Made by a program: the position numbers and the translations under genes. The notes below the pieces were generated by a model, which was not told where the DNA came from, searched no databases, and was given only the letters and a program-made list of their open reading frames with translations. 64,000 nucleotides of DNA. Source: Acidimicrobiia bacterium (GTDB lineage Bacteria > Actinomycetota > Acidimicrobiia > Acidimicrobiales > JANYDT01). The stretch covers positions 5,689 to 69,688 of the forward strand of contig JAYSSR010000038.1 of the NCBI GenBank assembly GCA_043720395.1, in the 5' to 3' direction. Within the stretch, counting starts at the first letter, position 1, and the number at the start of each line of letters is the position of its first letter. Shown one piece after another: positions 1 to 64,000 of the stretch.

Positions 1-2678
1 CGGAACAATCGGCGACCGGAACTTGTCCCCGCCTCGGCCTCTGATCTGGCTGGAAGCGATTCCGCGTTGCCGCCGGTTGACTGCACGGCAGCGAGAGCGG
101 GCGAGTCGTCCCCTTGGACGTTCAACAACGCGCCGAACGCGGCGGGGGCGTCCCCACGGAGGCGGTCGAACGCTTCAGGGCTGACGATCACGTCGGGAAA
201 CCCGGCGGCGTCAGCAAGGACACCGGTGACGGGAACGCTCACCACGATCGACCCCGGTTCATCGCGCACGGACACAACCGACCCAACAGCAATTCGGCCG
301 GAAGTTCCCAGCCGATCGACGACACGTTGGGAGACGATCGCAGAGGAGGGACCGGCGAGCGTCGCACGAAAGGCCAGATCATCCGAGGCGAACTCTGCCG
401 CTCGCGCCGCGAGGTGCGCCACGCCACGCGATGCAACGTACGTCGTATCCAGGGTTCCGATGCTCACCGCGCTGGGTGAGCCGGTCGAACCGAACGCTAC
501 GCCCGGCCGTGACCGCACGACGGTCAACTCCTTCACGCCTGCTGCGCCTCGCACCACTCGTAGCCCGGGCTCGGAAAGCGATGAGGCCACCAATTGGAAA
601 CGTCCGAATCGACCGTTCGCGTTCCGCTGACCGCCTGCGGATGCGGCGGAACGGAACGACAAAGCAAGTAGACAGGACGTGACCGTCAGTGCAACGACGA
701 CGGGTACGGCAAAGCTTGACCAGATCCGAGTTGAATCGGCCAACGTCGGGGTTGCCCCGGCAGAATTCGACGACGCCCGGTGGCCTTCAACAGCCGCAAG
801 TACTACGACGCCGGCGAGAACCGTGAGCGAGGCGACGAGAACTCCGGGTCGCGGCGAGCGCGCCGCCAGGAGCGAGGCGAGACCGGCAATCGCCATCCCA
901 CCCGCCGCCACTCCGACCAGCCGAACACGCCATTGCGACCGTCGCGACCGTCGCGACGAGGCATTCGTAACCACAATTGCTGCCAGGAGCAGCAAACCTG
1001 ACAGCGCAGCGAGGTGGTCGCCCGAGCGCCCGCGCCAGAGAAGCACCAGACCGAGAATCACTCCTAATACGGCGCCCGACCAGCGTAGGAGCGGCCTCAA
1101 ACTCTGGGCACGAGACGCCAACTTTTCGGACAAATTCGCGCGCGAGCCGAGAATGTTTGCACTGTAAAGCGCCGCCATCCCGACAGCGAACGAGCCGGCC
1201 AGTCCCGTGCAGATTGCCCCCACCGTCGGGTTGAGTTCTAAAGGTGCTCCGGCCCCGGCCCGGCTTCCGAGAAGCATTGATGCGCGCGCGAGACACAAGC
1301 GCGAAAGGAGTGCTCCAACGGTCGCACCCGCCACACATCCAGCGAGAAGGACCGCCCAAAGCTCACCGACGATCGCCCCAGCCGCGTCACGTCGAGACTC
1401 GCCGACGGCACGAAGCGCCGCGATATCGCCGCGACGCGTTCGCGTGGCAAGCGCGACCAGGACCAGCAGGCACACAATGGCGGCAGCTGCTACCAGCCCT
1501 GCCAGCAACCGAATCGGAACCCCGAACATGTCCAGCTGCGACCGGGAATCACTTCGGAGGTCGGCCTTTACGGCAACGGCGTACGCAGCAGTCGACGCTG
1601 CGGGGCTCGCGGCACCCACCCCACGAATCGGTTCGCGGAGGGCAGCGTCGAGCTCACCGGCAACCGCTCGCGATCGTTTCCAGCCGTCCGCCGCGGGACC
1701 TCGGTTTGAGTACGCCACGAGATAGCGAACCCGCGCTCCCGCTGCGGCGGCGTCGACGGACACTGCGCCGGGGAGAACCAGGAGGACCCGAGGATTTGGC
1801 GTGCCATCCAGGGTGAACGCGGCAAAACCCCGAGCCACGAGCACATTCCGGACCGTGAACTCGGAGTTGAATCCACCAGACTTCAGAGTCACCACGCTTC
1901 CCGTGACAAGCCCGAGATCGCCCGCAAGGTCCGCGCCCACGTCGACCTGTCCCGCAAGGAGTGGTGCCACGCTCCCCAGGCCTGTTGCGTCCGGGTCGCC
2001 TCCGAACCGTGACGCTTCTGCCATGTCGAACTCGAGCGCTTGCGCAGGAGCGGAGGTGCCGGAGGCTGTTTGCGCAGTGACGTCCGTCGCGGACAACACC
2101 AACTGGGCGTCGACTGCTCCTCGGATTGCGTTCGTACCGGTTCGCTGCTCGAGTACAACTTGCGCTTCGTGGCGCTCTACAGCGGCGAGCGCTTCGAGCC
2201 GCGCCTCGGGCGTGCTCGCAACAATGAGTTCGTCAACCGGGCCGAGATGACGCGCCAGCACGGTCTCGACAGACCCGCTCATGGCGTCCGGGAGTACGGC
2301 CGCCATCGTGGTGACCGCACCACACAGCGCAAAAGCCACAAACGTGACGAGACTGCGACGCCGCACGAGGGCCCGAAACGCGAAGCGTCGACTCACCGGG
2401 CGAAAGACAAGGCGCTGGAGCACCGGGACAGAAAGGACGGGAAGCGACCAGAGTCGGAGGACCCCGTTGGTCCCTCGGAACCACGCTGCCGTCGTAGCGA
2501 GAACGGTTGCGTACACGACGAGGAACGACTGCAACATCGTTCGAAACCACTCCCATGCACTCGCCGCTGACCCATCGGTCGGCGGGGACACTTCGTGCGC
2601 CACGTCGAGATGAACCTGTTCGATTCCTGCTGATTCCCCGGAATCGAGCTGGTCCTCTACCGAAGTCGGCGCTGGCAT
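1..2678 (-). CDS. ABC transporter permease, FtsX/MacB type (partial; C-terminus lies beyond the left window edge)
   Basis: The minus-strand frame phased with 2678 has no stop all the way to base 1. All listed minus ORFs in this area are in the other two frames, so the track apparently omits ORFs without a stop inside the window. Hand translation gives an N-terminal TM helix (FVAFALCGAVTTMAAVL), a large extracytoplasmic region, then IRLLAGLVAAAAIVCLLVLVALATRTRRGDIAALRAVGESRRDAAGAIVGELWAVLLAG (FtsX-domain-like) and further TM helices. The ATG at 2678 overlaps the upstream ATPase stop by 22 nt. GTG at 2603 is an alternative start. Confidence 0.6.
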   Translation of the reverse strand, partial: MPAPTSVEDQLDSGESAGIEQVHLDVAHEVSPPTDGSAASAWEWFRTMLQSFLVVYATVLATTAAWFRGTNGVLRLWSLPVLSVPVLQRLVFRPVSRRFAFRALVRRRSLVTFVAFALCGAVTTMAAVLPDAMSGSVETVLARHLGPVDELIVASTPEARLEALAAVERHEAQVVLEQRTGTNAIRGAVDAQLVLSATDVTAQTASGTSAPAQALEFDMAEASRFGGDPDATGLGSVAPLLAGQVDVGADLAGDLGLVTGSVVTLKSGGFNSEFTVRNVLVARGFAAFTLDGTPNPRVLLVLPGAVSVDAAAAGARVRYLVAYSNRGPAADGWKRSRAVAGELDAALREPIRGVGAASPAASTAAYAVAVKADLRSDSRSQLDMFGVPIRLLAGLVAAAAIVCLLVLVALATRTRRGDIAALRAVGESRRDAAGAIVGELWAVLLAGCVAGATVGALLSRLCLARASMLLGSRAGAGAPLELNPTVGAICTGLAGSFAVGMAALYSANILGSRANLSEKLASRAQSLRPLLRWSGAVLGVILGLVLLWRGRSGDHLAALSGLLLLAAIVVTNASSRRSRRSQWRVRLVGVAAGGMAIAGLASLLAARSPRPGVLVASLTVLAGVVVLAAVEGHRASSNSAGATPTLADSTRIWSSFAVPVVVALTVTSCLLALSFRSAASAGGQRNANGRFGRFQLVASSLSEPGLRVVRGAAGVKELTVVRSRPGVAFGSTGSPSAVSIGTLDTTYVASRGVAHLAARAAEFASDDLAFRATLAGPSSAIVSQRVVDRLGTSGRIAVGSVVSVRDEPGSIVVSVPVTGVLADAAGFPDVIVSPEAFDRLRGDAPAAFGALLNVQGDDSPALAAVQSTGGNAESLPARSEAEAGTSSGRRLF

Positions 2679-4213
2679 GCCTCAAGCACTTTCCGCCGCG
2701 AAAGCTCGCGGAACGCGCCGTCGCGGAGCTCCATGATCCGGTGGGCGTGCTGGAGCAGGGCAACATCGTGCGACACCACCACCACTGTCAGTCCATCATC
2801 GCTGAGCTGGCGGAAGACGTGCGCCACATCGTCGGCGGTGTCGGGATCGAGTCCGCCGGTTGGGTCGTCCGCCCAGAGAACCTTCGGGTCGCCGACCAGG
2901 CCCCGGGCGATGCAGACACGCACGCGCTCACCGGTCGACAGCGACTCGGGAAGGCATGCGGGGACATCGGACAGTCGGAGCAGGGCCAGCGCCGCGAGCG
3001 CCTCGGTTCGGGCGTCCGCCGCTTTCCACCCTGCGACAAGCAGGGGCAGCTCAACGTTCTCGACCGCCGTGAGAATCGAAACGAGACCTGGCGTCATCGA
3101 CGTGAAACCCATCAGGGACGATCGTTGACGCGCGCTGTCGGCTTCCGTCATTGAGCCAATCTCGTGCCCTTCAATCAGGACGTCCCCCGCGTCGGGGCGG
3201 AGGGTGCCCGAGAGGCACGAGAGCAGCATCGACTTGCCGCTTCCCGATGGCCCCGTGACGGCGACGAACTCACCCGCATGGAGATCGATCGAGACGGATC
3301 GGAAGAGTTCCTTCGACGCTTCGCGCCGCCTGACGACTTTCGTAAGTGCCCGCACGGCGACGAGGACCGGCGCGGATGCGGCAAGTTTCACGCGCAAGGA
3401 CACGGTCTCGCTCACCGGAGGCGCAGTTTGCGCCTCGACGGGTTTGGGCACCAGGACCGGCACGACGGTCTGAGCCGAAGCGACGTCGGGTAGCAGCGGT
3501 ACTCGTACCTCCCCCGCCAGCGGGTCCAGAAGTGGAGGGGCCGCAACGACATGGACGACCGTGCTTGCGGTCAGCGCCACATCGGGGCTGGCGATCGCCG
3601 GCACGGCGCTGGCAATCACCGGCACGGCGGAGCTGACGGTGACCGGAACCGTAGGGGTTAGTACTGGCGGGGCCACGCTGATGGTGGTCGGTGGCGGCGG
3701 GGCCGTATCCGGTGCCGGAGGATATTCCGCGACGGCGTCGGGGGTCGTCCGTACGACACTCAGACGCCGTATCGGCGGCGGGCCGACCTCGCGAACACCG
3801 CGGCTGCGAGAAACCGTGCGCAGCCATTCATTCATCCGTTCGCGGTCGGTGTCCGACGACGAAACGATTTGAAGCACGGGGCGCATCGAGTCGACCACCG
3901 ACTCGGGACCGGGCGCGGCGGGAGCCAACATGTCGGGTGCGGAATGTTCAGTCGGCGCGTCGACGTCCAACACCGGATGTCCTGCCTCGATCGCCTGTGC
4001 CCGGGTCAGGGCCATGGCCGTTGGACGCCCGTCGAGCAAAACGACCGTCGTTGGTTCTGTGCCGCCGGTGGGTTTGGGTGTTGACGGAGCGCGTTCACGC
4101 GCAGCCATCGACCGCAACGTCGGGTCATGACGCCAGTCGACGTGCGGGACGTCGGGCGCGTCGCGGTCCGCGTCCCACGCGTCGTCAGTCAAGGGTTCCA
4201 CGGTGTCGCTCAT
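2657..4213 (-). CDS. ABC transporter ATP-binding protein (MacB/LolD/FtsE-like) with a long low-complexity N-terminal extension
   Basis: The C-terminal ~230 aa carry Walker A GPSGSGKS, signature LSTGERVRV, Walker B VLWADDPTGGLD and H-loop VVVSHD. About 285 aa of Pro/Val/Ala/Thr-rich sequence precede them. The start codon is uncertain. Confidence 0.8.
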   Translation of the reverse strand: MSDTVEPLTDDAWDADRDAPDVPHVDWRHDPTLRSMAARERAPSTPKPTGGTEPTTVVLLDGRPTAMALTRAQAIEAGHPVLDVDAPTEHSAPDMLAPAAPGPESVVDSMRPVLQIVSSSDTDRERMNEWLRTVSRSRGVREVGPPPIRRLSVVRTTPDAVAEYPPAPDTAPPPPTTISVAPPVLTPTVPVTVSSAVPVIASAVPAIASPDVALTASTVVHVVAAPPLLDPLAGEVRVPLLPDVASAQTVVPVLVPKPVEAQTAPPVSETVSLRVKLAASAPVLVAVRALTKVVRRREASKELFRSVSIDLHAGEFVAVTGPSGSGKSMLLSCLSGTLRPDAGDVLIEGHEIGSMTEADSARQRSSLMGFTSMTPGLVSILTAVENVELPLLVAGWKAADARTEALAALALLRLSDVPACLPESLSTGERVRVCIARGLVGDPKVLWADDPTGGLDPDTADDVAHVFRQLSDDGLTVVVVSHDVALLQHAHRIMELRDGAFRELSRRKVLEACQRRLR

Positions 4214-4568
4214 CGGCGCTCGGACGCGCCACCTTGACCCAGTGCAGCACCTTCGCCCAGGGGCACCTTCCGCTCACGCACCGCCGCAAGGAGATCCGAT
4301 GTCGATTCGACACCACAGAGGCCAGCAAGCGTTGCGCGCGTCGGCGAACCGTCGGCAGCGGGTTGCTGAGGAGCATGACCATTGCGCCATCGGCAGCGTC
4401 GATGGCCCCACCAGGAAAGACGTGCGCTCCAGCCACGAACGACGCCCGATGCGTTCGGCGCAGCAGAAGGGTGTCAAGGCCACCTCCGTGAGCGTCGCGA
4501 ACCACGGCCACGGTGGCCGCATCGCGCGGCGTCACCTGGTCAGCAGCCATACTCGTTGGAGAGTTCAC
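4185..4568 (-). pseudogene. Possible NUDIX-hydrolase remnant (only the N-terminal ~55 aa look family-like)
   Basis: TVAVVRDAHGGGLDTLLLRRTHRASFVAGAHVFPGGAIDAADGA resembles the N-terminus of actinobacterial NUDIX proteins. After that the frame loses similarity, no clean Nudix box is seen, and the ORF runs into the ATPase start. An AAVRE-like string appears in another frame. Confidence 0.3.
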
Positions 4569-4726
4569 AGGGCGAGCCTACGGTCACCCTTCAACGGCGG
4601 TCGCAGCGCTGGGCAGTACCGTTTACGACAGTGTCTTCTCCTTCATCCCCCCCGTCGTCCGAGCTGTGGGCAGCCGATGAGGCCGACTGGCTGGGCGAAA
4701 CAGACGACGCCGACGCGACCGGAGCG

Positions 4727-5860
4727 ATGACGTTCGAGCCGCACGTCGAGCCACACGTCGAGCCGCGCCTCGTCGCGAGGCCAGCACGCGAAACCGAGAA
4801 CGTTCTCAACGGTGACGCGCTCATCGCCGCAATCAGCGGGCCCGATCACGGCGGCAGCCCTATCGGCCAGGAGTTGTCAGCGATCACCCGCACGTCGCGC
4901 AAGGATCGGGCGAGAGCACGGCACCACGCGGCAAAGGCTGCGAAGCGCGCACATCGTCGCAAACCTCTCTGGCGCGGCCGCATTCTCCCGAAGTCGGTGC
5001 TTGGCATCAGTCTGCTCATGCTCGCGGCCGGAGTCGGGGCGGCTGGCGCTGGCACGGCGCTCTACATGAACTACCAGTACCGACGCGATCAGTCCGACGC
5101 CCTCGTGCAGTCGTTTCCGGAACGGGCCAAAATCGCCGTCGACACCGTGAACGCTGAGGCGATCAATGCGCGGCGTCGAATCCAGGACGAGATTGAGCCG
5201 ATCCGCAAGCTTGCGGCTACAGGCGACACGCTGCGAGAGCTGCTGGCGAAAGCGGCACCCTCGGTGTTTCAGGTCAGCACGTTCGATGTGGACGGCGCAG
5301 CGTCATCAGGGACCGCGTTCGTGGTCGCGTCGGACAGTACAAGATCGTTTCTGATCACGTCGTATGCAGTCGTTCGAGCGGCAACCGTTCGGCCCGGCCC
5401 GTCCGTAACGGTCCGCCAGGGGTCCGACGTGATTCCGGCCGAGCTCTGGACGTGGCAGGAGCAACGCGACCTCGCGCTGTTGATCGTCCAGAAGCCGAAC
5501 CTGCCGCGACTCGAATGGGCGATCAGTACCGATGTGCGGCTCGGTCAGCAGATCTTCGCGATCTCTGGGGTCGGCACAGCAGGTGGTTCGATCACCCAGG
5601 GATTCACTGCCGACGTGAGCGTCGACGGGGTACAGCACACTGCGCCCCTCGGTAAGCACTTCCGTGGGGGCCCACTCGTGACCGACCGGGGTGCTGTCCT
5701 GGCAGTCGCGTCGCGTGGCTACGCGCCTCTCGGATTCGACAGCGACGGCGTATGGTTCGCGCCTCCGATTCGCACCGTGTGCGAGACCGTCGTCAAATGC
5801 CCGAAGGGCGAGGTGACCGGCGGTGGCCAGGTCACCGGAGTCGGCAGCCAACGGACTTAG
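4727..5860 (+). CDS. Membrane-anchored trypsin-like (S1/HtrA-like fold) domain protein, probably non-catalytic
   Basis: TM helix ILPKSVLGISLLMLAAGVGAAGAGTALYM, then GTAFVV...SFLITSYAVV, QRDLALLIV and GKHFRGGPLV, which match the spacing of the S1C His/Asp/Ser motifs. I chose the ATG at 4727 because the track start at 4382 overlaps the opposite-strand ORF. An earlier GTG near 4632 is also possible. Confidence 0.6.
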   Translation: MTFEPHVEPHVEPRLVARPARETENVLNGDALIAAISGPDHGGSPIGQELSAITRTSRKDRARARHHAAKAAKRAHRRKPLWRGRILPKSVLGISLLMLAAGVGAAGAGTALYMNYQYRRDQSDALVQSFPERAKIAVDTVNAEAINARRRIQDEIEPIRKLAATGDTLRELLAKAAPSVFQVSTFDVDGAASSGTAFVVASDSTRSFLITSYAVVRAATVRPGPSVTVRQGSDVIPAELWTWQEQRDLALLIVQKPNLPRLEWAISTDVRLGQQIFAISGVGTAGGSITQGFTADVSVDGVQHTAPLGKHFRGGPLVTDRGAVLAVASRGYAPLGFDSDGVWFAPPIRTVCETVVKCPKGEVTGGGQVTGVGSQRT

Positions 5861-5868
5861 ATCCCGGG

Positions 5869-8235
5869 CTACGGCACGACTGCTCCGTTATCGATGGGCA
5901 CACCGAGATCGGCTGGCGCGAGTGTGGCCGGCGTGACCTCCACCGCAACGACCGTGGCAGGAGGCACCGTGGCGGGCGAAACTACGGGTGCCGCGTCCGG
6001 CTCACGCGCTGGTTCGACGGCCGACGGAGCTTCGGCCGTCTGAAGATACCGGGACACCGGAGTGCCGGTCAGCTCGCGACGCGGTCCCAGGTCGATGCCA
6101 CCTCGCGCCTTCAACTTCTTCTCCTCTACAAAGCTGCGGCGCACGGGCCGCACGATCGGCGCGGGCTCATCGAACAACGAAGGCGGTACGCCCTCCAGGG
6201 CCAGTTTCGTGTACTTGGCCCAGGTAGCAGCGGGGATCGTGCCGCCGGCAACCCGTCCGACCCCACGGATGTTGCGCAGCGGTCGAGGGCGATCCTTGTA
6301 CCCCATCCACACCGCCGTAGACAGCGTCGGCGTGTATCCAACGAACCATGCGTTCCCATAGTCCTGGCTGGTCCCGGTCTTCCCAGCGACCGCCCGACCT
6401 GGAAGCTTCGCCCTCTGGCCCGTTCCCTCATCGACAGCGCCCTGGAGAACGCTGGTGACGTTGTCTGCGACGCTCTGGCTGATGGCCTGTTTCGGTGTCC
6501 TGGAGAGGTTGTCTTCGAGAACCTTTCCGTCCGCATCAGTCACCGTCAGCACGGGCGTGACCGGTGCTCGCTTTCCACGCCCTGCAAAGACTGAATAGGC
6601 CGCGGCCATTTCGAGGGGCGAAACGTCAATGCCGCCAAGTGAATACGACGGACCGTGTTTGGCTGGGTCGTACCAGGCCGACGTAATCCCGAGCTTCTGT
6701 GCCATCTTCGCCACGTTCTCGATCCCGACCAGGTCATATCCTAAGCGCGCATATGTTGTATTGACTGACTTGATCGTCGCTCGTCGCAAATCCACAGCGC
6801 CGTACGCTGCACCCTCATAGTTCCCAATGGTCGTGCATTTGGCTCGCTTGGCACAGCGGGGATCGCGGTACGGCGCACCGCTGATGATCTGCGTCGGCGG
6901 GATGCTCTCTTGAAACGCCGCAGCAAGCACGATGGGCTTGATCGACGAACCGGGCGACCGTCCGGAGCCACCGCCGTCGAGTCCGTCGCGGCCCGAGCAA
7001 GTCGGCGCGAGCTTCGGAGTATTTCCTTGAAGGATGCGCTTGATCGAGGCCGGGTCTGGACAGTTCCCCAGGCCGAGATTCACCTGATCGGTCGCGAAGT
7101 CGCGGCCACCAACGAGCGCCTTCACGAAGCCCGTGAGCGGCTCAACTGACACAATCGAGAGCTCCAGATTCTCCGGCGTGCCTTTCAAAGTTGCAGCGGC
7201 GGTCGACTCGGCCGCGTCTTGAACCCGCGGGTCGAGCGTCGTTTGGATCTTCAATCCACCCCCGTAGACAATTGCCTCACCATACCGAGCAACGAGGTAC
7301 CTGCGGACGTAGTCGACAAAATACGGAAACCGCGTCTCGACTGCGCTGGGTCCGAAGACGATGGTGACGGGCCGTCCCGCGGGTGCGGTCGTGCCATCGC
7401 CCGGATCGACCCAGAGCTCCTGTGAGAGAGCGGTCTCGTACTGCTCCCCCGTAATGAATCGCTCGCGGCGCATCTGCGCGAGCGTTGCTTTCCGCTTGAA
7501 CTCGGCGTTGCGCGTGTTGCCTCGCGGCTCGTACTTCGACGGTGCCGGGATGATGCCCGCGAGCGTCGCCGCCTCGGAAAGCGTGAGGTTCTTCACACTC
7601 TTTCGGAAGTACGTCTGCGATGCCGCCCCGACGCCGTACGCACCGTTGCCAAGGAAGATGTTGGACAGGTACTCAACGAGAATTTCGTCCTTCGTGCGAG
7701 CCCGATCGAGTCGGTTCGCGATCACGGCAATCCGCAACTTTCGCCACACCCGGTCCACGTTCTTCGACAGATCGTTCTTCGGGGACGCTGACGTCGTCGC
7801 GTCCGGGTAGTACACACCCTTCACGAGCTGTTGTGTGATCGTGGAACCGCCCTGCTGCGCCTCACCCTCCTTGACATCGCGTCGCAACGCGCGCGCTAGG
7901 CCCACGGCGTCGACTCCGTTGTGGGTGTAAAACCGACGGTCTTCGGCGGCAACGACGGCGTGGCGTAGAACGAGCGGAATGTCTTTGCCGCTCACGTTGA
8001 GGTTCGCGTCGAGCTTTCGGAACACCGTGATCAGGTTCCCGTTCGCATCGAACACCCGACTTGGCTGGATCTGCGGTTTCGCCTTCCGCTCGGGAATGGT
8101 CACCGGGACGGGCGTGAACAATACGATGGCAAGACCGAGGCTGACCATCGAAACGGGCACAAAGGTCACGCCGAACAACAGGACCACGGCCGTCTTCACC
8201 AACCGGCGAAGAAACGACCAGAGGGACCAGAGCAC
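5869..8235 (-). CDS. Class A penicillin-binding protein (GT51 transglycosylase + transpeptidase)
   Basis: N-terminal TM helix. GT51 motifs EDRRFYTHNGVD and GGSTITQQLVK. Transpeptidase motifs SSIKP (SxxK), SVN and KTGTS. Confidence 0.9.
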   Translation of the reverse strand: MLWSLWSFLRRLVKTAVVLLFGVTFVPVSMVSLGLAIVLFTPVPVTIPERKAKPQIQPSRVFDANGNLITVFRKLDANLNVSGKDIPLVLRHAVVAAEDRRFYTHNGVDAVGLARALRRDVKEGEAQQGGSTITQQLVKGVYYPDATTSASPKNDLSKNVDRVWRKLRIAVIANRLDRARTKDEILVEYLSNIFLGNGAYGVGAASQTYFRKSVKNLTLSEAATLAGIIPAPSKYEPRGNTRNAEFKRKATLAQMRRERFITGEQYETALSQELWVDPGDGTTAPAGRPVTIVFGPSAVETRFPYFVDYVRRYLVARYGEAIVYGGGLKIQTTLDPRVQDAAESTAAATLKGTPENLELSIVSVEPLTGFVKALVGGRDFATDQVNLGLGNCPDPASIKRILQGNTPKLAPTCSGRDGLDGGGSGRSPGSSIKPIVLAAAFQESIPPTQIISGAPYRDPRCAKRAKCTTIGNYEGAAYGAVDLRRATIKSVNTTYARLGYDLVGIENVAKMAQKLGITSAWYDPAKHGPSYSLGGIDVSPLEMAAAYSVFAGRGKRAPVTPVLTVTDADGKVLEDNLSRTPKQAISQSVADNVTSVLQGAVDEGTGQRAKLPGRAVAGKTGTSQDYGNAWFVGYTPTLSTAVWMGYKDRPRPLRNIRGVGRVAGGTIPAATWAKYTKLALEGVPPSLFDEPAPIVRPVRRSFVEEKKLKARGGIDLGPRRELTGTPVSRYLQTAEAPSAVEPAREPDAAPVVSPATVPPATVVAVEVTPATLAPADLGVPIDNGAVVP

Positions 8236-8319
8236 GGCCCAAGTCTCTCAGAAGGTCGGGGAACCACGACGCGCCGCTCCCCGGTCGGGCGTTCGCGACC
8301 TCCGAGTAGCGTCGATGCG

Positions 8320-9681
8320 GTGTCCCACCCGCGTCCGCCTTCGGTTGATCGACTCGCTCGCGAGCTCGCCGCGGACGCAGAGCTTCGCGACATTCCGTTT
8401 GCCCTGCTGATCGACGCCGCGCGGTTCGCAGTCCGCCAGGACCCGACCGCACCGCTCGAAGCGGCGCGGACCGAAGCGCGTCGACAATCCCGCACGCTGC
8501 TCGGTGACGTCATCAATGCGACCGGCGTCTTGCTCCACACCAACCTCGGACGTGCGCCGCTGCCCAGGTCCCGGCACGGTGGCCCCGTCCGGGCATCAAA
8601 TCTGGAGATCAGCCTGGAAACTGGACAGCGAGGTTCGCGGCGAGACCGCACCGGCCCACTGCTCGCACACCTCTGTGGCACCGAAGCCGCTCTCGTCGTG
8701 AACAACTGCGCAGCCGCACTCGTACTCGTCCTTTCCTCACTCGCTCAGGGCCGAGCGGTACTCGTGAGCCGAGGCGAGTTGGTGGAGATCGGCGGTGGGT
8801 TCCGCATACCCGAGGTCATGGAACAGTCGGGTGCCCGCCTGATCGAAGTTGGCAGCACCAATCGCACCCGCCTCGCCGACTACGAACGCGCCAACGCCGC
8901 AAACTTCGACGTTGCGCTTGCGCTGAAGGTGCACACCTCGAACTACCGCGTCACCGGGTTCGTCGAGGAAACGAGCATCGAGCAGCTCTGCACGCTGGGC
9001 GTCCCGGTCGTCGCCGACGTCGGCTCGGGCCTGCTCGACCGTTCCACACCCTGGCTCGCCGACGAAAGCGGTCGGACGCCGACCCTCCCCTGGCTCGCCC
9101 AGGAACCCTCCGTCCGCGAAGCACTGGACGCAGGGGCCGATGTCGTGCTGTTCTCCTGCGACAAGCTGCTCGGCGGGCCGCAAGGCGGTGCGATCGTCGG
9201 CTCAAGGACCATGATCGACCTGATCGCGAGCCATCCGCTCGCCCGCGCACTTCGACCGGGCGGCCTCGTCATTGGGGCACTCCAGGCGACGCTGCTCGCA
9301 TACCTACGCCGTGACGTCCACGCGATGCCGTTCTGGGAACAGGCGAGCCGCCCGGTCACGCTGCTGGAGCGACGGGCCCGCGCGATCGCCAGCACAGTCC
9401 ATCAGCCCTGGTGCTCGGCCGCGCCCTGCGAATCTGTACCGGGCGGCGGCACCCTTCCCGGCGTCACGATCCCCTCGTTCGGCCTTCGCCTCAGGGGCGA
9501 CCGCGTCCGCTGCCTTCGAGAACGGACCATTCCAGTCATCGCCCGAGCATCGGGCGGGTCAACGGTTCTCGATCTGCGAGCGGTGGACCCGGCCGACGAC
9601 ACCGTGATCGCCACCGCAATCGCGGAATCGACTCCTGACGCGCGCGCGAAGGCCGAACCGAACCTCCACGACGCGGGCTGA
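8320..9681 (+). CDS. selA: L-seryl-tRNA(Sec) selenium transferase
   Basis: VLLHTNLGRAPL and FSCDKLLGGPQGG (SelA-type PLP-lysine motif). Length ~450 aa. Sits immediately upstream of selB. Confidence 0.8.
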   Translation: MSHPRPPSVDRLARELAADAELRDIPFALLIDAARFAVRQDPTAPLEAARTEARRQSRTLLGDVINATGVLLHTNLGRAPLPRSRHGGPVRASNLEISLETGQRGSRRDRTGPLLAHLCGTEAALVVNNCAAALVLVLSSLAQGRAVLVSRGELVEIGGGFRIPEVMEQSGARLIEVGSTNRTRLADYERANAANFDVALALKVHTSNYRVTGFVEETSIEQLCTLGVPVVADVGSGLLDRSTPWLADESGRTPTLPWLAQEPSVREALDAGADVVLFSCDKLLGGPQGGAIVGSRTMIDLIASHPLARALRPGGLVIGALQATLLAYLRRDVHAMPFWEQASRPVTLLERRARAIASTVHQPWCSAAPCESVPGGGTLPGVTIPSFGLRLRGDRVRCLRERTIPVIARASGGSTVLDLRAVDPADDTVIATAIAESTPDARAKAEPNLHDAG

Positions 9682-9687
9682 GCATCG

Positions 9688-11478
9688 ATGCACGTCATCG
9701 CAACCGCGGGTCACGTCGACCATGGAAAGTCCACCCTCGTACTCACCCTCACCGGAACCGACCCCGACCGCTGGACGGAGGAAAAGGTGCGCGGGCTTAC
9801 GATTGACCTCGGGTTTGCGCACCGGACGCTGCCCTCGGGTGCCGACGTCAGCTTCGTCGACGTTCCCGGCCACATCCGCTTCCTCAAGAACATGCTCGCG
9901 GGAGTCGGCGGGGTCGACGCCTGCCTCTTCGTTGTCGCCGCGACCGAGGGCTGGAAACCGCAGTCCGAAGAGCACCTGCGGATCCTTGAGCTTCTCGGCA
10001 TTCGACACGGCGTGATCGCGCTCACCAAGGTCGGCCTCGTCGACGAGGAGTGGGCCGAGCTTGCCCGCCTCGACGTGGAAGACCACGTTGCCGGGACGTT
10101 CCTCTACGACGCTCCCATTGTGGCCGTCGACGCACCGACCGGACGCGGGATCGACGACCTGGTCCTCGCCCTCGAAGCACTCGTGACGGCAACGCCAGCG
10201 GCAGTCGACCGGGGTCGGCCGAGGTTGTGGATTGATCGTGTCTTCTCGGCGAAGGGGGCCGGAACGATCGTGACGGGCACGCTGACGGGGGGATCGCTGC
10301 GTGTCGACGCGACGGTCGATATCGTCCGGGCTGGATCGACTGGGAATCACTCTGCGTTGACCGCTCGAATACGTGGCCTGCAGACCCATGGTCGTTCGGT
10401 CGTAGCGGTGGGTCCGGGCAATCGGGTCGCGGTGAACCTGGCGGGCGTTGCACACGACGAACTGAGCCGGGGCGACGCGCTCGTAGAACCGTCGCGCTGG
10501 CACCGCACGACCCGCTTCGACGCGTCACTCACCACGTTGACGGCGATCAATCACGAGGTCTCGCGACGCGGTGCCTACGCCTGCTACATCGGCTCCGGTG
10601 AACATCGCGTGAAGGTACGCATCCTCGGAGCGACTGGCATTGGTCCCGGAGAAGCTGGGCTCGTCCGCCTCCATCTTCGCAACCCACTTCCCCTGGTTCC
10701 GGGTGACCGATTCATTCTCCGAGACGACGGGCGGGAGGAGACGGTCGGCGGCGGTGAAGTTCTCGATATTGACCCTCGTCGGCCAGCGAGCAGGGCAGTG
10801 CCGGATCGATCGCCGGAGCGCGTCGTGCACGAACGTGGCGTCGTTGCGCTCGACCTGCTCGACCGGCTGATCGGGCAGCCGTGGACCGGACCCGTCATCG
10901 GTGGACGCTGGGCCATCACCGCACCCGACCTCGACGATCTGCGCTCGTCGTTGTTCGTCCGGGTCGAGCAAGCCGGGACCCATGGCCTCGACGTAGCAGC
11001 GCTTTCCGAAGCCCAAAGGGCGGTCCTCGAAGAATTGGCGAGTGAGCCGACCGAGACCGGGAATGTCATCGCAATTGACGGGGGACGAGCGACGATCGGA
11101 GTCGCTCACGACGCGCTCGCCGACCATCGTTTCGTTGGTGCACTCGCGGCCGGTCGCTTCAGCCCACCGGACCCCGCCGGGGTCGATCGCGGAGTTCTGC
11201 GCGAACTCGTGCGCAAGGGTTACGTGGTGGAGCAGGACGGCGTCTACTTCGCTCCGTCCGCGGTTGACGATGCCTGCGTCCTGATTGCGGCGCTACTCGA
11301 CGGAGACGACGGACAAGCGGGCGTCACCGTGGCCGACATACGCGATGCTCTCGGAAACACCCGCAAACACGTGCTTCCGCTGCTGGCCCACCTCGACGCC
11401 ACGGGACGGACACGGCGGCGAGGGGACCTCAGAATCGCCGGTCCGCGGCTGCTACCGGCCGCCGAGCGACCCGAATAG
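9688..11478 (+). CDS. selB: Selenocysteine-specific translation elongation factor
   Basis: N-terminal GTPase motifs AGHVDHGKSTL, RGLTIDLGF and DVPGH, followed by EF-Tu-like domains and a long C-terminal extension typical of SelB. Lies 7 nt after the selA stop. Confidence 0.85.
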   Translation: MHVIATAGHVDHGKSTLVLTLTGTDPDRWTEEKVRGLTIDLGFAHRTLPSGADVSFVDVPGHIRFLKNMLAGVGGVDACLFVVAATEGWKPQSEEHLRILELLGIRHGVIALTKVGLVDEEWAELARLDVEDHVAGTFLYDAPIVAVDAPTGRGIDDLVLALEALVTATPAAVDRGRPRLWIDRVFSAKGAGTIVTGTLTGGSLRVDATVDIVRAGSTGNHSALTARIRGLQTHGRSVVAVGPGNRVAVNLAGVAHDELSRGDALVEPSRWHRTTRFDASLTTLTAINHEVSRRGAYACYIGSGEHRVKVRILGATGIGPGEAGLVRLHLRNPLPLVPGDRFILRDDGREETVGGGEVLDIDPRRPASRAVPDRSPERVVHERGVVALDLLDRLIGQPWTGPVIGGRWAITAPDLDDLRSSLFVRVEQAGTHGLDVAALSEAQRAVLEELASEPTETGNVIAIDGGRATIGVAHDALADHRFVGALAAGRFSPPDPAGVDRGVLRELVRKGYVVEQDGVYFAPSAVDDACVLIAALLDGDDGQAGVTVADIRDALGNTRKHVLPLLAHLDATGRTRRRGDLRIAGPRLLPAAERPE

Positions 11479-11485
11479 GTCGAGC

Positions 11486-11746
11486 TCAGACGGCCTGCCT
11501 GGCGAACACCAGGCGACGCTCCATCTCGTTCAGCCCGCCCCAGATGCCATGCGGCTCACGTATCTGTACGGCGTAGTCGAGACAGTCGCGACGGACGCTG
11601 CAAGTGGCACAGATCGCCTTGGCGTTTGCCTCCCGCAGATCCTTCTCATCTCGGCGCTCGAAGTGTGACGGCGGAAAGAACATGGCCGACTGCGGCCCTC
11701 GACAGGCGGCGTTCGCCTGCCAAGCTTGCATTGTTCGTGTTCCCAT
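11486..11746 (-). CDS. WhiB-family (Wbl) Fe-S transcriptional regulator
   Basis: Four Cys (C...CATCSVRRDC) and the GIWGG turn motif, followed by a basic tail. 86 aa. Confidence 0.9.
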   Translation of the reverse strand: MGTRTMQAWQANAACRGPQSAMFFPPSHFERRDEKDLREANAKAICATCSVRRDCLDYAVQIREPHGIWGGLNEMERRLVFARQAV

Positions 11747-12094
11747 GACGACCCCCCAGGTTGAATCACTGTCGGGAGCAGTTCACCACGGTGTGACGCA
11801 GAACACAACCCCAATGTGACGAGCGGCACAGCTCGCCCGACAGTCCATATGGTTGCATAGATATGCTGTCAGACGTATACTAGGGTGGTGCGATGGAACT
11901 TCGAGCATTCGTGAGGCCGAGGCAGCAGTCGATCAGCTCATCCGTCAACGACCCACCAGCCCGAAGGAGTAAGCCACGACGAGTACGTCGTCGGCCTGAT
12001 CGGTTTTGGTCACAGCGAGCCCTGCGAGGGTCCGCGCCCCACTCACTTCGGTGTCGTCGTCGCGGGTGAACATGTCGTCGGTGAGGGCGACGAG

Positions 12095-12370
12095 TTGGTC
12101 GTGGAAGCCGCCGACAAGGTCTACAAGGAACGCCTCGCCGATCTCCGTCGCGCTACGGGGCTGACCCAGACCGAGGTCGCCCACCACATGGGTGTCTCCC
12201 AGTCAGGCGTCGCCGCCATCGAGTCTCCGACCGACGTCCGGCTCTCCACCCTCGCCCGCTACCTCGACGCCATCGGCGGACACGGTGAACTCGTCGTTGA
12301 GTTCCCCGACCACACCCGCCTCACCATCGGCCTCGCACAACTCGTCCCCGACCGGCAGCAAGCGAGCTGA
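12095..12370 (+). CDS. XRE-family helix-turn-helix protein (antitoxin-like)
   Basis: LRRATGLTQTEVAHHMGVSQSGVAAIE is a classic XRE HTH, and the C-terminal part (RLSTLARYLDAIGGHGELVVEF) is typical of small actinobacterial XRE proteins. The TTG at 12095 is the first in-frame start. Coding-like codon bias continues upstream to about 11960. Confidence 0.7.
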   Translation: MVVEAADKVYKERLADLRRATGLTQTEVAHHMGVSQSGVAAIESPTDVRLSTLARYLDAIGGHGELVVEFPDHTRLTIGLAQLVPDRQQAS

Positions 12371-12389
12371 CGATACGGAGCGACGACTA

Positions 12390-13055
12390 ATGAAAGGGCC
12401 ACGTGACTACAGCGCAGGAACGAGAGCTGCGCTAGTCGCCTTCTCGAGAGGCACGTGCTACTACCCGGACTGTGAGGCTCCGCTTGTCGTGTTCGTCGAC
12501 AACGAGCCGATTGTCAACTACGAGATCGCCCACATTCGCGACGCCAAACCAGGCAATCGGTACGACCCCAGGATGACCGATGTCGAACGGAGCGCGTTCG
12601 CCAACCTCGTCCTGCTGTGCCCCGTCCATCACAAAGTCGTCGACAAGATTCACCCTGAACAGTTCTCGATCGAGGAACTCACCTCGTGGAAGCAGGATAG
12701 AGAACCAACTGAACTCCGAGAACTCGGTGCCGATGTCCTGCCCGCCGAACAACAGCTCGAAGCGCTACTCACGATCGCGGCCGCGTCAGATCGCCGTGCG
12801 GAGCAAGTCGGCATCATCGCTGAGATAGCAAGGCTATCCACCTCGCTCGCCATCGAGGCCCGTGTACGTCGAGCCGCAGTCGAGGCGGAGATCGGACAGT
12901 GGAGAGCAGCGTGGCAGCAAACCCGAGACCGCAGTTTCGGATTGGACCGCTCAACGGGCGAGCTGGTCTACGCCGAACTACCGCGCGGTATCACGGATGA
13001 ACACCGCGCTCGTGTCGCCGCGGCGCTCAGCGAAGCCTCGACAGCGGTCGACTGA
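12390..13055 (+). CDS. HNH endonuclease-domain protein with coiled-coil C-terminal half
   Basis: CYYPDCEAP...YEIAHIRD...NLVLLCPVHHKVVD (HNH/His-Me finger pattern). I used the ATG at 12390; the track start at 12192 overlaps the XRE gene. Confidence 0.7.
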   Translation: MKGPRDYSAGTRAALVAFSRGTCYYPDCEAPLVVFVDNEPIVNYEIAHIRDAKPGNRYDPRMTDVERSAFANLVLLCPVHHKVVDKIHPEQFSIEELTSWKQDREPTELRELGADVLPAEQQLEALLTIAAASDRRAEQVGIIAEIARLSTSLAIEARVRRAAVEAEIGQWRAAWQQTRDRSFGLDRSTGELVYAELPRGITDEHRARVAAALSEASTAVD

Positions 13056-13240
13056 GCTCACGGCCAGTTCGAGCCGAGCTCGCCGCCCTTCGCGCCGTAA
13101 CCCCGGACAGTGCGCCATGGTGCGACGAGGTCGAACGCCTCGCCGCCGAGCTCGCCGATGCCTCGTCACGATGGCCAACTCCGCCGCCGTTCGAGGACGG
13201 ACACGAGTTCGAAGACGCCGTCGGCGCCCTCCGGCCCGCG

Positions 13241-14104
13241 GTGGAAGCTGTCACAGCGCACGCTCGGGGGGAGTCGGTTCCAACGCCACCGTCGCCTCCG
13301 AAGAAAAACACGGAGCCGATCGAGACGCCCGAACAAATCGAGTTACGCCAGCATCGAGCGCTGTGTGACGACACGGCCAGATACCTCCGAGCCCAGGAAC
13401 TCCCCTACGACCGCCAGCTGGCAGATCGTTTGATCGACAGCACGTCGATCGCAGCGATGTTGCCGCCCGTTATCAGCTTCATCCCCTACGACCTCGACGC
13501 GGTTGCGATGCGCGTCGCCGCCGTCGCGCGTAACGCGACCACTGAGCAACTCAGTGAGCTGACCGAGAAATGCGTCGCGCTGTCGCCCGAGATCGCAGCA
13601 GCGATGCTGTTCCGTCTTGCGCACCAGCAAACCGAGAACGGTTCGACTTTCGAGGGGTCCGCGGTGGACGAAGCGCTTATCGCTTTGGGCGCTCTGGACC
13701 TGTCCACCGCTGACACTTGGCACCGTCTTGCGGGATGCGGGCGACACGTAATCAGTGTCCAAGCGACCCTGACGTCCGAAGCCGAAGCGCGGGGTCGGAT
13801 CGCCACCGCCTTAGCCGCACATCCCGAGTACATCGGCTTGATACTCGGCGCGTTCGCTGAGTGGGTCGAGCAGCGAGACAGCTTTGGGAGCTACGGCCTG
13901 CTCGGCTTCACGCGCCGCTACACCTCAGTTCCACCTTGGCTTCCCGCCACAGAGATCGAGGCGGCAATTCGAACCCACTGGCCCGACTTGCAACCCGATC
14001 GACAACATTTCGCCACCACCGACAATCCAGAGGTCCTGGCCGGCCAGTTCCTTTTCGCGCTCCCGTGCACCCGACCGACTGGTGCCGGAGGGGAACGCGA
14101 ATGA
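13241..14104 (+). CDS. Hypothetical protein (mostly alpha-helical by composition; no family recognised)
   Basis: Long ORF with good third-position GC bias. The first canonical start is GTG at 13241, but the coding-like signal in this frame extends upstream to about 13065 (see findings). Confidence 0.5.
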   Translation: MEAVTAHARGESVPTPPSPPKKNTEPIETPEQIELRQHRALCDDTARYLRAQELPYDRQLADRLIDSTSIAAMLPPVISFIPYDLDAVAMRVAAVARNATTEQLSELTEKCVALSPEIAAAMLFRLAHQQTENGSTFEGSAVDEALIALGALDLSTADTWHRLAGCGRHVISVQATLTSEAEARGRIATALAAHPEYIGLILGAFAEWVEQRDSFGSYGLLGFTRRYTSVPPWLPATEIEAAIRTHWPDLQPDRQHFATTDNPEVLAGQFLFALPCTRPTGAGGERE

Positions 14105-14187
14105 GCGTGCCAGCCCGAGTTGCCGCCGGACGGGTGACAACGAACACGACACGATCGACTCACGACGAACCGGTGACAGCTGCGCGC

Positions 14188-15477
14188 TCAGTGCCCCGCG
14201 TCCTTCGCGCCGCCTTCGAGCGGCTCGACCTCCAGCAGCAATCCATCGATCGACACGACGCGAATCGACGCGCCCGCACTGATCGGCGTCGCACGGTTCG
14301 TGCGGGCCCTCCACGGCGCGCCGAGCACCGTCACGACGCCGTCGGGGTTGACGGCGTCACGTGCCACTCCCACTTCGCCGATCATCGACTCCCGGCCAAC
14401 GGTCGGTGTCGCGAACCGGGTCCTGACCATCGTGGGCATGCCGTTGACCATGAAGAGCACCACCATCACGGTCACGACAGCGATGATGAACCAGGGGACC
14501 CGAACATCGCCTGAATACAACAGAAGCGAACCGACAACGAATGAGACGGCACCGACGGCGGTCCAGAACCGCGGGGTCCCTGCCTGCACATCGATCGCGA
14601 ACCCGAGGATCGCGACCATCAGCAACGCAAGACCGGCCGGGCTGGTCGGGAGCGCACCGAGCCCGGCGACCGACAGCGCAAATGCCCCGAGACCGACCGC
14701 AGCAGCCACTCCGACGCCACCCGTGAAGAACTCGAACACGAACAGCGACAACGCGATCACGAAGAGCAGATACGCCACCGAGGGGCTGGCGGCGGTGTGC
14801 ACGAGCCGCGGGAGAAGCGCCAGCTTGGCGAAGCGAACGCCGTTGAGGGTGCTCAGCTGGCGCCCGTCGACCACCTCCGCAGCTTTGGCAGTGTCGAGCC
14901 GGTGTCCATCGATCGTTCGGCCATCAAGCTGGCCAACAAAGTCGGGAAGCACGGGTGCGTCGATCGTGAACAGATCGGCCGCCTTGGCCTGGCGGAAGTC
15001 GTAGACCCGACCGACTAGTGGATCGGTTGATCCGTCGGCCGGAGGAGTTGCATTCCCGATACGGGCCAAGCGAGCGAGTCCGGTGATGTCCGCCGCGGCA
15101 AAGAGGCGCATCACTCCACCTTTCGCACGGGGTTTCGGACCGCCACCGACCCAAACCGCGATTGGGATGCGATGGTCGGCGCGAATTTTTGCCTCGAAGT
15201 CGGACAATTCAGCCTTCGACAGCAGCGAACCCGGACTATCGAGCTGCACCACGAGCGCTTCTGCACCGTCTGCCACCGCGTGGTCGATTGAGTCGAGAAC
15301 AAAGTCCCGCATGACCGGATCGAGGTAACCGGTGACCTCGATCACGTTCACGAACCCGTCACCTTCTTTCGCTGAAGCTCCCGGTGTCGTAGCAAACGCA
15401 CCGATAGCAACGATCAGGAGGAGCACAAGACGCCCAAAGCGCGTCAAGGAAATGGGCGAGCGGAAGTACGGAGGCAT
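14188..15477 (-). CDS. NfeD-family membrane-bound serine protease (ClpP-class N-domain + C-terminal NfeD OB domain)
   Basis: Signal/TM segment, then VIEVTGYLDPVMRDFVLDSIDHAVADGAEALVVQLDSPGS, multiple TM helices, and a C-terminal VVTVLGAPWRARTN...IRVVSIDGLLLEVEP. I chose the ATG at 15477; the 648-aa track ORF extends antisense into the ArsA-like gene. Confidence 0.8.
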   Translation of the reverse strand: MPPYFRSPISLTRFGRLVLLLIVAIGAFATTPGASAKEGDGFVNVIEVTGYLDPVMRDFVLDSIDHAVADGAEALVVQLDSPGSLLSKAELSDFEAKIRADHRIPIAVWVGGGPKPRAKGGVMRLFAAADITGLARLARIGNATPPADGSTDPLVGRVYDFRQAKAADLFTIDAPVLPDFVGQLDGRTIDGHRLDTAKAAEVVDGRQLSTLNGVRFAKLALLPRLVHTAASPSVAYLLFVIALSLFVFEFFTGGVGVAAAVGLGAFALSVAGLGALPTSPAGLALLMVAILGFAIDVQAGTPRFWTAVGAVSFVVGSLLLYSGDVRVPWFIIAVVTVMVVLFMVNGMPTMVRTRFATPTVGRESMIGEVGVARDAVNPDGVVTVLGAPWRARTNRATPISAGASIRVVSIDGLLLEVEPLEGGAKDAGH

Positions 15478-15576
15478 CGTGGTTTTCGTGTTGCCGACGA
15501 GCGGACGCTGGCGGAAGGACACAAATCGTACTCCCCGATTTTTCGGGCGTTCTTTCCGGCCGATCGAGCGGCAAGG

Positions 15577-16575
15577 ATGGGCGGCGTGAGTGGAGCAGGC
15601 AAACGACGTGCGACGGAGACCGTCGACGATGCCCTCCGCGAACTCCAGCTGATCATCGTGGTCGGTAAGGGTGGCGTCGGTCGCACAACGGTGGCTGCTT
15701 CGCTGGCTCGACGCGCAGTGGACCTCGGGCGTCGAGTGCTGGTCGTCGACATCGAGGGCAAGCACGAACTCGCACGGTTGAGCGGAGGACACCGGCTCAC
15801 GGCGCGTCCGACACCCCAGACCGACGGCGGCGGCCGAGCGTCCGTCGATGCGTGCACCGTCGCACCAGACACCGCACTCGTCGAGTACCTCGATGACCAT
15901 GGCATGCGTCAGATCTCGAAACGGCTGGTCGCGACGGGTGCCGTCGAGGTGATCGCGACCGCCGCGCCGGGCATCAAAGACCTCCTCGTGCTCGGACGCA
16001 TCAAGGCGCTCGTGAACGCGGGCGACCACGATCTTGTGATCGTCGATACCCCGGCGAGCGGACATGCGGTGAGCTTTCTGCTCGGGCCGCGCGTCCTTGC
16101 AGACATGGTGAACAGCGGGAGCATTCGCCGCCAAGCCGACGAGGTCATGCAGGTCCTGCTCGCTCCGACGTCCAAGGTGGTTCTGGTGACGCTACCCGAG
16201 GAGACGCCCGTCAACGAGGCGGTGGAGACGGCAACGGCTCTGCGCAACCGCGTCGGTGTCGACATTGCGTGCGTCGTCGTGAACGGCGTGCTCGACAACG
16301 TCCCGAATGCCCCGGCCGAATTGCTCGCCGACCTTAGCGAGGAAGAACGAACTGCCCTCTCGGCATCGCTCACGTTCGCACGTTCTCGTTTGGGCCGACA
16401 ACGAGAGCAGATTCGCAGCCTGGAACGGTCGCTCACGCTGCCCCAGGTCCGACTCCCGCTCCTTCCGACGACCTCCCTCGGACCGGCAGACATCGACCAC
16501 TTGGCCGCCCTTCTCGGCGAGGCACGCATTGCGGGCTCGGGCCCGGTCGCGGGCCCGGTCCCGAGCACGACATGA
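15577..16575 (+). CDS. ArsA/Get3-like P-loop ATPase (ParA/MinD superfamily), paralogue 1
   Basis: Deviant Walker A VVGKGGVGRTT. ArsA-like architecture. Overlaps the start of paralogue 2 by 4 nt. Confidence 0.8.
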   Translation: MGGVSGAGKRRATETVDDALRELQLIIVVGKGGVGRTTVAASLARRAVDLGRRVLVVDIEGKHELARLSGGHRLTARPTPQTDGGGRASVDACTVAPDTALVEYLDDHGMRQISKRLVATGAVEVIATAAPGIKDLLVLGRIKALVNAGDHDLVIVDTPASGHAVSFLLGPRVLADMVNSGSIRRQADEVMQVLLAPTSKVVLVTLPEETPVNEAVETATALRNRVGVDIACVVVNGVLDNVPNAPAELLADLSEEERTALSASLTFARSRLGRQREQIRSLERSLTLPQVRLPLLPTTSLGPADIDHLAALLGEARIAGSGPVAGPVPSTT

Positions 16576-17654
16576 CCATCGTCGATGAGTTGCTCGACCG
16601 CCGCGTGGTTCTCTGCACGGGACCAGGTGGCGTGGGAAAGACCACAACCGCAGCGGCGTTGGCCGTTGCGCTGGCCGAACGGGGGCGTCGGGTCGCTCTC
16701 ATCACCGTTGACCCGGCCCGACGACTCGCCGACGCACTGGGCCTCGCGTCGCTCGCCAATCATCCGACGCTGGTTGCGCTGCCGCGAACGGTCTCCGGCT
16801 CGATGCATGCCCTCATGCTCGACCCCCAAGCGACCTTCGACGACCTCGTCCGCCACCATGCGCCTTCTCCCGAACGGGCCGAACGAATCCTCGCCAACCG
16901 CTACTACCGAAACATCGCCGGAGCACTCGGTGGGACGCAGGAGTACATGGCGATGGAAAAGCTCCATCAACTCGTGCACGACCCACGCGGCCAGTACGGA
17001 GAGGAGATCGCACCGTTCGACTGCCTGGTCGTGGATACCCCTCCCACGGCAAATGCGCTTGACCTGCTCAGTGCCCCCGAACGCCTTGTTCGGCTGCTGG
17101 ATAATCGCTTCTTCCAGGCGATGATGCTGCCCGCGCGTGGCGGTCTTCGCGTGATGGGATTCGCAACCCAGACAGTGCTTCGGGTACTCGGCAAGGTCAT
17201 CGGAGGTGAAGTCCTGGCCGATGCCGTGGCTTTCTTCCAGGCCTTTGAGGGGATGGAGCCCGGCTTTCGTCAACGTGCAGCGTCCGTTTCGTCGCTCCTG
17301 CGAGCACTGGAAACGGCATGGGTCGTGGTGACGTCGCCGCGCGACGAATCCGTCGCCGAAGCCATTGCGCTCGTGAAGGTCCTCGGTTCGGATGGTGTCG
17401 ACGTGATTGGTGCCATCGCGAACCGGGTGCAGCCGACGTTCTCACCGCTACCGGTCCCCGCACTCGTGTCGCCGGGGCTGCGCCCGGCGGTGCTACGAGC
17501 CATTTCGGCGAACGACCTCGCCGACGCCAACCAGCGATCACTCGCTCCGTTGCGCTCGCTGCTCGGCACGGCCCAAGTGCATGAGGTTGCGCTGCGCCCG
17601 GCCGACGTTCACGACCTGACTGGGATCCGCGACCTCGCTTCGTCGTTGGCCTGA
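16572..17654 (+). CDS. ArsA/Get3-like P-loop ATPase, paralogue 2
   Basis: CTGPGGVGKTTTAAALA and ITVDPARRLADALGL, both typical of ArsA-family ATPases. Confidence 0.85.
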   Translation: MTIVDELLDRRVVLCTGPGGVGKTTTAAALAVALAERGRRVALITVDPARRLADALGLASLANHPTLVALPRTVSGSMHALMLDPQATFDDLVRHHAPSPERAERILANRYYRNIAGALGGTQEYMAMEKLHQLVHDPRGQYGEEIAPFDCLVVDTPPTANALDLLSAPERLVRLLDNRFFQAMMLPARGGLRVMGFATQTVLRVLGKVIGGEVLADAVAFFQAFEGMEPGFRQRAASVSSLLRALETAWVVVTSPRDESVAEAIALVKVLGSDGVDVIGAIANRVQPTFSPLPVPALVSPGLRPAVLRAISANDLADANQRSLAPLRSLLGTAQVHEVALRPADVHDLTGIRDLASSLA

Positions 17655-17693
17655 GCTGTCGGCGAATCGCTTTGCGGAGCTAACCTTTCCGCC

Positions 17694-18134
17694 GTGCCGC
17701 ACGTCCTGATCGCAAGCGATGCCACCTGGGTCCACGAGGAGATTCGAGCTGCATTGAGCGCCGACACCACCGTTACGTCGGTGCACAACGGGCGGGCGGT
17801 CACCTCGGCTGTCAAGACGAACACGCCGGACCTGGTCGTACTCGACTCACAAATCGCCGCAATGGGGGCCTACGCCGTCACGCTTGAGCTGCACAACGAA
17901 GAGTCGGGCGGACGCCTTCCACACGTACCGGTGCTCGTGCTGCTCGACCGTCAGGCCGACGTGTTCCTCGCTCGCAACTCGGGAGCGGAGGGCTGGCTCG
18001 TGAAACCACTCGAACCGCTCCGCGTCCGACGCGCAGTCAACGAATTACTCGCCGGTAACAACTTCGCCGACCGCGTCCAAACCGGCGACGCCAGCACGAA
18101 TTACCGGCCGACGCCCGACGCAACCGCTCGCTGA
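17694..18134 (+). CDS. Stand-alone response-regulator receiver (CheY-like) domain protein
   Basis: LIASD...DLVVLDSQI (candidate phospho-acceptor Asp)...VLVLLD...WLVKP (conserved Lys-Pro). No output domain, and no kinase gene in the window. Confidence 0.65.
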   Translation: MPHVLIASDATWVHEEIRAALSADTTVTSVHNGRAVTSAVKTNTPDLVVLDSQIAAMGAYAVTLELHNEESGGRLPHVPVLVLLDRQADVFLARNSGAEGWLVKPLEPLRVRRAVNELLAGNNFADRVQTGDASTNYRPTPDATAR

Positions 18135-18197
18135 CCAGACCACGGAATTTCGCCCACCGGTCTGCGTGGGCGCGGCTACGATCTTTTGCCGCAGCAT

Positions 18198-18274
18198 CGG
18201 GATGTAGCGCAGCTTGGTAGCGCGCCACGTTCGGGACGTGGAGGCCGGGGGTTCAAGTCCCCCCATCCCGACCA
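18198..18274 (+). tRNA. tRNA-Pro (anticodon CGG), CCA encoded
   Basis: Hand-folded cloverleaf. Acceptor CGGGATG/CATCCCG, D-stem GCGC/GCGC, anticodon stem CCACG/CGTGG with loop TTCGGGA, T-arm GGGGG-TTCAAGT-CCCCC, discriminator A, then CCA. Confidence 0.9.
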
Positions 18275-18275
18275 G

Positions 18276-18315
18276 GAGCCGCTCGGACCTTCGGGTTCGG
18301 GCGGCTCAGTCATTT
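18276..18315 (+). terminator. Putative intrinsic terminator after tRNA-Pro
   Basis: GAGCCGC...GCGGCTC stem (18276-18307) enclosing a second small stem-loop (TCGGACCTTCGGGTTCGG), followed by AGTCATTTTCGG. Confidence 0.5.
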
Positions 18316-18593
18316 TCGGGCCGATGGTGGGGTCGGTCGGCGATGTAGCCGACTCGACAGCTCGCGCAACTGGCCAGTAAGAGCGACGGAAGGTTGCGAC
18401 GGAGCCGTTCTCGTACGACGACAGGCGAGAGGGCGATGTTCCGATCCGGGGCGGATCTGATCACAGAAGGGGAGCGGAGACTCGACCGTTTCGCACGTTG
18501 GGTAACATCGCGTCGCTGAGCGAGGTGATTGGTCCCAACGTCGCGGTGGGCCGCCGCTATTCGTGGTGGACGACGCCTTCTACGCTTTGGCCA

Positions 18594-18875
18594 ATGACCT
18601 TCGCGGAGTTCCAGGCCCTCATCGAGCGGACGTACGGCGAGCGCGACCGTGCCCGCGGCCAGGCGGCAACGGTGGCCTGGCTCGCCGAGGAGACCGGTGA
18701 ACTGGCCAAGGCGGCACGCAAGGGAACTCGTGCGGAGCAGTTACACGAATTGGGCGACGTCATCGCCTGGGTGACGTCGCTCGCAAGCCAACTCGGGCTC
18801 TCGATGGAGGAGGCCATCGACCGTTACGCAGACGGTTGCCCACGCTGCGGCACCAGCCCGTGCTCGTGCCCGTAA
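18594..18875 (+). CDS. MazG-like nucleotide pyrophosphohydrolase (small, single domain)
   Basis: FAEFQALIERTYGERD...WLAEETGELAKAARKG...ELGDVIAWVTSLASQLGLSMEEAI (EExxE...D MazG pattern). I chose the ATG at 18594. Confidence 0.7.
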   Translation: MTFAEFQALIERTYGERDRARGQAATVAWLAEETGELAKAARKGTRAEQLHELGDVIAWVTSLASQLGLSMEEAIDRYADGCPRCGTSPCSCP

Positions 18876-18881
18876 CTCAGG

Positions 18882-19961
<1,080 letters not shown>

Positions 19962-20081
19962 TCAAGTTTCGCGCAGGTTCCGTCCCACCAGTGGCAGATT
20001 TCACGCCGTCGCGAGTCAGTGCGTGCGAATTCTCGCTCTCGGAGCGACAAGTCGCTCAACCGAACGCTGAAACCGAGCGAC

Positions 20082-20567
20082 TCAGACGTCGGGAGCGTCG
20101 AGCCCAAATGCCGTGTGGAGCGCCTGCACCGCGGCTTCGACCTGTCCGGCCGCGATCACGCACGACAGCCGAATTGTCGAGGTCGAGATCATCAAGATGT
20201 TGACGCCAGCTGCGGCCAGCGTCTCGAACATCGTGGCCGACACTCCGGGGTTGGTGCGCATGCCCGCGCCGACGATCGACACCCGCGCAACGTCGGCGTC
20301 GCTCGAAACCGATGCCGCCCCGATCTCGGTCGCGATGGGGTTGCAGACCTCCATGGCAATCGCGAGGTCCGACTTCGGCACGGTGAAGGAGATGTCGGTC
20401 GTGCCGTTGTGGGAGGTGTTCTGCACGATCATGTCGACGTTGACCCGCCGGTCGGCGAGCGCCCGAAAGAGCTGTGCGGCAATGCCCGGTCGGTCGGGCA
20501 CCGAGGCCACCGTGACCTTGGCTTCCGACGTGTCGTGGGTGATGCCGGAGACGACGGCGTCTTCCAT
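20082..20567 (-). CDS. lysC: Probable in-frame aspartate kinase beta subunit (internal start)
   Basis: The internal ATG (MEDAVVSGITHD...) is preceded by AAGGAGAG about 7-9 nt upstream on the coding strand. Corynebacterium and Mycobacterium ask genes are known to express a beta subunit from such an internal start. Confidence 0.5.
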   Translation of the reverse strand: MEDAVVSGITHDTSEAKVTVASVPDRPGIAAQLFRALADRRVNVDMIVQNTSHNGTTDISFTVPKSDLAIAMEVCNPIATEIGAASVSSDADVARVSIVGAGMRTNPGVSATMFETLAAAGVNILMISTSTIRLSCVIAAGQVEAAVQALHTAFGLDAPDV

Positions 20568-21356
20568 GGTCTGGCTCTCCTTGGTGATGATCGTGCCGGG
20601 CTCCCAGGTGAAGCTCGAACGCACGTGCAGCGTGACGTTGTGGTTGGCGGCGTATTCGACCGCTCGCAGCGCGACGACACCGGACCCGGAGCCCGCCATC
20701 TCGAGCATCTCGTCGGACGAGACGCGCTTCATCCGATGCGCTCTCGGGCAGATCCGGGGATCGGCGGTGAACACGCCGGTGACATCGGTATAGATCTCGC
20801 ATTCGGAAGCACCGACGGCGGCCGCAACCGCGACAGCCGTGGTATCGGACCCGCCGCGTCCGAGAGTGGTGATGTCCCGATCGGTCGACACACCCTGAAA
20901 ACCCGCGACGACCGGCACGAAGCCATAGTCCAGGGCCTCGCGGAGCCGGTCGGCCTTCACCTCAAGGATCTTGGCCCGCCCATGCTGGGTGTCGGTCAGG
21001 ATGCCTGCCTGGCTGCCGGTAAAGCTCTGCGAAGGGACGCCCAGATCGTCGATCGCCATTGCCACCAACGCCGCCGACATGCGCTCTCCCGCCGTCAGCA
21101 GCATGTCCATCTCTCGGTTGTCGCCCTTGAGCGGAACGTCACCCTTCTTGGTGGCCTTCTCGACCGGTCCCGCGTCGTTGGTCAGGACCGCGTTGGCGAG
21201 CCGGATCAGATCGTCGGTCGTCTTTCCCATGGCAGAGACGACCACCACGACCTGGTTCCCACGGCGAACCGTGCGAGCAACGTGGTCGGCGACGGTACGG
21301 ATGCGCTCGGGGTCACTCACCGAGGACCCGCCGAACTTCTGGACAATGAGTGCCAC
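20082..21356 (-). CDS. lysC: Aspartate kinase (alpha subunit reading frame)
   Basis: MALIVQKFGGSSV, GRGGSDTTAVAVA, and C-terminal tandem ACT domains. Confidence 0.95.
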   Translation of the reverse strand: MALIVQKFGGSSVSDPERIRTVADHVARTVRRGNQVVVVVSAMGKTTDDLIRLANAVLTNDAGPVEKATKKGDVPLKGDNREMDMLLTAGERMSAALVAMAIDDLGVPSQSFTGSQAGILTDTQHGRAKILEVKADRLREALDYGFVPVVAGFQGVSTDRDITTLGRGGSDTTAVAVAAAVGASECEIYTDVTGVFTADPRICPRAHRMKRVSSDEMLEMAGSGSGVVALRAVEYAANHNVTLHVRSSFTWEPGTIITKESQTMEDAVVSGITHDTSEAKVTVASVPDRPGIAAQLFRALADRRVNVDMIVQNTSHNGTTDISFTVPKSDLAIAMEVCNPIATEIGAASVSSDADVARVSIVGAGMRTNPGVSATMFETLAAAGVNILMISTSTIRLSCVIAAGQVEAAVQALHTAFGLDAPDV

Positions 21357-21416
21357 GGGCCGGGAACGCTAACCGACCATAGAGGCGTGGCAGACCGCAT
21401 TCCCGAGGGTTGGCGG

Positions 21417-23102
21417 TCAGGGGACGGTCGGAGGCGCGGCGACCTTGCGGTAAGGAAGGGTGGTCTTCGATGCTGCAGAGCCCGGCACCTGCGTCGTTGA
21501 AGGCCCGGCTGCGCTGGCATCCACGGCACCGAGCGCGACCTCACGTACCAGGCCGATGCCCGCTCGAATCTGGCCCGGCACCGTCACCGGTACGGTGGTC
21601 GCGGTGGCGGCCTGGCTGGCGCGGAGCAGAGCAGTGAAGTCGGTGCGACGGACGGCGTCGAGGAACGGATACGGGTTCACCGCAGGGCCGCCGCCCGGAT
21701 GAATCTCGAAATGGACGTGCGCTGGTGTGCCTCGTGCATTCCCGGTTGTGCCGACGAAACCGACGACTTGGCCTGGATCGACAAAGGAGCCGTCCTGGAT
21801 TCCCTCGGCAAACGCGGAAAGGTGCGCGTAGTAGTACTGCGTGCCGTCAGCACCGACAATCCAGAGCTTGTTTCCGCCGAGCACAGCGACACCGAGGCGT
21901 GCGACGACGCCACGCTGCACGGCCAGCAGTGGGGCACCCTGCGGGGCGAAGATGTCCGTGCCCTCGTGCGTGTGCGCGTACTTCGAGCCGGTCATGCGTG
22001 GCGCGCCGAAGGTGTCAACGAAGTTGAAGGGGGCCTGCACCGGGAACACGAACCCGCCGAGTGCAATCGCCGCGCCGCTCGTGATGCTCGCAAGTTGCTC
22101 CTGGACCTTGATCAGCGCATCGCCGAGAGCCTGCTGCTCGGACACGATCGTGTCGAGCTCAAGTTGCTTGTCGGCGATGATCCGAGCGATCTCCTCCTCC
22201 TTCGCCGCGATGGCCTTGACCTGGTCCTGGTAGGTGACGATGAGCCCAGTGTCGTCTTGCTGGGCTGCACCCACGAGGTCGAGGTTGCGGGCGAAGTCAT
22301 TCGCGTCCTCTGCGCTGAGTATTGAATCGATCTGCTCGATCTGCGAACCGGCGAACACCGACAATGCACGCGCTCGGAGCTTGGATTTCGTGAGTCCCAG
22401 TTCGCGCTCAATACGATCGATCTCGGCATTCACAGCTTCCTGGCGTTGCTTCAATGCGTCGAATGCCGCTGACGCCTCCGCCATTCGCTTCGTCGCTACA
22501 TCTGCGCGCTTTTCGGCAATGGCAACGAGCTTGCGTTGCTGTGCCCCGAGCTGACTGAGGATTTTCTCCAAGGACGCGTCCCGCGGTGGGATCTTGGCCG
22601 GAGGAAGCACGGGAATCCCAATCTTCGGCGCTTCGTCGCTGGACGCGTCGTCATCGGCCGCGTCGAGCCCCGTGATGTCGAGCAACGTCGTGGAGGTTTC
22701 GGGAATTGTGCTCGTGGTCGCGACCGGGTCGATGGTGGACGTTGTTTCGTCCGGAACAACGGAGACAACGGTCGCGGTTTCAAGCGGGGCCCCTGGATTG
22801 AGACCCCCCGGGACGACCGGGACAGACTCCGGGGACACCAGCAGCACAGGCACCGTCGGCGGTTCAGGGAGGGTTGTTGACGGCACGGTCGTGACAGGCG
22901 TCACCACAACGGGCTCTGTCGTGGTCGACGTGCTTGTGGGGTCCGGCACGGTCGATTCCACCTGCGCAACAACATTTGGCACAGCGAGGAGGAGGAGCAC
23001 CGGCAAGGTGAGCATCACAAGTGCAGCGACGCGAAAGAGCCGACGCTGTCCAGCAGTGCTGCTGGGAAACTGTGACGGGGCAGTTCGAGGTGGGGAAGAC
23101 AT
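21417..23102 (-). CDS. Secreted coiled-coil M23 (LytM-type) metallopeptidase
   Basis: TM/signal segment, a Thr/Pro-rich linker and a long coiled-coil region. The C-terminal M23 motifs HEGTDIFAP (HxxxD) and AHVHFEIH (HxH) are intact. I chose the ATG at 23102. Confidence 0.8.
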   Translation of the reverse strand: MSSPPRTAPSQFPSSTAGQRRLFRVAALVMLTLPVLLLLAVPNVVAQVESTVPDPTSTSTTTEPVVVTPVTTVPSTTLPEPPTVPVLLVSPESVPVVPGGLNPGAPLETATVVSVVPDETTSTIDPVATTSTIPETSTTLLDITGLDAADDDASSDEAPKIGIPVLPPAKIPPRDASLEKILSQLGAQQRKLVAIAEKRADVATKRMAEASAAFDALKQRQEAVNAEIDRIERELGLTKSKLRARALSVFAGSQIEQIDSILSAEDANDFARNLDLVGAAQQDDTGLIVTYQDQVKAIAAKEEEIARIIADKQLELDTIVSEQQALGDALIKVQEQLASITSGAAIALGGFVFPVQAPFNFVDTFGAPRMTGSKYAHTHEGTDIFAPQGAPLLAVQRGVVARLGVAVLGGNKLWIVGADGTQYYYAHLSAFAEGIQDGSFVDPGQVVGFVGTTGNARGTPAHVHFEIHPGGGPAVNPYPFLDAVRRTDFTALLRASQAATATTVPVTVPGQIRAGIGLVREVALGAVDASAAGPSTTQVPGSAASKTTLPYRKVAAPPTVP

Positions 23103-23203
23103 GGCTGGCAACGTCGGGCGGGAACAGAAACGGACTCGGACCAGTCCCACCGACCGGCCTCAGAGACTACCGTCTCGCTCCCCCCAAACCGGTTCTCCTC
23201 ACG

Positions 23204-24148
23204 ATGCCCAACTCGCCGGACGATCCTGCGGGTAACGTCTCGGCAATGTCCGGCGCCAATGTTCAGGGCGGCGAGTGGTCGGTGCGCCGTAACGCACTTC
23301 TGGCAGCAATCGCCACGGTTCTGGCGGTCGGCGGATCAAGTGTTGCAACGCACTTCGGGCGCGCCGGATCGGGTCAGGCAACCGGCAAGCCTCCTGTCGA
23401 AACGACATCACCGTCCAGGGTGGGACTGACCACGTCCACGAGCGCTACGTCCATGAGCGCCCCATCGACCACGACAACGACCGCGGCAGCGATGACGACC
23501 GCGGCAGCGACGACGACCGCGGCAGCGACGACGACCAGCACTCTCGCTCCTCTGTCCTGCCCAAAGGCCAAAGGTCCGACGCCGCGCATCGCTGCATTCC
23601 CCTCGCCGCCGCCGATCTGCATCGACACCCAGGCGACGTATCGCGCCACGATCGAAACCTCCGATGGTGCCATCACCGTTCTGCTCGATGCAGTCGGTGC
23701 CCCGATCGCTACCAACAACTTTGTCTACCTCGCCCGCTATCACTTCTACGACGGGCTCACCTTCCACCGCATCGTGCCGGGATTCGTCATCCAGTCGGGG
23801 GACCCACTCGGCACGGGCAGCGGCGGCCCCGGCTACATGTTCCCCGACGAGCTACCGCGAACGCCCGGGTACCCAATCGGTGCGGTGGCGATGTCGAACG
23901 GAAACCCGACCCGGCCCGACTCCAACGGGAGCCAGTTCTTCATCGTGGTCGGCCGCGCCGGCGAGGATCTCGAACCGCTTTACCCCCTGTTCGGAAAGGT
24001 CACGGAGGGTTTGGCCACAGCAAAGCTGATCGGCCGCGTCGACACCGATCAATCAACAACCACCAGCACACCCGGGGAGCCAGCCACGATTGTGCGGATC
24101 ACAATCACCGCCGAAAACGAGCGCCCGGACCTGGGTCGCCTACCCTGA
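23204..24148 (+). CDS. Membrane-anchored cyclophilin-type peptidyl-prolyl isomerase
   Basis: TM helix LLAAIATVLAVGG, a Thr/Ala-rich linker, then FHRIVPGFVIQSGDPLGTGSGGPGY and GSQFFIV. The start is 23204 or 23246. Confidence 0.8.
   Translation: MPNSPDDPAGNVSAMSGANVQGGEWSVRRNALLAAIATVLAVGGSSVATHFGRAGSGQATGKPPVETTSPSRVGLTTSTSATSMSAPSTTTTTAAAMTTAAATTTAAATTTSTLAPLSCPKAKGPTPRIAAFPSPPPICIDTQATYRATIETSDGAITVLLDAVGAPIATNNFVYLARYHFYDGLTFHRIVPGFVIQSGDPLGTGSGGPGYMFPDELPRTPGYPIGAVAMSNGNPTRPDSNGSQFFIVVGRAGEDLEPLYPLFGKVTEGLATAKLIGRVDTDQSTTTSTPGEPATIVRITITAENERPDLGRLP
23477..23530 (+). repeat. 3 x 18-bp tandem coding repeat (ACGACCGCGGCAGCGAYG)
   Basis: Seen directly. Encodes TTAAAM/TTAAAT/TTAAAT in the PPIase linker. 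Confidence 0.9.
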
Positions 24149-24196
24149 CCACTCCGAATCACCCCACCAAAGCCCCCGACATGAGGTCTTCAAGCA

Positions 24197-24754
24197 ATGA
24201 CGACGCCCGCCAGCCCCGCCGCCGATGGATCGAGCCCGAAGACACAGCGCTTCACTGGACCACCAGAGATGTGCATCGACCAATCCAAGACGTACTCGGC
24301 CGAGATGGTCACTTCGATGGGCACGGTGGTCATCGCCCTCGACCCGATCAACGCACCGAAAACCGTCAATAACTTTGTGTTCCTTGCCCGCTATCACTAC
24401 TTCGAGGGTGTCGTCTTTCACCGCATCATTCAGGGCTTCATGTGCCAGGGCGGCGACCCCGAAGGAAGCGGGCGCGGAGGGCCCGGCTACAAATTCGCCG
24501 ATGAACTTCCGAAGCCCGGACGCTACGAAATCGGTTCGGTGGCCATGGCCAACGCAGGCCCGAACACGAACGGCTCACAGTTCTTCCTCATCAGCGGTCC
24601 GAGCGGCGTCCGGCTCCCGCCCTCGTACTCGCTGTTCGGCAAGATCGTGAAGGGCCTCGACGTGCTCGACAAGATGGAAAAGGTCCAGACCGGTGCGGGC
24701 GATCGCCCGGTCACGCCGGTGACCATCGACAAGGTGACGATCACCGAGTCCTGA
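24197..24754 (+). CDS. Cyclophilin-type peptidyl-prolyl isomerase (soluble)
   Basis: FHRIIQGFMCQGGDPEGSGRGGPGYKFADE and GSQFFLI. Confidence 0.9.
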   Translation: MTTPASPAADGSSPKTQRFTGPPEMCIDQSKTYSAEMVTSMGTVVIALDPINAPKTVNNFVFLARYHYFEGVVFHRIIQGFMCQGGDPEGSGRGGPGYKFADELPKPGRYEIGSVAMANAGPNTNGSQFFLISGPSGVRLPPSYSLFGKIVKGLDVLDKMEKVQTGAGDRPVTPVTIDKVTITES

Positions 24755-24769
24755 TGGCAACCTCCCGCG

Positions 24770-25450
24770 TTACGTAAACGTAAGTGTACGTAGGTTTGAC
24801 AAATCGGAGGTGTCGGTTCCGTTTGCGTGAATGCGAACGGACCCGGCACCTTCGACGCGCCAAGCCCCGGTTGGATCACGCAGCAGCGCAGTGCGCTCCG
24901 AGATCATAGCGACGGTGACGTTGCTCCCGGCGAGTCGCATCGTCCGCTTCGTGCGTTCATCGGACCATTCATGCGCATGGGGCAGCACGGCGAGGCCCGG
25001 AACCACGCCCAGGCCGAGTGTGAACGCGCCACCTCGCGGGTCGAGCATCGGGTCTCCGAGGGCCATCGCTCCCGCCGAGGAAGCAGCCAGCGTTGCCCCT
25101 CCCCGCCACGCCTCGACCAGTGCATCGAGCGCTGGCGTGTCCTTCAGGACGCTGCGCAAATGCATCGGCGAACCTCCTGCGATGTAGATGAACGAGGAGG
25201 CCGCAAGCTGAGCGGCGAGCGTCGTATCTTCGGCGTCTCGGCGTGCGAGGATCGGGCAGGCAACGACGATTGCGCCGAGCGCAGCGAACCACGACGTCGC
25301 GGTTCGAACGGCGGCATCAGGTTGCTCGAACGCGGCGGCTGTGGGGAGCACCGTCACGGTGTTCGTTGCGGAGCGCTTGACGAGGTCAGCGTCAAAGTCA
25401 CAGCCGTCCGTCCATTCGTTTCCTCCGACTAGGGCGAGCCAACCGTGCAT
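24770..25450 (-). CDS. Peptidase S51 family / class I glutamine-amidotransferase-like protein (cyanophycinase/dipeptidase E-like)
   Basis: FIYIAGGSPMHL and LAASSAGAMAL (nucleophile-elbow Ser). ~226 aa. Confidence 0.65.
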   Translation of the reverse strand: MHGWLALVGGNEWTDGCDFDADLVKRSATNTVTVLPTAAAFEQPDAAVRTATSWFAALGAIVVACPILARRDAEDTTLAAQLAASSFIYIAGGSPMHLRSVLKDTPALDALVEAWRGGATLAASSAGAMALGDPMLDPRGGAFTLGLGVVPGLAVLPHAHEWSDERTKRTMRLAGSNVTVAMISERTALLRDPTGAWRVEGAGSVRIHANGTDTSDLSNLRTLTFT

Positions 25451-25552
25451 GACCGAACCCTACCGGTCAAGCCGCGTCATCACGTTGAGCCACCATGCGT
25501 TCGTCGGAGGTTGGGCTGGTGCTCGCGGGAGCAAGCAGACCAGACTGTCGCC

Positions 25553-27505
25553 ATGGAGCACACCCCGCAGACGCGTCGACGCGACGAACCGTGGGTCATG
25601 CGGACGTACTCGGGTCATTCGAGTGCCGAAGCGTCAAACGCTCTCTATCGGAGCAACCTCGAAAAGGGTCAAACGGGCCTCTCCATCGCCTTCGACCTGC
25701 CGACGCAAACGGGCTACGACCCCGACGCACCGCAGGCGCGGGGGGAGGTCGGCAAGGTGGGCGTGCCGGTGGTGCATCTGGGCGATATGAAGACGCTGAT
25801 GGACCGAATCCCGGTCGAGCAGATGAACACGTCCATGACGATCAATGCGCCCGCAGCATGGATGCTCGGGTTGTACATCGCCAACGCGATGGAACTCGGT
25901 GTCGATCAACGGCTGCTGCAGGGCACCACACAGAACGACATCGTGAAGGAGTACCTGTCGCGAGGGACGTACATCTACCCGCCTGCACCGTCGCGGCGAC
26001 TGATCGTTGACATGGTGGCTTACACCGTGCGCCACGTCCCGAAATGGAACCCGATCAACGTTTGCAGCTACCACCTGCAGGAGGCAGGGGCGACGCCGAC
26101 GCAGGAACTCGCGTACGCACTCGCGACGGCGATCGACGTCCTCGACGCGGTTCGAGCCAGCGGCCAGCTCACCGACGACGAGTTCCCCGAGGTAGTCGGC
26201 CGGATCTCGTTCTTCGTGAATGCCGGCATCAGGTTCGTGGAGGAAATGTGCAAGATGCGCGCCTTCACGAAGCTGTGGGACCGGATCTGCCTTGAGCGAT
26301 ACGGGGTCCAGGACGCGAAGCTCCGACGCTTCCGGTACGGACTCCAGGTGAACTCGCTCGGGCTCACCGAAGCGCAGCCGGAGAACAATGTGCAGCGCAT
26401 CGTGCTGGAAATGCTTGGCGTCACGCTGTCGCGCGACGCCCGCGCCCGCGCCGTGCAGCTCCCCGCATGGAACGAGGCGCTTGGCCTTCCTCGGCCGTGG
26501 GACCAGCAGTGGTCGTTGCGGATGCAGCAGGTCCTCGCGTTCGAGACCGACCTGCTCGAACACGATGATCTCTTCAACGGCTCCGTCGTGGTCGAGCGCA
26601 AAGTCGACGAAATGTGCGATGCCGCGATGGCGGAACTCGACGACGTGATCGCCCTTGGCGGCGCGTTCGAGGCGATAGGGGAACTTAAGGCACGATTAGT
26701 ACGTTCACATACGGAACGCACGCGGCGCATCGAGAACGGCGACCTTCGTGTCGTGGGTGTCAACTGCTTCACCTCGTCGGAAGACTCACCGCTCGGGGGC
26801 GCGGACCACATTTTGACGGTCGATCCGGCAGTCGAGCAGCAGTTGATCGACGGCGTGGTTGCGTGGCGTGCAGGACGTGATGCGCGGGCTGCGGCCCTTG
26901 CGATCGACGGCATCCGCCGCGCCGCTGAGACCGGCGAGAACATGATGCCGGTGACGATCGCGGCGGCACAGGCTGGCGTGACCACCGGCGAATGGGCCGG
27001 CGCCTTGCGGTCCGTCTTCGGCGAATATCGAGGGCCAACCGGGGTGTCCTCGGGGGGTGGCCGTCGAAGCGACGGCCTCGCCGCGTTGGCGGTTCGCAAC
27101 AAGGCACGATCGGGCGGCCCTCCGAAGCTTCTCGTTGCCAAGCCCGGCCTCGACGGTCATTCCAACGGGGCCGAACAGATTGCCGTTGCTGCCCGAGACG
27201 CCGGCATGGAAGTCATCTACCAGGGCATCCGGCTTTCCCCCGAACAGATCGCGGCCACGGCGCGCGATGAGGACCCCGATCTCATCGGCATCTCGATTCT
27301 CTCCGGGTCGCACCTCCACCTCGTTCCCGAGCTCATGGAACGACTGCGATCCCTTGGTGTCGACGCACCGGTCATCGTCGGCGGGATCATCCCCGAAGCG
27401 GATCGGGCCACGCTTGCCGCTGCGGGCGTAGCACGGGTGTACACACCGAAGGACTTCGACATCACGAAGATCATGACGGACCTCACGGAGATGGCCGGAG
27501 CGTAA
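25553..27505 (+). CDS. Single-chain B12-dependent acyl-CoA mutase, ethylmalonyl-CoA mutase (MeaA/Ecm)-like
   Basis: WVMRTYSGHSSAEASNALYRSNLEKGQTGLSIAFDLPTQTGYD (mutase TIM domain) plus a C-terminal B12-binding domain, LVAKPGLDGHSNGAE (DxHxxG). ccr and an epimerase lie nearby. The mutase family call is confident; the ethylmalonyl substrate specificity is inferred. I chose the ATG at 25553. Confidence 0.75.
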   Translation: MEHTPQTRRRDEPWVMRTYSGHSSAEASNALYRSNLEKGQTGLSIAFDLPTQTGYDPDAPQARGEVGKVGVPVVHLGDMKTLMDRIPVEQMNTSMTINAPAAWMLGLYIANAMELGVDQRLLQGTTQNDIVKEYLSRGTYIYPPAPSRRLIVDMVAYTVRHVPKWNPINVCSYHLQEAGATPTQELAYALATAIDVLDAVRASGQLTDDEFPEVVGRISFFVNAGIRFVEEMCKMRAFTKLWDRICLERYGVQDAKLRRFRYGLQVNSLGLTEAQPENNVQRIVLEMLGVTLSRDARARAVQLPAWNEALGLPRPWDQQWSLRMQQVLAFETDLLEHDDLFNGSVVVERKVDEMCDAAMAELDDVIALGGAFEAIGELKARLVRSHTERTRRIENGDLRVVGVNCFTSSEDSPLGGADHILTVDPAVEQQLIDGVVAWRAGRDARAAALAIDGIRRAAETGENMMPVTIAAAQAGVTTGEWAGALRSVFGEYRGPTGVSSGGGRRSDGLAALAVRNKARSGGPPKLLVAKPGLDGHSNGAEQIAVAARDAGMEVIYQGIRLSPEQIAATARDEDPDLIGISILSGSHLHLVPELMERLRSLGVDAPVIVGGIIPEADRATLAAAGVARVYTPKDFDITKIMTDLTEMAGA

Positions 27506-27527
27506 GGCCCGCGACAGTTGCCGTCGT

Positions 27528-28523
27528 TCAGCGGAAGAACGCCAGGCCGATCCCGATCGGAAGGACGATAAATGCCACCACGGTGAGAATGGTCGCAATC
27601 AAGGCGAACGACCGGGCCGAGTCTTTCGGAGCTTTCCCGCAGGCCCCGATCGTCTCCCACAATGCCTTCAGTGGGGCGTCGAGGGTGAGCTTGATCCGAT
27701 GACGCGCCACCGCCGCGCCGCGCAGGATCGACCAGGTAAGGAGCGCAAAGATCAAGAACATCACCATGGTGGCGATGATCAGTCCAACCTTGGTCTTCGT
27801 GCCCTCCAACGCGCTGCTCATCGCAGAACCCAGCCACGAGACCGCTGCACCGCCAAGGAGAAAGGTGGGAACGCCCAACGGGTTCTTCTTGAGCGTCGGC
27901 ATCATGCGCTCGGCGTCAATGCGAGCACGCCGGAGCATGAACCGCTCGGGAATGTCCTTCGCTGAATTGGCCTCACGGCGGAGATAGAGGTTGCGGACCG
28001 ACATGATCACCTCGGCCTGGTAATTCCGCACAATGAACCGCGTGATGAGCTGCACGAGCCAACTTGTCAATGGCGTCAGCACGCCCATCTTTGCGTTGAC
28101 ACCGCGGGCACCGTTTCGATCGAGTACTTCAAGCGCCCGCATGACGAGGCGATGCGCCTCCTCGAATTTCTCCGGCATCCAGAGTGGTTTTCGGGCGGAG
28201 ATCTCATGGACGATGTCCCGCTCGACCGCGCCGCCCGCACCGAACTCCTGGAGAATCTTGTCGGTGGCGTCGGTGTCATCGGTGTGGCTGAGGAGACGAA
28301 ACGCGGCGAGCCGGTCGGTGAACTCGTCGACCAAGGCGAACTTCTCCTCGACAGCAACGATCGCCGGCGTGTTTTCTGTCGATCCGATGGGTTCGACCTG
28401 TTTCTCGTTCGACGTCACGACCTGTGAAGGTAGTGCGACGCGGAGCGCCGTGCAGTGTCGTTCGCACTTCGGCAGCAGGTGAACGGCAGCCGTCCAACCG
28501 CACGAGAGATCGCACAGCGCCAC
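27528..28523 (-). CDS. Hypothetical membrane protein
   Basis: Long ORF with a soluble N-terminal half and 3-4 C-terminal TM helices (VPTFLLGGAAVSWLG, LIIATMVMFLIFALLTWSIL, FALIATILTVVAFIVLPIGIGLAFF). No family recognised. Start uncertain. Confidence 0.5.
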   Translation of the reverse strand: MALCDLSCGWTAAVHLLPKCERHCTALRVALPSQVVTSNEKQVEPIGSTENTPAIVAVEEKFALVDEFTDRLAAFRLLSHTDDTDATDKILQEFGAGGAVERDIVHEISARKPLWMPEKFEEAHRLVMRALEVLDRNGARGVNAKMGVLTPLTSWLVQLITRFIVRNYQAEVIMSVRNLYLRREANSAKDIPERFMLRRARIDAERMMPTLKKNPLGVPTFLLGGAAVSWLGSAMSSALEGTKTKVGLIIATMVMFLIFALLTWSILRGAAVARHRIKLTLDAPLKALWETIGACGKAPKDSARSFALIATILTVVAFIVLPIGIGLAFFR

Positions 28524-28616
28524 GTTTTCGGTACAGAGTCACGCTGCACCGTCAACGTGGCGCTGTAGCCGCACTCGTGCCAGGACGCCGACAGAAGCCG
28601 TGCTGCCGGGGATTGG

Positions 28617-29201
28617 CTATTTCTTGCCGGTCGAGCCTGGGCGGGTGATCGGGATCGCCTGCAACCACTCCGGCACATCGTCGGGGGCCCAACTTTCGGC
28701 GACCAGCGTCAACGTGCTCACGAGTGGAACATCGAAGTCGATCGATGCACCCGAACGATCCACGAGGACGCCGACACCGACCGGCGTTGCCCCGACAGAA
28801 GCGACTAACGCGAGGCACTCACGTATCGATCCCCCGGTCGTCAGCACATCATCGACGATCAGCACACGCATGCCGGCGGTCAAGTGATCGGGTCGGCGCA
28901 CGACACGGGTGTTGTCCGGACCCTTCTCGCCGTACGCTGCCGGCAGATTGAGACGACGCCCAACTTCATACGCGAGCACGATCCCGAGCGTCGTCGGACC
29001 GAGCACGACGTCGGCCACGATTCCCGTGGCGGTTGCACGGCGGGCAAGCTCCTCGCCCAACGTCGCAACATGCTGCGGCCAGCGGAGCACGTCGAACTTC
29101 TCGAAGTAGCGGCCGGAGTGGCGGCCGCTGGTCAGCACGAAGTGGCCGCTCATGAGCGCGCCGCACTGCTCGAACAGCCGCAGCGTCTCGTCGTCGGTCA
29201 T
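28617..29201 (-). CDS. pyrE: Orotate phosphoribosyltransferase
   Basis: GHFVLTSGRHSGRYF and the PRPP-binding motif VLIVDDVLTTGGS. I chose the ATG at 29201; the track extension overlaps the epsilon-subunit gene. Confidence 0.8.
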   Translation of the reverse strand: MTDDETLRLFEQCGALMSGHFVLTSGRHSGRYFEKFDVLRWPQHVATLGEELARRATATGIVADVVLGPTTLGIVLAYEVGRRLNLPAAYGEKGPDNTRVVRRPDHLTAGMRVLIVDDVLTTGGSIRECLALVASVGATPVGVGVLVDRSGASIDFDVPLVSTLTLVAESWAPDDVPEWLQAIPITRPGSTGKK

Positions 29202-29220
29202 GAGATGGGCACAACAACGA

Positions 29221-29415
29221 TCATGGGCGACGGCGGTCGCCCGCGGAGCGCGTGCTGCGGGCCCACGCGCGGCCCGACCAACGCCAAGAAGACGCAGCAG
29301 ACGGCGCACGGGTACTCGCAGCCACGAGCACCGGACGCGGCCACGCGAACTCGACCGCAGCTGCGATCGCTGCGGCCTCCTCATCGGAGGGTACGGGTGT
29401 GATCAGTAGCGTCAC
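29221..29415 (-). CDS. Acyl-CoA carboxylase epsilon subunit-like small protein
   Basis: ITPVPSDEEAAAIAAAV followed by SSWRWSGRAW resembles AccE-type peptides. Its start overlaps the pccB stop by 4 nt, the classic position. Confidence 0.5.
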   Translation of the reverse strand: MTLLITPVPSDEEAAAIAAAVEFAWPRPVLVAASTRAPSAASSWRWSGRAWARSTRSAGDRRRP

Positions 29416-30968
29416 AACGGCACGTTCCCGTGCTTGCGCTTCGGAAGCTCTTCCTTCTTCGTACGCAGAATCGAGAGTCCCCGCGACAGCATCTTGCGAG
29501 TGTCGGCCGGATCGATCACGTCGTCTACGTAGCCGCGCTCGGCCGCAATATAGGGGTTCGCGTAGCGCTCCGTGTACTCCTCCACGAGTTCCGCGCGCCG
29601 CGCGACGGGGTCCGTTGCAGCGTCGAGTTCACGCTTGTAGACGATCCCGACGGCACCCTGTGGGCCCATGACGGCAAGCTCTGCGGTGGGCCATGCGAAA
29701 CACAGATCGGACCCGATCGACTTCGAGTCCATAACGACATATGCGCCGCCGTAGGCCTTGCGCGTAATGATGCTGATGCGAGGCACGGTTGCCTCGCAAT
29801 AGGCGTACAATAGCTTCGCTCCATGGCGAATAATGCCGCCGTACTCTTGGTCGGTTCCCGGCATGAACCCCGGCACGTCGACGAACGTGACCAGCGGAAT
29901 ATTGAAGGCATCACACGTCCGGACGAATCGCGCTGCTTTCTCCGACGAGTCGATATCGAGTACACCGGCCATTACCATTGGCTGATTGCCGACAATGCCG
30001 ATCGTGTACCCGTCGATCCGCGCGAATCCGCACGTGATGTTTCCGGCCCACTTCGGGAAATACTCGAAGTAGTCACCATCGTCAACCACTTCGCGGACGA
30101 CCTTCTTCATGTCATACGGCTGGTTCGGCGACGCGGGCATGAGACCTGCAAGCGCCTCGCATCGACGTTCGGGATCGTCGGCGGTCTCAACGCGGGGAGC
30201 GTCTTCGAGGTTGTTGGAGGGCAGGAATGACAGGAGGTACCGGACGTCTTCGAGGCACGTTGCCTCGTTCGGCGACACGTACGTTGCGACCCCCGACTTC
30301 GAGGCGTGTGTGGATGCGCCACCGAGTTCTTCGAGGGTGACGTCCTCACCGGTCACGGTCTTCACAACGTCGGGCCCCGTGATGAACATGTGGCTCGTCT
30401 GGTCGACCATGAAGATGAAGTCGGTCATGGCCGGCGAGTACACCGCGCCGCCCGCGCACGGGCCCATGATGACGCTGATCTGCGGGACGACGCCTGAGTT
30501 CTTGACGTTGCGGTAGAAAATCGTGCCGTAGCTGGCGAGCGAGACGACACCCTCCTGGATGCGAGCACCACCTGAATCGTTGATCCCGACTACGGGGACG
30601 CCGACCGAGGCCGCTAGGTCCATCACCTTGGTGATCTTCTCCGCAAAGACCTCGCCGAGCGCACCGCCAAACACCGTGAAGTCCTGCGAGAACACGACGA
30701 TCTTGCGGCCGTCAACGGTCGCCCAGCCGGTTACCACGCCGTCGGTATACGGCCGATCATTTTCGAGTCCCATGCCCTGCGCGCGGTGACGGGCGAGAAG
30801 ATCGAGCTCCACGAAGCTGCCCGGGTCGACGAGGAGATCGATCCGCTCGCGTGCGGTCATCTTTCCTTTTGCGTGCTGCCGCTCGACCGAACGATCGCTG
30901 CCGGCGTGGTACGCCTGCTGCTTACGCTCTTCGAGTTGGGCGAGCCGTTCCTTCAGGGGGTGGTCCAT
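29412..30968 (-). CDS. pccB: Propionyl-/acyl-CoA carboxylase carboxyltransferase (beta) subunit
   Basis: Two crotonase-like CT halves with DSGGARIQEGV, MGPCAGGAVYSPA and VVMDSK. ~518 aa, typical of PccB/AccD5. Confidence 0.9.
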   Translation of the reverse strand: MDHPLKERLAQLEERKQQAYHAGSDRSVERQHAKGKMTARERIDLLVDPGSFVELDLLARHRAQGMGLENDRPYTDGVVTGWATVDGRKIVVFSQDFTVFGGALGEVFAEKITKVMDLAASVGVPVVGINDSGGARIQEGVVSLASYGTIFYRNVKNSGVVPQISVIMGPCAGGAVYSPAMTDFIFMVDQTSHMFITGPDVVKTVTGEDVTLEELGGASTHASKSGVATYVSPNEATCLEDVRYLLSFLPSNNLEDAPRVETADDPERRCEALAGLMPASPNQPYDMKKVVREVVDDGDYFEYFPKWAGNITCGFARIDGYTIGIVGNQPMVMAGVLDIDSSEKAARFVRTCDAFNIPLVTFVDVPGFMPGTDQEYGGIIRHGAKLLYAYCEATVPRISIITRKAYGGAYVVMDSKSIGSDLCFAWPTAELAVMGPQGAVGIVYKRELDAATDPVARRAELVEEYTERYANPYIAAERGYVDDVIDPADTRKMLSRGLSILRTKKEELPKRKHGNVPL

Positions 30969-31055
30969 ACGAAGGAGAGAGGCTACCGGCCGTGGTCACC
31001 CACGGGCCAAGCCCGAGGGGCATCAACTCGAAATTTCGTTGTCGGGTGCCCGGAA

Positions 31056-31964
31056 TCACGCCGAAAACCCTGAAAACCCGAATTTGCGTGTCGCCAACGC
31101 TTGCACACGGGCGGCAAGGCTCGATGACTCCAGCGACGCCGCAACCGCGGCGAACCGGTCCGTCGGGCCGCGCCAACGCAGCGACTCGACACCGCCCGGC
31201 AGCTCAATTGCGTCGCGCTGCACCGTCGCGATCGTCCGAAAGAGCACGGCGTCGGCCCGGTTCGCGAGCAGCGTCGCCGCAAGCTTCGCGGCCCCGCGGA
31301 GACCCGGCACATCCCATTGTCCGGCATGGTCGGGTATGTGTTCGAGGTGTTCGTAGCGTGCGATCACTGCCGAGGCCGATTTGGCGCCCCAGCCCGGGAG
31401 GCCGGGGTACCCATCGGCAGAATCACCGACCAGTGCGAGGTAATCGGGGATCGACGGTGGTCGCACACCGAACTTCTCGAACACACCATCGGCGTCGGTG
31501 AAGGTCCGCTTTCGACGATCGAATTGCACGACACGTCCGCCGTCGACGCACTGGCCCAGATCCTTGTCGGGCGTGAGGATCACCACCTGCTCGACGCTCG
31601 CGTCCGCCGCCGCTATGTGGGCTGCGGCAGCCATGGCGTCATCGGCCTCATAGGTGACCATCGGCCAGACCACGACGCCCATCGCCACGAGAGCGTCCTC
31701 CAAGGGATGGGCCTGCGACCAGAGCACCGGGTCCACGCCTTCGCCTGACTTGTAGCCCGCGTACATCTCGTTGCGGTACGACTCGATCACGTGGTCCGTG
31801 GCCACACCGAGGTGGGACACGTCGCGCTCGGAAAGTAAGCTCAGCACCGATTCGAGGACGCCACGGATGGCACCGACCTCGCGACCGTCGGCCGTTTCGT
31901 GCGGCGGGGCACCGAAGAAGTGACGGAACAGCTCGTAGGTACCGTCGAGGAGGTGCACCTTCAT
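31056..31964 (-). CDS. 5'-3' exonuclease (FEN/Pol I N-terminal domain homologue)
   Basis: MKVHLLDGTYELFR, VATDH, TYEADD, and the H3TH region LVGDSADGYPGLPGWGAKSA. Confidence 0.85.
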   Translation of the reverse strand: MKVHLLDGTYELFRHFFGAPPHETADGREVGAIRGVLESVLSLLSERDVSHLGVATDHVIESYRNEMYAGYKSGEGVDPVLWSQAHPLEDALVAMGVVVWPMVTYEADDAMAAAAHIAAADASVEQVVILTPDKDLGQCVDGGRVVQFDRRKRTFTDADGVFEKFGVRPPSIPDYLALVGDSADGYPGLPGWGAKSASAVIARYEHLEHIPDHAGQWDVPGLRGAAKLAATLLANRADAVLFRTIATVQRDAIELPGGVESLRWRGPTDRFAAVAASLESSSLAARVQALATRKFGFSGFSA

Positions 31965-32006
31965 GCGCCGAGAGCGTACGAGACGCTGCCTACCATCGGC
32001 GTCGTC

Positions 32007-32687
32007 ATGTCACGCCCGCCCGCTTCTGCCCCGTTCTCGATGTCGGGTCCACCCGCGTCGGGCCGATCGGCACGCACCTTCAAACCACGCCGTGGCCGAT
32101 TGTCCGGTGCCGAAACCGATGCGGTGGCAACCCTGCTGCCCGCCTACCTCATGGCACCATCCATCGAGCTGCCGCCGGGTGCCGACCTCGTGTTCGACGT
32201 TGGCTTCGGAAATGGCGAGACCACCATTGCGCTCGCCGAACGATTCCCAGATCGGCTTGTTCTCGCTGTCGACGTGCATACGCCCGGACTCGGTGTGCTG
32301 GCCAGAGCCCTGGCGAAACGCAACGTCGGCAATGTCCGGATCGTCGACGCGGACGCACTCGACGTTCTCACCTGGATGTGTGGTCCCGGACAAGCGTCGA
32401 TCGTGAACGTCTCGTTTCCGGACCCCTGGCCGAAGGCCGGGCAACAACACCGACGGCTAGTCGACGCGTCATTCGCCGATCTTCTCGCAACACGGCTGCG
32501 GTCCGGTGGCGTGTTCAGTTTCGCGAGTGACTGGCAGCCCTACGCCGACCTCGTCGACGATATACTACGCGCGCATAAGAACTTCGTCCCGACCGAGGCG
32601 TGGACCGACCGACCCGAAACGAAGTACGAGCGACGGGGCAGGGCGGCTGGCCGAGCAATCACCGACCTGTCCTACCAGCGTCGGTAA
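32007..32687 (+). CDS. trmB: tRNA (guanine-N7)-methyltransferase
   Basis: SAM motif FDVGFGNGE and the TrmB motif VSFPDPWPK...HRRLV. I chose the ATG at 32007. Confidence 0.8.
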   Translation: MSRPPASAPFSMSGPPASGRSARTFKPRRGRLSGAETDAVATLLPAYLMAPSIELPPGADLVFDVGFGNGETTIALAERFPDRLVLAVDVHTPGLGVLARALAKRNVGNVRIVDADALDVLTWMCGPGQASIVNVSFPDPWPKAGQQHRRLVDASFADLLATRLRSGGVFSFASDWQPYADLVDDILRAHKNFVPTEAWTDRPETKYERRGRAAGRAITDLSYQRR

Positions 32688-32691
32688 CGCG

Positions 32692-33129
32692 TTACTCCTG
32701 GACGAGCTCGACGAGCGTCCCGAAGGTGGTCTTCGGGTGGATGAACGCGACCGTCGTGCCCCGCGAGCCGGGCCGGGGAGCGTCATCAATGACCTTGCCA
32801 CCCGCCGCCTTCACGGCCGCCAGCGCGACCGCACAGTCGCTCACCCGGTAGCCGATGTGGTGCAGTCCCTCGCCCCGTTTCTCCAGGTATTTGGCGACGG
32901 GAGAGTCGGGACGGGTCGGGGTGAGGAGCTGCACGTAGCTCTCCGCGACCTTGAGCAATGCCTCCTCGACGCCATCGCGCTCAACCAGCTCGCGGTGGTC
33001 AACGGTTGCTCCGTAGACGTCGGCGTAGTACTTGATCGCGGCTTCCAGGTCGTGAACGGCGATCGCGACGTGGTCGATCTCGGTCAGAAGTCCGAGACCC
33101 GAGGGTGCAGAGGCGTAGGGGATACTCAT
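32692..33129 (-). CDS. Methylmalonyl-/ethylmalonyl-CoA epimerase (VOC superfamily)
   Basis: IDHVAIAVHDLEAAIKYY, GLHHIGYRV and FIHPK...GTLVELVQ. Overlaps the ccr stop by 4 nt. Confidence 0.8.
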   Translation of the reverse strand: MSIPYASAPSGLGLLTEIDHVAIAVHDLEAAIKYYADVYGATVDHRELVERDGVEEALLKVAESYVQLLTPTRPDSPVAKYLEKRGEGLHHIGYRVSDCAVALAAVKAAGGKVIDDAPRPGSRGTTVAFIHPKTTFGTLVELVQE

Positions 33130-34502
33130 GGCCTCAGTCTCGCGTCGAAACGTTCGCGCGCCGCATCGGCGTGCCGTCGGAACAGCGTGATTCGGTCCTC
33201 GCCAACCTTCGCACGAAACTCCGGATCGTCGATTCCCAGCCCTTCGATCGGGGCGAGGCAGAGCACCCCGATCTTGCCTTCATGCAGGTTGCGATGGACT
33301 TGGAGTGCTGCCTCGCCTGATTCGGCCAACGGGTAGACCGCCGAAAGCATCGGCTGAATCCGTCCCTGCGAGACCAGCTTGTTTGCGGCGTACGACTCCG
33401 CATAGTTCGCAAAGTGCGACGACACGATCCGCTTGAGCTTCATCCACAGGTGACGGTTGTCATACTCGATCATGTAGCCACTCGTCGCAGCGCACGTCAC
33501 GATCGTTCCGCCCCGTTTGGTCGCGAACACGCTGGCACCAAACGTGGAACGGCCGGGGTGCTCGAACACGATGTCGGGATCCTCGCCTGCGAGGGCACGG
33601 ATGTCGGCACCGAGACGCCGCCATTCCGTCTCGTCCTGTGTGGTCTCGTCCTTCCAGAAGCGGTAGCCCGCCGCCTTGCGGTCGATGACGCGCTCACAGC
33701 CCATCTCGTGGAGCAGGTCAACTTTGTCCGCGCTCGACACCACGCCCACGGGCGTCCCGCCGCCATTGAGGACGTACTGCACCGCATACCCCCCAATGCC
33801 ACCGGTCGCGCCCCAGATGAACACGGTGTCGCCCTGCTTCATCCGCGCACCGTTGCCGCCGACGAGCATCCGGTAGCTCGTGGAGTTGCAGAGCGCATTG
33901 CTCGCTGCTTCCTCCCAGGACAGGTGCGCTGGCTTCGGCATGAGTTGGTTCGCCTTCACCACGGCAATGTCGGCGAGACCGCCGAAGTTCGTCTCGAAGC
34001 CCCAAATGCGCTGATTGTTCGCCATCATCGAGTCGTCGTGCGCGCTCGGGTCCTGGTCGTCCACGTGGTTGCAGTGGATCGTGACCCTGTCGCCGGGCTT
34101 CCAGTTCCGGACTGCGCTTCCGACCCGGAGCACGACGCCCGAACCATCGGAACCAATCACGTGGTAGGGCAGGACATGGCGCTTGCCCCAATAGCCCTCC
34201 CGGCCGAGACGGTCGAGGAAGCCGAAGGTGGGCAACGGCTCGAAGATCGACGTCCAGACGGTGTTGAAGTTGATCGAACTCGCCATGATGGCGACGAACG
34301 CCTCATCGGGTGCCAACTCCGGCAATGGCACGTCTTGTACGTGCAGGCTCTGTCGCGGGTCCTTGTCCGCGGAGGCCATTCCCTCGAACATGGCCTGGTC
34401 TTCGCGTCTGACGACGACCGCACGGTACGACTGCGGCAACGGGAGATTCGCGAGGTCGGGACCGGTAGCGCCCCCAAGAACTGCATCGACAAGTGGCTGC
34501 AT
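33126..34502 (-). CDS. ccr: Crotonyl-CoA carboxylase/reductase
   Basis: LPQSYRAVVV...VAIMASSINFNTVWTSIFEP...IGSDGSGVV...WGFETNFGGLADIAVVKANQLMPKP is characteristic of the Ccr clade of MDR enzymes. ~458 aa. Confidence 0.85.
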   Translation of the reverse strand: MQPLVDAVLGGATGPDLANLPLPQSYRAVVVRREDQAMFEGMASADKDPRQSLHVQDVPLPELAPDEAFVAIMASSINFNTVWTSIFEPLPTFGFLDRLGREGYWGKRHVLPYHVIGSDGSGVVLRVGSAVRNWKPGDRVTIHCNHVDDQDPSAHDDSMMANNQRIWGFETNFGGLADIAVVKANQLMPKPAHLSWEEAASNALCNSTSYRMLVGGNGARMKQGDTVFIWGATGGIGGYAVQYVLNGGGTPVGVVSSADKVDLLHEMGCERVIDRKAAGYRFWKDETTQDETEWRRLGADIRALAGEDPDIVFEHPGRSTFGASVFATKRGGTIVTCAATSGYMIEYDNRHLWMKLKRIVSSHFANYAESYAANKLVSQGRIQPMLSAVYPLAESGEAALQVHRNLHEGKIGVLCLAPIEGLGIDDPEFRAKVGEDRITLFRRHADAARERFDARLRP

Positions 34503-34559
34503 AGATGCAGGGTACTCAGTGAATATTCAGCGCTTCTATTCAGCCGCTCAGCGGATAGG

Positions 34560-34760
34560 TCACGGCTGCGGCGCGACAATGGCCGGCGGCCGGCTTCGCC
34601 GGTCGTGAGGTTCTTCGTGGCGTAGAAGGAGAAGGCGACCGCGGCGCTCAACACTCGTGAGCCACGTCGCGGATCGGTCGCCCCTTGTAGGCGGCGGGCA
34701 GCGAGTGAGCGGCATCTTCGAGGACTTTGAGCCCGCGCGCCGGCACCCGATATCACGGGT
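34560..34760 (-). pseudogene. Relic of a DegT/DnrJ/EryC1/StrS-type sugar aminotransferase (frameshifted, stop-containing fragment)
   Basis: Hand translation of the minus strand gives GLKVLEDAAHSLPAAYKGRPIRDVAHEC-stop in one frame (about 34648-34752) and AAVAFSFYATKNLTTGEAG in another (about 34588-34645). Both match the family motifs EDAAH...G..Y.G and FSF...TKN.T.GEGG. No intact ORF exists. Confidence 0.45.
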
Positions 34761-34935
34761 TGTGGCGACTCACACCACTCTCCGTGAGAGATGGGTGATT
34801 CAACGTGCGATACTGACGGTTCACACAGTGAGCGCACGAACCGCAGCCTCAGACCCCGCCTATCGCTGTGCACCGCCTTCGCCGTGCACTGCCACCGTGG
34901 TCTAGAACTGCGCTACACACGAGGGAGACACACAC

Positions 34936-36117
34936 ATGTCTGGATCGGTCATCGTCGCAGGAGCCCGCACGCCCATCGGGAAGATGCAGGGCGGGCTCTC
35001 GTCGTTCAGCGCGCCGCAGCTCGGCGGCCTCGCCATCGCGGCAGCTCTTGAGCGCGCCGGGGTCTCCCCCGAAGCCGTCGACTACGTGATCATGGGCCAG
35101 GTCTTGCTGGCAGGAGCCGGGCAGCTTCCGGCCCGACAGGCGGCGGTCGCCGCGGGGATTCCACTGCACGTGCCTTCAACCATCGTGAACAAGGTCTGCC
35201 TAAGCGGCCTCAATTCGATCATGCAGGCCGACCAGTTGATCCGGCTCGGGGAAGCCGAGATCGTGGTCGCAGGCGGGATGGAGTCGATGACGAACGCGCC
35301 CTACCTGCTGCCCGACGCCCGAGGCGGCATGCGGCTCGGCGATCGCTCCGTGATCGACTCGATGATGTACGACGGACTGACCTGCGCCCTGGACCACATC
35401 TCCATGGGTCTCTCGACCGATCGTTATGGCGTGAGCGCAGGAGTCGATCGCGGCGCTCAGGACGAATTCAGTGCCCAATCGCACGAACGAGCAGCGACGG
35501 CCATCAAAGACGGTCGCTTCGCCGAGGAGATCGTCTCGGTCGCTGTGCCGCAGCGCAAGGGTGATCCCCTGCACTTCGACACCGACGAGGGCGTCCGGCC
35601 CGGTACGACCGCTGAATCGCTTGGCGCGTTGCGGCCGAGCTTCGACAAGAACGGCGCGGTTACGGCCGGGAATGCGTCGCAGATCTCCGATGGTGCGTCC
35701 GCAGTGATCGTGATGTCCAAGGCCCGGGCCGAGCAACTCGGCGTCCAGCCCTTGGGGGAGGTGGTGTCGTACGGCATGGTTGCCGGACCCGACACGTCCC
35801 TGCTGCAGCAGCCTTCCCGCGCCATCAGGCGAGCCCTCGAAAAGGCCGGGCTTTCGGTAGCGCAACTCGACCTGCTCGAAATGAACGAAGCATTTGCGTC
35901 CGTTGCACTGGCGTCCATGGCGGACCTCGGTGTCACCGACGAGATTGTGAACGTCAACGGCGGAGCGATCGCCCTCGGGCACCCGATCGGGGCATCCGGC
36001 AATCGCCTTGCCCTGACGCTGCTGCACGAGCTGCGGAGGCGGGGCGGCGGGCTCGGAGCTGCGGCGCTCTGTGGCGGCGGCGGCCAGGGCGACGCAATCG
36101 TTTTGCGGGCGTACTGA
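34936..36117 (+). CDS. Acetyl-CoA C-acetyltransferase (thiolase II)
   Basis: NKVCLSGLNSI (nucleophile Cys), NVNGGAIALGHPIGASG and ALCGGGGQG. Confidence 0.9.
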   Translation: MSGSVIVAGARTPIGKMQGGLSSFSAPQLGGLAIAAALERAGVSPEAVDYVIMGQVLLAGAGQLPARQAAVAAGIPLHVPSTIVNKVCLSGLNSIMQADQLIRLGEAEIVVAGGMESMTNAPYLLPDARGGMRLGDRSVIDSMMYDGLTCALDHISMGLSTDRYGVSAGVDRGAQDEFSAQSHERAATAIKDGRFAEEIVSVAVPQRKGDPLHFDTDEGVRPGTTAESLGALRPSFDKNGAVTAGNASQISDGASAVIVMSKARAEQLGVQPLGEVVSYGMVAGPDTSLLQQPSRAIRRALEKAGLSVAQLDLLEMNEAFASVALASMADLGVTDEIVNVNGGAIALGHPIGASGNRLALTLLHELRRRGGGLGAAALCGGGGQGDAIVLRAY

Positions 36118-36262
36118 TCGATTCACCTGCTGTGGGTTTTCGTCGACGCTGCCTGAGGCGCGACTCCTCGGCTCGCGACTCTTCACCCTCTGGCGGCCAA
36201 TATTGGTCAGGTCCGAGCAACCTCGTAGCGTCCCCGAAACCAATGGAACCTTCCCTCAGCAC

Positions 36263-37660
36263 ATGAAGCGCCGTACCTTTACGCTCGGCGGATTGGCGAT
36301 AGCTCTGCTCGGCACGTCGCTCGCCGTTTCAACGGCGCGGACCGGCGTTGTTGGCGAGCGGCCCCCGACCACGACTCGGAGCGAAACTTCGACGACGCCG
36401 CCACCTCTCGTCGTTTCGGACGGACCGGTCGTCGCAACCGCAACCTTTGACACAGGCATCGAAGGGTGGGCCGAGTGGTGGAACGCCGCGACACTCACGG
36501 TCGCGTCAACACCGCGGACCGGCGCGGGCGCGCTCTCGGTTCGTGCGGGAAGCGGTCAGGCGACGGCGGTCCGTCAAACCGATGCGCTCGTGCCGGGCCA
36601 CCGCCATCGACTCTCGGTCTTCGCAAGGGGGACGGGCGGCATGTCCACTCAGATTTTGCAGTTCGACAAGAACTGGGCGAGCACCGACACCATCACGCTC
36701 CCGGTCGTCGTGCTCAACGAAACGGACTGGCACCCCTACGAGGTGGAGTTCTCAGTCGCCCCAACGACCGTCCACGCCAACGTCGCGTTCGCGGCCGACG
36801 GACCCTCGATGTTGCTCGACGATTTCGTTGTCAAGGACCTCGGAGCGACGCCGCGCCCGGCGTACGGCGTTCCGGTCCCGCGAGAAATGTCGCCTTGGCA
36901 GCTTTCCTGGTCGGACGAATTCTCCGGAACCGCGCTCGACCGCACGTTGTGGACTCCCGACGACGCACCGACGGACTTCAACGGCGAACTGCACTGCTAT
37001 ACGTCGCGCCCCGAAAACCTCTCGCTCGCCGATGGCAACCTTGTCCTGACCGCTCGCCGCGAGGCCGCGCTTCCCTGCCCAGGCGAAACCAGATTTCCGA
37101 ATGGTCGAACCTTCAGCTCGGCACTGGTCCGGTCCTCCGCCGTTCTTCGGGAAGGCCGGATCGAGATACGAGCGCGCCTCCCAAGCGGCAAAGGCATTTG
37201 GCCCGCCCTCTGGCTTTTGCCGAAGGACGCCGCCCGGTACAAAGACGGTCGAAACGGCGAGATCGATGTCGCCGAGGTCATCGGCAGTAGCCCGGACGTT
37301 GTCCACGCCTCGGTGCACTACGACTACACACGTCGAGTCGATGGCATTGGCCGCCAGACCGGGTCGCTCAGCCTCCCGGCCCCGGCCGATCGTGACTTTC
37401 ACGTGTATGCCCTCGAATGGGAACACGACCGGATGAGGTGGTTTCTCGATGATCGACTGTTTTTCGAAAGCGGTGCCGGTACGCGACCGTGGTATCCCCC
37501 ACCGGGTGCGGCCTGGCCAGCGCCGTTCGACCAAGACTTCTACGTGATTTTGAACTTGGCCGTAGGCGGCGGATGGCCGGGCGATCCCGATGCGAGCACG
37601 AGTTTTCCGGTCTCGATGGCGGTCGACTACGTGCGTGTGTTTCAGCGGGGGGCGTCGTGA
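36263..37660 (+). CDS. Secreted GH16 glycoside hydrolase (beta-glucanase-like) with N-terminal CBM4/9-like module
   Basis: Signal peptide MKRRTFTLGGLAIALLGTSLAVSTA, a CBM-like beta-sandwich region, then LSWSDEFSG..., the catalytic NGEIDVAEV (ExDxxE) and ILNLAVGGGWPG. I chose the ATG at 36263. Confidence 0.8.
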   Translation: MKRRTFTLGGLAIALLGTSLAVSTARTGVVGERPPTTTRSETSTTPPPLVVSDGPVVATATFDTGIEGWAEWWNAATLTVASTPRTGAGALSVRAGSGQATAVRQTDALVPGHRHRLSVFARGTGGMSTQILQFDKNWASTDTITLPVVVLNETDWHPYEVEFSVAPTTVHANVAFAADGPSMLLDDFVVKDLGATPRPAYGVPVPREMSPWQLSWSDEFSGTALDRTLWTPDDAPTDFNGELHCYTSRPENLSLADGNLVLTARREAALPCPGETRFPNGRTFSSALVRSSAVLREGRIEIRARLPSGKGIWPALWLLPKDAARYKDGRNGEIDVAEVIGSSPDVVHASVHYDYTRRVDGIGRQTGSLSLPAPADRDFHVYALEWEHDRMRWFLDDRLFFESGAGTRPWYPPPGAAWPAPFDQDFYVILNLAVGGGWPGDPDASTSFPVSMAVDYVRVFQRGAS

Positions 37661-37686
37661 GGTCAACCAACGCATCCAGCAGGTCG

Positions 37687-39891
37687 ATGACCAAAGGAAC
37701 CGTGGCATTCATTTGGCCTGAGGGACCGGGATTTCAAGCCGCTGGACAGTCCGCCCACCAAGAGTCGATTCGCCAACATTTCGAAGACTGTGGGTTCAAC
37801 ACCACCGTCTTTGTGCCGGGCGGGAAGGTGGCGAGTCCACTTCGCAGTGTTGGGAGCAAATCCGGGGCCCAACATCACGTTGTTACGCGCGGCGAACGCC
37901 GGATCGGAACGTGGTCGGTCGTCAGTCCCCGGACCGCTCTGACCGTGCTCACGTGGGGAGCGTTTCGACGTGCGCCGGAGCGGGTCCAACGCCGATTCGA
38001 CCGGGCGCGGACGTTCGCCCGCGCTCGTCGTGGAATCGATTTTGTCCTCGGCTCGCCGCTCACCCCGGACGACATCGCGTGGCTCAAAATGGAACTGGCG
38101 GCCCTCCAGCCCGTCCTGGTTGCGCCGTTCACCAGCTTCTGCGCTCCGCCGCGCCACGCGCTCCCGCGGAGCGTCAAGGCAGACATCTTGTTTCTGTCTG
38201 ACCATGAAGCGGATCGCCACCGCTCCCTCACCGAAGCCGGGCTGCGGGTCGCGCCATTCGACTACTCCGAGGCCCAAATGGTCACGGCCTTCTCGCCCTG
38301 GTCCGCGATCAGCGCGATCCAGTGGGACGAGGCCGCTTCCATCAAAGCCCTGCTCCCGTCCACAACGGTCTTCATCACGCCAGCGTCGCGAACCGCCAAC
38401 CCGGCACCTCCTGATCGGCTGGGTGAAGCACCGGTGGCGCTTTTCGTCGGAAGCGGGTCGATGCACAACGTCGATGGGCTCCGCTGGCTCCTCGCAGACA
38501 TCTGGCCCAAGATCCGTGCCAAGCGCCCCGACGCGGCTCTGCAGGTCGTCGGAACGGTGTGCGCACGCGTCGACGTTGTAGGCGAGGGCGTGACCGGACT
38601 CGGCGAGGTCGACGATCTCGACGCCGTGATCCAGAAGGCATCGGTCCTTGTTGTCCCGCTACGAACGGGGAGCGGACTCAAGGTGAAAGTGGTCGACGCG
38701 CTCTGCACAGGCAGCGCGATCGTTACGACCCCAATCGGGGCGCAAGGTTTTACGTCGATCGAACCGGAACCCTTTCTGGTTTGCGATGGTGCCGAACAGT
38801 TCGCCGATGGCGTGGTCAGCCTCTTCAACGATGAAGCACGTCGAATCGCACTACGACGACGCGCCACGGCGACCGCGTCGATGTTCTCCCCCGACAGGGC
38901 GTTCGACGCACTGGACGGCTATCTCGGCACGCGCGGCGTGACGATGGAACTCGCCGCAAACCCCGCAGCCGATTCACCCGCTGTGAGTGTCTGCATCGTG
39001 ATCCCGACGTTTCGGCGTGACGCGCTGCTCGCCGGCCTTCTCGCGTCGTTGCGGGATTTGGTCATTCCGTCCGAACTGTCTGCCGACGTCCTCGTGCTGG
39101 ACAACGACCCTGACGGGTCGGCCGAGGCCGCTGTGGAGGCGTCAGCGAAAACGTCGAGCCCGCTGAGCGTCCGCTACCAATACGTTGGAGCGGGTGACAT
39201 CTCGAAGGTTCGGAACGCGGCGATCGACGCGACGAGGGACCGTTACGACTTTGTGGCACTTCTCGACGACGACGAACAGCCCGAACCTACCTGGCTCCTC
39301 GAATTGTTCGCATGCCAACGTCGGTGGGACGCCGACGCCGTCATTGGACCGGTGCTCGGGCGACTTCCATCGAACTGCCCACCATGGATTGCCGATGGTC
39401 GGTACTTCGACGTCGTCTCGGGCAACGACGGGGCCCTGCTCCACGAGGGGATAACCGGCAACGCGTTGTTGCGTTGTGCGACTCTCAAGATGAGCGCACT
39501 GCGTTTCGACGAATCCATGGGCCTCTCCGGCGGTGAAGACCAACTTTTCTTCCGTCAACTGGTCCTCCAGGGTTCTCAGATCCGCTATGCCGCAGGCGCC
39601 GTGGTCCGCGAAACCGTCCCGGAGCACCGGTGCACCGCGTCGTATCTTCTGCGGCGCAGCGTCCGAGTCGGCAACACACTCGGCCTGATCGATGGCTGGA
39701 AGCAACGCACACCGTCCGCCGTAGCAGCGCGTACTGCCAAGTCGGGTGCATGGGTGGCAACGGGAGCTGCACGATCGTTCCTTGACATGACCCGAGGGGC
39801 GAGCCCTCTACCCGGCGCACTCCGCATTGCGCGAGGTGTCGGCATGGCACTTGGTCTCGCGCATTACCGCTACGACATGTACGCAAAATGA
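37687..39891 (+). CDS. Bifunctional glycosyltransferase: N-terminal GT-B (GT4/GT1-like) fused to C-terminal GT-A (GT2)
   Basis: GT-B C-terminal half LFVGSGSMHNVDGLRWL...VVPLRTGSGLKVKVVDALCTGSAIVTTPIGAQG. From about 38980 a GT2 domain: VCIVIPTFRRDALL...VLDNDPDGS...ALLDDDEQPEPTWL. I chose the ATG at 37687. Confidence 0.75.
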   Translation: MTKGTVAFIWPEGPGFQAAGQSAHQESIRQHFEDCGFNTTVFVPGGKVASPLRSVGSKSGAQHHVVTRGERRIGTWSVVSPRTALTVLTWGAFRRAPERVQRRFDRARTFARARRGIDFVLGSPLTPDDIAWLKMELAALQPVLVAPFTSFCAPPRHALPRSVKADILFLSDHEADRHRSLTEAGLRVAPFDYSEAQMVTAFSPWSAISAIQWDEAASIKALLPSTTVFITPASRTANPAPPDRLGEAPVALFVGSGSMHNVDGLRWLLADIWPKIRAKRPDAALQVVGTVCARVDVVGEGVTGLGEVDDLDAVIQKASVLVVPLRTGSGLKVKVVDALCTGSAIVTTPIGAQGFTSIEPEPFLVCDGAEQFADGVVSLFNDEARRIALRRRATATASMFSPDRAFDALDGYLGTRGVTMELAANPAADSPAVSVCIVIPTFRRDALLAGLLASLRDLVIPSELSADVLVLDNDPDGSAEAAVEASAKTSSPLSVRYQYVGAGDISKVRNAAIDATRDRYDFVALLDDDEQPEPTWLLELFACQRRWDADAVIGPVLGRLPSNCPPWIADGRYFDVVSGNDGALLHEGITGNALLRCATLKMSALRFDESMGLSGGEDQLFFRQLVLQGSQIRYAAGAVVRETVPEHRCTASYLLRRSVRVGNTLGLIDGWKQRTPSAVAARTAKSGAWVATGAARSFLDMTRGASPLPGALRIARGVGMALGLAHYRYDMYAK

Positions 39892-40808
39892 CCACCACCG
39901 CTCGTGACGAAATCGCGGCTACTCGGGATAATGTTCGCGGCCGACTCGCTGCCCGGCACAACGTCGTGTTGGAACAGGACCGCCGTCCGGTCAGGGGCGC
40001 ACCCCAACGCAGTTCAGAAGGAAATCGCAGGATGGTCGAGGTTCGTCGGGTCCGGGTGCTCAACTCATGGGTTGAGACATTCGACTCAGAATCTTTTCTT
40101 GCCACGATCAGTCGACATGTCGCCTCGGGCGAGCAGGTCGTGGTGGCCAATCACAACGTGAACAGCCTCACAATTTTTCAGCATGACGAAAAGTTCCGCG
40201 AGTTCTTTGACATCGCGCAGCATTGTTTCGTGGACGGAATGGGTGTGCTCGCGATCTCGAGGCTGGAGGGCACCGGGGTCAGGGCGGTCAATCGCATCGC
40301 CGTTCTCGACTGGATCTGGCGGCTCCTCGCACTTGCCGAGCAAGGCGGGTGGCGGGTAACCCACCTTGGTTCCACCCCGGACACGATCGCCGCCGCTTCT
40401 CAAAAGATCCTGGCCGAGCGGCCGCAACTCGAACTCACGATGCTGGACGGCTTCTTCGACCACCAACGCGATTCCGAGGGCAACCACGCCCGTCTCGACG
40501 ACCTGAGGGCGGCGGCACCCAACATTTTGCTAGTCGGTATGGGTATGCCACTTCAGGAACACTGGCTCGTTGAAAATTTGGGTGAATTGCCCAACTGCGT
40601 GATCATCACCGTCGGCGGGATCATGGGCTTCCTCGGCGGTGACCGCAAGACCCCTCCTCGCTGGATGGGACGTCTCGGAATCGAGTGGCTCTTTCGTGTC
40701 GCTACCGAGCCACGCCGATTGACCCGCCGGTACACCGTCGAACCCCTCGAGTTGGCACCGGTGATTGGACACCATGTCGCCGAACGTCTGCGGCGGCATC
40801 AGCGATGA
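39888..40808 (+). CDS. WecG/TagA/CpsF-family (GT26) glycosyltransferase
   Basis: VVVANHNVNSLTIFQ...CFVDGMGVL...ILLVGMGMPLQEHW...TVGGIMGFLGG...EWLFRVATEPRRL. The ATG overlaps the upstream stop (ATGA). The ATG at 40032 is an alternative. Confidence 0.8.
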   Translation: MTTTARDEIAATRDNVRGRLAARHNVVLEQDRRPVRGAPQRSSEGNRRMVEVRRVRVLNSWVETFDSESFLATISRHVASGEQVVVANHNVNSLTIFQHDEKFREFFDIAQHCFVDGMGVLAISRLEGTGVRAVNRIAVLDWIWRLLALAEQGGWRVTHLGSTPDTIAAASQKILAERPQLELTMLDGFFDHQRDSEGNHARLDDLRAAAPNILLVGMGMPLQEHWLVENLGELPNCVIITVGGIMGFLGGDRKTPPRWMGRLGIEWLFRVATEPRRLTRRYTVEPLELAPVIGHHVAERLRRHQR

Positions 40809-40888
40809 TCTCGGCACAATGAAGGTGCGACCCCCGATTGAGTCCGCGGCCCCTTGACCAGGCACGCCCCAACTGTGAAGCTGGCTTC

Positions 40889-42724
40889 ATGACCACGAAG
40901 AGCGGCGAATCGTCGCGGCGAATCGTCGCGTTGACGCTGATCGCCACCCTCTGCGCTTGTCAGTCTGCTGCGCACGCTGCTACGGCAACGACCACCGCGA
41001 GCCCGACAACGACCCGGCCAATCGGCACTTCGCCCACGGCACGAACCCGAGTGATTGCGCCGACGACCGCCCTTCGACCGAGTCCAGTTAGGCCCACCAC
41101 AACAGGCGTGGGCCTCAAGGGGACAGCAACGACAACGAAAGGCCAGCCCCCAACCACCACCATCGCCAAGGGACGCGTCACTACAACGACGTTGCTGAGC
41201 GTTTCGGCAACACCGACCACGCGAAGGACTCGGATCACGGTCCGACCAATCGCTCCGCCGAAACCGACCGCCGCGACCGTTGCCGACGCGTCCGTCACGG
41301 TCGCAGCCGCGCGTCGAAAGCGGGACGCAAAGGCACTCATAGCGGGTTTGAGGATGCTCGGCCTGCGACTCCTGGAGGCGAAACGTCCGGCCGAATCCGC
41401 CACAGCATTGCGCGAAGCCGTTGGTCTGCTCAACGCGCCGGGCGACCTCCTCGAACGCCGCGAAACCGAGGCAACCCTTGGATGGGCGTTGAACACCGCG
41501 GGCGACTTCAAAGGTGGCGTCACAGTCCTGCAAGACGCGCTCCGCCTCGGCGACGAGCAGCGTGCGACACAACCGGTCATGGTCAACATCTTGAAACTTC
41601 TCGTTTGGGGCGCACGCGCGAGCAGTGACCACGAGTCGGCCGTCAATGCGCTTGAACGACTGCGTGACTTTGGCGAAAAAGGCGATAGCACGATTGATCT
41701 TGGCGACACCTATGAGGGACTTGCGGTCGAACGGCTCCTCATGAAGTCCGTCGGTCCGGCGGTCTCCTATGCACGAAAAGCCGTCGCCGCTCGTGCCAAC
41801 GCCAAACCAGTCGTGCTCGCCGGTTCATATCAGGTGTTGGGATGGGCGCTCGACAGCATGGATTCCTCCCCGGAGGCGATTCAGGCGCTAAAGAAGTCCA
41901 TCGACTTGCGCCGCCAGGCTGGCGTCGCCGCTTCGGAGAACCTCGAAGCACTCCTACTCCTGGCCAATTCTGCCCGCAAGGCGGGTGACGCAGACACGAG
42001 CTTCACCGCTCGCCGTGACGTCATTCAGATAGCGCGAGACAGAGGCGATGCTCCTGCGCTGGCCGACGGCCTCGACGAACTCGGGCTCGCCGCGCTGCTG
42101 CTGCAACGCCCGCAAATCGCCGTACCGCCGCTTACCGAAGCCGTAGCGCTGCGTCGCTCGTCTGGTGCCAGCGTGGCGTTCGGTCGATCACTGCACCTGC
42201 TTGGCTGGGCGCTCTCCGGCAGCGGACGCAAAGATGAAGCTGTTGGCACGTACAACGAAGCTGCGGAAATCCGCCGTCAGGTCGGCGACACCCGCGAGGT
42301 GCAGCTTGAATCACTTCGCGCTCTCGGCTACCTACTTTGGGAATTGAAGCGCGGGAACGAGGCCATTCCGCCCTTTGAGCGCTCCCTTGCGTTGGTGAGA
42401 AAGGACCCATCAGATGCTCCCTCGGAGGCGGCTGCGTTGACGGATCTCAGCGTTGCCTATCTCATTGGCTCAATCCCGGACAAGGCCTTGGAACCAGCAC
42501 AAACCGCCATCGATCTCTTCGAGCGAATCGACAAAAAAGGCGAGGCCCTTGCTGCGGCGTTGTATGCATATGGCTGGGCCTTGTTCAGCAATGCTCGCCA
42601 AAAGGAGGCCATCGATCCATTTCGTCGGTCACTCGCGATCCGCGAAGCGGCGGGCAGCGCAAAGATCGACGAAACACGATCGTTCCTCCAGGCAGCCATC
42701 GAATCGAGCGGGCCAGGGGGCTGA
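40889..42724 (+). CDS. Secreted/lipoprotein-like TPR-repeat protein with Thr/Pro-rich N-terminal linker
   Basis: Signal-like IVALTLIATLCAC, ~150 aa of Thr/Pro-rich sequence, then about 10 TPR-like repeats (recurring A..L..LG.AL...G....A......A..I motifs). Confidence 0.6.
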   Translation: MTTKSGESSRRIVALTLIATLCACQSAAHAATATTTASPTTTRPIGTSPTARTRVIAPTTALRPSPVRPTTTGVGLKGTATTTKGQPPTTTIAKGRVTTTTLLSVSATPTTRRTRITVRPIAPPKPTAATVADASVTVAAARRKRDAKALIAGLRMLGLRLLEAKRPAESATALREAVGLLNAPGDLLERRETEATLGWALNTAGDFKGGVTVLQDALRLGDEQRATQPVMVNILKLLVWGARASSDHESAVNALERLRDFGEKGDSTIDLGDTYEGLAVERLLMKSVGPAVSYARKAVAARANAKPVVLAGSYQVLGWALDSMDSSPEAIQALKKSIDLRRQAGVAASENLEALLLLANSARKAGDADTSFTARRDVIQIARDRGDAPALADGLDELGLAALLLQRPQIAVPPLTEAVALRRSSGASVAFGRSLHLLGWALSGSGRKDEAVGTYNEAAEIRRQVGDTREVQLESLRALGYLLWELKRGNEAIPPFERSLALVRKDPSDAPSEAAALTDLSVAYLIGSIPDKALEPAQTAIDLFERIDKKGEALAAALYAYGWALFSNARQKEAIDPFRRSLAIREAAGSAKIDETRSFLQAAIESSGPGG

Positions 42725-42862
42725 CGTGGTTGTCTCGCGTCCTTCGCCCATTTCCTTGAGGACCCGTAACGAAACAACGTGCGCGCACACTGATCGACAG
42801 CGCCGTGCGCGACACGGGTACGGAGATTTGGGCGCGCAAGTAGTTACGTTCCGTGCCCTCCC

Positions 42863-44260
42863 GTGATGGAACGCGGCAAGCGCTACACACAGCAGCGTCG
42901 AGCGCCAGGTCTGCGCCCGGGCCGTCACTCGCGCCAACGTAACCTCGCGCATGACACGGGCTGGTCCGCTGCAATCCAGGTCATGCGGCTCCTGGCCTCG
43001 CTCGCCACCTTTATTGCGTTTCGCATCACCATCGGAAACGGCCAATATGGCCCATTTGCCGGTGTCCAAGGCCTTGTCGTGCTGTCGAGCCTCCTTGGCT
43101 GCTTCTGGCTCCCGCAACTGGCCTTGCAGCGCGTCTTACGCGACCAGGTCTCAATCCAGTCGATGGCCACGAGGGCCATTTCACTTGCGGTCGTCGGCGG
43201 TGCTGTTTCGTTTGCCGCCATCATGGTGTCCGGGCGGATCTTTTTGCCGACAATTCCCCGACTCGCGCTCGCTGGGCTAGGACTGGCCGAGATCGCCGCA
43301 GCGATTCTCATCGAGATGCCTGCATCACTGATGCAGGCGAAGCGCGGGTTCGCTGCCTCGGCGCGAACCCGTCTGGTCACTCCCACCTGTCGACTCGTTG
43401 CCGTCGCGTTGGCGATTTTGACCTCGGTAGACACTCTGCAACGGTTCGCCGTTTTGGTCGCGGCGACACTCATACCCGCTGCCCTCGTCAGTGCCTTTGT
43501 CACCTTCCGCCGACTCGGGATACGGCCCTCGTTCGGTCCGTTCCTCGGTTCAGACGTGGTCGGCGGGCTTTCGTATTCAGTGATTGGTGGGCTCTACGTG
43601 ATTCAGGACGATGGCGACAAGACCATGCTGGTTTCCGCGGGATTCGATATCGACGCGGGACGGTATGCAGCGGCCTATCGACTTCTCCAGATCGCGATGT
43701 TCCCCATCAATGCCTTTGTTGCGGCAACCCATGGTCGGTTCCTCCAGTTCCGAGGAACAGACCCGCCGCGCGCCCGGCTTCGTCGAGCAGCCCGATTCGC
43801 GGCCCCGACGCTTGCCTATTCAATATTCGCAGCGGGCTTCGTCTTTGCGGCGGCTTCTCCCCTTGCTTCGCTCATGGGGATCGAGGGAGACGCCGTAATT
43901 TTCCGGTGGCTTTGCCTACTCCTCCCACTGCGCTGCACCGCAGAATTCGCGCTCAATGGACTGCTCGGACTCGGGCGGAACTGGATTCGCGTTGCGATCG
44001 TTGGAGTCTCCGGGTTCAGTAATGTCGCCATCAACCTCGCCTTCATTCCATCACATTCTTGGAAAGCCGCGGCCGCCGCCACGTTAATTGCCGACTCGCT
44101 CCTGACCGTAATCGCTTGGCTCGCGCTGGCCGTGCTGAGCCGGGGTCGATGGAATCAGTCGTTCACGCGGGCGGCGGAACCGGACCGTTCGGCCCGGACG
44201 GTATCGCCAGGCCGACCGAGGCGACGTTGGGGTGTGCGGCCTCGTCACGGGAGACCGTGA
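42863..44260 (+). CDS. Polysaccharide flippase (Wzx/MOP superfamily-like), polytopic membrane protein
   Basis: About 12 hydrophobic helices and a size and composition typical of oligosaccharide flippases. No sharp motif seen. Start uncertain. Confidence 0.6.
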   Translation: MMERGKRYTQQRRAPGLRPGRHSRQRNLAHDTGWSAAIQVMRLLASLATFIAFRITIGNGQYGPFAGVQGLVVLSSLLGCFWLPQLALQRVLRDQVSIQSMATRAISLAVVGGAVSFAAIMVSGRIFLPTIPRLALAGLGLAEIAAAILIEMPASLMQAKRGFAASARTRLVTPTCRLVAVALAILTSVDTLQRFAVLVAATLIPAALVSAFVTFRRLGIRPSFGPFLGSDVVGGLSYSVIGGLYVIQDDGDKTMLVSAGFDIDAGRYAAAYRLLQIAMFPINAFVAATHGRFLQFRGTDPPRARLRRAARFAAPTLAYSIFAAGFVFAAASPLASLMGIEGDAVIFRWLCLLLPLRCTAEFALNGLLGLGRNWIRVAIVGVSGFSNVAINLAFIPSHSWKAAAAATLIADSLLTVIAWLALAVLSRGRWNQSFTRAAEPDRSARTVSPGRPRRRWGVRPRHGRP

Positions 44261-44309
44261 GTTCCCCACCCCCAGTGACCTCCCCACCCACACACCCAGG
44301 GAGTTCGAG
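44259..44309. repeat. C-tract element related to the 24-nt G-tract repeat family (inverted orientation, degenerate)
   Basis: GAGTTCCCCACCCCCAGTGACCTCCCCACCCACACACCCAGGGAGTTCGAG lies directly after the wzx stop. Compare the reverse complement of the repeat unit, AGTTTCCCGCCCGCCCACCCAGTG. Confidence 0.5.
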
Positions 44310-44354
44310 AGGCGGATGCGGGGCAGCGCAAGGGATCACGAGTACACACTCGCG

Positions 44355-45623
44355 TCAGTGATGTGGCCGGGCACTGGGACGCGCATTGCGATAGACCGCA
44401 GACACGAGAAGCACCACGATCGCCCATCCGCCGTTGAGGAACGGCTCGCTTTCGGCTAGCGCCGTAGTCATGAGGCCGATGATGATGAGGGGCATCCACG
44501 CTCCCTTGCGTTCCCGTCGCAACCACGAAACCGAGCGGAGCAATGCGCCACCCAAGACGCAGAGGATTCCGACGAGACCGACCATCCCGAGTTGCAACCA
44601 GAAGTCCAAATACCCCTGATGTGCGTGGTACGCCCGAAACCCGGTCGCCGACCAGATCCTCACGCTCGCAGGGGTGGCGTCGTCCCAGATTCCGCCGAAG
44701 CCATGGCCTATCCACGGCCTGCGACCAATGGCCTGGACAACGGCGGACCAGATCCGGGTACGACCTGTAAACGTCGCGTCTCGTCCAAACACGCTCGTGA
44801 GTAGGGCGGGGTCGATGAAGAAGAGGCTCAGGCCGAGCAACACCCCGAGCAAAGCCGACAGGACGACGACGCTTCGGCGTAGGCCACGGGGGATCGAGCG
44901 GAACGCGCCGAAGAACGACGCGACACCGGCGACGACCACGAACGCGGCGACCGCAGTCGAAGATTGACTCAGCGCCACGAGTCCAATTGCCGCCGACGCC
45001 CAAAGCTTCCAACGACCACGGCCCTCCGTCACCAACACCACGAAGGCCATCCAGGCAAACATGCCGAGCGCGTTCTTGTGCTGGAACGAGCAGCGAAACC
45101 CGGGCGCGCCGTCGAGCGCAGTCCGACTAGCCCAGCCCGGCGCTACAACGATCTCGATGTAGCAGAGGGCGATAACCGCCCGAGCAAACTGCGCGAGCTT
45201 CGGCAGCAGGCGTTCGTTTGGTAGTAGCGCCCCGGCCGACCAGCCGATGAGCGACATCATGAACAGGGCGAGAACCCGCTTCCTGGAAGCTTGAACATCC
45301 ACCGACCAAACAATGGAGAGAAGTGCCCAGCCACAAAGAAACATCAGCGATATGGGGAGTCGGAGGTGTCGAAGCACGGACGCTGGCGTCGAAATAAGAG
45401 CGGCCAGAGCCATCGCAGTCACAACAAATCGGAGTAACCCGAGCTTACCGTGATCGGGAATAAGCAAGACCGACGGGGCAACCAAACAAAAAAGCTGGGC
45501 GATCCGAGTTTCCTTTCGACGGCCGACCAGGTCCTTCTCCCAATCTCGATTGTCTGGAAACAGGGGAACTGCCAGTCTCGCAGGGTTCGTCAAAAGAGGT
45601 CCCCGGTGTGAGATCTCGTTCAC
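44355..45623 (-). CDS. O-antigen ligase/polymerase (Wzy/WaaL-like) polytopic membrane protein
   Basis: About 10-12 TM helices with a large loop (FGGIWDDATPASVRIWSATGFRAYHAHQGYLDFWLQLG resembles the Wzy_C/O-antigen ligase loop). I chose the GTG at 45623, 7 nt after the upstream stop. The track ORF start at 46115 overlaps the PCP gene. Confidence 0.6.
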   Translation of the reverse strand: MNEISHRGPLLTNPARLAVPLFPDNRDWEKDLVGRRKETRIAQLFCLVAPSVLLIPDHGKLGLLRFVVTAMALAALISTPASVLRHLRLPISLMFLCGWALLSIVWSVDVQASRKRVLALFMMSLIGWSAGALLPNERLLPKLAQFARAVIALCYIEIVVAPGWASRTALDGAPGFRCSFQHKNALGMFAWMAFVVLVTEGRGRWKLWASAAIGLVALSQSSTAVAAFVVVAGVASFFGAFRSIPRGLRRSVVVLSALLGVLLGLSLFFIDPALLTSVFGRDATFTGRTRIWSAVVQAIGRRPWIGHGFGGIWDDATPASVRIWSATGFRAYHAHQGYLDFWLQLGMVGLVGILCVLGGALLRSVSWLRRERKGAWMPLIIIGLMTTALAESEPFLNGGWAIVVLLVSAVYRNARPSARPHH

Positions 45624-45630
45624 GTGCCTA

Positions 45631-47076
45631 TCAGGGCCGATTGATGATCGGGAAGATCGACTTTTGGTCGAAGGTCGGCGAAGTCGTGAGGTTGCGGAGG
45701 CGATCACAAACCTGGGTCGGAATCGGCACGACGACAACGATGAGATCCACGTGCGCCGCAAGCGCGACCGCAGCGGGACTTGCCGCGATGCCACCATCAA
45801 AGACCACGATGTCTGCGAGCGAACGTGCCCCCTCAACCAATCGCCCCGTTGCCTCGTAGGAAACCGCACCCGACGGTGCCGACTCCGAATCAGCGGGGAG
45901 AAAGAGAATTTTGTGGCCCTGCACCTCACGAACGAAGCGAAACTCAACCCCTTTGCCCTGATCGGCGAGAACCCGGCCGAGACCAGGCAGGCCGCTGGCA
46001 CCCAGCAGCGTCGTCGTGTGCGCGTTCTCCAAATTGGCGTCCACCAATAAAACCGATGCGTTCGTGCCCTCGAAGGAAGCCGCGAGGGCCCGAGCAATCG
46101 TCGATGTACCCGCACGCTCCTCGGAACTTGTCACCAGTACGGTGAAATGCTCACCCTTCATCCGGCCGATGATGAGCGAGGACATGTGGGCGAAATCGCG
46201 CTCGAAGGAGCTTGGCGAAGCACCCGTAGCGGTCGCGGGGAAAAAGGGCCGATCACCGAGCTGGCGAGCGTGGTGGATCTCCGTGAGGACGGGACGCCCG
46301 AGCATCTCCTCGGCCTGAGGGCGCGAGAGAACTCGCGGGCGGCCGAGCGCAGCCAGCGCAAGGATGACAAACGAGCCGAGCAGACCACCCCCAATCGCTG
46401 ACGCCAACAAGGCCGTGACCGCCGGACGGCCACCGCCGGAGAGGGCGTGCGGGGAGTCCAGCACCTGAACTGGCACATCGCGACTCGCGGTTCCGAACTC
46501 CACCTCGGTCTTGCTGGTAATCAACGCGTCGTACTCCTGCAGAAGCACCGCTCGCCGCGTGGTGGCATTTGACGTCGTGTCATCCTCAAGAATTCCGCTC
46601 AGAGCATCGAGATCGTCGAGTACCTGGGTAATTCGCGCGTCGATCGCCGTGGTCGACGCCACCGCACTCTGCGTCCGAATCTTCTGTCGGATCTCATTGA
46701 ACGACGTGACCAGCGCCTTGCCAATTTGCACGCCGATGGCCGTGGAATCGCTCTTGATCGTGATGTCGATGACGTCCGTTCGTGGTCGTTGCACGACACC
46801 TATCGACGTCTGAATTCCTGTGGCGGTCGTCCCAGGGACCTTTGCGGCGATCAATTTCGCGAGCTCGTCGCTCTGTAGCACTCCTATCTGGGTCTGCACA
46901 AACCGGTCGGGATCGGCTATGTCATTCGTCGGACGGGCGATCAGCATCGAAAGGCCCGCAGCCGACCCGTCATTGAACAGACCCAAAGCCAACAGTACGT
47001 TCGGACCCATTACGATCGCGAACAACAGAAAGGCGGCGCGTCTGCGCAAAATGCTGATAATGGTGCTGAGTTCCAT
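45631..47076 (-). CDS. Polysaccharide co-polymerase (Wzz-like) fused to a degenerate BY-kinase/ParA-like domain
   Basis: N-terminal TM, a periplasmic coiled region and a second TM (LLGSFVILALAAL), then a CpsD/Etk-like domain with VLVTSSEERAGTSTIA, VLLVDANL and DIVVFDGG. Confidence 0.7.
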   Translation of the reverse strand: MELSTIISILRRRAAFLLFAIVMGPNVLLALGLFNDGSAAGLSMLIARPTNDIADPDRFVQTQIGVLQSDELAKLIAAKVPGTTATGIQTSIGVVQRPRTDVIDITIKSDSTAIGVQIGKALVTSFNEIRQKIRTQSAVASTTAIDARITQVLDDLDALSGILEDDTTSNATTRRAVLLQEYDALITSKTEVEFGTASRDVPVQVLDSPHALSGGGRPAVTALLASAIGGGLLGSFVILALAALGRPRVLSRPQAEEMLGRPVLTEIHHARQLGDRPFFPATATGASPSSFERDFAHMSSLIIGRMKGEHFTVLVTSSEERAGTSTIARALAASFEGTNASVLLVDANLENAHTTTLLGASGLPGLGRVLADQGKGVEFRFVREVQGHKILFLPADSESAPSGAVSYEATGRLVEGARSLADIVVFDGGIAASPAAVALAAHVDLIVVVVPIPTQVCDRLRNLTTSPTFDQKSIFPIINRP

Positions 47077-47105
47077 ACGTGCTCCGAAGAAGTAAGTTGA
47101 AAATA

Positions 47106-50100
47106 CTACGTGCGCTTAGTTCGTCGCTGTAGTTCGTTCGACTCAATGTGAGATTCAAGCAACTCAGCAAGCTGAGGAAGGTTTTTCGGTGCGATCATCG
47201 AAAAGTGGTCGCCCGGAGCGTCCCGAACCTCGAACGTGCCAACGATGTTGGCCGCAAGGCCGTATCCCTCCGGGTACGCCGGCCATTCGGTAGCTGCACG
47301 TGCGAGCAAGACATTCACCCTGTAGATGCCCATTTCGTGAAGGTCGTACGCACGCTTGAAGTCGAGCTCCGCTGCGACTTCCGCCGTTGCATCATGGAGT
47401 TCATCGGCAGGCACCCCCGACTGCCGCGAAAACCTGCGGTCCAACACCCCTCGTGCCCATGGCATCACTGCGACCGGACCTCGTCTCCACAGGTTCCGGG
47501 CCACATTACGCAACTTGGCACCGATCGGCGGATTGAACCCGCGTGGAGGCACGGTGTCGAGGAGGATAACCGAGACAACATCGCGAGCGCGTTTGCGGAG
47601 TTCCTCAGCCATTTCGAGAGCGATGACGCCGCCACCGGAATATCCAGCAAGGAAGAACGGTCCCTCCGGCTGAACTTCCATCAATCGGGACGCGTACCGT
47701 TGTGCCATAGCGGAAATGCTTGCGTCGGCAAACCCACCGATAACCCAATTCGCCTGATAGCCGTACACGCTTCGATCGCCCCGCAAGGCGCGGGCAAGGA
47801 GCCGGAGCCCGACGAGATTGCCTCCTGCGCCGTGCACCATGTGCAGTGGAGTGGTCGTCGAATTCCGTCCCTCACGCAGCGTGATTGCAACCGACAGGTC
47901 CAGTGCCCGTTCCGGGGAGCGAAGAACGGCGAATGCGTTCGGGCTTGGGGCGATCACCAGCATCGGAAGCGAGGCAGTGCCTCCCAGCTCCCGACGGATG
48001 CGCGCCAACAGCCGTAAGCCCAGCAGTGAGTGGCCCCCGGCTTGGAAGAAGTCCGTATTCTCATCGGCAGCGGGGTCCCCGAGGACGTCGCGCCACAGCA
48101 GCGTAAGTCGCTCAAGGTCTGGCGCGCCGGTTGTCTCTGGCGATGTCGTGTTGACGAGGTGCCCTCCGTGTTCGACGGCACCCGATCTGGCCACGTCCGC
48201 TCGGCCAAGCACGGATTCGGCCCCAGCATGTGTGGACGCAGACTCCGGCTCACCAATAGTCACCAGGATCGCGTCGAAGCCGCTCGTCGAGGCGTGAACC
48301 AGCGCGCTACGAGCACGACTGGCCGTCATGGCGAGCGGTGCCGCCGCCGGGCTTGTCCATACGTCGCGAACTCGCCTCAGTTCACATCCCCTGAATACGG
48401 CGATCACCCCGTCGGCGTCGACTAGTCGAAGGTCGAAACAAACGAGGTCTGTGGTCATTTCACGCCGTCGGATCACAACATCGAACGCACCCTCGACGGG
48501 GCGGAACACCTCGACCGACGCAAACTGGGCCGGAACCCAAAATCCGACGGCAGCGCCTACGGAACCTTCCAGCCCAAGAGCGAGTGCCAAATCAAGGGCC
48601 GCCGGGTGCACGATCCACGACGAGTGCTCCGCGGCATACGACGCAAGAACAACTCGACCGAAGTCACGGTCCGACGAGCCTTGGACGTTCGCATTCCAGT
48701 GAGGCCCGACTACGAGCGAGCGGGTTTGATTTCTGAACACGTCAACGACTTCGAAGTCCGACGCAGCCCGAATCTCCGAGCCGTCGTAGGAATCGCCGAG
48801 GTCGTCGGTCGGCGGTGCGGCCACAATCGCCTGACTGTGCAGCGTCCACGTGTCGCCACCGGCCGGACGCCCCTCAACCCGCACAGCGCGGATGTCGCGG
48901 TCTGGCGGATCGAGGACGGCCCGAACCTCGACGACGACGTCGTCGTCGCAGAGCAGCGGCTCGATGATCGTGACGTCGACGATGTGGCGCGACGCGGGGC
49001 CTTCGCCGAGCGCGGCGAGCATCAGTGCAATATGTGCGGTGGCAGGGAGGACGGCACGCTCCGCAATGCGATGCTCGTTCAAGATCCACGTCTCGGTAGG
49101 GAGCGCAGAACCCGAAAGGACGATGGACCCGTCGGCGAGGGCATCGCGAACGTTGAAGAACGGGTGCGAAATCGAAATCGAGCCATGGACCACAGGCGTG
49201 CTGGCCATGCCGCCATCGCAGAATCGTCCCCAAGCGATGGTCGCGATTCGCGACGACCCTCGGGCCCCTGCGAGCGCCTCGACAACCGCGTTAGCAGCGA
49301 TGTACGCAGCCTGGCCGGGGATGCCGAGCGTGGTGCTCGCCGAGCCGACGAGCTGCACCAACGTGTCCGGGCGACTCTCGGCGTACCCGACCAATCGTTC
49401 AGCGATCATGAGCTTCGCCGCCAGCACCGCCTCCACGTCGTCCTCGGTCAACTGAGCGAGGAGACGGTCATGAAGCACACCGACCGCGTGGACGACCGAG
49501 TCGAACTCACTCGTTCGCAGCACCGCATCCAATTCCTTCGCGTTCGCCGCATCGACCACGCGGAGACTCACGGTGCGGCCAGCTTCGGTGGCCAACGCTT
49601 CGAGCTGAGCAAGGCGTCGAAGACGCTGGGATTGCGGTTCAGCGGGACCGTGTGTTGCAAGCCATGCCGATGCGTCAAGCGGAAGTTCAGACCTGGTCGT
49701 GACCGCAACGTCAGAACCGCTGGCGAGAAGCGCGGCTGCGTGAATGGCACCGACGTGTCCGAGGCCACCGAGCACAAGGCCGCATCGCCGCGACACGGCG
49801 TCGGCATGGTCCGTCAAGTCAGCACCTGTGACGGTGCGTGTCCAGGCCCGCCGCTTCGCTCCGTCGTGCCCCACGCCGACAACGCCGACGATTTCCGGGT
49901 CCATCAGAAGATCAACAATCGGTCCCAACACGCCCGACGGGGGTTCCGTGGAACCGCCGGACGCAGCACTGGAATGGCTCGCGAGGTCCACCACGATCCC
50001 GGTCAGTCCCGGGTATTCCTGTGCGAGGACGCCGGTAACACCCGCCGCGGCCGCCAGCCCTGGGTTGGCCGCCGGTGATGTTGGACTCGGCCATGCTCCG

Positions 50101-53100
50101 ACCGTCAGCACCGCTAAGCGGCCGACACCTGTTTCCGTCCGCTCGAAGAGCTGATTCGCTGCCTGTGCGCAGCGCCGGACCAATGAGGCGGCAACGTGTT
50201 CGAGTTGACGATCCCCTCCTCGCGTCACGACAAGTGCGCCAGTAAGTGGTGCGTTGGGCATCTCCTCGCCGGAGTTCACAAGGTGGATGCCGCGACGTTC
50301 CAGAGCGATGGAGAGCGCAGCGGCCACCCGGTCGTCGGGCTCTGCGTCGAGTAGCCAAACTCCGGCATACGCCGCTGACTCCTGGGACACCACCGGTGTC
50401 CAGGTCGGAACCGACACGACGACGTCGTGCGACTTCGAAGCTCCTGATTCAGGCGCGTCCGGACTGGCCGCAGTTGTCGAGACCCCTGCGCTCGGTCGCA
50501 CGGGATCGATCCAGGCGCGGTGCCGGTCGAGGCGCGGTACGGGAAGGCGTACTCGACGAACTGACGCGTCGACGAGGCGCCTCGCGTCAAGGTTTGCGCC
50601 ATGGCACCAAAGCTGTGTGACGCCATGCAGCAACCCGGTGACGGCGTCGGCATCGATGCCTCCGAGAATTGGAATCACCGTCGAACTTGGCTCCAGCGTT
50701 CGAACTGCTGCGGTGAGTACTTTCCCCGGAGCGACCTCGATTCCGAGGAACGGGCCGTCTGTTGCCGCGGCCCGTACCGCATCGCTGAAGCGGACGGTGC
50801 CGCGCAGCTCGTCAACCCAATACGCAGCGTCGAGCAGACCATCGAATCGGCCACCGGTCTGTGTCGAGTAGAACGCGATCTCCGGACGCCTCTGCGTCGT
50901 GTCGTTCATCCGCGCTCGGAACGCATCGAGATGGTCGTCGAGTCCACGGAAATGGGCGGCCGCCGCGAGGTTGACCCGTCGACAGTCGATGTCCGCACTG
51001 CGCAAAGCGCGTTCGAACAGGTCAATATCGGAAGTCGCGCCCGAATACACCAGTTCGTCGGGAGCATTCACCACCGCCAGATCGAGCGCGTCCGAAAGGT
51101 ACGGCCGCAGTTCGGACGCGGAAGCGAACACGGCGATCATTGCGGCCCCAGACGCTCCCGAACGCACTGGGTGGGCGGGCGGGGAATTCGCTGGGCGGGA
51201 CGCGTTCGCAATCGCCTCGGCACGCGCTCCGATGCCAATCACCGCGTCGCGCAGCGTTGCCGCGCCTGCCGCAACAGCCGCCGCATGCTCACCCATACTG
51301 TGACCGAGCACCCCCGCTGGGGCGATACCCCAATCCACGAGCTGCCGGCTCAAGGCATACTCCGCAACAAACAACGCCGGGAGCCCGACCGCGGGGTTGC
51401 GCAGACGCTCATCGATCGCGTCATCGCGTCCTGCGCGGAGCAGATCGCCAAGGTCCAGTCCCAGTTCCGTCCGTGCGGCGGCCACGGCTTGCTCGACCGC
51501 GTCATTGAACGTCCGAAAGCGGGGACCGGGCGCTGCGAGCAGTTCCGAGATCATCCCCGAACGCTGTGGTCCGGCACCTGGGAAAAGGAACAGCACCCTT
51601 GCCGATTGACTCGCCTGTACTGGCTTGACTGCATCGAGACCGCGCCGAAGATCGTCGGACGACGACCCGATCACGCCAGCTCGCCAGGCGTGCGCCGAGC
51701 GGCCGACGCCAAACGTCGCAGCTACCTGCGCGGGTGTCGGCAAGGTCGGAGCGGGTGTCGCGATTGTCCTGCCGACTCGTTCGGCAAGGTTGCAAAGACT
51801 CTCCGCCGTGGGCGCCGAGATCAACAACACCGACGGGTCCACGATGCCACCAACGACCGCCGCGGCGTCGCTGGAAGCCGCGGCCTCCACCAACTCCCCG
51901 CCCGCCCCCCCGGTCAACTCCCCGCCCGCCCCCCCGGTGAACTCTTCGACGATCACGTGCGCATTCGTCCCGCCGACACCGAGTGACGTCACACCTGCGC
52001 GCCGAGGTGCGGGTGCGTCCCATACCTCGAGTTCCGTGACGATCCGAAGTCCAGCACCAGCAAGGTCGATGAGGGGATTCGGTTCGGAGAAGTTGGCCTG
52101 TGGCGTGATCGTCCGTCGACGCAGCGATTCAACGATTTTGATGAGACCCGCGATCCCGGCGGCCGTGTCGGCGTGGCCGATGTTCGCCTTGATCGATCCA
52201 ACGGCGGGCAAGGTGGCAGTTGGCTCGGCATCGCGGCGATCTCGCGTTTTCAGCGCCTCAGACAGGGACGCGAACTCAATCGGATCACCAAGTGCAGTTC
52301 CGGTGCCGTGCGCCTCAATGAGCGAGACCGACGATGCTTCGATGCCTGCGACCGACAAGGCCTCACGGACGACGTCGACTTGGCCCTCCACGCTCGGCGC
52401 GTAGTAGCTCACCTTTCGCTGACCGTCGTTGTTGATGGCCGTACCTCGGAGCACGGCGAGGATCGGATCGTTTGCGGCAACGGCGTCCTCGTAGCGGCGC
52501 AGCGTCACCAGGCCCGCGCCGCTGCTGAGGACCGTTCCGGTCGCACGAGCATCGAAGGGTCGGCAGTATCCATCCGCGCTGAGCACTTCGCCAGCGACGT
52601 AGCGGTAACCAGCGCGCACGGGCACCTCGATCGTCGCCGCCCCCGCGAGAGCGAGGTCACACTCGAACGAGAGCAAGGCCTGTACGGCGAGGTGCACGGC
52701 CGTCAACGAGGTCGAGCATGCCGTCTGCACGCTCAGCGCGGGGCCTCGGAGATCGAGCCGATACGCGAGAGTGGTAGCGGCGAAATCTTTGTCGTTGCCA
52801 AGGTGTCGTAATCCAAACCAGCCGAGGTCTCGAATCAGGTCGGGGCGGCTCAGCAGGTTACGGGCGAGATAGGTGTTGTAACCGACGCCGACATAGACGC
52901 CGACACCGTCACGGAGGCGCTCCAGCTGGTGCGTGCCGGATTCGAGGGCTTCCCACGCGAGCTCCAGCAGGTGACGAATCTGCGGATCGATAAGGGCCGC
53001 CTCGCTCGGCGCAATCCCGAATCGGGCGGCGTCGAAGAGTTCGGGGTCGGCGAGATCGCCACCGCGTCGGATGCGCTCGGGGTCGGCCAAGTCGTGCGGC

Positions 53101-53288
53101 TCAAGGCCTGCCGCGATCAGATCGTCAACGGTCAGATCTGCGATCCCCTCACGGCCCGAGGCCAGAAGGTCCCACAGCTCGTCGGTATCGCGAGCACCAG
53201 CAAAGCGACCGGACATCCCGGTAATCGCGATTGCCCCCTCGAAGTGTTCAGAACCAGAGTTCACTGGGTGGGCGGGCGGCGAACTCAA
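47106..53288 (-). CDS. Type I polyketide synthase, single module KS-AT-KR-DH-ACP-TE (2060 aa)
   Basis: KS: IAITGMSGRFAG, VQTACSTSL, EAHGTGTALGDPIE, GSIKANIGHADTAAG. AT: FLFPGAGPQRSGM, GHSMGE. KR: LVLGGLGHVG, GQAAYIAANA. DH: HPFFNV, LNEHRIAERAVLP, VHPAALDLAL. ACP: FFQAGGHSLLGL. TE: MVHGAGGN, GYSGGG, PGDHFSM. The listed start is TTG at 53288; GTG at 53264 is an alternative. Confidence 0.9.
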   Translation of the reverse strand: MSSPPAHPVNSGSEHFEGAIAITGMSGRFAGARDTDELWDLLASGREGIADLTVDDLIAAGLEPHDLADPERIRRGGDLADPELFDAARFGIAPSEAALIDPQIRHLLELAWEALESGTHQLERLRDGVGVYVGVGYNTYLARNLLSRPDLIRDLGWFGLRHLGNDKDFAATTLAYRLDLRGPALSVQTACSTSLTAVHLAVQALLSFECDLALAGAATIEVPVRAGYRYVAGEVLSADGYCRPFDARATGTVLSSGAGLVTLRRYEDAVAANDPILAVLRGTAINNDGQRKVSYYAPSVEGQVDVVREALSVAGIEASSVSLIEAHGTGTALGDPIEFASLSEALKTRDRRDAEPTATLPAVGSIKANIGHADTAAGIAGLIKIVESLRRRTITPQANFSEPNPLIDLAGAGLRIVTELEVWDAPAPRRAGVTSLGVGGTNAHVIVEEFTGGAGGELTGGAGGELVEAAASSDAAAVVGGIVDPSVLLISAPTAESLCNLAERVGRTIATPAPTLPTPAQVAATFGVGRSAHAWRAGVIGSSSDDLRRGLDAVKPVQASQSARVLFLFPGAGPQRSGMISELLAAPGPRFRTFNDAVEQAVAAARTELGLDLGDLLRAGRDDAIDERLRNPAVGLPALFVAEYALSRQLVDWGIAPAGVLGHSMGEHAAAVAAGAATLRDAVIGIGARAEAIANASRPANSPPAHPVRSGASGAAMIAVFASASELRPYLSDALDLAVVNAPDELVYSGATSDIDLFERALRSADIDCRRVNLAAAAHFRGLDDHLDAFRARMNDTTQRRPEIAFYSTQTGGRFDGLLDAAYWVDELRGTVRFSDAVRAAATDGPFLGIEVAPGKVLTAAVRTLEPSSTVIPILGGIDADAVTGLLHGVTQLWCHGANLDARRLVDASVRRVRLPVPRLDRHRAWIDPVRPSAGVSTTAASPDAPESGASKSHDVVVSVPTWTPVVSQESAAYAGVWLLDAEPDDRVAAALSIALERRGIHLVNSGEEMPNAPLTGALVVTRGGDRQLEHVAASLVRRCAQAANQLFERTETGVGRLAVLTVGAWPSPTSPAANPGLAAAAGVTGVLAQEYPGLTGIVVDLASHSSAASGGSTEPPSGVLGPIVDLLMDPEIVGVVGVGHDGAKRRAWTRTVTGADLTDHADAVSRRCGLVLGGLGHVGAIHAAALLASGSDVAVTTRSELPLDASAWLATHGPAEPQSQRLRRLAQLEALATEAGRTVSLRVVDAANAKELDAVLRTSEFDSVVHAVGVLHDRLLAQLTEDDVEAVLAAKLMIAERLVGYAESRPDTLVQLVGSASTTLGIPGQAAYIAANAVVEALAGARGSSRIATIAWGRFCDGGMASTPVVHGSISISHPFFNVRDALADGSIVLSGSALPTETWILNEHRIAERAVLPATAHIALMLAALGEGPASRHIVDVTIIEPLLCDDDVVVEVRAVLDPPDRDIRAVRVEGRPAGGDTWTLHSQAIVAAPPTDDLGDSYDGSEIRAASDFEVVDVFRNQTRSLVVGPHWNANVQGSSDRDFGRVVLASYAAEHSSWIVHPAALDLALALGLEGSVGAAVGFWVPAQFASVEVFRPVEGAFDVVIRRREMTTDLVCFDLRLVDADGVIAVFRGCELRRVRDVWTSPAAAPLAMTASRARSALVHASTSGFDAILVTIGEPESASTHAGAESVLGRADVARSGAVEHGGHLVNTTSPETTGAPDLERLTLLWRDVLGDPAADENTDFFQAGGHSLLGLRLLARIRRELGGTASLPMLVIAPSPNAFAVLRSPERALDLSVAITLREGRNSTTTPLHMVHGAGGNLVGLRLLARALRGDRSVYGYQANWVIGGFADASISAMAQRYASRLMEVQPEGPFFLAGYSGGGVIALEMAEELRKRARDVVSVILLDTVPPRGFNPPIGAKLRNVARNLWRRGPVAVMPWARGVLDRRFSRQSGVPADELHDATAEVAAELDFKRAYDLHEMGIYRVNVLLARAATEWPAYPEGYGLAANIVGTFEVRDAPGDHFSMIAPKNLPQLAELLESHIESNELQRRTKRT
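47154..47861 (-). other. PKS thioesterase domain (approximate)
   Basis: aa ~1810-2045. GYSGGG (GxSxG), LLDT, GDHFSM. Confidence 0.75.
47904..48125 (-). other. PKS acyl carrier protein domain (approximate)
   Basis: aa ~1722-1795. GGHSLLGLRLLARI phosphopantetheine-attachment Ser motif. Confidence 0.8.
48369..49166 (-). other. PKS hot-dog (PS-DH-like) domain located after the KR (approximate)
   Basis: aa ~1375-1640. HPFFNV, HxxxExxxxP (LNEHRIAERAVLP), HPAALDLAL. Confidence 0.6.
49224..50411 (-). other. PKS ketoreductase domain including structural subdomain (approximate)
   Basis: aa ~960-1355. RLAVLTVGAWP...GLTGIVVDL (psi-KR-like), GGLGHVG Rossmann motif, and Tyr in GQAAYIAANA. Confidence 0.7.
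50709..51599 (-). other. PKS acyltransferase domain (approximate)
   Basis: aa ~564-860. GHSMGE nucleophile and a downstream AAAHF region. Interrupted by a repeat-derived insertion at aa 698-716. Confidence 0.75.
51165..51190 (+). repeat. G-tract repeat copy A (CACTGGGTGGGCGGGCGGGGAATTCG) inside the AT-coding region
   Basis: Seen directly. On the coding (minus) strand it encodes NSPPAHPVRS. Confidence 0.9.
51891..51938 (-). repeat. Two tandem inverted-orientation copies of the 24-nt unit (plus-strand CAACTCCCCGCCCGCCCCCCCGGT x2) in the KS-AT linker coding region
   Basis: Exact 24-nt tandem duplication. The reverse complement ACCGGGGGGGCGGGCGGGGAGTTG matches 20/24 positions of copy A. Encodes TGGAGGEL twice. 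Confidence 0.9.
51948..53237 (-). other. PKS ketosynthase domain (approximate)
   Basis: aa ~18-447. Active-site Cys in TACSTS, His in EAHGTG and IGHADTA. Confidence 0.8.
53262..53287 (+). repeat. G-tract repeat copy B (CACTGGGTGGGCGGGCGGCGAACTCA) spanning the PKS start region
   Basis: Seen directly. On the minus strand it encodes SSPPAHPVN at PKS residues 2-10. Confidence 0.9.
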
Positions 53289-53297
53289 AATGCCTGA

Positions 53298-53867
53298 TCA
53301 GCTCGTTCGGAAGTTTTCAAAATAACGACTCGGAGTCGGTCCTCGCTGGCCCTGATACTTGGAGCCCAGAGCAGACGAGCCGTACGGGTTATCAGCAGGA
53401 GATGTCATTCGAAGAAAGCTGATCTGGCCAATTTTCATACCCGGGTACAACGTGATCGGCAGGGTGGCCGCATTGCTCAATTCCAGCGTGATGTGCCCAT
53501 CAAAGCCTGGATCGATGAAGCCTGCCGTGGAATGAATCACGAGACCTAATCGTCCAAGGCTCGATTTGCCCTCGATCCGGGCCACAAGGTCGGCCGGCAC
53601 GGCAATCCTCTCAGCGGTCGCGCCCAGTACGAACTCACCGGGGTGGAGAATGAACACGTCGTCCTCACCGATCTCGATGAGTTCAGTGAGATCTTCCTGA
53701 TTCTCTTTGACGTCGATAACGGCAGTCGTGTGATTGCGAAACACGCGAAAATATCGATCGACTCGAAGGTCGATCGACGATGGCTGGATGTTCGCCGGTT
53801 CAAACGGGTCAACCACAATTCGCCCCGCGGCAATCTCTTCGCGAAGCGTCCGGTCGGAGAGGATCAT
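53298..53867 (-). CDS. dcd: dCTP deaminase (dCTP deaminase/dUTPase family)
   Basis: [12 protein letters not shown]...[10 protein letters not shown]...[31 protein letters not shown] are classic Dcd motifs. Confidence 0.9.
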
Positions 53868-53931
53868 GGGGGGAGAGTCCAGAGTTGGCGGACCAGACGT
53901 TCAGGCCACGGGACCACGCAGCGTAGTAGGT

Positions 53932-54003
53932 CACTGGGTGGGTGGGCGGGAAACTCACTGGGTGGGCGGGCGGGAAACTCACTGGGTGGGTGGCGGGGAG
54001 CCC
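53932..54003 (+). repeat. 3 x 24-nt tandem G-tract repeats (CACTGGGTGGGYGGGCGGGAAACT)
   Basis: Copies start at 53932, 53956 and 53980; the third is degenerate (CACTGGGTGGGTGGCGGGGAGCC). Each unit contains GGGTGGGCGGGCGGG, four G3 tracts with 1-nt loops. Intergenic, upstream of dcd. Confidence 0.9.
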
Positions 54004-54016
54004 GTCGAAGCGCCAC

Positions 54017-54074
54017 GGCTCGCACACCCGACGAAGTCGCGGCGGCTCGCACACCCGACGAAGTCGCGGCGGCT
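54017..54074 (+). repeat. 2 x 27-nt perfect tandem repeat (GGCTCGCACACCCGACGAAGTCGCGGC) plus a partial third unit
   Basis: Copies at 54017-54043 and 54044-54070, then GGCT. Abuts and overlaps the stop codon of the GH16 gene at 54073. Confidence 0.9.
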
Positions 54075-56070
54075 ACAACGGTGCGTAGACCCGAACCCAG
54101 TCGACCAGTACCGTCGCCGGGAAGTCGGCCAACGATGGCGGTCCCGGCCATTCGCCACCGACGGATTGGTTGATGATCACGTAGAACGGCTTGTCGAACG
54201 GGGCCGTGCCGCCAGGAACCCGGTAGCTATGGACCAGAACGTCATCGACGTACCACCGGATGATCCCCGCCTCCCACTCGATCGCGTACCGGTGCCACTC
54301 CGACGCCGGACTCGCAAGATCGGCACCGGCGGACGACGCTTTGTGGGAACCGCTTTCCCCCCAATGAATCGTATGGAAGACCGTCTGCGGGGGCTTGGCG
54401 ACGTACTCCATGATGTCGATTTCGCCGCTATTCGGCCAACCCCCGTAGGCCGCGTCTGCCGGCATGAGCCAGAACGCGGGCCACGTGCCTTTCGCGAGCG
54501 GCAGCTTCATGCGCGCCTCGAAACGTCCGTACGTCTGCGCAAATTTTCGACGTGTGGTCACGAGCCCGCTGACCCAGGCACGGTTTGACCCATTGCAGGT
54601 GGCGGATTTCGGCTGGGCGGTGAGCTGCAAGGAACCACCAGCGACGACGCTCTGCTCGGAGCGATAGCACTCGAGACCGAACGTGTCGTCGAAGTCACCT
54701 GCACCGGTCGTGACGGCGGTCCAGTCGGCACCGAGCCCGTCTGTGAACTCGTCGGACCAGGTCAACACCCGCGGACCCACCGGAAGCGAGGTCGTGGTTG
54801 AGGATGGGGCCGCCGTCGCGGACGTTGTCGATGTGGACGTAATGGACGTGGTCGCTGGCACCGTCGACGTGGAGGCTGGCACCGTCGACGTGGAGGCTGG
54901 CACCGTGGACGCTGGCACCGTGGACGTGGTCGACGTGGCGGAAGGCGCTGTCGTTGTGGAGGCTGTCGTTGTGGAGGCTGTCGTCGTGGAGGCTGTCGTC
55001 GTCGCGGTGGGTGTCGGCGTCGTTGTCGTCGCCGCGGTCGGTCTCGACGTACTCGTGCCGGTCGCCGTCGCGGTCGTGGTCGTGACGCCGGGGGTCGCGG
55101 CGGTGAGGTTGGGTGGGGCCGGACTCGTGGTCGGAGCAAGGGTCGGCCGTGCAGACACCGTCGTTGCGGTCGTCGCCGTCGTGGTGATGGTCGGTGATCC
55201 GAGCAACTTCGGGACTGACGTGGATGTTGTCGCCGAAACCGTGACGGATGACGGCGCCAAGACATTCGCACCACTCGCGCCAACGCGCAACGCCGTGGTG
55301 GACGCCGTCGTGCTGGTCGACGTCGTGCTGGTGGGTGTCGTGAGCGGAACCGAGGCCGGGGTCAAGGTTTCTTGAACTGCGGCGAGTTCGGCAACACCGG
55401 TGGACCATGTCAGGTCCTCGCTGTCACCCGCTGTGGCCGAGCGGGGTTCCGCAACTGTCGAGACGGGTTCCGCAGTCGTCGGGACGGTTTCATCGGCCGT
55501 CGCAACCGGTTCCACACTCGTCAAGACGGGTTCTTCGCCACCCCGCCCACCAGGGACCTCGATCCAGTCAAACCAGACATCCGCCAAGTCGAATCGGACG
55601 GCGTTTGCACCCGCTCGAAGCGGGAGGACGACGGCGACGGTGGACCAACTATCGGGCGAGGCGAGGTAGCGGACGCCGCCCGCCACGGCAACGTCGTTTA
55701 CCGAAATCGTTCTCGTCACTGCACCCGTCGTTCGAAACCTGACGGACATCACAACTTCGCCTGCTACAAGCGCCGAAACGATGCACGTCGCCGAACCCGT
55801 TCCCTCGGTGCCCGAGCCGAAGACGGCAGATCCCTCCAAGCCGGATGGATTCACCGAACTCGACGCCACCACGCCCGTGAGCGTGCAGTCCTCAACTTGG
55901 ACGCGCGCAAGAGTCATGGTGTCGACCGGCCGGGCGGGCAACGACACGAGGGGTTCGATCTGATCGACCGAGTTCGCCCCGGAACCGCTCGAGAGAAGCA
56001 GCGCAGGCAGAGACCCGAGCGCGATGGCCACGACTGCGGCAAGAGCGGCGGCCTGCGAACGACGTGTCAC
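54073..56070 (-). CDS. Secreted GH16 glycoside hydrolase with N-terminal CBM6/35-like module and a ~200-aa Thr/Ser/Pro/Ala linker
   Basis: Signal/TM AAALAAVVAIALGSLPALLL, a lectin-like N-domain and a long T/S/A/P linker. The C-terminal domain has LTWSDEFTD, the catalytic SGEIDIMEY (ExDxxE) and IINQSVGGEWPG. Confidence 0.8.
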   Translation of the reverse strand: MTRRSQAAALAAVVAIALGSLPALLLSSGSGANSVDQIEPLVSLPARPVDTMTLARVQVEDCTLTGVVASSSVNPSGLEGSAVFGSGTEGTGSATCIVSALVAGEVVMSVRFRTTGAVTRTISVNDVAVAGGVRYLASPDSWSTVAVVLPLRAGANAVRFDLADVWFDWIEVPGGRGGEEPVLTSVEPVATADETVPTTAEPVSTVAEPRSATAGDSEDLTWSTGVAELAAVQETLTPASVPLTTPTSTTSTSTTASTTALRVGASGANVLAPSSVTVSATTSTSVPKLLGSPTITTTATTATTVSARPTLAPTTSPAPPNLTAATPGVTTTTATATGTSTSRPTAATTTTPTPTATTTASTTTASTTTASTTTAPSATSTTSTVPASTVPASTSTVPASTSTVPATTSITSTSTTSATAAPSSTTTSLPVGPRVLTWSDEFTDGLGADWTAVTTGAGDFDDTFGLECYRSEQSVVAGGSLQLTAQPKSATCNGSNRAWVSGLVTTRRKFAQTYGRFEARMKLPLAKGTWPAFWLMPADAAYGGWPNSGEIDIMEYVAKPPQTVFHTIHWGESGSHKASSAGADLASPASEWHRYAIEWEAGIIRWYVDDVLVHSYRVPGGTAPFDKPFYVIINQSVGGEWPGPPSLADFPATVLVDWVRVYAPL
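54854..55006 (-). repeat. Tandem coding repeats in the GH16 linker (21-nt GCTGGCACCGTCGACGTGGAG units, then 15-nt GCTGTCGTYGTGGAG units x4)
   Basis: Seen directly. Encodes STVPASTSTVPAS... and TTTAS x4 low-complexity linker sequence. Confidence 0.85.
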
Positions 56071-56217
56071 AACTCAACCGTAGGCCGAACGAACCCTCGT
56101 CGTTGCACGGAGTGACGATCGGATTGTACCGAGCACTGTCAGCGAGTTTCCGTGACGCGACAATGCGCCGACCAACCCACAAGTCTGCGGGCGGTCAGCG
56201 CATCAGAAGATTCAGGC

Positions 56218-56664
56218 TCAGGCCGAGGTGACCTCGACCGTGACCGCGAACTGCACATCACTGTGCAGGCGGACGGTGACGGAGTGCGTACCCGTGGATT
56301 TGATGTGCTCCGACATGTGGAGCGTCCGACGCTCAAGGACCACGCCGGTCTGGGCCTTGACGGCCTCGACGATGTCTTTCTCCGCGACCGAGCCGAAAAG
56401 TCGACCCTCTTTGGCTTTCGCGACGATCTTGATCACCGCGGGCACGAGTGTGCGAGCAATGGTCTCCGACGAGTCACGATTCTTGGCGTCTTTGATGTCA
56501 CGGGCAGTTCGCATGGCCTCTGCCTGAGACATCGAACCGGGATTTGCTGCCATCGCCAGGGACCGGGGCAACAGAAAGTTGCGGGCGTAGCCGTCGGCCA
56601 CGTCCACGATGTCTCCTCGCTTGCCGAGGCCCTTGACGTCAGAGCGAAGTACGACCTTGGACAT
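56218..56664 (-). CDS. rplI: 50S ribosomal protein L9
   Basis: MSKVVLRSDVKGLGKRGDIVDVADGYARNFLLPR is the canonical L9 N-terminus. Confidence 0.95.
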   Translation of the reverse strand: MSKVVLRSDVKGLGKRGDIVDVADGYARNFLLPRSLAMAANPGSMSQAEAMRTARDIKDAKNRDSSETIARTLVPAVIKIVAKAKEGRLFGSVAEKDIVEAVKAQTGVVLERRTLHMSEHIKSTGTHSVTVRLHSDVQFAVTVEVTSA

Positions 56665-56667
56665 GGC

Positions 56668-57063
56668 TCACTCCTCGCCTTCGTCGTCGGTACCTTCGTC
56701 GGTTTCGGCCTCGACCTCGACGTCAACGGCACCCTTCTTGTCGTCGCCACCCTGATCACGGCGACGTCCACCGCGGGGACCGCGCTCGGCCACCGTTCGT
56801 GTCGCGTAGGGAAGCAGGGCCAGTTCGCGGGCCGTCTTGATGGCAAGGGCAACGTCGCGCTGCATCTGCGTTGAGAGGCCAGAGACGCGACGCGACCGGA
56901 TCTTGCCACGGTCGGACATGAACTTCCGGAGGAGATTGATGTCCTTGTAGTCGATGTAGGCACCCTCGGGAACCGGAGGTGCCTTCTTCTTCGCCGGCCG
57001 GCGGTCGTTCAGCTTGGGTGCGCGCTTGGAGGTGCCGCGATCCCGATCATTGTTACGTGCCAT
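56668..57063 (-). CDS. rpsR: 30S ribosomal protein S18 (with basic N- and acidic C-terminal extensions)
   Basis: Core [50 protein letters not shown]. The start overlaps the ssb stop (TAATG). Confidence 0.9.
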
Positions 57064-57596
57064 TAGAACGGCTCCTCGTCATAGTCGTACGTCGCAGCGG
57101 GCTCGGCGTTCGACGCCGGCCGACTGGGTGCTGCTGGTCTGTTCGGTGCTGCTGGTCGGCTGCTCTGGCCGCCTTGATTGCCTTGGTTGTTTCCGGTGTA
57201 GCCGGATCCGCCCTGTCCGCCATCATCCCCACCACGGCGCTCGTTGCGGATCACCTGTGCGGTCGCCCATCTGAGGCTCGGCCCAATCTCGTCGGCGACG
57301 ATGTCGACCACCGACTTCTTCTCGCCGTCGGGCGTCTCCCACGAACGCTGCTCAAGCCGTCCCGTGACAAGGGCTCGCGTGCCTTTGCGGAGCGACTCGG
57401 CACAGTTCTCGGCAAGTTCGCGCCATACAACGACGTTGAAGAAGCTGACCGCTTCCTCCCATTCGTTGGTCTGGCGGTTCTGCCAGCGTCGGTTCACGGC
57501 GAGTCCGAAGGTGGCCGTGGCCTGCCCGGACGCGGTGAAACGCAGTTCGGGATCTCGGGTCACGTTCCCGATGATCGTAATGTTATTCCCTGGCAT
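57063..57596 (-). CDS. ssb: Single-stranded DNA-binding protein
   Basis: [36 protein letters not shown] fold, a Gly-rich linker, and the acidic tip DYDEEPF. Confidence 0.95.
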
Positions 57597-57601
57597 CGAG
57601 G

Positions 57602-57970
57602 TCAGTCCCGGTCGCGTCCGCCGCCCGACGCGATGTCCTCGAGGGCCGGCGGTGCGGCCATCGAACGACCCGCGGCAGCCGCCGGGACCTGCATGATCTT
57701 GTGGCGAAGGATCTCGTCAGCGAGGAACAGTTGACGCTCCAGCTCGGCGATCTTTGCGGGCTCAGCGGTCATTTCGACGATCGTGTAGTACCCGTCCGGC
57801 TTCTTGCGGATCGGGTAGGCCAGCTTGCGCCGACCCCACTTCTCAACTCGACCGACCGTGCCACCAATGGCCTTGATCTGATCGAGCGAGCGATTGACGA
57901 CGGTCTGAACGACCTGGTCGTCCAGCGTCGTGTCGACGATGAACATGACTTCGTACGGCCTGGTGGCCAA
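57602..57970 (-). CDS. rpsF: 30S ribosomal protein S6
   Basis: RPYEVMFIVDTTLDD...VEKWGRRKLAYPI. TTG start with GGGAGG about 7 nt upstream. Confidence 0.9.
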   Translation of the reverse strand: MATRPYEVMFIVDTTLDDQVVQTVVNRSLDQIKAIGGTVGRVEKWGRRKLAYPIRKKPDGYYTIVEMTAEPAKIAELERQLFLADEILRHKIMQVPAAAAGRSMAAPPALEDIASGGGRDRD

Positions 57971-58128
57971 GGTGATACCTCCCGTGGACCTGCCCGCAGG
58001 CAGGGCCCCGGACGGTCCGGGGCAGGGTGTCGCCCGCTTGTTGGGCTCGAAGCCCGCCAGTGGTGGGACGGAGCCGCGGAAGCGAACCGGGAGAGACTAG
58101 TCGCTACCGGGGTCAGCAATCGCGCCGT

Positions 58129-59175
58129 CTATGCGTACAGCGCGATGAGGTCGTCCTCAATTGAGAAGTCAGCCATCGAGGGCACCGAACGCAGGCCCGA
58201 GCGATCGGCAAGCGCCTCTTCCAACTGCTCTGACGCCGCGTAGCTCTCGGCGGACGAGGGAAACGAGCCCGACCGGACGTCGGCCGCGTAGGCCGCGATC
58301 GCAACCTCGGCCGCCTTGCCCAGCTCCGCGTAACGTCGCACGAACTTCGGGGCGAGGCGGTCTTCGAGACCGAGGAGGTCGTGCCACACCAGCACCTGCC
58401 CATCGCAGTGCGCACCAGCACCAATGCCAATCGTTGGGATCGACACCGCTTCGGTGACCGCCCGGCCCACCGCGTCCGGCACGGCTTCCAACACGATCGC
58501 AAAGCACCCTGCCTCCTCCAGCGCTCGAGCGGCAACGATGAGGGCCTTCGCCGCGGCAGCATCCTTGCCCTGCACCTTGAACCCACCGAGTGCATTGACC
58601 GACTGCGGAGTGAGCCCGATGTGACCCATCACGGGGATTTCCGCATCAACAATCGCCTTGATGATCGGGATTCGCTTCGCCCCGCCTTCGAGCTTCACGC
58701 AGCCAGCACCCGAGCGCATCAGTTCCGCTGCATTGCGCACTGCGTCTTCCGCCGACAGGTGATAACTCATCCACGGAAGGTCGCCGACCACGAGGGGCCG
58801 AGTATTTGTGCACCCATCTGCCTCCGAAGCGGCGAGGCCGCGTGCGACCGCCTTCGTGTGGCGGGCCATGTCATCGACGGTGACCTGGAGTGTGTCCTCG
58901 TAGCCCAGGACGACCATCGCGACCGAGTCGCCCACGAGGATCATGTCGACACCCGCCCGATGAGCGACCTTCGCCGACGGGGCGTCGTATGCGGTGACCA
59001 TGACCAGCGGTTGGCTCAGGCCCCGCTCGTTGCTCTTCCGTTCGGCAACTGCCGGCGCGGTGAGGCGACGCGGACCCTTTCGGGCGACGGGCTTCGGAGG
59101 CAAAGCGTCGGAGACAGCAGGGGGGACGGACACCGAGGACACAGCCGTAACGGTCCCGATCGAAAGTGCGTTCAT
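58129..59175 (-). CDS. panB: 3-methyl-2-oxobutanoate hydroxymethyltransferase
   Basis: PLVMVTAYDAPSAKVA..AGVDMILVGDSVAMVVLGY..T..VT.DDM..H and GAGCVKLEGG. The ~55-aa N-terminal extension makes the start uncertain. Confidence 0.85.
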   Translation of the reverse strand: MNALSIGTVTAVSSVSVPPAVSDALPPKPVARKGPRRLTAPAVAERKSNERGLSQPLVMVTAYDAPSAKVAHRAGVDMILVGDSVAMVVLGYEDTLQVTVDDMARHTKAVARGLAASEADGCTNTRPLVVGDLPWMSYHLSAEDAVRNAAELMRSGAGCVKLEGGAKRIPIIKAIVDAEIPVMGHIGLTPQSVNALGGFKVQGKDAAAAKALIVAARALEEAGCFAIVLEAVPDAVGRAVTEAVSIPTIGIGAGAHCDGQVLVWHDLLGLEDRLAPKFVRRYAELGKAAEVAIAAYAADVRSGSFPSSAESYAASEQLEEALADRSGLRSVPSMADFSIEDDLIALYA

Positions 59176-59256
59176 GTCGCACCGAACCTTTCTCGTCGTC
59201 CAGTGCCAATGTGGCTACCGGCAACGACCACACTGTAACGACACCGGAGCCGTTTG

Positions 59257-61503
59257 TCACCCCGGGGCCACGGTCTCGACCGTGGAAGCACCAATCGGGA
59301 CCGGTCCGGGTGCCACGGTGGGCGCGGGAGTCGTGGGCGCGGGCTGGAGGGGCGGCTCGGCCGTAGGCGCTTCGGAACCTGCAGGTCCGCTCGGCGGCTC
59401 GATCGCGTCAACCGTCGGCGACGAAACCATGCTGGCCGCTACGGCCGCCGTGCCACCGACGGAAACCGCAACCCGAGCAGCCCCTACGAGCACGTCCCCG
59501 CCGAAGTCCTCGACCGCCGCGAACCGTACCGACCCAACCGACGCCGGCACGGCCGCCCGCATCGTGGCCCCGAAGATCCGAGCGGGCAGCGTCCCCCCAG
59601 ACACCCGCACGCCGTGGACCGTCCCCATCGCCTTCGCTCCCTCCGAGTATCCCATCCACACCGCGGTCACACAGCATTGGCGTGGCGTGAAGCCGACGAA
59701 CCAGGCGTCGCGCGAGTCATTGGTGGTCCCCGTCTTACCCGCTACGCGGGCCGACGGGATCGCTGCCGCGGCCCCCGTGCCCGAACGAACAATCTCCCTG
59801 AGCACCGCCGCGATCCGGTCCGCGTCCTCCGTTTTCATGACCCGCTTCCTTTCTGGCTTCAGCACTTTGAGGTTTCGACCATCCGCCGTGGTGACCGCCT
59901 TGATCATCGTCGGGTACGTGCGCACCCCACGATTGGCAAGCGTGAGGTACGCGTTGGCCATCTCTAGGGGCGAGACTTCGGCCGTACCGAGCGCTAGGCT
60001 TGGGAACTCGTGGAGCGGCGATCGAACGCCGAGCAGCGCTGCAGCGTCGGCGACCTTGGAGGCACCGATGCCCTCATTCGAAACGACCTGGGCGAAGACG
60101 GTGTTGACCGAAAGCCGGGTCGCGTCCGCCAGGTTCAGCGTGCCAAACGCTTCGCCTCGGACGTTGCGCACGACCCAGTCCGCTCCACCCAGTTCCCCGG
60201 CAGGAATGGTCAGGGTGGCAGGGGCTGGGAATGCCGACTCCAACGAGTATCCCGCTCGCAGCACGGCGGCCAAAACGAACGGTTTGAACGTCGAGCCCGC
60301 CGGGCGACCGAGCCCGCCGCCTTCGCGGCCCACCGCCAGATTGACCTTCGATACGGACCAGTCGCGACCGCCGACCATCGCTCGCACCGCTCCGTCGTGG
60401 TCGAGCACCACGACGGCCGCCGATGGGTCGGCTCGGTCGGGCAGAACCGACACGTAGGCGGCGCGGTAGGCGGCGCGTTGCGTCGCCAGGTCAAGGGTGG
60501 TCGTGACCCGCAGACCCTGTGTCTGCAGGACCTGCTCGCCGTACCGGTCGGTCAACTCACGCCGCACGGCGTCGATGAACCACTGCGCCCCGACTTCGGG
60601 GTGGTCGTAGGCAGACGCTCTCGCGCGACGTGGTTTCACGCCTCCAGGTCCGAGAAGCGGCACTCGGTCGGCCGCGGCACGTTCGACTTGGGTGATCGCT
60701 CCGGTGTCTGCCATTGCGGTCAGTACCGAGGTGCGTCGCCGTGACGCCTGCTCGATGTTCTTCACGGCATCGGTCGACTCTGGTCCGCGGATGAGGGCGG
60801 CGAGGTAGGCCGCCTGGGGCAGGTCGACCTCGGATGCGGACGTCCCGAAGTACGCGCGTGCCGCCGCCTCGACACCGTATGCGCCGCGTCCGAAGTAGAT
60901 CGTGTTGAGGTAACGGACCAGAATCTCGTCCTTCGACAGACGGCGTTCCAGCTTCACGGCGATCGCCGCTTCCTTCAGCTTCCTTGCGATGCTCGCCTCG
61001 CGGCCGACGTAGGCATTCTTGACGTACTGCTGGGTGATCGTCGATCCGCCCTGACGCTGTCCCTTGTGGCGGAGGTCCTGAAACAACGCCCGAGCGATGC
61101 CGAACGGGTCAACGCCGCTGTGCTGATAGAAGCGACGATCCTCGGCGGCCAGCACTGCCGATCGCAGGATCGGGGCGATCGCGCGAAGCGCTACGACCTG
61201 GCGGTTCTCGCCCGCCGACAGCGCGGCGAGCCGTTCCCCATGCACGTCGAACACGTAGGCGGTCTGCACCGGAAACCAGTCCGGTGGCGTCGGGGCCAAT
61301 GCCACGTACGTGATTCCAAAGCCGAACAGCAACACACCAGTGCCGATGCAGATGAACAGCATCCTGCGGGCGAGTCGCCGCAGCGGTCGTCGCTTCTCGA
61401 TCGGGGGCATGCCCCGCGCGTGACGACCTTTCGGAACAACGGCGGTTCGGGGCGACCGCCGCTCGGCGGTCGTCCGTTCGGCCGGACGTCGCTCAGCCGG
61501 CAT
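59257..61503 (-). CDS. Class A penicillin-binding protein (second copy)
   Basis: TM anchor. GT51 motifs EDRRFYQHSGVD and GGSTITQQYVKN. Transpeptidase motifs STFKP, SVN and KTGTT. Pro/Ala-rich C-terminal tail. Confidence 0.9.
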   Translation of the reverse strand: MPAERRPAERTTAERRSPRTAVVPKGRHARGMPPIEKRRPLRRLARRMLFICIGTGVLLFGFGITYVALAPTPPDWFPVQTAYVFDVHGERLAALSAGENRQVVALRAIAPILRSAVLAAEDRRFYQHSGVDPFGIARALFQDLRHKGQRQGGSTITQQYVKNAYVGREASIARKLKEAAIAVKLERRLSKDEILVRYLNTIYFGRGAYGVEAAARAYFGTSASEVDLPQAAYLAALIRGPESTDAVKNIEQASRRRTSVLTAMADTGAITQVERAAADRVPLLGPGGVKPRRARASAYDHPEVGAQWFIDAVRRELTDRYGEQVLQTQGLRVTTTLDLATQRAAYRAAYVSVLPDRADPSAAVVVLDHDGAVRAMVGGRDWSVSKVNLAVGREGGGLGRPAGSTFKPFVLAAVLRAGYSLESAFPAPATLTIPAGELGGADWVVRNVRGEAFGTLNLADATRLSVNTVFAQVVSNEGIGASKVADAAALLGVRSPLHEFPSLALGTAEVSPLEMANAYLTLANRGVRTYPTMIKAVTTADGRNLKVLKPERKRVMKTEDADRIAAVLREIVRSGTGAAAAIPSARVAGKTGTTNDSRDAWFVGFTPRQCCVTAVWMGYSEGAKAMGTVHGVRVSGGTLPARIFGATMRAAVPASVGSVRFAAVEDFGGDVLVGAARVAVSVGGTAAVAASMVSSPTVDAIEPPSGPAGSEAPTAEPPLQPAPTTPAPTVAPGPVPIGASTVETVAPG

Positions 61504-61897
61504 GGGCCTTCCCGAGCTGAAACATCCGGGCGAGATGGTTCCAACGACAGTTCGGGCACACCTCTACGACGTAACACGCAAACGACCCGACCTGACGGCC
61601 AAATTTCACGAGCTCGTCCTTCGTGGTTATGCAACGCCCGTGTGCGGGAAGTCGTTCGCCAAACACGTAGGAAACGTCGACGAGGGGATGCTCCTCGCAA
61701 ATCGGGCACGCGTCTTCCCGCTTGGTCCCGACGTGTTGTGCGGCCCGGATGAGCTCAGGATGAGCGTCGCAGACGTCGCTTCGCGAAAGGCGTCCTCGAT
61801 GGAACTCCGCAATGAGGTGACGCCGCGCCAATCGGTAGTCGATGGTGCCTGACCGTTTCTCGGCAGCACCCCTCACGGCTTCGGGACGAAACGACAT
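61493..61897 (-). CDS. Conserved actinobacterial Cys-rich small protein (DUF5318-like)
   Basis: IDYRLARRHLIAEF..GRLSR.DVCDAHPEL.RAA...G......CPICE...LV.V.YVFG..LP..GRC....EL......G.F.CYVVEVC..C.WNHL. Adjacent to a class A PBP, as I recall for Rv0049/ponA1. I chose the ATG at 61897. Confidence 0.65.
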   Translation of the reverse strand: MSFRPEAVRGAAEKRSGTIDYRLARRHLIAEFHRGRLSRSDVCDAHPELIRAAQHVGTKREDACPICEEHPLVDVSYVFGERLPAHGRCITTKDELVKFGRQVGSFACYVVEVCPNCRWNHLARMFQLGKAHAG

Positions 61898-61943
61898 CGG
61901 CCGCAAGGGTAGATGGGCCGGGCCGCGGTCCGTTGCGAAACGA

Positions 61944-63368
61944 TCAGGCGCCGCTCTCGTGCGTTGTCGGAACGGGCGTGGCCTGACGCGCCGCCCACCA
62001 CGAGTCCAACCGCCGAACCGCTTCCTCGCGACCGAGCGGGCCTTCCTCCAGCCGTGCCTCCAGCAACATGTTGAGGGCTTGGCCGACGTCGCGACCAGGT
62101 CGAACACCGAGGTGCTCCATGATCTCGGTCCCGTCGAGGTCCGGACGCATTGCGTCAAGCTCTTCCTCCTCACGCAGGACGGCGATGCGCTCCTCCAGAT
62201 CGTCCATTCGACGCGCCAGCCGCTCGGCCTTCTTCGGATTCCGGGTCGTGCAGTCGCAGCGGGTCAGTTCGTTCAGTTGGTCGAGCAACGGGCCAGCGTC
62301 GCGCACGTAACGCCTGACTGCGGAGTCCGTCCAGCCCATGGCATAGGTATGGAACCGGAGATGCAGCCCGACGAGTTGGCTGATGGCGTCCACGTCGTCG
62401 TTGGGGTACTTGAGCAGCCTCAGACGATCGCGGGCCATGCGCGCGCCGACGACGTCGTGGTGATGAAACGACACCCCGTTCGGACCGATGGAGCGCGTCT
62501 TCGGCTTGGCGATGTCGTGCAGCAACGCAGCCATTCGCACAATTCTCTCCGGCTTGGTCTTCGCGACCACGGCGATCGTGTGTGCGAGCACGTCTTTGTG
62601 ACGATGGATTGGGTCCTGCTCCAGTGCCATTGCCGGGAGCTCGGGCAGAAAATGCGACGCAAGCCCGGTGTCGACCAGGAACCACAGGCCGGGGCTCGGG
62701 TCCGCGGTGACCAGCAGTTTGTCGAGCTCAGCGCGTATCCGCTCAGCCGACACGATCGAAAGTCGACCGCTGAGTTGGCGCACGGCCGTCACGAGAGCTT
62801 CGTCTGGCTGCAGTCCAAAACCAGCAATGAAACGCGCTGCTCGCAGCATTCGGAGCGGATCGTCGGAGAAACTTACCTCGGGGGCGAGTGGCGTCCGCAG
62901 ACGTTTCGCGGCGAGGTCCGCGGCCCCACCAAATGGGTCGAGCAGCGTCAGGTCCGCGATGGACAGCGCCATGGCGTTGACGGTGAAATCTCGGCGCGAA
63001 AGGTCTTCCTCGATCCGAGTCGAAAACTGGACCTCTGGTTTGCGCGAGTCCTCGTGGTACGCCTCGGCCCGATAGGTCGTGATCTCATATGGACGCTCTA
63101 GATCAGCATGGCGAAACGTCGCCCCAATCGTTCCGAACTTCTTGCCAACCGTCCACACCGAGGTCGGCCGATGGGCCCGGACAAGGCGTTCGATTTCATC
63201 AGGCGGAGCATTTGTCGTGCAATCGATATCGAGGTCTCGACGTTGCAGGCCGAGCATCGTGTCTCGAACGATTCCGCCGACCAATGAAAGGGCGTACCCG
63301 GCGTCGCTGAAGCGATCCGCCAGGGGACGGGTCTCATCGAGCAGGGGCTGAAAACGTGCGGGAACCAC
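61944..63368 (-). CDS. cca: CCA-adding tRNA nucleotidyltransferase (class II, with HD domain)
   Basis: LVGGIVRDTMLG..RRDLDIDCTT, RAEAYHEDSRKP, RRDFTVNAMA, and the HD region LLHDIAKP. Confidence 0.9.
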   Translation of the reverse strand: MVPARFQPLLDETRPLADRFSDAGYALSLVGGIVRDTMLGLQRRDLDIDCTTNAPPDEIERLVRAHRPTSVWTVGKKFGTIGATFRHADLERPYEITTYRAEAYHEDSRKPEVQFSTRIEEDLSRRDFTVNAMALSIADLTLLDPFGGAADLAAKRLRTPLAPEVSFSDDPLRMLRAARFIAGFGLQPDEALVTAVRQLSGRLSIVSAERIRAELDKLLVTADPSPGLWFLVDTGLASHFLPELPAMALEQDPIHRHKDVLAHTIAVVAKTKPERIVRMAALLHDIAKPKTRSIGPNGVSFHHHDVVGARMARDRLRLLKYPNDDVDAISQLVGLHLRFHTYAMGWTDSAVRRYVRDAGPLLDQLNELTRCDCTTRNPKKAERLARRMDDLEERIAVLREEEELDAMRPDLDGTEIMEHLGVRPGRDVGQALNMLLEARLEEGPLGREEAVRRLDSWWAARQATPVPTTHESGA

Positions 63369-63407
63369 CGGACGAGGCTAGTGGCCTGTCGGCCCTAATC
63401 TCGTGGA

Positions 63408-64000
63408 ATGGGAACGACGGCGGCCGGGACCACCTCGTTCTCCATGGGTGGTTCTGCACCAGTTTCACCCGACGTGACGCGCCAACTCTTTCGGCTTGGT
63501 TCGCAACGGGCGGTGCTTGAAATCCGGAGAACCAGCGAGGGTCCGCAGGCGTTGATCCTGGCCGGCGCCGATTCTGGCCCGGTCTCCACCGCTCTCCTTC
63601 AGATTGTCACCACAACGCTGGACGAGCAGATGGGTTCCGTGGTCCGGGCGCGATCAACCGCCCTGACGGAGGAGGGGGCAGCAGGTTTCGCCGAATCGGG
63701 ATTCGCCGTCCAGCGTCGGCTTCATCTCCTTGTCCTCGACCTCACGGCCGCGCGGTACCCGACCTCGGGTCACTCACCCGACGGCACGCGGTTGCGTCGG
63801 CTGCCGTTGCGGAACCGAAAGGCGTTGCTCGACGTTGACCAAGCCTGTTTCGATGACGATCTGCGCTTCGATGAAGCGGGGCTTGCCAACGCCCTTCGTG
63901 CGACCCCGATCGCACGTCTCCGTTGTGCCGTGACGCACCGGTCGCAGGTAGGGTACGCAATCTTCGGACGTGCTGGCCGTCGTGGGTATCTCCAGCGTCT
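63408..64000 (+). CDS. GNAT-family N-acetyltransferase (partial; runs off the right edge)
   Basis: Stop-free plus frame from the ATG at 63408 to the window end, absent from the track. Hand translation ends ...VGYAIFGRAGRRGYLQR, the start of the GNAT motif A region, preceded by beta-strand-like LHLLVLDL. Confidence 0.45.
   Translation, partial: MGTTAAGTTSFSMGGSAPVSPDVTRQLFRLGSQRAVLEIRRTSEGPQALILAGADSGPVSTALLQIVTTTLDEQMGSVVRARSTALTEEGAAGFAESGFAVQRRLHLLVLDLTAARYPTSGHSPDGTRLRRLPLRNRKALLDVDQACFDDDLRFDEAGLANALRATPIARLRCAVTHRSQVGYAIFGRAGRRGYLQR

Follow-up and report, generated by a model that had tools for sequence, protein, structure and literature searches.

A type I polyketide synthase gene embedded in a Wzx/Wzy-type polysaccharide locus of an uncultured Acidimicrobiales bacterium

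Results

The window (the whole 64-kb stretch of DNA analyzed, from an uncultured Acidimicrobiales bacterium) contains a 10-gene stretch that includes a polyketide synthase (PKS) gene. Families were assigned from Pfam, NCBIfam, and homologue searches and from two structure models. All 10 open reading frames (ORFs) proposed in an earlier sequence-only reading of this DNA were found in place, and their family calls were upheld by Pfam and NCBIfam.

The plus strand opens with a secreted glycanase (GH16a; 36263..37660) that carries CBM4_9 and GH16 domains (PF02018 and PF00722), a signal peptide, and the catalytic motif EIDVAE, and that shows a weak likeness to ExoK/EglC-type beta-glycanases (NCBIfam). 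It is followed by a fused GT4-GT2 glycosyltransferase (37489..39891, with a start more likely at ATG 37687 than at 37489), in which Glyco_trans_1_4 (residues 315 to 448) and Glycos_transf_2 (residues 502 to 626; both Pfam) share one ORF. The start of the next gene, which encodes a GT26 (WecG/TagA/CpsF family) glycosyltransferase (39888..40808; PF03808, E 4e-43), overlaps the GT4-GT2 stop in ATGA. GT26 enzymes normally act after a WecA/TagO-type primer, which is often encoded elsewhere. No Bac_transf initiating phosphoglycosyltransferase was detected in the window by tblastn, and none of its Pfam-scanned ORFs contained a Bac_transf or WecA/MraY-type domain. Downstream lies an exported TPR protein (40838..42724; TPR_12, E 6e-30) with a lipoprotein-like signal peptide (N terminus, MTTKSGESSRRIVALTLIATLCAC), and then a Wzx-type (MOP) flippase (42863..44260). 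The latter is a multipass membrane protein with at least nine transmembrane segments and no direct Pfam match; it was placed in the MOP family by the presence of PF01943 in remote homologues and by an AlphaFold model (pLDDT 82) whose best match was the lipid III flippase WzxE (TM 0.67 to 0.77). An 85% homologue is named O-antigen/teichoic acid exporter by JGI.

On the minus strand, a dCTP deaminase gene (dcd; 53298..53867; TIGR02274, E 9e-69) is followed by the PKS gene (47106..53288), a polysaccharide co-polymerase (PCP) gene (45631..47076), and a gene for a Wzy_C-family protein (44355..45623; PF04932, E 5e-17). The intergenic gaps read earlier, of 9, 29, and 7 nucleotides (nt), were borne out, and GGAG precedes the co-polymerase start within the 29-nt gap. 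The PKS is thus embedded, on the same strand and with operon-like gaps of 29 and 7 nt, in a Wzx/Wzy/PCP locus, in which Pfam revealed no Kps-type or ABC-transporter genes and which encodes no acyltransferase. The Wzy_C gene starts at GTG 45623 or at an in-frame TTG 10 codons later; its product has at least seven transmembrane segments and, with PF04932, fits a Wzy-type polymerase or a ligase equally well by sequence. Beyond dcd lies a second exported glycanase (GH16b; 54073..56070, minus strand; PF00722, E 2e-23; motif EIDIME), a paralogue whose catalytic domain is 38% identical to that of GH16a. Its membership in the locus is uncertain, and in the relative L001 its counterpart occurs only as a called fragment of 145 amino acids (aa) in a different position.

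The co-polymerase had been read as a PCP/BY-kinase-like protein, and the first half of that description held. A structure model (pLDDT 84) has the Wzc fold, matching full-length Wzc (Foldseek E 1e-19) as well as CapAB/Etk kinase domains; a helical ectodomain lies between two transmembrane segments, and among 29 homologues, Wzz was found in 8 and AAA_31 in 11. NCBIfam gave weak BY-kinase matches. However, the Walker A motif of BY-kinases (GxxxxGK[ST]) is absent, the sequence reading SSEERAGTST with the lysine replaced (EERAGTST), and the consensus of the homologues also lacks this lysine. The C-terminal tyrosine cluster of BY-kinases is absent too, since the tail (FDQKSIFPIINRP) contains no tyrosines. 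With neither feature, this degenerate P-loop protein is probably not a kinase.

The PKS is a single-module, hybrid-type enzyme with the architecture KS-AT-(psiKR)KR-DH-PCP-like carrier-TE (Pfam domains and motifs) and no ER. The domain order given in the sequence-only reading (KS-AT-KR-DH-ACP-TE) was correct; the carrier, read there as an ACP, bears the NRPS-type motif GGHSL. The TE is likewise of NRPS type, and in sequence comparisons the carrier-TE pair came nearest to the PCP-TE didomains of AB3403 and EntF, followed by the TE of Pks13 (E 2e-10). The translation contains TACSTS, EAHGTGT, GHSMGE, AAAHF, GGLGHVG, HRIAERAVLP, GGHSL, GYSGGG, and GDH. The residues of a type I module were all found, namely, Cys-His-His in the KS, GHSxG and Arg in the AT, a Rossmann motif and Tyr in the KR, the HxxxGxxxxP-type His in the DH, Ser in the carrier, and Ser-Asp-His in the TE. 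In the DH motif (HRIAERAVLP), Glu replaces the usual Gly, and the AT specificity motif is an atypical AAAH. The ORF was confirmed, with some doubt about its start, which may lie at GTG 53264 rather than at TTG 53288 (the NCBI gene call is 2,036 aa).

Only one close relative was found; its locus spans two contigs, which were joined via a 134-nt overlap. The order dcd-PKS-PCP-Wzy/Wzx-TPR is kept there. At a dS of approximately 1, all of the genes compared show purifying selection, and the PKS (74% identity; dN/dS, 0.16, the highest in the block) evolves faster than its neighbors (dN/dS, 0.04 to 0.10), including the TPR protein (82% identity to L098; dN/dS, 0.044) and the Wzy_C protein (81% identity to L098; dN/dS, 0.075). 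In the close relative L001, the stretch ahead of the PKS contains no NRPS loader.

More distant homologues connect the PKS to a described but orphan gene cluster. A four-gene cluster (NRPS, PKS, glycosyltransferase, and PPTase), known in Roseobacter since the mid-2000s, was described by Martens et al. (as reported in PMC4337385), and 28 of the 57 Roseobacter genomes surveyed, about half, are reported to carry it (PMC4337385). The PKSs of this cluster and of its relatives in Acidimicrobiia, Paracoccus, Shinella, and Mesorhizobium have the same architecture as the window PKS, together with the AT motif AAAH and the GGHSL carrier, and the architecture recurs in about 50 homologues. In a rough neighbor-joining tree of KS-AT sequences, the window PKS falls with this family (approximately 36% identity) and forms with P0002 a long sister branch; the DH-to-carrier linker of the window PKS is shorter than in the family. 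By sequence, the window PKS belongs, as a divergent member, to a widespread, uncharacterized family in Acidimicrobiia and Alphaproteobacteria, for which our literature search found no described product.

Like the window locus, the Roseobacter-type clusters sit amid glycan-assembly genes. Glycan, glycosyltransferase, or PPTase genes flank the family PKS in 14 of 18 loci (one of the 14 by a PPTase only), compared with 2 of approximately 60 loci of other PKSs and 0 of 11 loci of dcd relatives. The 57 ORFs flanking family PKSs included five GT4, three Bac_transf, and at least two GT2 matches. Priming phosphoglycosyltransferases lie beside the PKS in Ruegeria, Shinella, and three further loci (L010, L016, and L017), directly downstream as Bac_transf in L010 and L016. 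Wzx flippases adjoin it in L004, Paracoccus, and Shinella (60 nt after the PKS on the Shinella plasmid), and a Ruegeria plasmid has the order Bac_transf-PKS-GT2-loader-PPTase-hypothetical-Wzy_C-like. A Paracoccus plasmid carries a family PKS with GT26 and a flippase, and the window GT26 shows 28 to 37% identity to the GT26 genes that neighbor family PKSs in L002, L013, Paracoccus, and Shinella. Homologous PKSs are therefore found repeatedly beside Wzx, Wzy_C-like, primer, and GT26/GT2/GT4 genes, so that the association suspected from the window extends to other loci. The condition that the sequence-only reading had set for refuting it, PKS homologues in relatives never lying next to wzx, wzy, or PCP genes, does not hold.

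The window locus differs from these cassettes in several components. An NRPS loader adjoins the PKS in 15 family loci and in three annotated alphaproteobacterial plasmid records, in one of which its domains were confirmed; it resembles the formylating NRPS LgrA (F-A-PCP with an inserted monooxygenase), which implies that the family makes a small product derived from an amino acid. In the 64-kb window, neither such an F-A(MOx)-PCP loader nor a PPTase match was found. The glycosyltransferase partner in the cassettes is GT2 in Rhodobacterales and GT4 in Acidimicrobiia. The window has an orthologue of neither; the best link of its GT4-GT2 protein to the cassette enzymes was a match of 4e-4 to the GT2 of one locus. 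In place of these partners, the window PKS is joined to a PCP-Wzy operon. On gene content, it is a loaderless branch of a conserved NRPS-PKS cassette, one that in two phyla is found together with genes for glycan assembly.

Discussion

A link between the PKS and the glycan genes is well supported at the sequence level, and the PKS probably decorates a cell-surface glycan with a non-sugar acyl group. We tentatively propose, at not quite an even chance, that the locus makes a Wzx/Wzy surface heteropolysaccharide of a monoderm Acidimicrobiales organism and that the PKS supplies it with a non-carbohydrate acyl substituent. A housekeeping WecA/TagO-type enzyme encoded outside the window, which holds no primer gene, would prime polyprenyl phosphate, and the GT26 and fused GT4-GT2 proteins, with their families established, would assemble the repeat unit at the cytoplasmic face. 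The PKS would join a starter to one malonyl-type extender and then reduce and dehydrate, leaving on its PCP-like carrier what is presumably a short 2-enoyl or 3-hydroxyacyl thioester, its chain length and starter being conjectural. The NRPS-type TE could release this acyl group as a free acid or pass it directly to the lipid-linked repeat unit, at a hydroxyl or an amino group. Wzx would flip the decorated unit, the Wzy_C protein would polymerize it under the control of the kinase-dead, Wzc-like co-polymerase, and, outside the cell, the exported TPR lipoprotein and the GH16 glycanases would handle or trim the polymer.

The TE step has a parallel in mycobacterial Pks13, whose TE moves an acyl chain to a sugar (trehalose) and not to water; by analogy, direct transfer of the acyl group to a sugar may occur in the window PKS. 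Pks13 is a terminal PKS, and the two TEs are related by sequence. Pks13 differs in condensing two very long fatty acids and in its other domains, and the likeness is limited to the TE fold.

A broader proposal, possible though doubtful, is that the PKS family of the two phyla is dedicated to building an unusual acyl group, N-formyl-amino-acid-derived or enoyl, that is moved by its own PCP-TE onto polyprenyl-linked units before flipping, and that the window PKS has been rewired, without an NRPS partner, in the PCP-Wzy operon. If so, polyketide-decorated surface glycans would be a new class. Family-level traits may not transfer to the window copy, which lacks the loader, the PPTase, and the cassette GT2/GT4 orthologues.

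Assembly-line enzymes are usually tied to antibiotics and lipids. Should the PKS product prove to be attached to the glycan, such enzymes would supply non-sugar decorations to Wzx/Wzy polymers, and the orphan Roseobacter cluster would gain a testable function. Relatives of that cluster are common in the abundant, mostly uncultured Acidimicrobiia, and in such environmental groups phage recognition, aggregation, and carbon export are controlled by the chemistry of the surface glycans. Genome-mining tools currently, and perhaps wrongly, score genes of this kind as secondary-metabolite clusters.

It is unlikely, though worth weighing, that the PKS makes a free metabolite and merely shares with the glycan genes a variable accessory island after dcd. 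In relatives whose dcd is at least 90% identical, the PKS-glycan block is missing entirely, and unrelated genes follow dcd at a hypervariable site (RHS, Fic, and transposase genes). The dcd gene, included earlier in the operon-like gene order, is on this evidence only a conserved housekeeping flank and not a working member of the system. Separate histories within the island are also suggested by GC content (0.61 to 0.62 in the TPR-Wzx-Wzy-PCP stretch versus 0.65 to 0.665 in most of the PKS), and the glycosyltransferases of the window are not orthologous to those of the cassettes. An independent gene does not account well, however, for same-strand gaps of 29 and 7 nt retained across a dS of approximately 1 or for the repeated proximity of the PKS family to glycan-assembly genes in two phyla, and next to the PKS Pfam revealed none of the tailoring, regulator, or exporter genes that a metabolite cluster typically has.

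We also judge it unlikely that a fatty-acyl-primed or iterative PKS makes a lipid that serves as a glycolipid aglycone or primer, or as the acceptor for a WaaL-like Wzy_C ligase. The Wzy_C family includes ligases (the Pfam name is O-antigen ligase), the starter of the window PKS is left open by the missing loader, and an MMPL transporter lies near the family PKS in L005. There is also precedent in WcbR (Burkholderia wcb, capsular polysaccharide CPS-I) and RkpA (rhizobial rkp-1), type I PKSs in capsule clusters that are needed for full polymer; a wcbR knockout lowers CPS-I. Likened by description, these resemble the window PKS in being encoded within a surface-polysaccharide cluster, and with the Roseobacter cluster they correct the impression that nothing comparable had been described. 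The wcb and rkp-1 clusters are ABC-transporter/KpsCS-type systems of diderm Proteobacteria, whereas the window locus is of the Wzx/Wzy type, and no Burkholderia or Sinorhizobium protein was among the best 120 PKS matches. Against a lipid product, the single module without ER and the N-formyl amino acid, not fatty acid, loaded by the relatives point to a short acyl group, and iteration would give a polyene rather than a saturated lipid; neither FAAL nor FadD was found in the 64-kb window. The sequence-only reading had also raised the possibility that a polyketide-derived lipid is the carrier on which the glycan is assembled. GT26, Wzx, Wzy, and the Bac_transf primers of the sister loci all work on polyprenyl-diphosphate carriers, and the PKS more probably makes an acyl decoration for a polyprenyl-linked repeat unit than a lipid that carries the glycan during assembly. 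A glycan capped or decorated by a polyketide-derived group, the other half of that suggestion, stays the best reading.

That the PKS is a decaying remnant, nonfunctional after losing its NRPS loader and PPTase and simply read through, is very improbable: the absence of both genes from the window, the highest dN/dS of the block, and the shortened DH-carrier linker would fit such decay, but the 2,060-codon ORF is unbroken in two lineages, every catalytic motif is kept, a dN/dS of 0.16 at a dS of approximately 1 is clear purifying selection, and a PPTase and a starter source may lie beyond the window.

Two known pathways parallel the proposed acyl-decorated glycan. The enterobacterial common antigen pathway (WecA, WecG, WzxE, WzyE, and WzzE) shares with the window a GT26 enzyme, a WzxE-like Wzx, a Wzy-family protein, and a co-polymerase. 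It uses polyprenyl-PP-GlcNAc from a WecA-type enzyme, and the same would hold for the window locus. It has no PKS, its co-polymerase is of the Wzz-only type in contrast to the Wzc-like protein with a degenerate ATPase domain found here, and its hosts have an outer membrane, which the window host, as an actinobacterium, would lack. The succinoglycan (exo) system of Sinorhizobium meliloti is likewise a Wzx/Wzy/PCP pathway with a GH16 glycanase (ExoK, to which the NCBIfam likeness is weak). Its co-polymerase ExoP, unlike that of the window, is an active tyrosine kinase. The succinoglycan repeat unit gains non-sugar acyl decorations before flipping; small transferases, rather than a megasynthase, attach these acetyl, succinyl, and pyruvyl groups.

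A PKS gene in a predicted transcription unit with glycan assembly genes

The window carries an intact type I polyketide synthase (PKS) gene, maintained under selection, that shares a tightly spaced, predicted transcription unit with genes for a PCP-like protein and a Wzy_C protein. All genes named in the sequence-only reading were recovered in place by ORF listing, Pfam, and NCBIfam. The plus strand encodes a secreted CBM4_9-GH16 enzyme (GH16a; 36263 to 37660; ORF listing, Pfam, and NCBIfam), a single ORF with GT4 and GT2 domains (ending at 39891; Pfam), a GT26 enzyme of the WecG/TagA family (39888 to 40808; Pfam) whose ATG overlaps the preceding stop, a TPR protein (40838 to 42724; Pfam), and a 465-amino-acid (aa) membrane protein (42863 to 44260). 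Converging on this set, the minus strand encodes a second GH16 enzyme (GH16b; 56070 to 54073; Pfam), dcd (53867 to 53298; NCBIfam), the PKS (2,060 codons; 53288 to 47106; Pfam), a 481-aa PCP-like protein (47076 to 45631), and the Wzy_C protein (45623 to 44355; Pfam). The minus-strand spacers of 9, 29, and 7 nucleotides (nt), previously read as operon-like, were borne out, and a GGAG motif lies 5′ of the ATG of the PCP-like gene. Export signals were found on GH16a, GH16b, and the TPR protein, and both GH16 enzymes retain the ExDxxE catalytic motif. A scan for promoters and terminators gave counts no higher than the shuffle expectation.

The 465-aa and 481-aa proteins had no Pfam match. The 465-aa protein contains at least nine hydrophobic segments, its remote homologs carry PF01943 (Polysacc_synt), and an 85%-identical homolog is named an O-antigen/teichoic acid export protein by JGI. 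The best structural match of its AlphaFold model (pLDDT, 82; pTM, 0.77) was the lipid III flippase WzxE (TM score, 0.67 to 0.77), with MATE transporters and MurJ ranking behind. We assign the protein as Wzx. The 481-aa protein has about 2,000 homologs; among full-length homologs, Wzz was present in 8 of 29 and AAA_31 in 11 of 29. Its model (pLDDT, 84) matched full-length Escherichia coli Wzc (E value, 1e-19), and the C-terminal domain of the model matched the kinase domains of CapAB, Wzc, and Etk; it is a Wzc-like co-polymerase. The protein had been read as a PCP/BY-kinase-like protein. The co-polymerase part of that call agrees with the Wzc match, and the kinase part probably does not hold: another residue takes the place of the Walker A lysine (SSEERAGTST), the homolog consensus likewise lacks the lysine, and the C-terminal tyrosine cluster is missing. 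The protein is probably not an autokinase. Wzx, Wzy_C, the Wzc-like co-polymerase, GT26, and GT4-GT2 make up a complete gene set.

Domain organization of the PKS

Pfam placed the PKS domains in the order KS, AT, KR, DH, carrier, and TE, with a single carrier and no ER domain. About 300 residues ahead of the KR are consistent with a structural KR subdomain, and the catalytic motifs are all present. Three features are notable: the KR precedes the DH; the AT has AAAH in place of HAFH or YASH as its specificity motif; and the carrier motif is of the NRPS type (FFxxGGHSL). The carrier-TE region is nearest in sequence to the PCP-TE didomains of AB3403 (E value, 8e-24) and EntF (1e-19), followed by the Pks13 TE (2e-10). 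An enediyne- or PUFA-type iterative PKS, considered on account of the KR-before-DH order, was rejected given the absence of a PPTase domain and of tandem ACPs and the NRPS-like carrier-TE.

A PKS family with an adjoining NRPS loader

An exact look-up of P0001 (NCBI's own call of the window PKS) returned no record, and a database search with the PKS yielded one 73%-identical protein, P0002. A larger set of homologs (2,010 to 2,115 aa) shares the same architecture and motifs at about 36% identity over the full length; those members that carry names (Actinomarinicola and Desertimonas) belong to Acidimicrobiales. A scan with the KR-DH region, covering one genome per species, placed the family in metagenome-assembled genomes (MAGs) of Ilumatobacteraceae and Iamiaceae, as well as in Sulfitobacter, Tabrizicola, Pseudorhodobacter, Mesorhizobium, and one Pseudomonadales MAG. 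No representative genome exceeded 35% identity to the KR-DH region, so that a single relative is the basis for calling the exact arrangement conserved. Metagenome scans with the PCP-like protein and with a subfamily-specific DH-carrier-TE alignment (a single match, 25% identical) revealed no further close relatives.

In 15 family loci, the PKS is adjoined by an NRPS of about 1,550 aa (here, the loader) comprising Formyl_trans_N, an AMP-binding domain split by a luciferase-like monooxygenase, and PP-binding. Its top solved homologs were the formylating initiation module LgrA (E value, 2e-224) and the monooxygenase PuwE. The gene order in Sulfitobacter (PKS, GT2, loader, PPTase) agrees with a four-gene NRPS/PKS/GT/PPTase cluster reported from 28 of 57 Roseobacter genomes, with an uncharacterized product (PMC4337385). 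Loader, PPTase, Bac_transf, DegT, and sugar epimerase genes were each searched for in the 64-kb window and were absent. In a rough neighbor-joining tree of the KS-AT region, the window PKS and P0002 were sister to a loader-bearing Acidimicrobiia clade, and both fell inside a group that takes in the alphaproteobacterial members. Given this placement, the window lineage has most likely lost its loader or moved it elsewhere. Comparison showed that the window GT4-GT2 is not an ortholog of the cassette glycosyltransferases.

An alignment of the window PKS with family members (A1) also revealed a helical stretch, about 45 residues long, that links the DH to the carrier and is conserved in loader-bearing members (LLxLAxxLGIxxxEGxxLxERL...SSVDLDxLR). 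In the window PKS (48159 to 48500; A1 columns 601 to 671) and in P0002, this stretch is shortened and has diverged; it could be where the lost loader made contact.

Long-range association with glycan genes

Across the family, this PKS type is linked to polyprenyl-dependent glycan assembly. Glycosyltransferases occurred in the neighborhoods of all four distant homologs examined, one of which (locus L004) additionally holds DegT, an epimerase, and Wzx. Ten further loci contributed 57 flanking ORFs, including five GT4, three Bac_transf primers, at least two GT2, two PPTases, and one DegT. Loci L010 and L016 have GT4, loader, PKS, and a WbaP-like primer in that order on one strand. In a phmmer screen, GT, glycan-related, or PPTase genes flanked 14 of 18 family loci (one by a PPTase only). 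The same held for 2 of about 60 loci in which the PKS was of another kind and for 0 of 11 loci of dcd relatives. This control is imperfect: family loci supplied the queries, and multimodular PKS genes fill many control loci.

RefSeq-annotated plasmids provided independent annotation. A Ruegeria conchae plasmid carries GtrA, GT2, exosortase, rfbCBDA, Bac_transf, PKS, GT2, loader, PPTase, a hypothetical gene, and a weak Wzy_C. In Paracoccus marcusii, GT26, GT, and flippase genes stand upstream of PKS-GT2-loader. Shinella zoogloeoides has a primer, GT2, GT26, PPTase, and loader divergent from the PKS, with an oligosaccharide flippase 60 nt after the PKS. Contrary to what would have refuted the earlier reading, PKS homologs do lie near genes of the wzx, wzy, or PCP kind: flippase genes in L004, Paracoccus, and Shinella and a Wzy_C-like gene in Ruegeria. 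At positions 1035 to 7004 of the R. conchae plasmid (L099; NZ_CP081104), a VPLPA-CTERM exosortase (XrtD) and a GlyGly-CTERM protease (MprA), beside rfbABCD, adjoin the PKS cassette and are a further link of the cassette to cell-surface sorting and EPS systems.

Close-range conservation and the dcd flank

The close relative is represented by two contigs from one metagenome. L001 has the order PBP-panB-rpsF-ssb-rpsR-rplI...dcd-PKS, in which the PKS is P0002, and stops 189 codons into a PCP-like gene (83% identical). In L098, TPR-Wzx converge on Wzy-PCP. The ends of the two contigs overlap by 134 nt at 99% identity, which indicates that the order from dcd to TPR is the same as in the window. Between the window and this relative, at a dS of about 1, dN/dS values were 0.16 for the PKS, 0.05 to 0.10 for the PCP-like gene, 0.075 for Wzy, 0.068 for Wzx, 0.044 for TPR, and 0.014 for dcd.

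Eleven contigs of relatives with dcd at least 90% identical (L087 to L097) held no PKS and no glycan genes after dcd, which was followed by unrelated large proteins, an RHS toxin, Fic, and a transposase. The block is therefore an accessory island, of which dcd is only the conserved flank, and dcd was rejected as an operon member. The dcd region is hypervariable among these close relatives, with RHS/YD-repeat toxin, Fic, RlaP, an Apyc1-like metallo-beta-lactamase-fold protein, ISL3 transposase, and several proteins (633 to 1,674 aa) that lack annotation.

Possible role of the PKS in glycan assembly

We consider a functional link between the PKS and the glycan to be likely. GT26 enzymes act second on polyprenyl-PP carriers, and a WecA/TagO-type enzyme encoded elsewhere would start the glycan on polyprenyl-PP-GlcNAc. 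The PKS would make a short acyl group of the 3-hydroxy or 2-enoyl type. Ahead of flipping, this group would be attached in the cytoplasm to the repeat unit on its lipid carrier, a step that the TE itself may carry out. There are precedents: acyl decorations are known from succinoglycan, and the Pks13 TE moves mycolate to trehalose. This acyl-decoration model specifically is put forward tentatively.

The sequence-only reading had proposed a glycan assembled on, or capped by, a polyketide-derived lipid. Assembly on such a lipid fits less well: the carrier-dependent enzyme families present all use polyprenyl carriers, the PKS module lacks an ER, and the family starts from an amino acid. A lipid may still serve as the final acceptor.

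Relation to described systems

The capsule clusters of WcbR and RkpA are ABC-transporter-type systems. They offer a precedent for a type I PKS within a capsule cluster, in Burkholderia pseudomallei (WcbR) and in rhizobia (RkpA) (PMC3908369), and a wcbR knockout reduced CPS-I (PMC3735121). The window PKS family itself is already known, as an orphan cluster, from the Roseobacter surveys, and the literature searched (full text) reported no characterized product for it. That literature neither recognizes the systematic embedding of the family in Wzx-type glycan loci of two phyla nor describes the Acidimicrobiales variant, which has no loader and is fused into a PCP-Wzy operon.

Flanking regions and host

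Both flanks of the locus are housekeeping. One has rplI-rpsR-ssb-rpsF, panB, a class A PBP, and a CCA-adding/poly(A) polymerase-family enzyme. The PBP...rpsF-ssb-rpsR-rplI order is characteristic of Actinomycetota. On the other flank, directly upstream of the glycan locus, an acyl-CoA block (25445 to 36117) encodes a thiolase, a Ccr-like crotonyl-CoA reductase/carboxylase, methylmalonyl-CoA epimerase, PCC beta, and methylmalonyl-CoA mutase. The top named homologs of PCC beta were from Acidimicrobiales and Rhabdothermincola (about 80% identity); together with the PBP...rplI order, they indicate that the host is an uncultured monoderm Acidimicrobiales bacterium. Judging from the acyl-CoA block and the atypical AAAH motif of the AT, the predicted PKS extender may be ethylmalonyl or methylmalonyl.

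No riboswitch was found in the window with Rfam, in which only a tRNA-Pro matched; this gene (18198 to 18274) is the only tRNA that ARAGORN and Rfam found in the window. The selenocysteine incorporation genes selA and selB lie at 8320 to 11478, and a tRNA-Sec was not found in the window by the same two tools. Two neighboring ORFs (12192 to 13055 and 13241 to 14104), each exactly 287 aa long, could not be placed in a Pfam family (one had a marginal match; E value, 0.037), and comparison ruled them out as mutual paralogs. GC content is 0.61 to 0.62 over 40000 to 48000 (TPR, Wzx, Wzy, PCP, and the 3′ end of the PKS) versus mostly 0.63 to 0.67 elsewhere, a dip consistent with the separate mobile history usual for Wzx/Wzy genes.

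Follow-up and report, generated by a model that had tools for sequence, protein, structure and literature searches.

A small in-frame DNA repeat apparently adds peptide loops to a type I polyketide synthase of an Acidimicrobiia bacterium without breaking the enzyme

Introduction

How does a short repeat that lies between genes also come to lie, in frame, inside a catalytic domain, and what becomes of the enzyme that receives it? This question is raised by a locus in a stretch of 64,000 nt from an Acidimicrobiia bacterium (contig JAYSSR010000038.1), which is hereafter called the window. The locus contains an intact ORF for a type I polyketide synthase (PKS) with the domain order KS-AT-KR-DH_N-ACP-TE (47106..53288, minus strand; 2060 aa counted from a TTG codon). 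The dCTP deaminase gene dcd (53298..53867, minus strand) lies directly upstream of the PKS gene in all lineages and served as the anchor for finding relatives of the locus. In an initial annotation of the window, a 24-nt element known from the intergenic region was noticed in the acyltransferase (AT) domain of the PKS, and it was suggested that the insertion might tune or cripple the AT. In-frame colonisation of genes by repeats is already known, for example for Rickettsia palindromic elements (RPEs) and cyanobacterial SDR, and this case alone does not change the view of PKSs or mobile DNA.

Results

The unit is 24 nt long. On its G-rich strand, an 8-nt spacer (GAGTTCAC / AAACTCAC type) is followed by four G3 tracts set apart by single bases, which is the canonical short-loop motif of a predicted G-quadruplex (G4). 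When G4 motifs were defined as at least four runs of at least three G with loops of 1-7 nt, GGGTGGGCGGGCGGGG and its variants were found at five positions. The 64 kb hold five short-loop G4 motifs in total, each of them a 24-nt unit; in 200 runs of a first-order Markov simulation of the window, such motifs averaged 0.34 and numbered at most 3. The plus strand at 51165-51190 reads CACTGGGTGGGCGGGCGGGGAATTCG. Allowing up to 3 mismatches, this 26-mer has further copies at 53262-53287 and 53956-53981 (0.00 expected from shuffles), which confirms that the AT domain carries the intergenic unit. The 16-nt G core gave 6 matches with up to 2 mismatches, against 0.18 expected, and Tandem Repeats Finder reported 24-nt arrays at 53931-53997 (2.8 copies) and, in inverted orientation, at 51891-51944 (2.2 copies). 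As read from its sequence, the unit is not a hairpin and has no internal inverted repeat, palindrome or terminal inverted repeats; the repeat search lists inverted repeats between different copies only, and its 12-nt minimum could miss a short stem within the unit.

The unit is present at four sites inside 2.8 kb, in both orientations. Site A (53931..54002, plus strand) lies between genes, upstream of dcd, and holds 2.8-3 units in tandem; its G-rich strand is antisense to dcd and the PKS gene. Site B (53259..53287, minus strand) is one unit at the dcd/PKS junction, which reads SPPAHPVN (PKS aa 3-10) provided that translation starts at the conserved TTG at 53288. Site C (51891..51938, minus strand) consists of two inverted 24-nt units in the KS-AT linker; here the G-rich strand is the sense strand, and the peptide TGGAGGEL TGGAGGEL (aa 451-466) stands directly behind a conserved EEF (GAAGAGTTC). 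The in-frame copies in the first codons and in the KS-AT linker had not been reported in the initial annotation. Together with site D in the AT domain, the PKS gene has three in-ORF sites of 24 or 48 nt, all of them stop-free, and the same peptide frame of the unit is used at two sites. No unit copy was found outside 51161-54002 in the remaining 61 kb of the window, and a search of its six frames for peptides encoded by the unit (PPAHP, GGAGGE and those of other frames) returned the known sites and chance P-rich matches only.

Both flanks of site D align collinearly with those of the orthologues. All in-gene units recur unchanged in a separate assembly (Logan, SRR23617227), which matches the window at 100% identity across 16,940 nt. 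Among 185,579 species-representative genomes, which do not include the source genome, an exact 19-mer search gave 9 scattered single matches; the same search in JGI metagenomes gave 29, again scattered singles and none from the source clade. Arrays of a similar kind, CACTG plus G4, occur beside promoters in unrelated metagenomic contigs. Near the array of site A, no tRNA or known RNA family was found that could be an integration site or a riboswitch. A scan for sigma-70 promoters and terminators around it was uninformative, and no promoter-like hexamers were found.

At site D (51162..51185, minus strand), one unit encodes SPPAHPVR, PKS aa 702-709. The minus strand reads GHSMGE (aa 662-667) ... 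IANASRPANSPPAHPVRSGASGAAMIAVFAS, and the eight codons begin 35 residues past GHSMGE and in frame, as the initial annotation had described. Similarity to the unit extends over 44 nt (51161..51204, plus strand; 84% identity to array copies 2-3), so that some 1.4-1.8 units, encoding ASRPANSPPAHPVR, may have arrived together; this similarity fits an event less simple than the clean insertion of 24 nt.

Two orthologous PKS genes (L001/P0002 and L041), which are 77-79% identical, were compared, and both lack exactly 24 nt (8 aa, SPPAHPVR) at site D. Thus, neither orthologous AT has a homologous loop of the same length. From GHS to the strand end there are 62 aa in the window PKS, 54 in P0002 and 46-48 in 97 of 100 other ATs, whose segment at site D is accordingly 14-16 aa shorter, and solved AT structures have a gap of 13-17 aa facing the insert. 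We regard it as highly likely that site D is a real in-frame indel of a repeat unit, and as probable that it is an insertion in the window lineage. The direction of the indel rests on distant outgroups and on the fresh look of the copy, because L043, the closest relative, is covered only as far as PKS aa 49. In L001 and L041 the AT loop is 6-8 aa above the family norm, so that an older insertion with later loss of one unit could also fit.

The AT domain (aa 567-866; 50691..51590, minus strand) appears to have kept its function. It matches Pfam Acyl_transf_1 with 3.7e-37, and its catalytic motifs are intact: GHSMG at aa 662-666 (51291-51305), Arg689 in GARAEAI, and the His in AAAH, which starts at aa 776. 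A model of its fold compared with crystal structure 5YDA by Foldseek gave TM 0.76/0.87. For the AT, pairwise dN/dS is 0.11, and the window branch, with about 0.08, is not above other branches; the PKS is under purifying selection. In the AF2 model, the AT core has pLDDT of 85-97 and the insert lies within a 17-residue coil (model residues 269-285), with pLDDT below 50 at residues 277-283. This coil, predicted to be disordered, links the Arg-bearing helix with the small AT subdomain's first strand. The model is consistent with the proposed surface loop: judged from the disorder, SPPAHPVR would be exposed and remote from the catalytic core. Because the catalytic motifs are intact and the AT dN/dS on the window lineage is about 0.08, the insert looks tolerated, and the suggestion of a crippled AT is not upheld.

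Copy number differs among close relatives at every unit site. The dcd tree groups the window with L043 (93.5%) and L041 with L001 (89%), and L043 is closest to the window, with 93.5% dcd nucleotide identity. Site A has 2.8 copies in the window, none in L043 and L041/L042, and one in L001/L045; site B has one copy in the window and none in L043, L041/L042 and L001/L045. Since L043 lacks the unit both at the junction and upstream of dcd, the unit family has recently been active, and sites A and B were gained after the split from L043. The L043 sequence does not extend to sites C and D. Site C has 2.2 copies in the window, none in L041 and 1-2 in L001 (one 21-nt unit and one degenerate unit), and site D has one copy in the window and none in L041 and L001. 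Between the window and L001 PKSs there are three indels of more than 3 aa, every one of them at a unit site. Away from these sites, no unit copies were found in 16.7 kb of L001 or elsewhere in L041-L045. The copies within one genome share their number of G tracts, four in the window and three in L001, a pattern suggestive of continued copying or conversion. A protein search with PKS aa 400-800 for closer fragments gave weak distant matches only and missed the query's own protein.

Discussion

The reading that we favor, with moderate confidence, is that the AT loop received a lineage-specific, in-frame insertion of a 24-nt unit restricted to this locus, by short-range templated copying filtered by selection. 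The copying mechanism itself, short-range, templated and primed by microhomology, is slightly favored. New copies would arise from a neighbouring copy by template switching during replication or repair, or by gene conversion. Copying would be primed where a pre-existing spacer-like hexamer, GAGTTC/GAACTC, pairs with the spacer of the unit, and fork stalling at G4 tracts would plausibly promote it. Selection would then keep only those copies that add eight codons in a stop-free frame at a structurally permissive place, such as the PKS N-terminus, the KS-AT linker or the loop between the large AT subdomain and the first strand of the small one. In the AT, a disordered loop would have become longer by 8 aa, which the enzyme would tolerate, being neither inactivated nor clearly retuned.

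The junctions are in part consistent with such priming. GAGTTC pre-exists exactly at the insertion point of site B, where L043 has the pre-insertion sequence TTGAGTTC directly followed by TAAT, and of site C, where it lies in the EEF segment of all lineages; its frequency is only about 1.06 per kb. Microhomology is clear at these two junctions and weaker at sites A and D, and most GAGTTC/GAACTC sites in the PKS gene are without a unit.

Minisatellites or VNTRs, such as mycobacterial MIRU-VNTR, resemble the unit in having a period that is a multiple of three and one copy at an intercistronic junction. A head-to-tail array whose copy number varies (0/1/2.8 at site A, 0/1-2/2.2 at site C) is a further likeness. 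However, the copies at sites B and D are single and lie about 0.65-2.8 kb from the array, and those at site C are inverted. Copies B, C and D therefore did not come from slippage within the array, which cannot seed inverted copies or copies at 0.7-2.7 kb from it. Another comparison is the pilE-associated G4 of Neisseria (GGGTGGGTTGGGTGGGG), which initiates gene conversion. It is a very similar short-loop motif and lies just upstream of the gene that receives templated changes; at the present locus, in contrast, no silent donor cassettes or sRNA promoter are evident, and the G4 motif itself is copied.

Alternatively, the unit may be a mobile miniature element with genome-wide copies, similar to RPEs, REPINs or SDR, which is moved by a trans-acting protein and of which the window shows only part of the family. 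We consider this improbable. RPEs lie between genes and also in frame inside ORFs, where the encoded peptide is compatible with the host fold and the genes remain functional (PMC10969869). In-frame intragenic insertion is thus their hallmark, and the analogy drawn in the initial annotation is apt: the unit, too, has intergenic and in-frame intragenic copies, and at sites B and D its 24 nt are missing from orthologues. But RPEs are about 100-150 bp long, palindromic and dispersed in dozens of copies over unrelated genes, whereas the unit is 24 nt long, non-palindromic, of G4 type and, in the 64 kb read, limited to 2.8 kb of one operon. REP sequences and REPINs are short, non-autonomous repeats that depend on RAYT (IS200/IS605-like) transposases and often occur as tandem or inverted pairs (PMC3116915). 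As with these, copies of the unit are more alike within than between genomes; REPs, however, form hairpins and are extragenic and RAYT-dependent, while the unit forms no hairpin and enters ORFs.

A mobile precedent of similar size comes from cyanobacteria. Their small dispersed repeats (SDR; Elhai et al. 2008, Genome Res 18:1484) are reported to be 21-27 nt long and seemingly mobile, present or absent between close relatives, tandem as well as single, at times inside conserved sequences, genome-wide and not of G4 type. The unit shares with SDR its very small size, its presence or absence between relatives and its tandem and single copies; the phylum and the sequence are different. The occurrence of the unit in both orientations at non-adjacent sites, and the similar arrays in unrelated metagenomic contigs, also speak for mobility. 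Against it stand the crowding of four sites into 2.8 kb, with no copy in the window's remaining 61 kb or at other places in L001 and L041-L045, the lack of terminal inverted repeats and palindrome, and the merely scattered single matches of the 19-mer. Confinement of the family to 2.8 kb in the DNA read makes local templated copying a better fit than a genome-wide mobile element, on the basis of 64 kb of the source genome, in which a sparse genome-wide family could escape.

It is similarly unlikely that the copies are kept as G4 sites, protein-binding sites or complementary RNA regulating the dcd-PKS operon, with the peptide as a by-product; RNA G4 pausing between KS and AT, G4 roadblocks on the template strand, or long-range pairing of C-rich and G-rich mRNA segments would be examples. 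The array lies directly upstream of a highly conserved dcd leader, and in GC-rich genomes G4 motifs are enriched near bacterial promoters and gene starts (PMC5801747; PMC12563890). The linker copies form two predicted RNA G4s in the mRNA (-82 kcal/mol, compared with -22 without G4; ViennaRNA), and inverted copies are up to 89% complementary. However, duplex energies between copies are only modestly past the background of GC-rich mRNA, and the array has no promoter-like hexamers beside it. None of the sites is required, since close relatives that share the operon carry 0 or 1 copy at each.

A further possibility, which we judge quite unlikely, is that an ancestor held about two units in the AT loop, that L001 and L041 lost exactly one by slippage, and that the window retained the older state. 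L001 and L041 are sisters, and a single deletion could therefore account for both; even so, their loop exceeds the family norm, and the unit-like 44 nt of the window, about 15 aa, correspond to its whole excess over other ATs. But the loop DNA of L001 carries no significant unit remnant (score 16, matched by 12.5% of control windows). Moreover, 23 of 26 positions are the same in the window copy as in the copies gained recently, despite a dS of about 1 between the window and L001 lineages; only continuous homogenisation would keep an old copy so alike. A coincidental or convergent Pro/Ala/Gly-rich loop in a genome of 64.5% GC, where G and C runs are common in coding DNA, or an artefact of assembly, one assembly being broken at the array, can practically be dismissed in view of the 26-mer matches, the exact 24-nt indel against two orthologues, the peptide frame shared by two sites, the collinear flanks and the identical second assembly.

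This locus is a clean natural case of the way in which short repeats give a large enzyme in-frame indels, and its relatives show the states with and without the unit. A small in-frame repeat has apparently added peptide loops to a PKS and left the enzyme seemingly unbroken. Two positions of the KS-AT didomain tolerate 8-16 extra residues, namely that after the EEF at the end of the KS and the AT hinge loop that precedes the G-AM-AV strand, and such tolerant positions are useful for PKS engineering and tagging. The locus also suggests that G4-prone repeats may spread over kilobase distances with the help of spacer microhomology.

As a tentative extension, which we hold to be doubtful, the unit may be a protein-independent, self-propagating G4 minisatellite that pastes itself beside GAGTTC-like microhomology, in either orientation, after template switches at stalled forks. 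If so, it would seed 8-residue loops and linkers, and possibly regulatory G4s in the mRNA and on the template strand, and would be an undescribed route from non-B DNA to coding indels in bacteria. It might then be related to the CACTG plus G4 arrays found beside promoters in other metagenomic contigs. For annotators, the case is a warning that gene starts and inserted loops close to such arrays are not stable; at this locus, each of three gene callers placed the start differently.

Repeat units at the PKS locus

The minus-strand ORF at 47106-53288 encodes an intact type I polyketide synthase (PKS) of 2060 aa with Pfam ketosynthase (KS), acyltransferase (AT), KR, DH_N, ACP and TE domains, and starts 6-9 nt downstream of the dCTP deaminase gene dcd (53298-53867, minus strand). 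A 24-nt G-rich unit is found at four sites in this locus. Site D, in the AT domain (plus strand 51165-51190, CACTGGGTGGGCGGGCGGGGAATTCG), holds one copy; with up to 3 mismatches this 26-mer recurs at 53262-53287 and 53956-53981, for an expectation of 0.00 in shuffled sequences. Its 16-nt G core (up to 2 mismatches) is matched six times against 0.18 expected, two of the six on the opposite strand at 51896-51935. Tandem Repeats Finder detected 2.8 copies at 53931-53997, upstream of dcd and C-rich on the PKS sense strand (site A), and 2.2 inverted copies at 51891-51944 (site C). An independent repeat search also recovered the family, extending the AT copy to 44 nt, which match array copies 2-3 at 84% identity. 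The unit, read on its G-rich strand, is composed of a spacer, GAGTTCAC, GAGTTGAC, AAACTCAC or GAATTCGC, and then TGGGTGGGCGGGCGGG(G). All five short-loop G-quadruplex (G4) motifs of the 64-kb window are repeat units, and first-order Markov simulation of the window yielded 0.34 such motifs on average and never more than 3.

The initial annotation had described the site D unit as lying in-frame inside the AT domain, which is accurate: it encodes SPPAHPVR (aa 702-709), 35 residues past GHSMGE and just before AAMIAVFAS. Sites B and C add to that finding. The two inverted copies at site C encode TGGAGGEL TGGAGGEL (aa 451-466) directly past the EEF end of KS, and, if translation starts at the TTG, the single copy at the dcd/PKS junction (site B) encodes SPPAHPVN (aa 3-10). 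The PKS start codon was called in three ways within 53216-53300: TTG 53288 (by analogy with JGI calls on orthologues), GTG 53264 (Logan) and ATG 53216 (NCBI). GTG 53264 is part of the inserted site B unit, and ATG 53216 would truncate the protein into the first KS strand. Since the TTG is kept in all lineages 6-9 nt past the dcd stop, this spacing suggests translational coupling of dcd and the PKS.

In the Pfam assignment, the KR domain (aa 1171-1352) comes before the DH N-terminal domain (aa 1375-1471), and this order is unusual among reducing type I PKS modules. A cell-envelope lipid product is hinted at by the adjoining genes, which encode glycosyltransferases and an O-antigen-ligase-like Wzy_C protein. 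The window's sole tRNA gene, at 18198-18274, is not near the locus, whose surroundings gave no Rfam match.

Comparison with orthologous loci

A protein search returned the window's own protein, P0001, and one orthologue, P0002 (73% identity); the remaining matches had at most 41% identity over substantial coverage. The dcd-PKS synteny is the same at the P0002 locus, L001. Further relatives were found through the dcd protein cluster: L041 and L042 are identical over the compared regions, L045 belongs to the L001 lineage, and L043 is the closest relative of the window. By dcd nucleotide identity the window pairs with L043 (93.5%) and L041 with L001 (89%), with about 87% between the pairs.

Both protein and DNA alignments show a gap of precisely 8 aa (24 nt) in L001 at site D, and 8 aa are also missing from it at site B; sites A and C of L001 each have only one unit of 20-21 nt, C with an additional degenerate neighbour. 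Only three indels longer than 3 aa occur across the 2060-aa window versus L001 alignment, all at unit sites. In L041, whose sequence extends to PKS aa 1113, the 8 aa at site D are likewise missing, and A, B and C are free of units. L043 has no unit at A or B, its sequence stopping before C and D; therefore the units at A and B arose, or increased in number, after a recent split. The distance from GHS to the end of the next strand is 46-48 aa in 97 of 100 ATs, 54 aa in P0002 and 62 aa in the window PKS, so that this segment is 14-16 aa shorter in the 97, and solved AT structures align with a gap of 13-17 aa opposite the insert. The site D copy matches the recent copies at 23 of 26 positions despite a synonymous divergence of about 1 from L001, which points to recent insertion or continued homogenisation.

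We consider it quite likely that the site D unit was inserted in the window lineage, as the initial annotation had proposed. Alternatively, an older insertion of two units in the AT may have been followed by loss of one in the L041/L001 ancestor; in favour of this, the AT loop of these two is still 6-8 aa above the norm and the unit similarity in the window spans 44 nt, while unit-like sequence in the AT-loop DNA of L001 was not significant. An assembly artefact was rejected, because L040, a Logan assembly contig of SRR23617227, is identical to window 54045-37106 over 16,940 nt, a stretch that holds B, C, D and the greater part of A, and because both flanks of each in-gene unit are collinear with the orthologues.

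The linker between KS and AT seems generally prone to indels driven by repeats, since the unit-free L041 carries another small repeat, (TTCGGA)x2 encoding SDSDS, at the same position (L041:4740-4790). The window also has a second tandem repeat of 27 nt (CCCGACGAAGTCGCGGCGGCTCGCACA, 2.8 copies, 54001-54074), which is unrelated to the 24-nt unit, separates the 24-nt array from the GH16 stop codon, and is absent from all relatives compared. The Logan assembly breaks within it.

Effect on the AT domain

We built an AlphaFold2 model of PKS aa 430-901 from a 20-sequence alignment (mean pLDDT 76; AT core 85-97), and it matches AT crystal structures (TM 0.76/0.87 to 5YDA). The modelled helix LRDAVIGIGARAEAIANAS bears the conserved Arg689 and is followed by a predicted 17-residue coil, RPANSPPAHPVRSGASG, which contains the insert and has pLDDT below 50 at HPVRSGA, and then by the strand AAMIAV. 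The TGGAGGEL repeats lie in a linker (pLDDT about 32). GHSMG, Arg689 and the AAAH His motif are all intact. Pairwise dN/dS versus L001 is 0.16 for the whole gene and 0.11 for the AT, and on the window branch the AT value is about 0.08 (51 synonymous and 11 non-synonymous changes by three-taxon parsimony), not above that of the L001 branch. Therefore, there is no sign of AT decay; the suggestion that the insertion cripples the AT is disfavoured, and its effect is probably neutral.

Unit junctions and a model for copying

At site B, TTGAGTTC is followed directly by TAATTC in the unit-free L043, and by GCCGCCCGCCCACCCAGTGAACTC and then TGGTTC in the window. At site C, GAAGAGTT(C/T), the EEF codons, directly precedes the unit position in every lineage. 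The flanks at A (GTAGGTC) and D (GAACGYRC, GCGTTCGC) are, in our reading, more weakly spacer-like. Two exact GAGTTC adjacencies in four sites are unlikely by chance (about 2e-5, a rough estimate), because GAGTTC/GAACTC occurs only about 1.06 times per kb. The majority of GAGTTC sites carry no unit, so microhomology would be at most permissive. We lean towards a model in which new units are copied from a neighbouring copy by microhomology-primed templated copying. This would suit the junctions better than transposition, given the adjacency, the clustering within 2.8 kb of all copies in the 64-kb window, their quasi-palindromic spacer together with their presence in either orientation, and a number of G tracts that is the same throughout each genome (four in the window units, three in those of L001).

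Four lineages share a nearly invariant block of approximately 60-85 nt directly before the dcd start codon (window 53868-53925, minus strand; L041:2782-2844; L043:590-650; L001:9365-9427), with dcd DNA just 87-93% identical. At its 5' edge (CCTACTACGCTG), the exact position of the unit array, homology between lineages breaks off sharply. The block has no Rfam match; a modest stem is predicted, and the invariant sequence leaves no covariation to assess. The block could serve dcd as a conserved leader or as a regulatory RNA.

G-quadruplex potential and known systems

Motifs of the form (G3N1)3G3 rank among the most stable G4s. In the operon, the template strand is G-rich at A, B and D, and the sense strand is G-rich at C; thus, the mRNA has two predicted RNA G4s between KS and AT, and ViennaRNA gave -82 kcal/mol for the mRNA copies with the G4 model versus -22 without. 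The unit may have a role in operon regulation, but relatives that share the operon carry 0-1 copies per site, so such a role is not required.

Mobile repeats of 21-27 nt were reportedly described in cyanobacteria by Elhai in 2008. In-frame colonisation of ORFs is well known for Rickettsia palindromic elements and also for some ERIC and MITE elements (PMC10969869). The window unit likewise lies in-frame within an ORF, but differs from the Rickettsia elements in its 24-nt size and its G4, non-palindromic nature. Copy-number variation at A and C is ordinary VNTR behaviour, whereas the dispersal of units is not that of a pure VNTR. The unit is also set apart from these known systems by its apparent kilobase-range spread with spacer microhomology and by its host gene, a PKS of an organism that the source names of the homologues suggest to be Acidimicrobiia-like.

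The exact 19-mer CACTGGGTGGGYGGGCGGG has nine scattered single matches in 185,579 species genomes, a set outside which the source genome lies, and 29 in metagenome contigs. A subset of unrelated metagenome contigs has intergenic CACTG/CAGT-type short-repeat arrays fused to (G3N)4 tracts (L012:878-1296; L013, minus strand, 293-711; L017:567-985; L021:4771-5189; L024, minus strand, 1-362; L006, L007 and L038). In many cases the array is split into two divergent halves, with a -10-like box and then a gene start after each, and L017 shares the 21-mer CTCACTGGGTGGGCGGGCGGG with the window unit. They are possibly an analogous, wider class of promoter-proximal G4 repeat. In two unrelated contigs, L020 (minus strand, 1030-1408) and L035 (minus strand, 1927-2345), ...AACCCCACTGGGTGGGYGGGCGGGAA.GA comes after a GGGGG..CCCCC hairpin. 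This conserved arrangement, which in L035 precedes a gene with a MetK-like start, judged by eye from the N-terminal sequence, may be an undescribed leader element.

Follow-up and report, generated by a model that had tools for sequence, protein, structure and literature searches.

The feature at positions 51891 to 51938, 48 nucleotides (nt) long and situated in the KS-AT linker of a type I PKS gene from an uncultured actinobacterium, is most likely a recent, in-frame tandem duplication of one lineage-specific 24-nt G-tract repeat unit. In behaviour it resembles a coding minisatellite whose unit is a short dispersed repeat. Positions given here are those of the window, meaning the whole 64-kb stretch of DNA that was analysed, and within it the host gene and the parts of its linker are placed as follows.

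47106 to 53288, minus strand: host type I PKS gene, KS-AT-KR-DH-ACP-TE by Pfam, 2060 amino acids from a TTG start.
51891 to 51938 (profile span 51892 to 51943), minus strand: linker pair, ACCGGGGGGGCGGGCGGGGAGTTG twice in gene sense, PKS residues 451 to 466.
51939 to 51946, minus strand: 5' flank of the first linker unit, GAGTTCAC.
51834 to 51890, minus strand: 57 nt of extra linker DNA, VEAAASSDAAAVVGGIVD, residues 467 to 485, lineage-specific and missing from the ortholog L001.

Read on the plus strand, positions 51891 to 51914 and 51915 to 51938 are both CAACTCCCCGCCCGCCCCCCCGGT, with zero mismatches. Tandem Repeats Finder (TRF) delimited the array as 51891 to 51944, with a period of 24, 2.2 copies and 96% matches, and 100 dinucleotide-preserving shuffles yielded no match. 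In the PKS frame the region reads ...GTNAHVIVEE-F-TGGAGGEL-TGGAGGEL-VE..., with the Gly-rich stretch directly behind the C-terminal GTNAHVIVEE of the KS domain, as the initial annotation had described. The 24-nt unit equals 8 codons, and the open reading frame is kept intact over 2060 amino acids with all six domains. The flank GAGTTCAC recurs as GAGTTGAC and GAGTTGGT behind each unit, such that a short direct repeat, GAGTT(C/G), brackets the duplicated unit. A search for a donor of the 57 additional linker nt gave only chance-level matches of at most 14 nt. An independent Logan assembly of SRR23617227 (L051; one contig, 2 samples) is 100% identical to window positions 37106 to 54045, duplication included, and, since one sequencing read is longer than the 48-nt duplication, an artefact of assembly is unlikely. 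The exact tandem duplication is thus borne out by the sequence itself, by TRF, by the shuffles and by the second assembly.

The linker unit belongs to a small repeat family with the consensus TCAC-TGGGTGGGCGGGCGGG-RAAYTC, made up of four G-runs with single-base spacers and short conserved flanks. An nhmmer profile built from all copies returned 9 units at 5 loci, with E values of 2e-8 to 5e-3, and nothing below E=1 in the rest of the window. Three of the loci are on the plus strand and two on the minus strand, and three lie within the PKS reading frame. The four loci other than the linker pair are these.

44257 to 44306, minus strand: two degenerate units between convergent genes, a profile match.
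51160 to 51204 (profile unit 51160 to 51190), plus strand: AT-loop copy with a partial second unit, encoding NSPPAHPV.
53257 to 53287, plus strand: PKS-start copy, codons 3 to 10 (SPPAHPVN) if the TTG at 53288 is the start; 89% complementary to the linker copy.
53928 to 54001, plus strand: tandem array of three 24-nt units in the dcd upstream spacer.

The linker units had been proposed to be inverted copies of the element at 51165, and their reverse complement does match 51166 to 51188 at 20 of 23 positions. Taken as an inverted repeat, the linker sequence matches 51165 to 51199 at 80% over 35 nt, 53256 to 53282 at 24/27 (89%) when the flank is included, and also 53928 to 53974. The flank GAGTTCAC is common to the linker copy and the 53257 copy at 8/8 positions. 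One gene therefore tolerates the element both ways, as was suggested at the outset, with the other orientation encoding the Pro-rich SPPAHPV both in the AT loop and N-terminally. Where 0.62 occurrences of the core GGGNGGGCGGG would be expected in the window there are 10, all of them between 51169 and 53974. A profile trained on the five plus-strand copies alone recovered the linker copy as its best non-training match (E=0.048) and also exposed the two degenerate units at 44257 to 44306, which lie 49 to 98 nt downstream of the stop of a Wzy_C gene and overlap the stop codon of the plus-strand gene at 42866 to 44260.

It could be supposed that the linker pair is an unrelated G-rich, low-complexity duplication that happens to resemble the plus-strand element, or an error of assembly. 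The sequences are indeed G/C-rich and of low complexity, and the plus-strand-only profile matches the linker copy at just the E value given above, with a large composition-bias correction. Against coincidence, however, the linker has the same 24-nt period as the other copies, shares its flank and 24 of 27 positions overall with the 53257 copy, and all copies lie within 2.8 to 9.7 kb of each other. Moreover, the 18-nt core pattern CACTGGGTGGGYGGGCGG gave 49 scattered single matches in 185,579 species genomes, about the number due to chance, and the family 3' flank was found at 0 of these 49. With the identical sequence in the independent assembly from 2 samples, a coincidental or artefactual origin is highly improbable and is largely refuted.

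The age and direction of the changes were examined in relatives of the PKS. A search of 5.8 billion proteins gave one close relative, P0002, at 73% identity, with the remaining matches at no more than 41% identity and mostly from Acidimicrobiia-like metagenome bins; the direction of insertions and deletions below is accordingly that indicated by one close ortholog (the P0002 locus, L001) and by distant homologs at that level. L001 keeps the dcd-PKS arrangement, and its dcd protein is 97% identical. A single 21-nt unit with three tracts, GCCGGGGTGGGCGGGGAGGTA, encoding AGVGGEV, occupies the KS-AT linker of L001, whereas the window has two exact 24-nt units and the 57 nt beside them; the two assemblies of the window strain are identical in this copy number. 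In front of dcd, one three-tract unit, TGGGTGGGCGGGGAGTTCAC, is present in L001 and three four-tract units in the window. The window has a net 24 nt more than L001 in the AT loop (NSPPAHPV), and 24 nt more of coding sequence (SPPAHPVN) just behind the shared TTG-AG start of the PKS. No tight G4 motif was found in L001. The peptide AGAPGAE of L001 was considered as a degenerate second unit and dropped, as it aligns better with the ancestral Pro/Ala family linker.

Since L001 has one 21-nt unit at the same site, the linker copy predates the duplication, and since it has units both at the linker and upstream of dcd, the common ancestor already had the family at two sites. The two window units do not differ from each other, although the DNA around them is about 19% diverged from L001, so the duplication is either young or homogenised. 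By these alignments the linker unit is ancestral, older than the split from the L001 lineage, and the duplication, the amplification upstream of dcd and the two new copies of opposite orientation are specific to the window lineage. The initial annotation had proposed an ortholog alignment as a check on the linker repeat; the duplication proves to be new, but the linker copy itself is not, one unit (AGVGGEV) being already carried by L001. The next-nearest relatives, reached through dcd at 86 to 91% identity, have no PKS, and about 73 kb of their sequence contained neither the element nor a tight G4 motif; being without both PKS and element, these dcd-homolog loci give no further polarisation of events.

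All in-gene copies are found at positions where the protein could be expected, from its model, to be flexible. The KS-AT linker, measured as E449 to S491 (from VIVEE to the invariant Ser of the next strand), has 41 amino acids in the window PKS, 21 in P0002, and 18 (range 18 to 21) in 46 homologs, where it is Pro/Ala-rich. The AT loop likewise has 27 amino acids in the window, 19 in P0002 and 13 in the 46 homologs. An AlphaFold2 model covering PKS residues 1 to 930, the KS-AT region, had a mean pLDDT of 87.2 and a pTM of 0.88, with pLDDT below 50 solely at residues 1 to 13, 291 to 296, 454 to 479 and 708 to 712; three of these four segments coincide with element copies. In the model, the in-gene copies thus occupy low-confidence loops, at places where the 46 homologs have short linkers of near-constant length. 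Every catalytic residue found invariant across the family alignment is retained, and together with the low-pLDDT segments in an otherwise confident model, this indicates that the insertions occupy flexible loops and that the enzyme is apparently intact.

With ancestry, recency, unit length and loop location shown by these comparisons, the molecular mechanism would probably combine three processes, namely slippage or unequal exchange in a tolerant loop, short-range copying, and selection for the reading frame. The linker unit would be duplicated when the GAGTT repeats mispair through strand slippage or exchange unequally, and a G-quadruplex on the G-rich strand would probably favour the duplication. 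Slippage accounts for the tandem arrays but not for the dispersed inverted copies; the copies 0.7 to 2 kb away would arise by short-range copying, that is, by template switching or ectopic conversion from neighbours, and not by genome-wide transposition. The Gly-rich TGGAGGEL and Pro-rich SPPAHPV peptides would be passengers, tolerated because they are located in flexible surface loops, and selection would let only frame-preserving events (24 nt, or 8 codons) survive.

The dispersed copies also invite the explanation that the 24-nt unit is an ultra-small mobile element, mobilised genome-wide and in both orientations by an enzyme or by G4-triggered template switching, of which the PKS copies are ordinary insertions that survived through their frame and loop placement. 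Any mobility of the element would be suggested by the two lineage-specific 24-nt insertions, which are at new sites and in the orientation opposite to the ancestral linker copy. The conserved flanks of the G-tracts (TCAC ... RAAYTC) and the fifth locus, which lies between convergent genes at a distance of 7 kb, are consistent with this, and there is a precedent in the small dispersed repeats of about 20 nt of the Nostocaceae, which are described as possibly mobile (PMC2884548; PMC5861425). However, all 5 loci lie inside 9.7 kb of the approximately 74 kb examined, a clustering with P about 0.001 under uniform placement, and the other 64 kb or so has 0 copies, including about 10 kb of extra flank of the same genome. 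As far as can be seen within this approximately 74 kb, the copies are tightly clustered and not genome-wide. On informal inspection, no transposase-like gene was noticed beside the copies. The DNA right beside the AT-loop and PKS-start insertions is itself diverged between the window and L001, and in that alignment the boundaries are blurred, with neither obvious flanking homology nor a target-site duplication visible at the two new sites.

The distribution of the family elsewhere also speaks against general mobility. Family flanks accompany none of the core-pattern matches in the 185,579 species genomes, and the family pattern has 0 matches in viral contigs. The 25-nt family pattern has 0 matches in the metagenome collection as well; this last negative is weak, as the collection lacks the contig of L001 and hence this lineage. 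The L001-type unit pattern gave 54 unrelated singletons in the same collection, the contig of L001 not being among them. A genome-wide mobile element of this kind is, on balance, unlikely. A further idea, also improbable, is that the 24-nt unit is a self-propagating G4 element, in which the G4 would stall replication or transcription and template-switch repair would paste units nearby in either orientation.

Quadruplex formation by the unit is predicted from its sequence. Each linker unit carries a G3+N1G3N1G3N1G3+ motif in the mRNA, seen as GGGGGGGCGGGCGGGG on the minus strand at 51896 to 51911 and again at 51920 to 51935, and thus has the canonical four runs of at least 3 G with loops of 1 to 7 nt. 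The 64-kb window has eight G4 motifs, of which five belong to copies of the element. As originally noted, the G-rich strand at the linker has the sense of the PKS mRNA, being the non-template one, but this is true of that site only, the C-rich strand being in the mRNA at the AT, PKS-start and dcd-upstream loci. ViennaRNA with G4 energies, a coarse model, predicted two adjacent three-tetrad quadruplexes in the PKS message, and an RNA G4 is accordingly a prediction for the linker pair; without G4 the unit folds weakly, with an MFE of -2 to -4 kcal/mol. Predicted duplexes of the linker with the start-codon and AT copies have energies of -70.7 and -61.3 kcal/mol, whereas 50-nt gene segments tiled every 25 nt average -42 (sd 7) kcal/mol. 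No match to the element was obtained in Rfam 15 at the gathering score, and a simple terminator and promoter scan found nothing at it. The sole Rfam 15 match in the window is a tRNA at 18198 to 18271.

These RNA predictions bear on whether the pair is a functional cis-element, acting through ribosome pausing at an RNA G4, through pairing of the linker with the start-codon or AT copy, or through selection for the Gly-rich linker itself. In its favour are the two canonical three-tetrad, 1-nt-loop G4 motifs on the sense strand, which are predicted to dominate the local fold, the complementarity to the linker of the start copy 1.3 kb upstream (89% over 27 nt) and of the AT copy (80% over 35 nt), and the duplex energies, which are the two lowest among the tiled segments of the gene. 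The arrangement is nevertheless unconserved, as L001 has just three G-tracts at its linker and no 5' or AT copy, so that any such function would be brand new, and 46 homologs manage with an 18-amino-acid Pro-rich linker. The G4 energy model of ViennaRNA is coarse, and bacterial translation is coupled to transcription and would unwind long-range RNA pairings. A cis-acting role is therefore considered quite unlikely, and duplication and short-range copying of the unit under selection for the reading frame are preferred as the explanation of the repeats.

Several known repeat systems resemble this family in part. As in coding-region variable-number tandem repeats (VNTRs) or minisatellites, the units are head-to-tail, have a length that is a multiple of three, and lie in a flexible, variable part of the protein. 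Between the L001 and window lineages the copy number is 1 versus 2 in the linker and 1 versus 3 upstream of dcd. Unlike a minisatellite unit, the 24-nt unit is not private to one locus, with single and opposite-orientation copies elsewhere in the gene and close to it. The closest analogues are the small dispersed repeats (SDR) of the Nostocaceae (Elhai et al. 2008, described in PMC2884548 and PMC5861425), which are about 20 nt long, occur in tandem in varying number and are possibly mobile. The likeness is in units of about 20 to 27 nt at several loci in both orientations, sometimes in tandem, in unit-length insertion into otherwise conserved sequence, and in a mobility that is suspected and unexplained. 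Unit-length insertions are seen in the window as the net 24 nt gained at PKS codons 3 to 10 and in the AT loop. In contrast to the SDR, the sequence and the taxon (here an Acidimicrobiia-like actinobacterium) are unrelated, and 5 clustered loci are found here in about 74 kb.

Also close are the G4-forming heptamer repeats of Xanthomonas and Nostoc, GGGNATC and GGGGA(C/T)T, which are mostly between open reading frames, on the antisense strand upstream of a reading frame or on the sense strand just behind a stop codon (Rehm et al. 2015, PMC4692102). The present units are similarly G-rich with four G-tracts, and the intergenic loci at 53928 to 54001 and 44257 to 44306 fit that placement, but every 24-nt unit here contains a full four-tract motif, and three of the loci fall in a reading frame. 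The element is not REP or REPIN, because it is non-palindromic, folds weakly (the MFE given above) and has three loci inside a gene. Rickettsia palindromic elements (RPE), reportedly described by Ogata and colleagues in 2000, are said to be palindromic sequences of 100 to 150 bp, dispersed in the genome and in-frame within protein genes. They are the classic instance of repeats inserted in frame, alike in their in-frame insertion into coding genes, tolerated through location in surface regions, and unlike in their length and palindromic nature, the window unit being 24 nt and non-palindromic. The classic example of local recombination driven by a G4 is that of pilE in Neisseria, reportedly, from work of Cahoon and Seifert in 2009, one conserved element that lies upstream of the gene, is served by a dedicated sRNA promoter and has had its role demonstrated. 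It has a G3-N1-type parallel motif and an association with local recombination or gene conversion in common with the present family and is a possible model for G4-driven short-range copying; the window copies, unlike that single and conserved element of demonstrated role, are known from sequence.

Repeat-driven gene evolution is real at this locus, but nothing observed points to a new system or function. It is a natural example of a tiny G4-prone repeat that lengthens and rewrites interdomain loops of a modular enzyme, with the enzyme apparently unbroken, and of one DNA unit tolerated in both orientations within one reading frame, where it encodes either Pro-rich SPPAHPV or Gly-rich TGGAGGEL; it is also an example of such repeat copies accumulating locally. 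For PKS engineering, three insertion-tolerant positions are marked, these being the N-terminus, the post-KS linker and one AT loop. For research on G4 and genome instability, the region is a candidate bacterial locus for G4-linked duplication and short-range copying. Were the improbable case of a self-propagating G4 element true, it would represent the protein-independent spread of a very small repeat that sculpts enzyme linkers as a by-product, and the complementary G-rich and C-rich sites placed in one mRNA, including its start codon, could come to regulate the PKS.

Directly beside the array of three 24-nt units (window 53928..54001, plus strand) in the spacer upstream of dcd lies a second tandem array, followed by a GH16-like gene:

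54001-54074: 27-nt tandem array, 2.8 copies of the unit CCCGACGAAGTCGCGGCGGCTCGCACA
54073..56070, minus strand: ORF of the GH16-like gene, 665 aa

In L001, the only close ortholog locus of the dcd-PKS region, a single related copy of the 27-nt unit is found, so two neighbouring short units have been amplified in the window's lineage. Gene content also differs here: in L001, dcd and the GH16-like gene are separated by four genes (one for cation efflux, one F5/8 type C and two hypotheticals), none of which the window has (window 53868-54072 vs L001 5235-9256). The junction of this indel is the exact site of both tandem arrays. The GH16-like protein itself is far longer in the window than the 145 aa called in L001, and dense overlapping tandem repeats of 15, 18, 21 and 30 nt occupy 54845-55533 within its ORF.

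Among the chance matches to the 18-nt core pattern, several from unrelated Actinomycetota and other genomes (L018, L021, L025, L030) have their own nearby repeats of GGGTGGGTGGGCGG, spaced by about 15-30 nt, so G3N1-type motifs may undergo local amplification in further lineages too. At the degenerate element units of the window, the TGA stop (44258-44260) of the plus-strand gene 42866..44260 falls within the TCAC flank of a unit and is followed by a short hairpin, TCACGG-TCTC-CCGTGA, on the minus strand. More widely, the window occupies the conserved actinobacterial rpsF-ssb-rpsR-rplI / PBP / MurJ neighbourhood; SelA and SelB, for selenocysteine incorporation, are encoded in the genome (L106 2736-5894, about window 8320-11478), and plus-strand GC skew is below zero in all but one of eight 8-kb segments, the exception being 48001-56000 (0.002).

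Gene models conflict on the start of the type I PKS (window 53215-53288). In the NCBI model Met25 is taken as the first residue, which cuts the conserved KS N-terminus, whereas the Logan model begins at a GTG within the element copy (53264). TTG 53288 is the orthologous counterpart of the L001 PKS start codon and, lying 9 nt past the dcd stop, suggests translational coupling of dcd and PKS. Between window and L001 the dcd protein (53298-53867) is 97% identical, but the adjoining PKS (47106-53288) just 73%, and loci of dcd homologs at 86-91% identity are without any PKS. From these comparisons, the PKS looks like a clade-restricted gene that was added downstream of dcd and evolves fast.

Follow-up and report, generated by a model that had tools for sequence, protein, structure and literature searches.

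The actinobacterial MIRU-VNTR loci (mycobacterial interspersed repetitive units), which Supply et al. are said to have described in 1997/2000, are reportedly GC-rich repeats of 46-101 bp found at about 40 loci genome-wide; to our knowledge, no in-frame insertions of MIRUs within enzyme domains have been reported, and we know of no defining G-quadruplex (G4) motif or fixed flanking word for them. The pilE G4 of Neisseria gonorrhoeae (GGGTGGGTTGGGTGGGG), studied by Cahoon and Seifert in 2009, is said to be a single conserved copy that needs a dedicated sRNA promoter for its formation, and reportedly drives gene conversion of pilE from silent copies. Repeats of the (G3T)n type, which form G4s when the DNA is single-stranded, make deletion and slippage more frequent in E. 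coli (PMC10530614). Promoter-associated G4s of GC-rich bacteria are presented, in the abstracts of PMC6539912 and PMC6200779, as single motifs derived from genome-wide statistics, and the abstract of PMC4360481 describes G4s on the template strand as generally reported to be inhibitory. Rickettsia palindromic elements (RPEs) and other intragenic MITEs are short non-autonomous elements that insert in frame into unrelated genes, adding a peptide and leaving the protein intact (PMC10969869). Mutations are known to arise by template switching to nearby templates, a process that includes short-range, microhomology-mediated templated insertions (PMC7954356), and microhomology-mediated end joining by group II intron-like reverse transcriptases has been described in bacteria (bioRxiv 10.1101/2022.03.14.484287).

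The locus considered here carries a 24-nt repeat of G and C tracts upstream of dcd, within a 64-kb stretch of Acidimicrobiia DNA that was analysed as a whole and is referred to below as the window. We give roughly even odds to the reading that this is an unstable, lineage-specific G/C-tract mini-repeat, which would grow by slippage and spread locally through template switching at GAGTTC microhomology, its effects on expression being a by-product.

Tandem arrays in the GH16-dcd gap

The genes and repeats of the region, all transcribed or read on the minus strand, are the following.

54073-56070, minus strand: GH16 glycoside hydrolase gene (PF00722) with a Thr/Ser-rich linker
53868-54072, 205 nt: GH16-dcd gap, bounded by the GH16 stop (54073-54075, minus strand) and by the ATG of dcd (53867)
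54001-54074, minus strand: 27-nt tandem repeat, starting 2 nt past the GH16 stop
53932-54003, minus strand: 24-nt tandem array of three units, read on the coding strand as GAGTTT + CCCGCCC(G/A)CCCACCCAGT
53868-53931, minus strand: conserved dcd leader, a probable promoter -10 box plus 5' UTR, ACCTACTACGCTGCGTGGTCCCGTGGCCTGAACGTCTGGTCCGCCAACTCTGGACTC...
53920-53925, minus strand: candidate -10 hexamer TACGCT (TANNNT type), inferred, at the 5' edge of the conserved block
53298-53867, minus strand: dcd (dCTP deaminase, PF22769)
47106-53288, minus strand: type I PKS (KS-AT-KR-DH-ACP-TE), 2060 aa counted from a conserved TTG

An earlier note had described the gap as holding three 24-nt and two 27-nt tandem repeats, and this description was borne out. 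By direct reading, the 24-nt units occupy 53932-53955, 53956-53979 and 53980-54003, and perfect 27-nt units occupy 54017-54043 and 54044-54070, with a partial, diverged copy at 54001-54016. Tandem Repeats Finder agreed, reporting 2.8 copies of period 24 at 53931-53997 and 2.8 copies of period 27 at 54001-54074. Neither unit was matched in any of 100 dinucleotide-preserving shuffles, and the Logan assembly L001 (SRR23617227) contains an identical set of three 24-nt units before breaking inside the 27-nt repeat. The units stand head to tail without spacers and the neighbours checked yielded no cas domains, in agreement with the note's statement that this is not a CRISPR array. The partial 27-nt copy (GTGGCGCTTCGACGGG) resembles an ancestral spacer (GAACGCTCCGACGAG) retained in the closest relative, L165. 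No convincing copy of the 27-nt repeat was found in relatives or in the rest of the 64-kb window, nor was a donor for it found in the window; a candidate homologue in L002 was rejected, since its best match has 8 errors and about 20 matches from the background are at least as good.

Units 1 and 2 differ by 1 nt and are G-rich on the plus strand (GGGTGGGYGGGCGGG), which is the template strand for dcd-PKS, as had been proposed. Unit 3, the last, is diverged: it reads CACTGGGTGGGTGGCGGGGAGCCC, deviates at 6 of 24 positions and keeps only three G3+ tracts. The assertion that each 24-mer is a minimal G4 motif is thus accurate for units 1 and 2, with four G3 tracts and 1-nt loops, but fails for unit 3. 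When folded in ViennaRNA with G-quadruplex terms, under RNA parameters, a single unit is predicted to form a three-layer G4 at -36.0 kcal/mol, versus -1.9 kcal/mol without these terms. Folding of the RNA of the whole gap was no more stable than that of shuffled sequences (z = +0.7), and readings of the arrays as structured RNA or as a hairpin terminator were dropped on this result.

The array, the conserved leader and expression

The regulatory reading developed from the note is that template-strand G4s in or beside the dcd-PKS promoter gate transcription, with gain or loss of units giving phase or graded variation. Consistent with it, units 1 and 2 carry a canonical short-loop motif that thermodynamic prediction strongly favours, the array ends only 6 nt upstream of the candidate -10 box, lineages differ in unit number, and inhibition is, according to the abstract of PMC4360481, what is generally reported for G4s on this strand. 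Comparison of the dcd upstream region with four related Acidimicrobiia loci (L002, L163, L164 and L165) nonetheless speaks against such a gate. The leader, 58-64 nt in length, is 97-100% identical in L002, L163/L164 and L165, against 64% at dcd third codon positions, and the conserved block begins at CTACTACGCT in all relatives; the CTACGCT motif also recurs in L084 and L087, where it precedes the dcd start by 8-9 nt. Upstream of the -10 box the sequence is unconserved among relatives, and the number of 24-nt units there is 0 in L165, 0 in each of L163 and L164, 1 in L002 and 3 in the window, these lineages differing by 6-13% in dcd. In L165 only 18 nt, without any unit, separate the GH16 stop from the conserved leader, and in L163/L164 unrelated sequence takes the place of the array.

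The position claimed for the array, at the promoter, therefore holds in that it abuts the probable -10 box (TACGCT, 53925-53920), but not in the sense of a conserved promoter part, since L165 and L163/L164 keep leader and promoter with no unit at all. A similar split applies to variable copy number as a switch: lineages do differ (0, 0, 0, 1, 3), but a 24-nt period leaves the -35/-10 spacing unchanged, the array being located 5' of the -10 box and not between two fixed promoter elements. Phase-variable repeats are expected as a tract between promoter elements or as one that changes frame within an ORF; the array here is upstream, and the copies found within ORFs (see below) keep frame. Further points against the gate are that the same unit occurs in coding DNA and in a 3' gap, places where no promoter is expected, that the G-rich strand is here the template, as opposed to the displaced non-template strand inferred for the quoted literature case, and that the two available assemblies of the source organism, with 3 units each, reveal no within-population variation. 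Taken together, we regard transcriptional gating by these G4s as highly doubtful. On the alignments, the 24-nt array is placed in a non-conserved spacer just 5' of the conserved dcd promoter/leader and appears dispensable for that leader.

The constrained element is instead the 58-64-nt leader itself, a so far uncharacterised conserved regulatory region. No sigma-70 promoter was found in 53200-54400 with an E. coli-type consensus, a model that is uninformative for actinobacterial promoters. No Rfam family reached gathering thresholds, and permissive thresholds gave only noise at E > 1 in 53200-54200. A structured leader RNA was considered but found no support: a hairpin is predicted, but covariation is absent from the alignment and the window sequence breaks one of the pairs. 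The idea that dcd has a conserved upstream ORF or an N-terminal extension through the leader was set aside, as an indel ahead of the ATG leaves the frames unconserved between L002 and the window.

The strand opposite to the G tracts invites a different functional reading, in which the C-rich, G-poor RNA of the units acts as a rut site that terminates transcripts of GH16, and of a flippase-like gene described below, insulating the dcd promoter, so that expansion was selected. Taken as minus-strand RNA, no other 78-nt segment of the 64 kb is as strongly skewed towards C over G as the array, with 41 C and 12 G (C/G 3.4, where the 99.9th percentile of the 64 kb is 2.4). As far as composition and the fold z-score of +0.7 go, it matches the expectation for a rut tract of about 70-80 nt that is C-rich, G-poor, weakly structured and located after a stop codon. 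A scan of 53200-54400 found no intrinsic terminator in the gap, the gap RNA is not unusually structured, and both intergenic loci of the family come after a stop codon and are oriented such that the RNA of the gene ending there is C-rich. With only two intergenic loci, however, orientation carries little weight as an argument; three of the five loci lie inside the PKS ORF, relatives manage with 0-1 unit, and the tract at the other intergenic site spans only about 40 nt. Selection for termination at these units is, on balance, distinctly unlikely. Any effect on dcd or PKS expression, whether through a template-strand G4 at about -13 to -85 or through a C-rich, rut-like tract in the 3' RNA of GH16, would be a by-product of the repeat and not what accounts for its existence.

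Copies of the unit and their empty sites

The unit was defined as a GAGTTY junction followed by the 18-nt core CCCGCCCGCCCACCCAGT, 24 nt in all. Besides the array upstream of dcd, the following copies were identified.

53262-53285, minus strand: single unit AGTTCGCCGCCCGCCCACCCAGTG, an exact 24-nt insertion directly after the conserved PKS TTG start, encoding SSPPAHPV
51892-51939, minus strand: two identical 24-nt units with inverted core (ACCGGGGGGGCGGGCGGG + GAGTTG) in the KS-AT linker, encoding TGGAGGEL twice
51165-51188, minus strand: single unit AATTCCCCGCCCGCCCACCCAGTG, inserted as exactly 24 nt and in frame into a loop of the PKS acyltransferase (AT) domain, encoding NSPPAHPV
44259-44306, plus strand: 42-nt insertion of two degenerate units (CCCACCCCCAGT, GACCTC, CCCACCCACACACCCAGG) with a perfect GAGTTC...GAGTTC duplication at both ends

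The family thus comprises five loci and about 10 units in the window, all within 44.26-54.0 kb and none elsewhere in the 64 kb. An nhmmer profile of the unit, run against all fetched loci, recovered only the five obvious copies of the window and missed the degenerate one at 44.26 kb, which was found by G4Hunter and C-tract scans. About 0.98 Mb of other Acidimicrobiia dcd loci contain no member of the family, and the exact pattern CACTGGGTGGGYGGGCGGNRAAYT had 0 matches in GTDB representative genomes and JGI metagenome contigs, collections that include neither the source genome nor the repeat family. Canonical G4 motifs (G3+ N1-7, four tracts) are present in array units 1 and 2, in the AT-loop copy and in both linker copies, where they fall on the coding strand and in the mRNA; unit 3 and the PKS N-terminal copy do not contain one. 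All short-loop G4 motifs of the window belong to this family, as do 7 of the 12 G3/C3 tract clusters observed, 32 being expected.

The presentation of the array as a feature of the dcd-PKS upstream region does not survive this census, the same unit being found in frame inside the PKS gene and in another intergenic gap. All three intragenic loci are in the PKS gene. A 24-nt unit amounts to 8 codons, so copies in ORFs keep the reading frame, and the peptides that they add are absent from homologues. In the N-terminal copy, CAC at 53262-53285 (GTG on the minus strand) serves as the alternative PKS start in the Logan gene call. The TGA stop of the flippase-like gene (42863-44260) is where the 44.26-kb insertion begins.

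Relatives preserve the corresponding empty sites, relative to which the insertions are exact, of 24 nt or of 42-48 nt. The PKS N-terminal site is empty in L165, where TTGAGTTC is directly followed by TAATTCT, and also in L002 and L163/L164. At the linker, where the two window units are identical at 24/24 positions, L163 has the empty site (GAAGAGTTC joined to GTAGGTGG) and L002 has one 21-nt unit; no donor for the 57 extra linker nucleotides was found in the window. The 44.26-kb site is empty in L167 (CCGTGAGTTCGAGCG) and L166 (CCGTGAGATCGAGCG), and the insertion is also absent in L168. The AT-loop unit is missing from L002, L163 and 14 more distant PKS homologues; there is no close empty-site relative for it, and its flanks, GAATTC and GCGTTC, match GAGTTC only loosely. 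The near-identity of copies within the linker and between array units 1 and 2 indicates that these events were recent. On this comparative evidence the repeats upstream of dcd are best described as recent, dispensable copies of a small G/C-tract repeat, and not as a conserved promoter switch.

A six-base word marks these sites. GAGTTC was already present in the empty sites of the PKS N-terminus (L165), the linker (L163) and the 44.26-kb locus (L167), and the empty site upstream of dcd reads GAGCT (L165). At filled sites the flanks are GAGTTC/GAACTC, GAGTTC/GAGTTG/GAGTTG, GAGTTC/GAGTTC and, around the dcd-upstream array, GGGCT/GACCT. The clearest case is 44259-44306, where GAGTTC stands on both sides of the insertion and only once in the empty site; the other four sites have similar but imperfect flanks. 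Since GAGTTC occurs, in either orientation, only 68 times in 64 kb, its adjacency to three independent sites is not due to chance. The core is found in both orientations and unit boundaries are identical at every site, and no terminal inverted repeats, internal inverted repeat or hairpin were detected in the core or in the 24-nt unit.

Several near-identical 24-nt sites concentrated in one gene cluster could also be expected of operators for a DNA-binding regulator of dcd-PKS and the polysaccharide cluster. The units have no dyad symmetry, however, and they arose through insertions within coding DNA, are missing from close relatives in which both genes and leader are retained, and are conserved neither in copy number nor in position, all of which makes a role as operators very improbable.

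The flanking words bear more directly on how the unit is copied. In the reading that we favour, local template switching, DNA synthesis would leave a GAGTTC (or GAGCT) word and pair with the same word at the edge of a nearby unit, one or two units would be copied in either orientation, and synthesis would then return to the original word, with a unit-length insertion between duplicated GAGTTC words as the outcome. Tandem growth (from 1 to 3 units upstream of dcd, from 1 to 2 in the linker) may have come about by the same copying process or by ordinary slippage. The G3/C3 tracts, G4-capable on single strands, probably promote the polymerase stalling that would trigger copying. The family would have no dedicated function, and only harmless copies would be retained, namely those that are intergenic or those that are in frame and stop-free in protein loops or linkers.

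Against this reading, a microhomology of 5-6 nt is short for repeated template switches, and a site-specific insertion enzyme would equally be expected to leave a fixed target word and a perfect flanking duplication of 6 bp. It is conceivable that an enzyme encoded elsewhere inserts the 18-nt core at GAGTTC, in either orientation, duplicating the target. The perfect duplication at 44259-44306 over the GAGTTC empty site of L167, the two further loci with GAGTTC empty sites, the occurrence of both orientations and the constant unit boundaries would all fit, as would the sharing of unit sites by two non-sister lineages: by dcd identity the window groups with L165 and L002 with L163, yet units upstream of dcd and in the KS-AT linker are common to the window and L002 and absent from L165 and L163, a distribution that requires parallel gains, precise losses or recombination between lineages and that also weighs against local template switching. 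Such a mobile element would nevertheless lack terminal inverted repeats or a hairpin and fall far below the size of all transposable elements described; the neighbouring genes checked included no transposase, integrase or reverse transcriptase, two sites have flanks that resemble GAGTTC only loosely, and the confinement of all copies to 10 kb within the 64-kb window fits the use of a template close by. We consider it unlikely. A bolder version, which we hold to be fairly unlikely, would make the 18-nt core the payload of an undescribed mini insertion element, GAGTTC-specific, word-duplicating and inserting in either orientation through an undescribed enzyme or dedicated repair pathway; arrays would form by re-insertion into its own duplicated target, proteins would undergo 8-residue loop remodelling, and the G4 strand might be the recognised form or an intermediate.

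Because sister lineages preserve filled sites as well as empty ones, each step can be traced at the level of single bases. If local template switching is correct, the locus would offer a clean natural example of the birth and spread of a very short repeat, from single unit to tandem array to nearby sites marked by a six-base word, including in-frame entry into enzyme loops and linkers. It would also illustrate that a textbook G4 motif can stand beside a promoter without serving in regulation. The 8-residue inserts that the PKS tolerates mark its N-terminus, KS-AT linker and AT loop as permissive positions for engineering.

Relation to known repeat systems

Among dispersed bacterial repeats, the family resembles RPEs and intragenic MITEs in having both intergenic and intragenic copies, flanks like those of target duplications and in-frame added peptides. 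RPEs, however, are palindromic, about 100-150 bp long and spread over many unrelated genes, whereas this unit is 24 nt, non-palindromic and, within coding sequence, confined to one gene. Of the two hallmarks of MITEs, a target-site duplication is present and terminal inverted repeats are not; the family has no inverted repeat, forms tandem arrays, and its known copies all fall within 10 kb. REP/BIME elements are imperfect palindromes that form stem-loops, are extragenic, number tens to hundreds of copies and are associated with a RAYT transposase; here no inverted repeat exists inside the unit, and the gap RNA folds no more stably than shuffles (z = +0.7). In the 64-kb window, three of the five loci are intragenic and all copies are confined to 10 kb.

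With MIRU-VNTR loci the array upstream of dcd shares a GC-rich tandem repeat located between same-strand genes, lineage-variable copy number and openness in the reading direction of the flanking genes, but its 24-nt unit, its in-frame copies in the PKS and the combination of a G4 motif with the GAGTTC flanking word set it apart. The pilE G4 is a nearly identical short-loop motif upstream of a gene and is, as proposed here, linked to recombination rather than to promoter strength; in the present case it is the motif itself that is copied, without a variable cassette system, and it is not conserved in relatives. The promoter G4s surveyed in PMC6539912 and PMC6200779 are comparable as G3-tract motifs near the transcription start region of high-GC bacteria, but in this window tract clusters are otherwise depleted, and 7 of 12 come from one recently amplified repeat family. 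A further parallel would be with templated insertions, which likewise use a nearby template, yield direct or inverted copies and have a few bases of microhomology at both junctions; these are usually one-off events with varied microhomologies, whereas in the present family four to five sites share a single 18-nt payload together with the GAGTTC word.

Repeats and the conserved leader upstream of dcd

The 205-nt gap between the GH16 hydrolase gene (stop codon at 54073-54075, minus strand) and dcd (ATG at 53867) contains the two adjoining tandem repeats reported in the earlier note. Neither unit was matched in 100 dinucleotide-preserving shuffles (0 matches each), and an independent Logan assembly (SRR23617227) carries the same three 24-nt units as the window and breaks within the 27-nt repeat.

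Features of the GH16-dcd gap
53931-53997: 24-nt tandem repeat, 2.8 copies, units starting at 53932, 53956 and 53980
54001-54074: 27-nt tandem repeat, 2.8 copies, perfect units at 54017 and 54044
53868-53931, minus strand: conserved leader directly before dcd

In units 1 and 2 of the 24-nt array the plus strand reads GGGTGGGYGGGCGGG, bearing out the claim that the G-rich strand is the template for dcd-PKS. The G-quadruplex (G4) motif of four G3 tracts, claimed for every 24-mer, holds for these two units but not for unit 3, which differs at 6 of its 24 positions and keeps three G3 tracts only. The 27-nt repeat is a separate, recent tandem duplication directly after the GH16 stop, with no further copy in the window or relatives; its partial third copy, GTGGCGCTTCGACGGG, is similar to the short spacer kept in the relative L165, GAACGCTCCGACGAG, which is ancestral. 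It holds a small CGAC-TTC-GTCG hairpin, and structure in the region was not significant. Unrelated short perfect or near-perfect tandem repeats lie at 23472-23536 (18 nt x3.6), 3583-3629 (21 nt x2.2) and 40902-40930 (13 nt x2.2), a hint of a general tendency of the source genome towards small tandem duplications.

Among named genomes, Acidimicrobiia MAGs come nearest, and close relatives in the collections number only a handful.

Related loci, with dcd nucleotide identity to the window
L165, JGI sample 3300080924: closest by dcd (93.5%)
L163/L164, JGI samples 3300080923/4: 87.7%
L002/L166, JGI sample 3300081716: 86.8% (L002), PKS 73% identical in amino acids to the window
L167, sample 3300080924: flippase-like gene present
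L168: more distant relative, flippase-like gene present

The dcd genes of L002 and L163 are 89.3% identical. GH16 lies directly upstream of dcd in the window, L163/L164 and L165, unlike in L002, where about 4.1 kb (5251-9256) intervene, comprising a cation-efflux gene, an F5/8-type-C protein and two hypothetical genes.

The leader, CTACTACGCTGCGTGGTCCCGTGG(G)CCTGAACGTC(T/G)GGTCCGCCAACTCTGGACTC, spans 58-64 nt in five lineages (L002, 9359-9424; L163, 2775-2841; L165, 585-647) and is 97-100% identical in all relatives, while the window and L002 agree at only 64% of dcd third codon positions. Its conservation sets in sharply at CTACTACGCT, and it contains a ACGCTGCGT palindrome, GGTCC-N16-GGTCC direct repeats and TACGCT (53925-53920), which matches the actinobacterial TANNNT type and which we infer to be the candidate dcd -10 box. 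In L084 and L087, two Acidimicrobiia that are more distant, CTACGCT likewise precedes the start of dcd by 8-9 nt. No Shine-Dalgarno sequence precedes dcd. The leader matches no Rfam family and shows no covariation; probably it represents a promoter/operator or 5' UTR element not characterised before. In several other Acidimicrobiia (L086, L095, L006) a tRNA gene lies immediately upstream of dcd, whose start codon is preceded at 7-12 nt by a TANNNT box; in the window's clade, the long conserved leader has replaced this leaderless-type arrangement.

Sequence 5' of the candidate -10 box is not conserved among the window, L165, L163/L164 and L002: the leader is preceded by just 18 nt after the GH16 stop in L165, by 117 nt of unrelated sequence in L163/L164, by one unit in L002, and by three units plus the 27-mers in the window. 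The array therefore adjoins the probable promoter, in the -35/UP place, much as the earlier note had placed it, but is no conserved promoter component. By comparison among relatives, the array is apparently dispensable and the leader is the conserved element.

The unit family across the window

The unit is not restricted to the dcd gap: searches of the window for the 24-mer and for G4 motifs, suggested as a gauge of enrichment at that gap, and a G4Hunter and C-tract scan gave four further loci. The family was examined in 64 kb of genome and a few short relatives; all five loci fall between 44.26 and 54.0 kb, with no units in the remaining 54 kb of the window.

Further unit loci
53262-53285: 24-mer copy, at most 2 mismatches
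51165-51188: 24-mer copy, at most 2 mismatches
51892-51939: inverted, diverged unit pair
44259-44306: degenerate unit pair, found by G4Hunter and a C-tract scan

The five short-loop G4 motifs of the window are all family copies. C3 or G3 tracts clustered in threes are otherwise depleted (12 clusters observed versus 31.7 +/- 4.6 in composition-matched shuffles, about 2.6-fold rarer), and the family accounts for 7 of these 12, which suggests that G4-prone sequence is generally avoided in the source genome, the unit family excepted.

With the array apparently dispensable and the family also present within the PKS gene, the evidence points away from the dedicated G4 switch proposed upstream of dcd. 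A template-strand G4 at about -13 to -85 of the dcd promoter could possibly have an effect. Read as minus-strand RNA, the array is also the 78-nt stretch of the window with the strongest skew of C over G (C/G 3.4), a composition with which it might act as a rut-like tract; both intergenic unit loci follow a stop codon in C-rich orientation, and no intrinsic terminator was found in the GH16-dcd gap. RNA G4s predicted for the linker copies within the PKS transcript are likewise possible.

Empty and filled sites

GH16, dcd and the gene for a type I PKS of 2060 aa (KS-AT-KR-DH-ACP-TE) share the minus strand, with panB, a PBP and a CCA-adding enzyme upstream. Downstream are polysaccharide genes (chain-length-determinant-like, Wzy_C, flippase-like, TPR protein, WecG, glycosyltransferases), which form a low-GC block at 40000-48000 (0.61-0.62 versus about 0.65 elsewhere) in the same 10-kb neighbourhood as all repeat copies; the block is possibly a surface-polymer island, variable or acquired. 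The GH16 gene has at 54845-55533 a long Thr/Ser/Ala-rich linker of several overlapping 15-, 18-, 21- and 30-nt tandem repeats, and a JGI call places a spurious antisense gene across the matching region of L002.

Sites with and without units (slash, junction)
dcd upstream: empty in L165, GACGAG/CTACTACGC; filled in the window, GACGGGCT-[three units]-GACCTACTACGC
PKS 5' end: empty in L165, TTGAGTTC/TAATTCT, and also in L002 and L163/L164; filled in the window, TTGAGTTC-GCCGCCCGCCCACCCAGT-GAACTC-TGGTTCT, exactly 24 nt, 8 codons, LS[SPPAHPVN]SGSEHF
KS-AT linker of the PKS: empty in L163, GAAGAGTTC/GTAGGTGG; one 21-nt unit in L002; filled in the window, GAAGAGTTC-ACCGGGGGGGCGGGCGGG-GAGTTG-ACCGGGGGGGCGGGCGGG-GAGTTG-GTGGAGG, core inverted
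Acyltransferase (AT) loop: filled in the window by an exact 24-nt insert giving NSPPAHPV, flanks GAATTC/GCGTTC; insert absent from L002, L163 and 14 more distant homologues
44.26 kb: empty in L167, CCGTGAGTTCGAGCG, and L166, CCGTGAGATCGAGCG; absent in L168; filled in the window, CCGT-GAGTTC-CCCACCCCCAGT-GACCTC-CCCACCCACACACCCAGG-GAGTTC-GAGAGG, 42 nt inserted between the two copies of a perfect 6-bp duplication

With an internal ATG as its start, the NCBI model of the PKS (2036 aa) loses the conserved KS N-terminus FEGAIAITGM, and the Logan call starts at a GTG brought by the inserted unit (window 53264-53288); the TTG at 53288, kept in all relatives, is likely the true start. Near 44.26 kb, the flippase-like gene and Wzy_C overlap tail-to-tail in L166 and L167 and are 94 nt apart in the window (44307-44354, 44355-45260), where Wzy_C has a shorter and different C-terminus and about 33 further window-specific bases adjoin the insertion.

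Proposed copying of the units

GAGTTC occurs, in either orientation, at only 68 places in 64 kb, so chance does not explain why it was already present at three empty sites, each verified independently. The copies are near-identical and all within 10 kb, share a fixed 18-nt payload core with a fixed word duplicated at both junctions, and occur in both orientations, as one- or two-unit inserts and with tandem growth. This is exactly the structure expected of copy-choice or template switching, in which a nascent end finishing in GAGTTC would re-pair with that word where it borders a nearby unit, and copying would proceed up to the next GAGTTC before switching back to where it began. For the inverted linker copies, a donor between GAACTC words (GAGTTC reverse-complemented) would be required, and such flanks are present at the dcd-upstream unit of L002 and on the right of the window's PKS N-terminal copy. 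Enzyme-mediated, GAGTTC-specific insertion, a less likely alternative, would leave identical scars; the neighbour genes checked included no transposase, integrase or reverse transcriptase.

Units occupy the dcd-upstream and KS-AT linker sites in both the window and L002 but are lacking there in the closer relatives (L165 of the window, L163 of L002), which speaks for a preference for these sites, for precise loss or for recombination between lineages. On the whole the evidence favours a mini-repeat family that is specific to the lineage and was recently active, with copying linked to GAGTTC and with inserts that stay in frame in the PKS. In bacteria, G3/C3 tracts stall replication and raise slippage and deletion rates (PMC10530614), and template switching over short distances is well established (PMC7954356).
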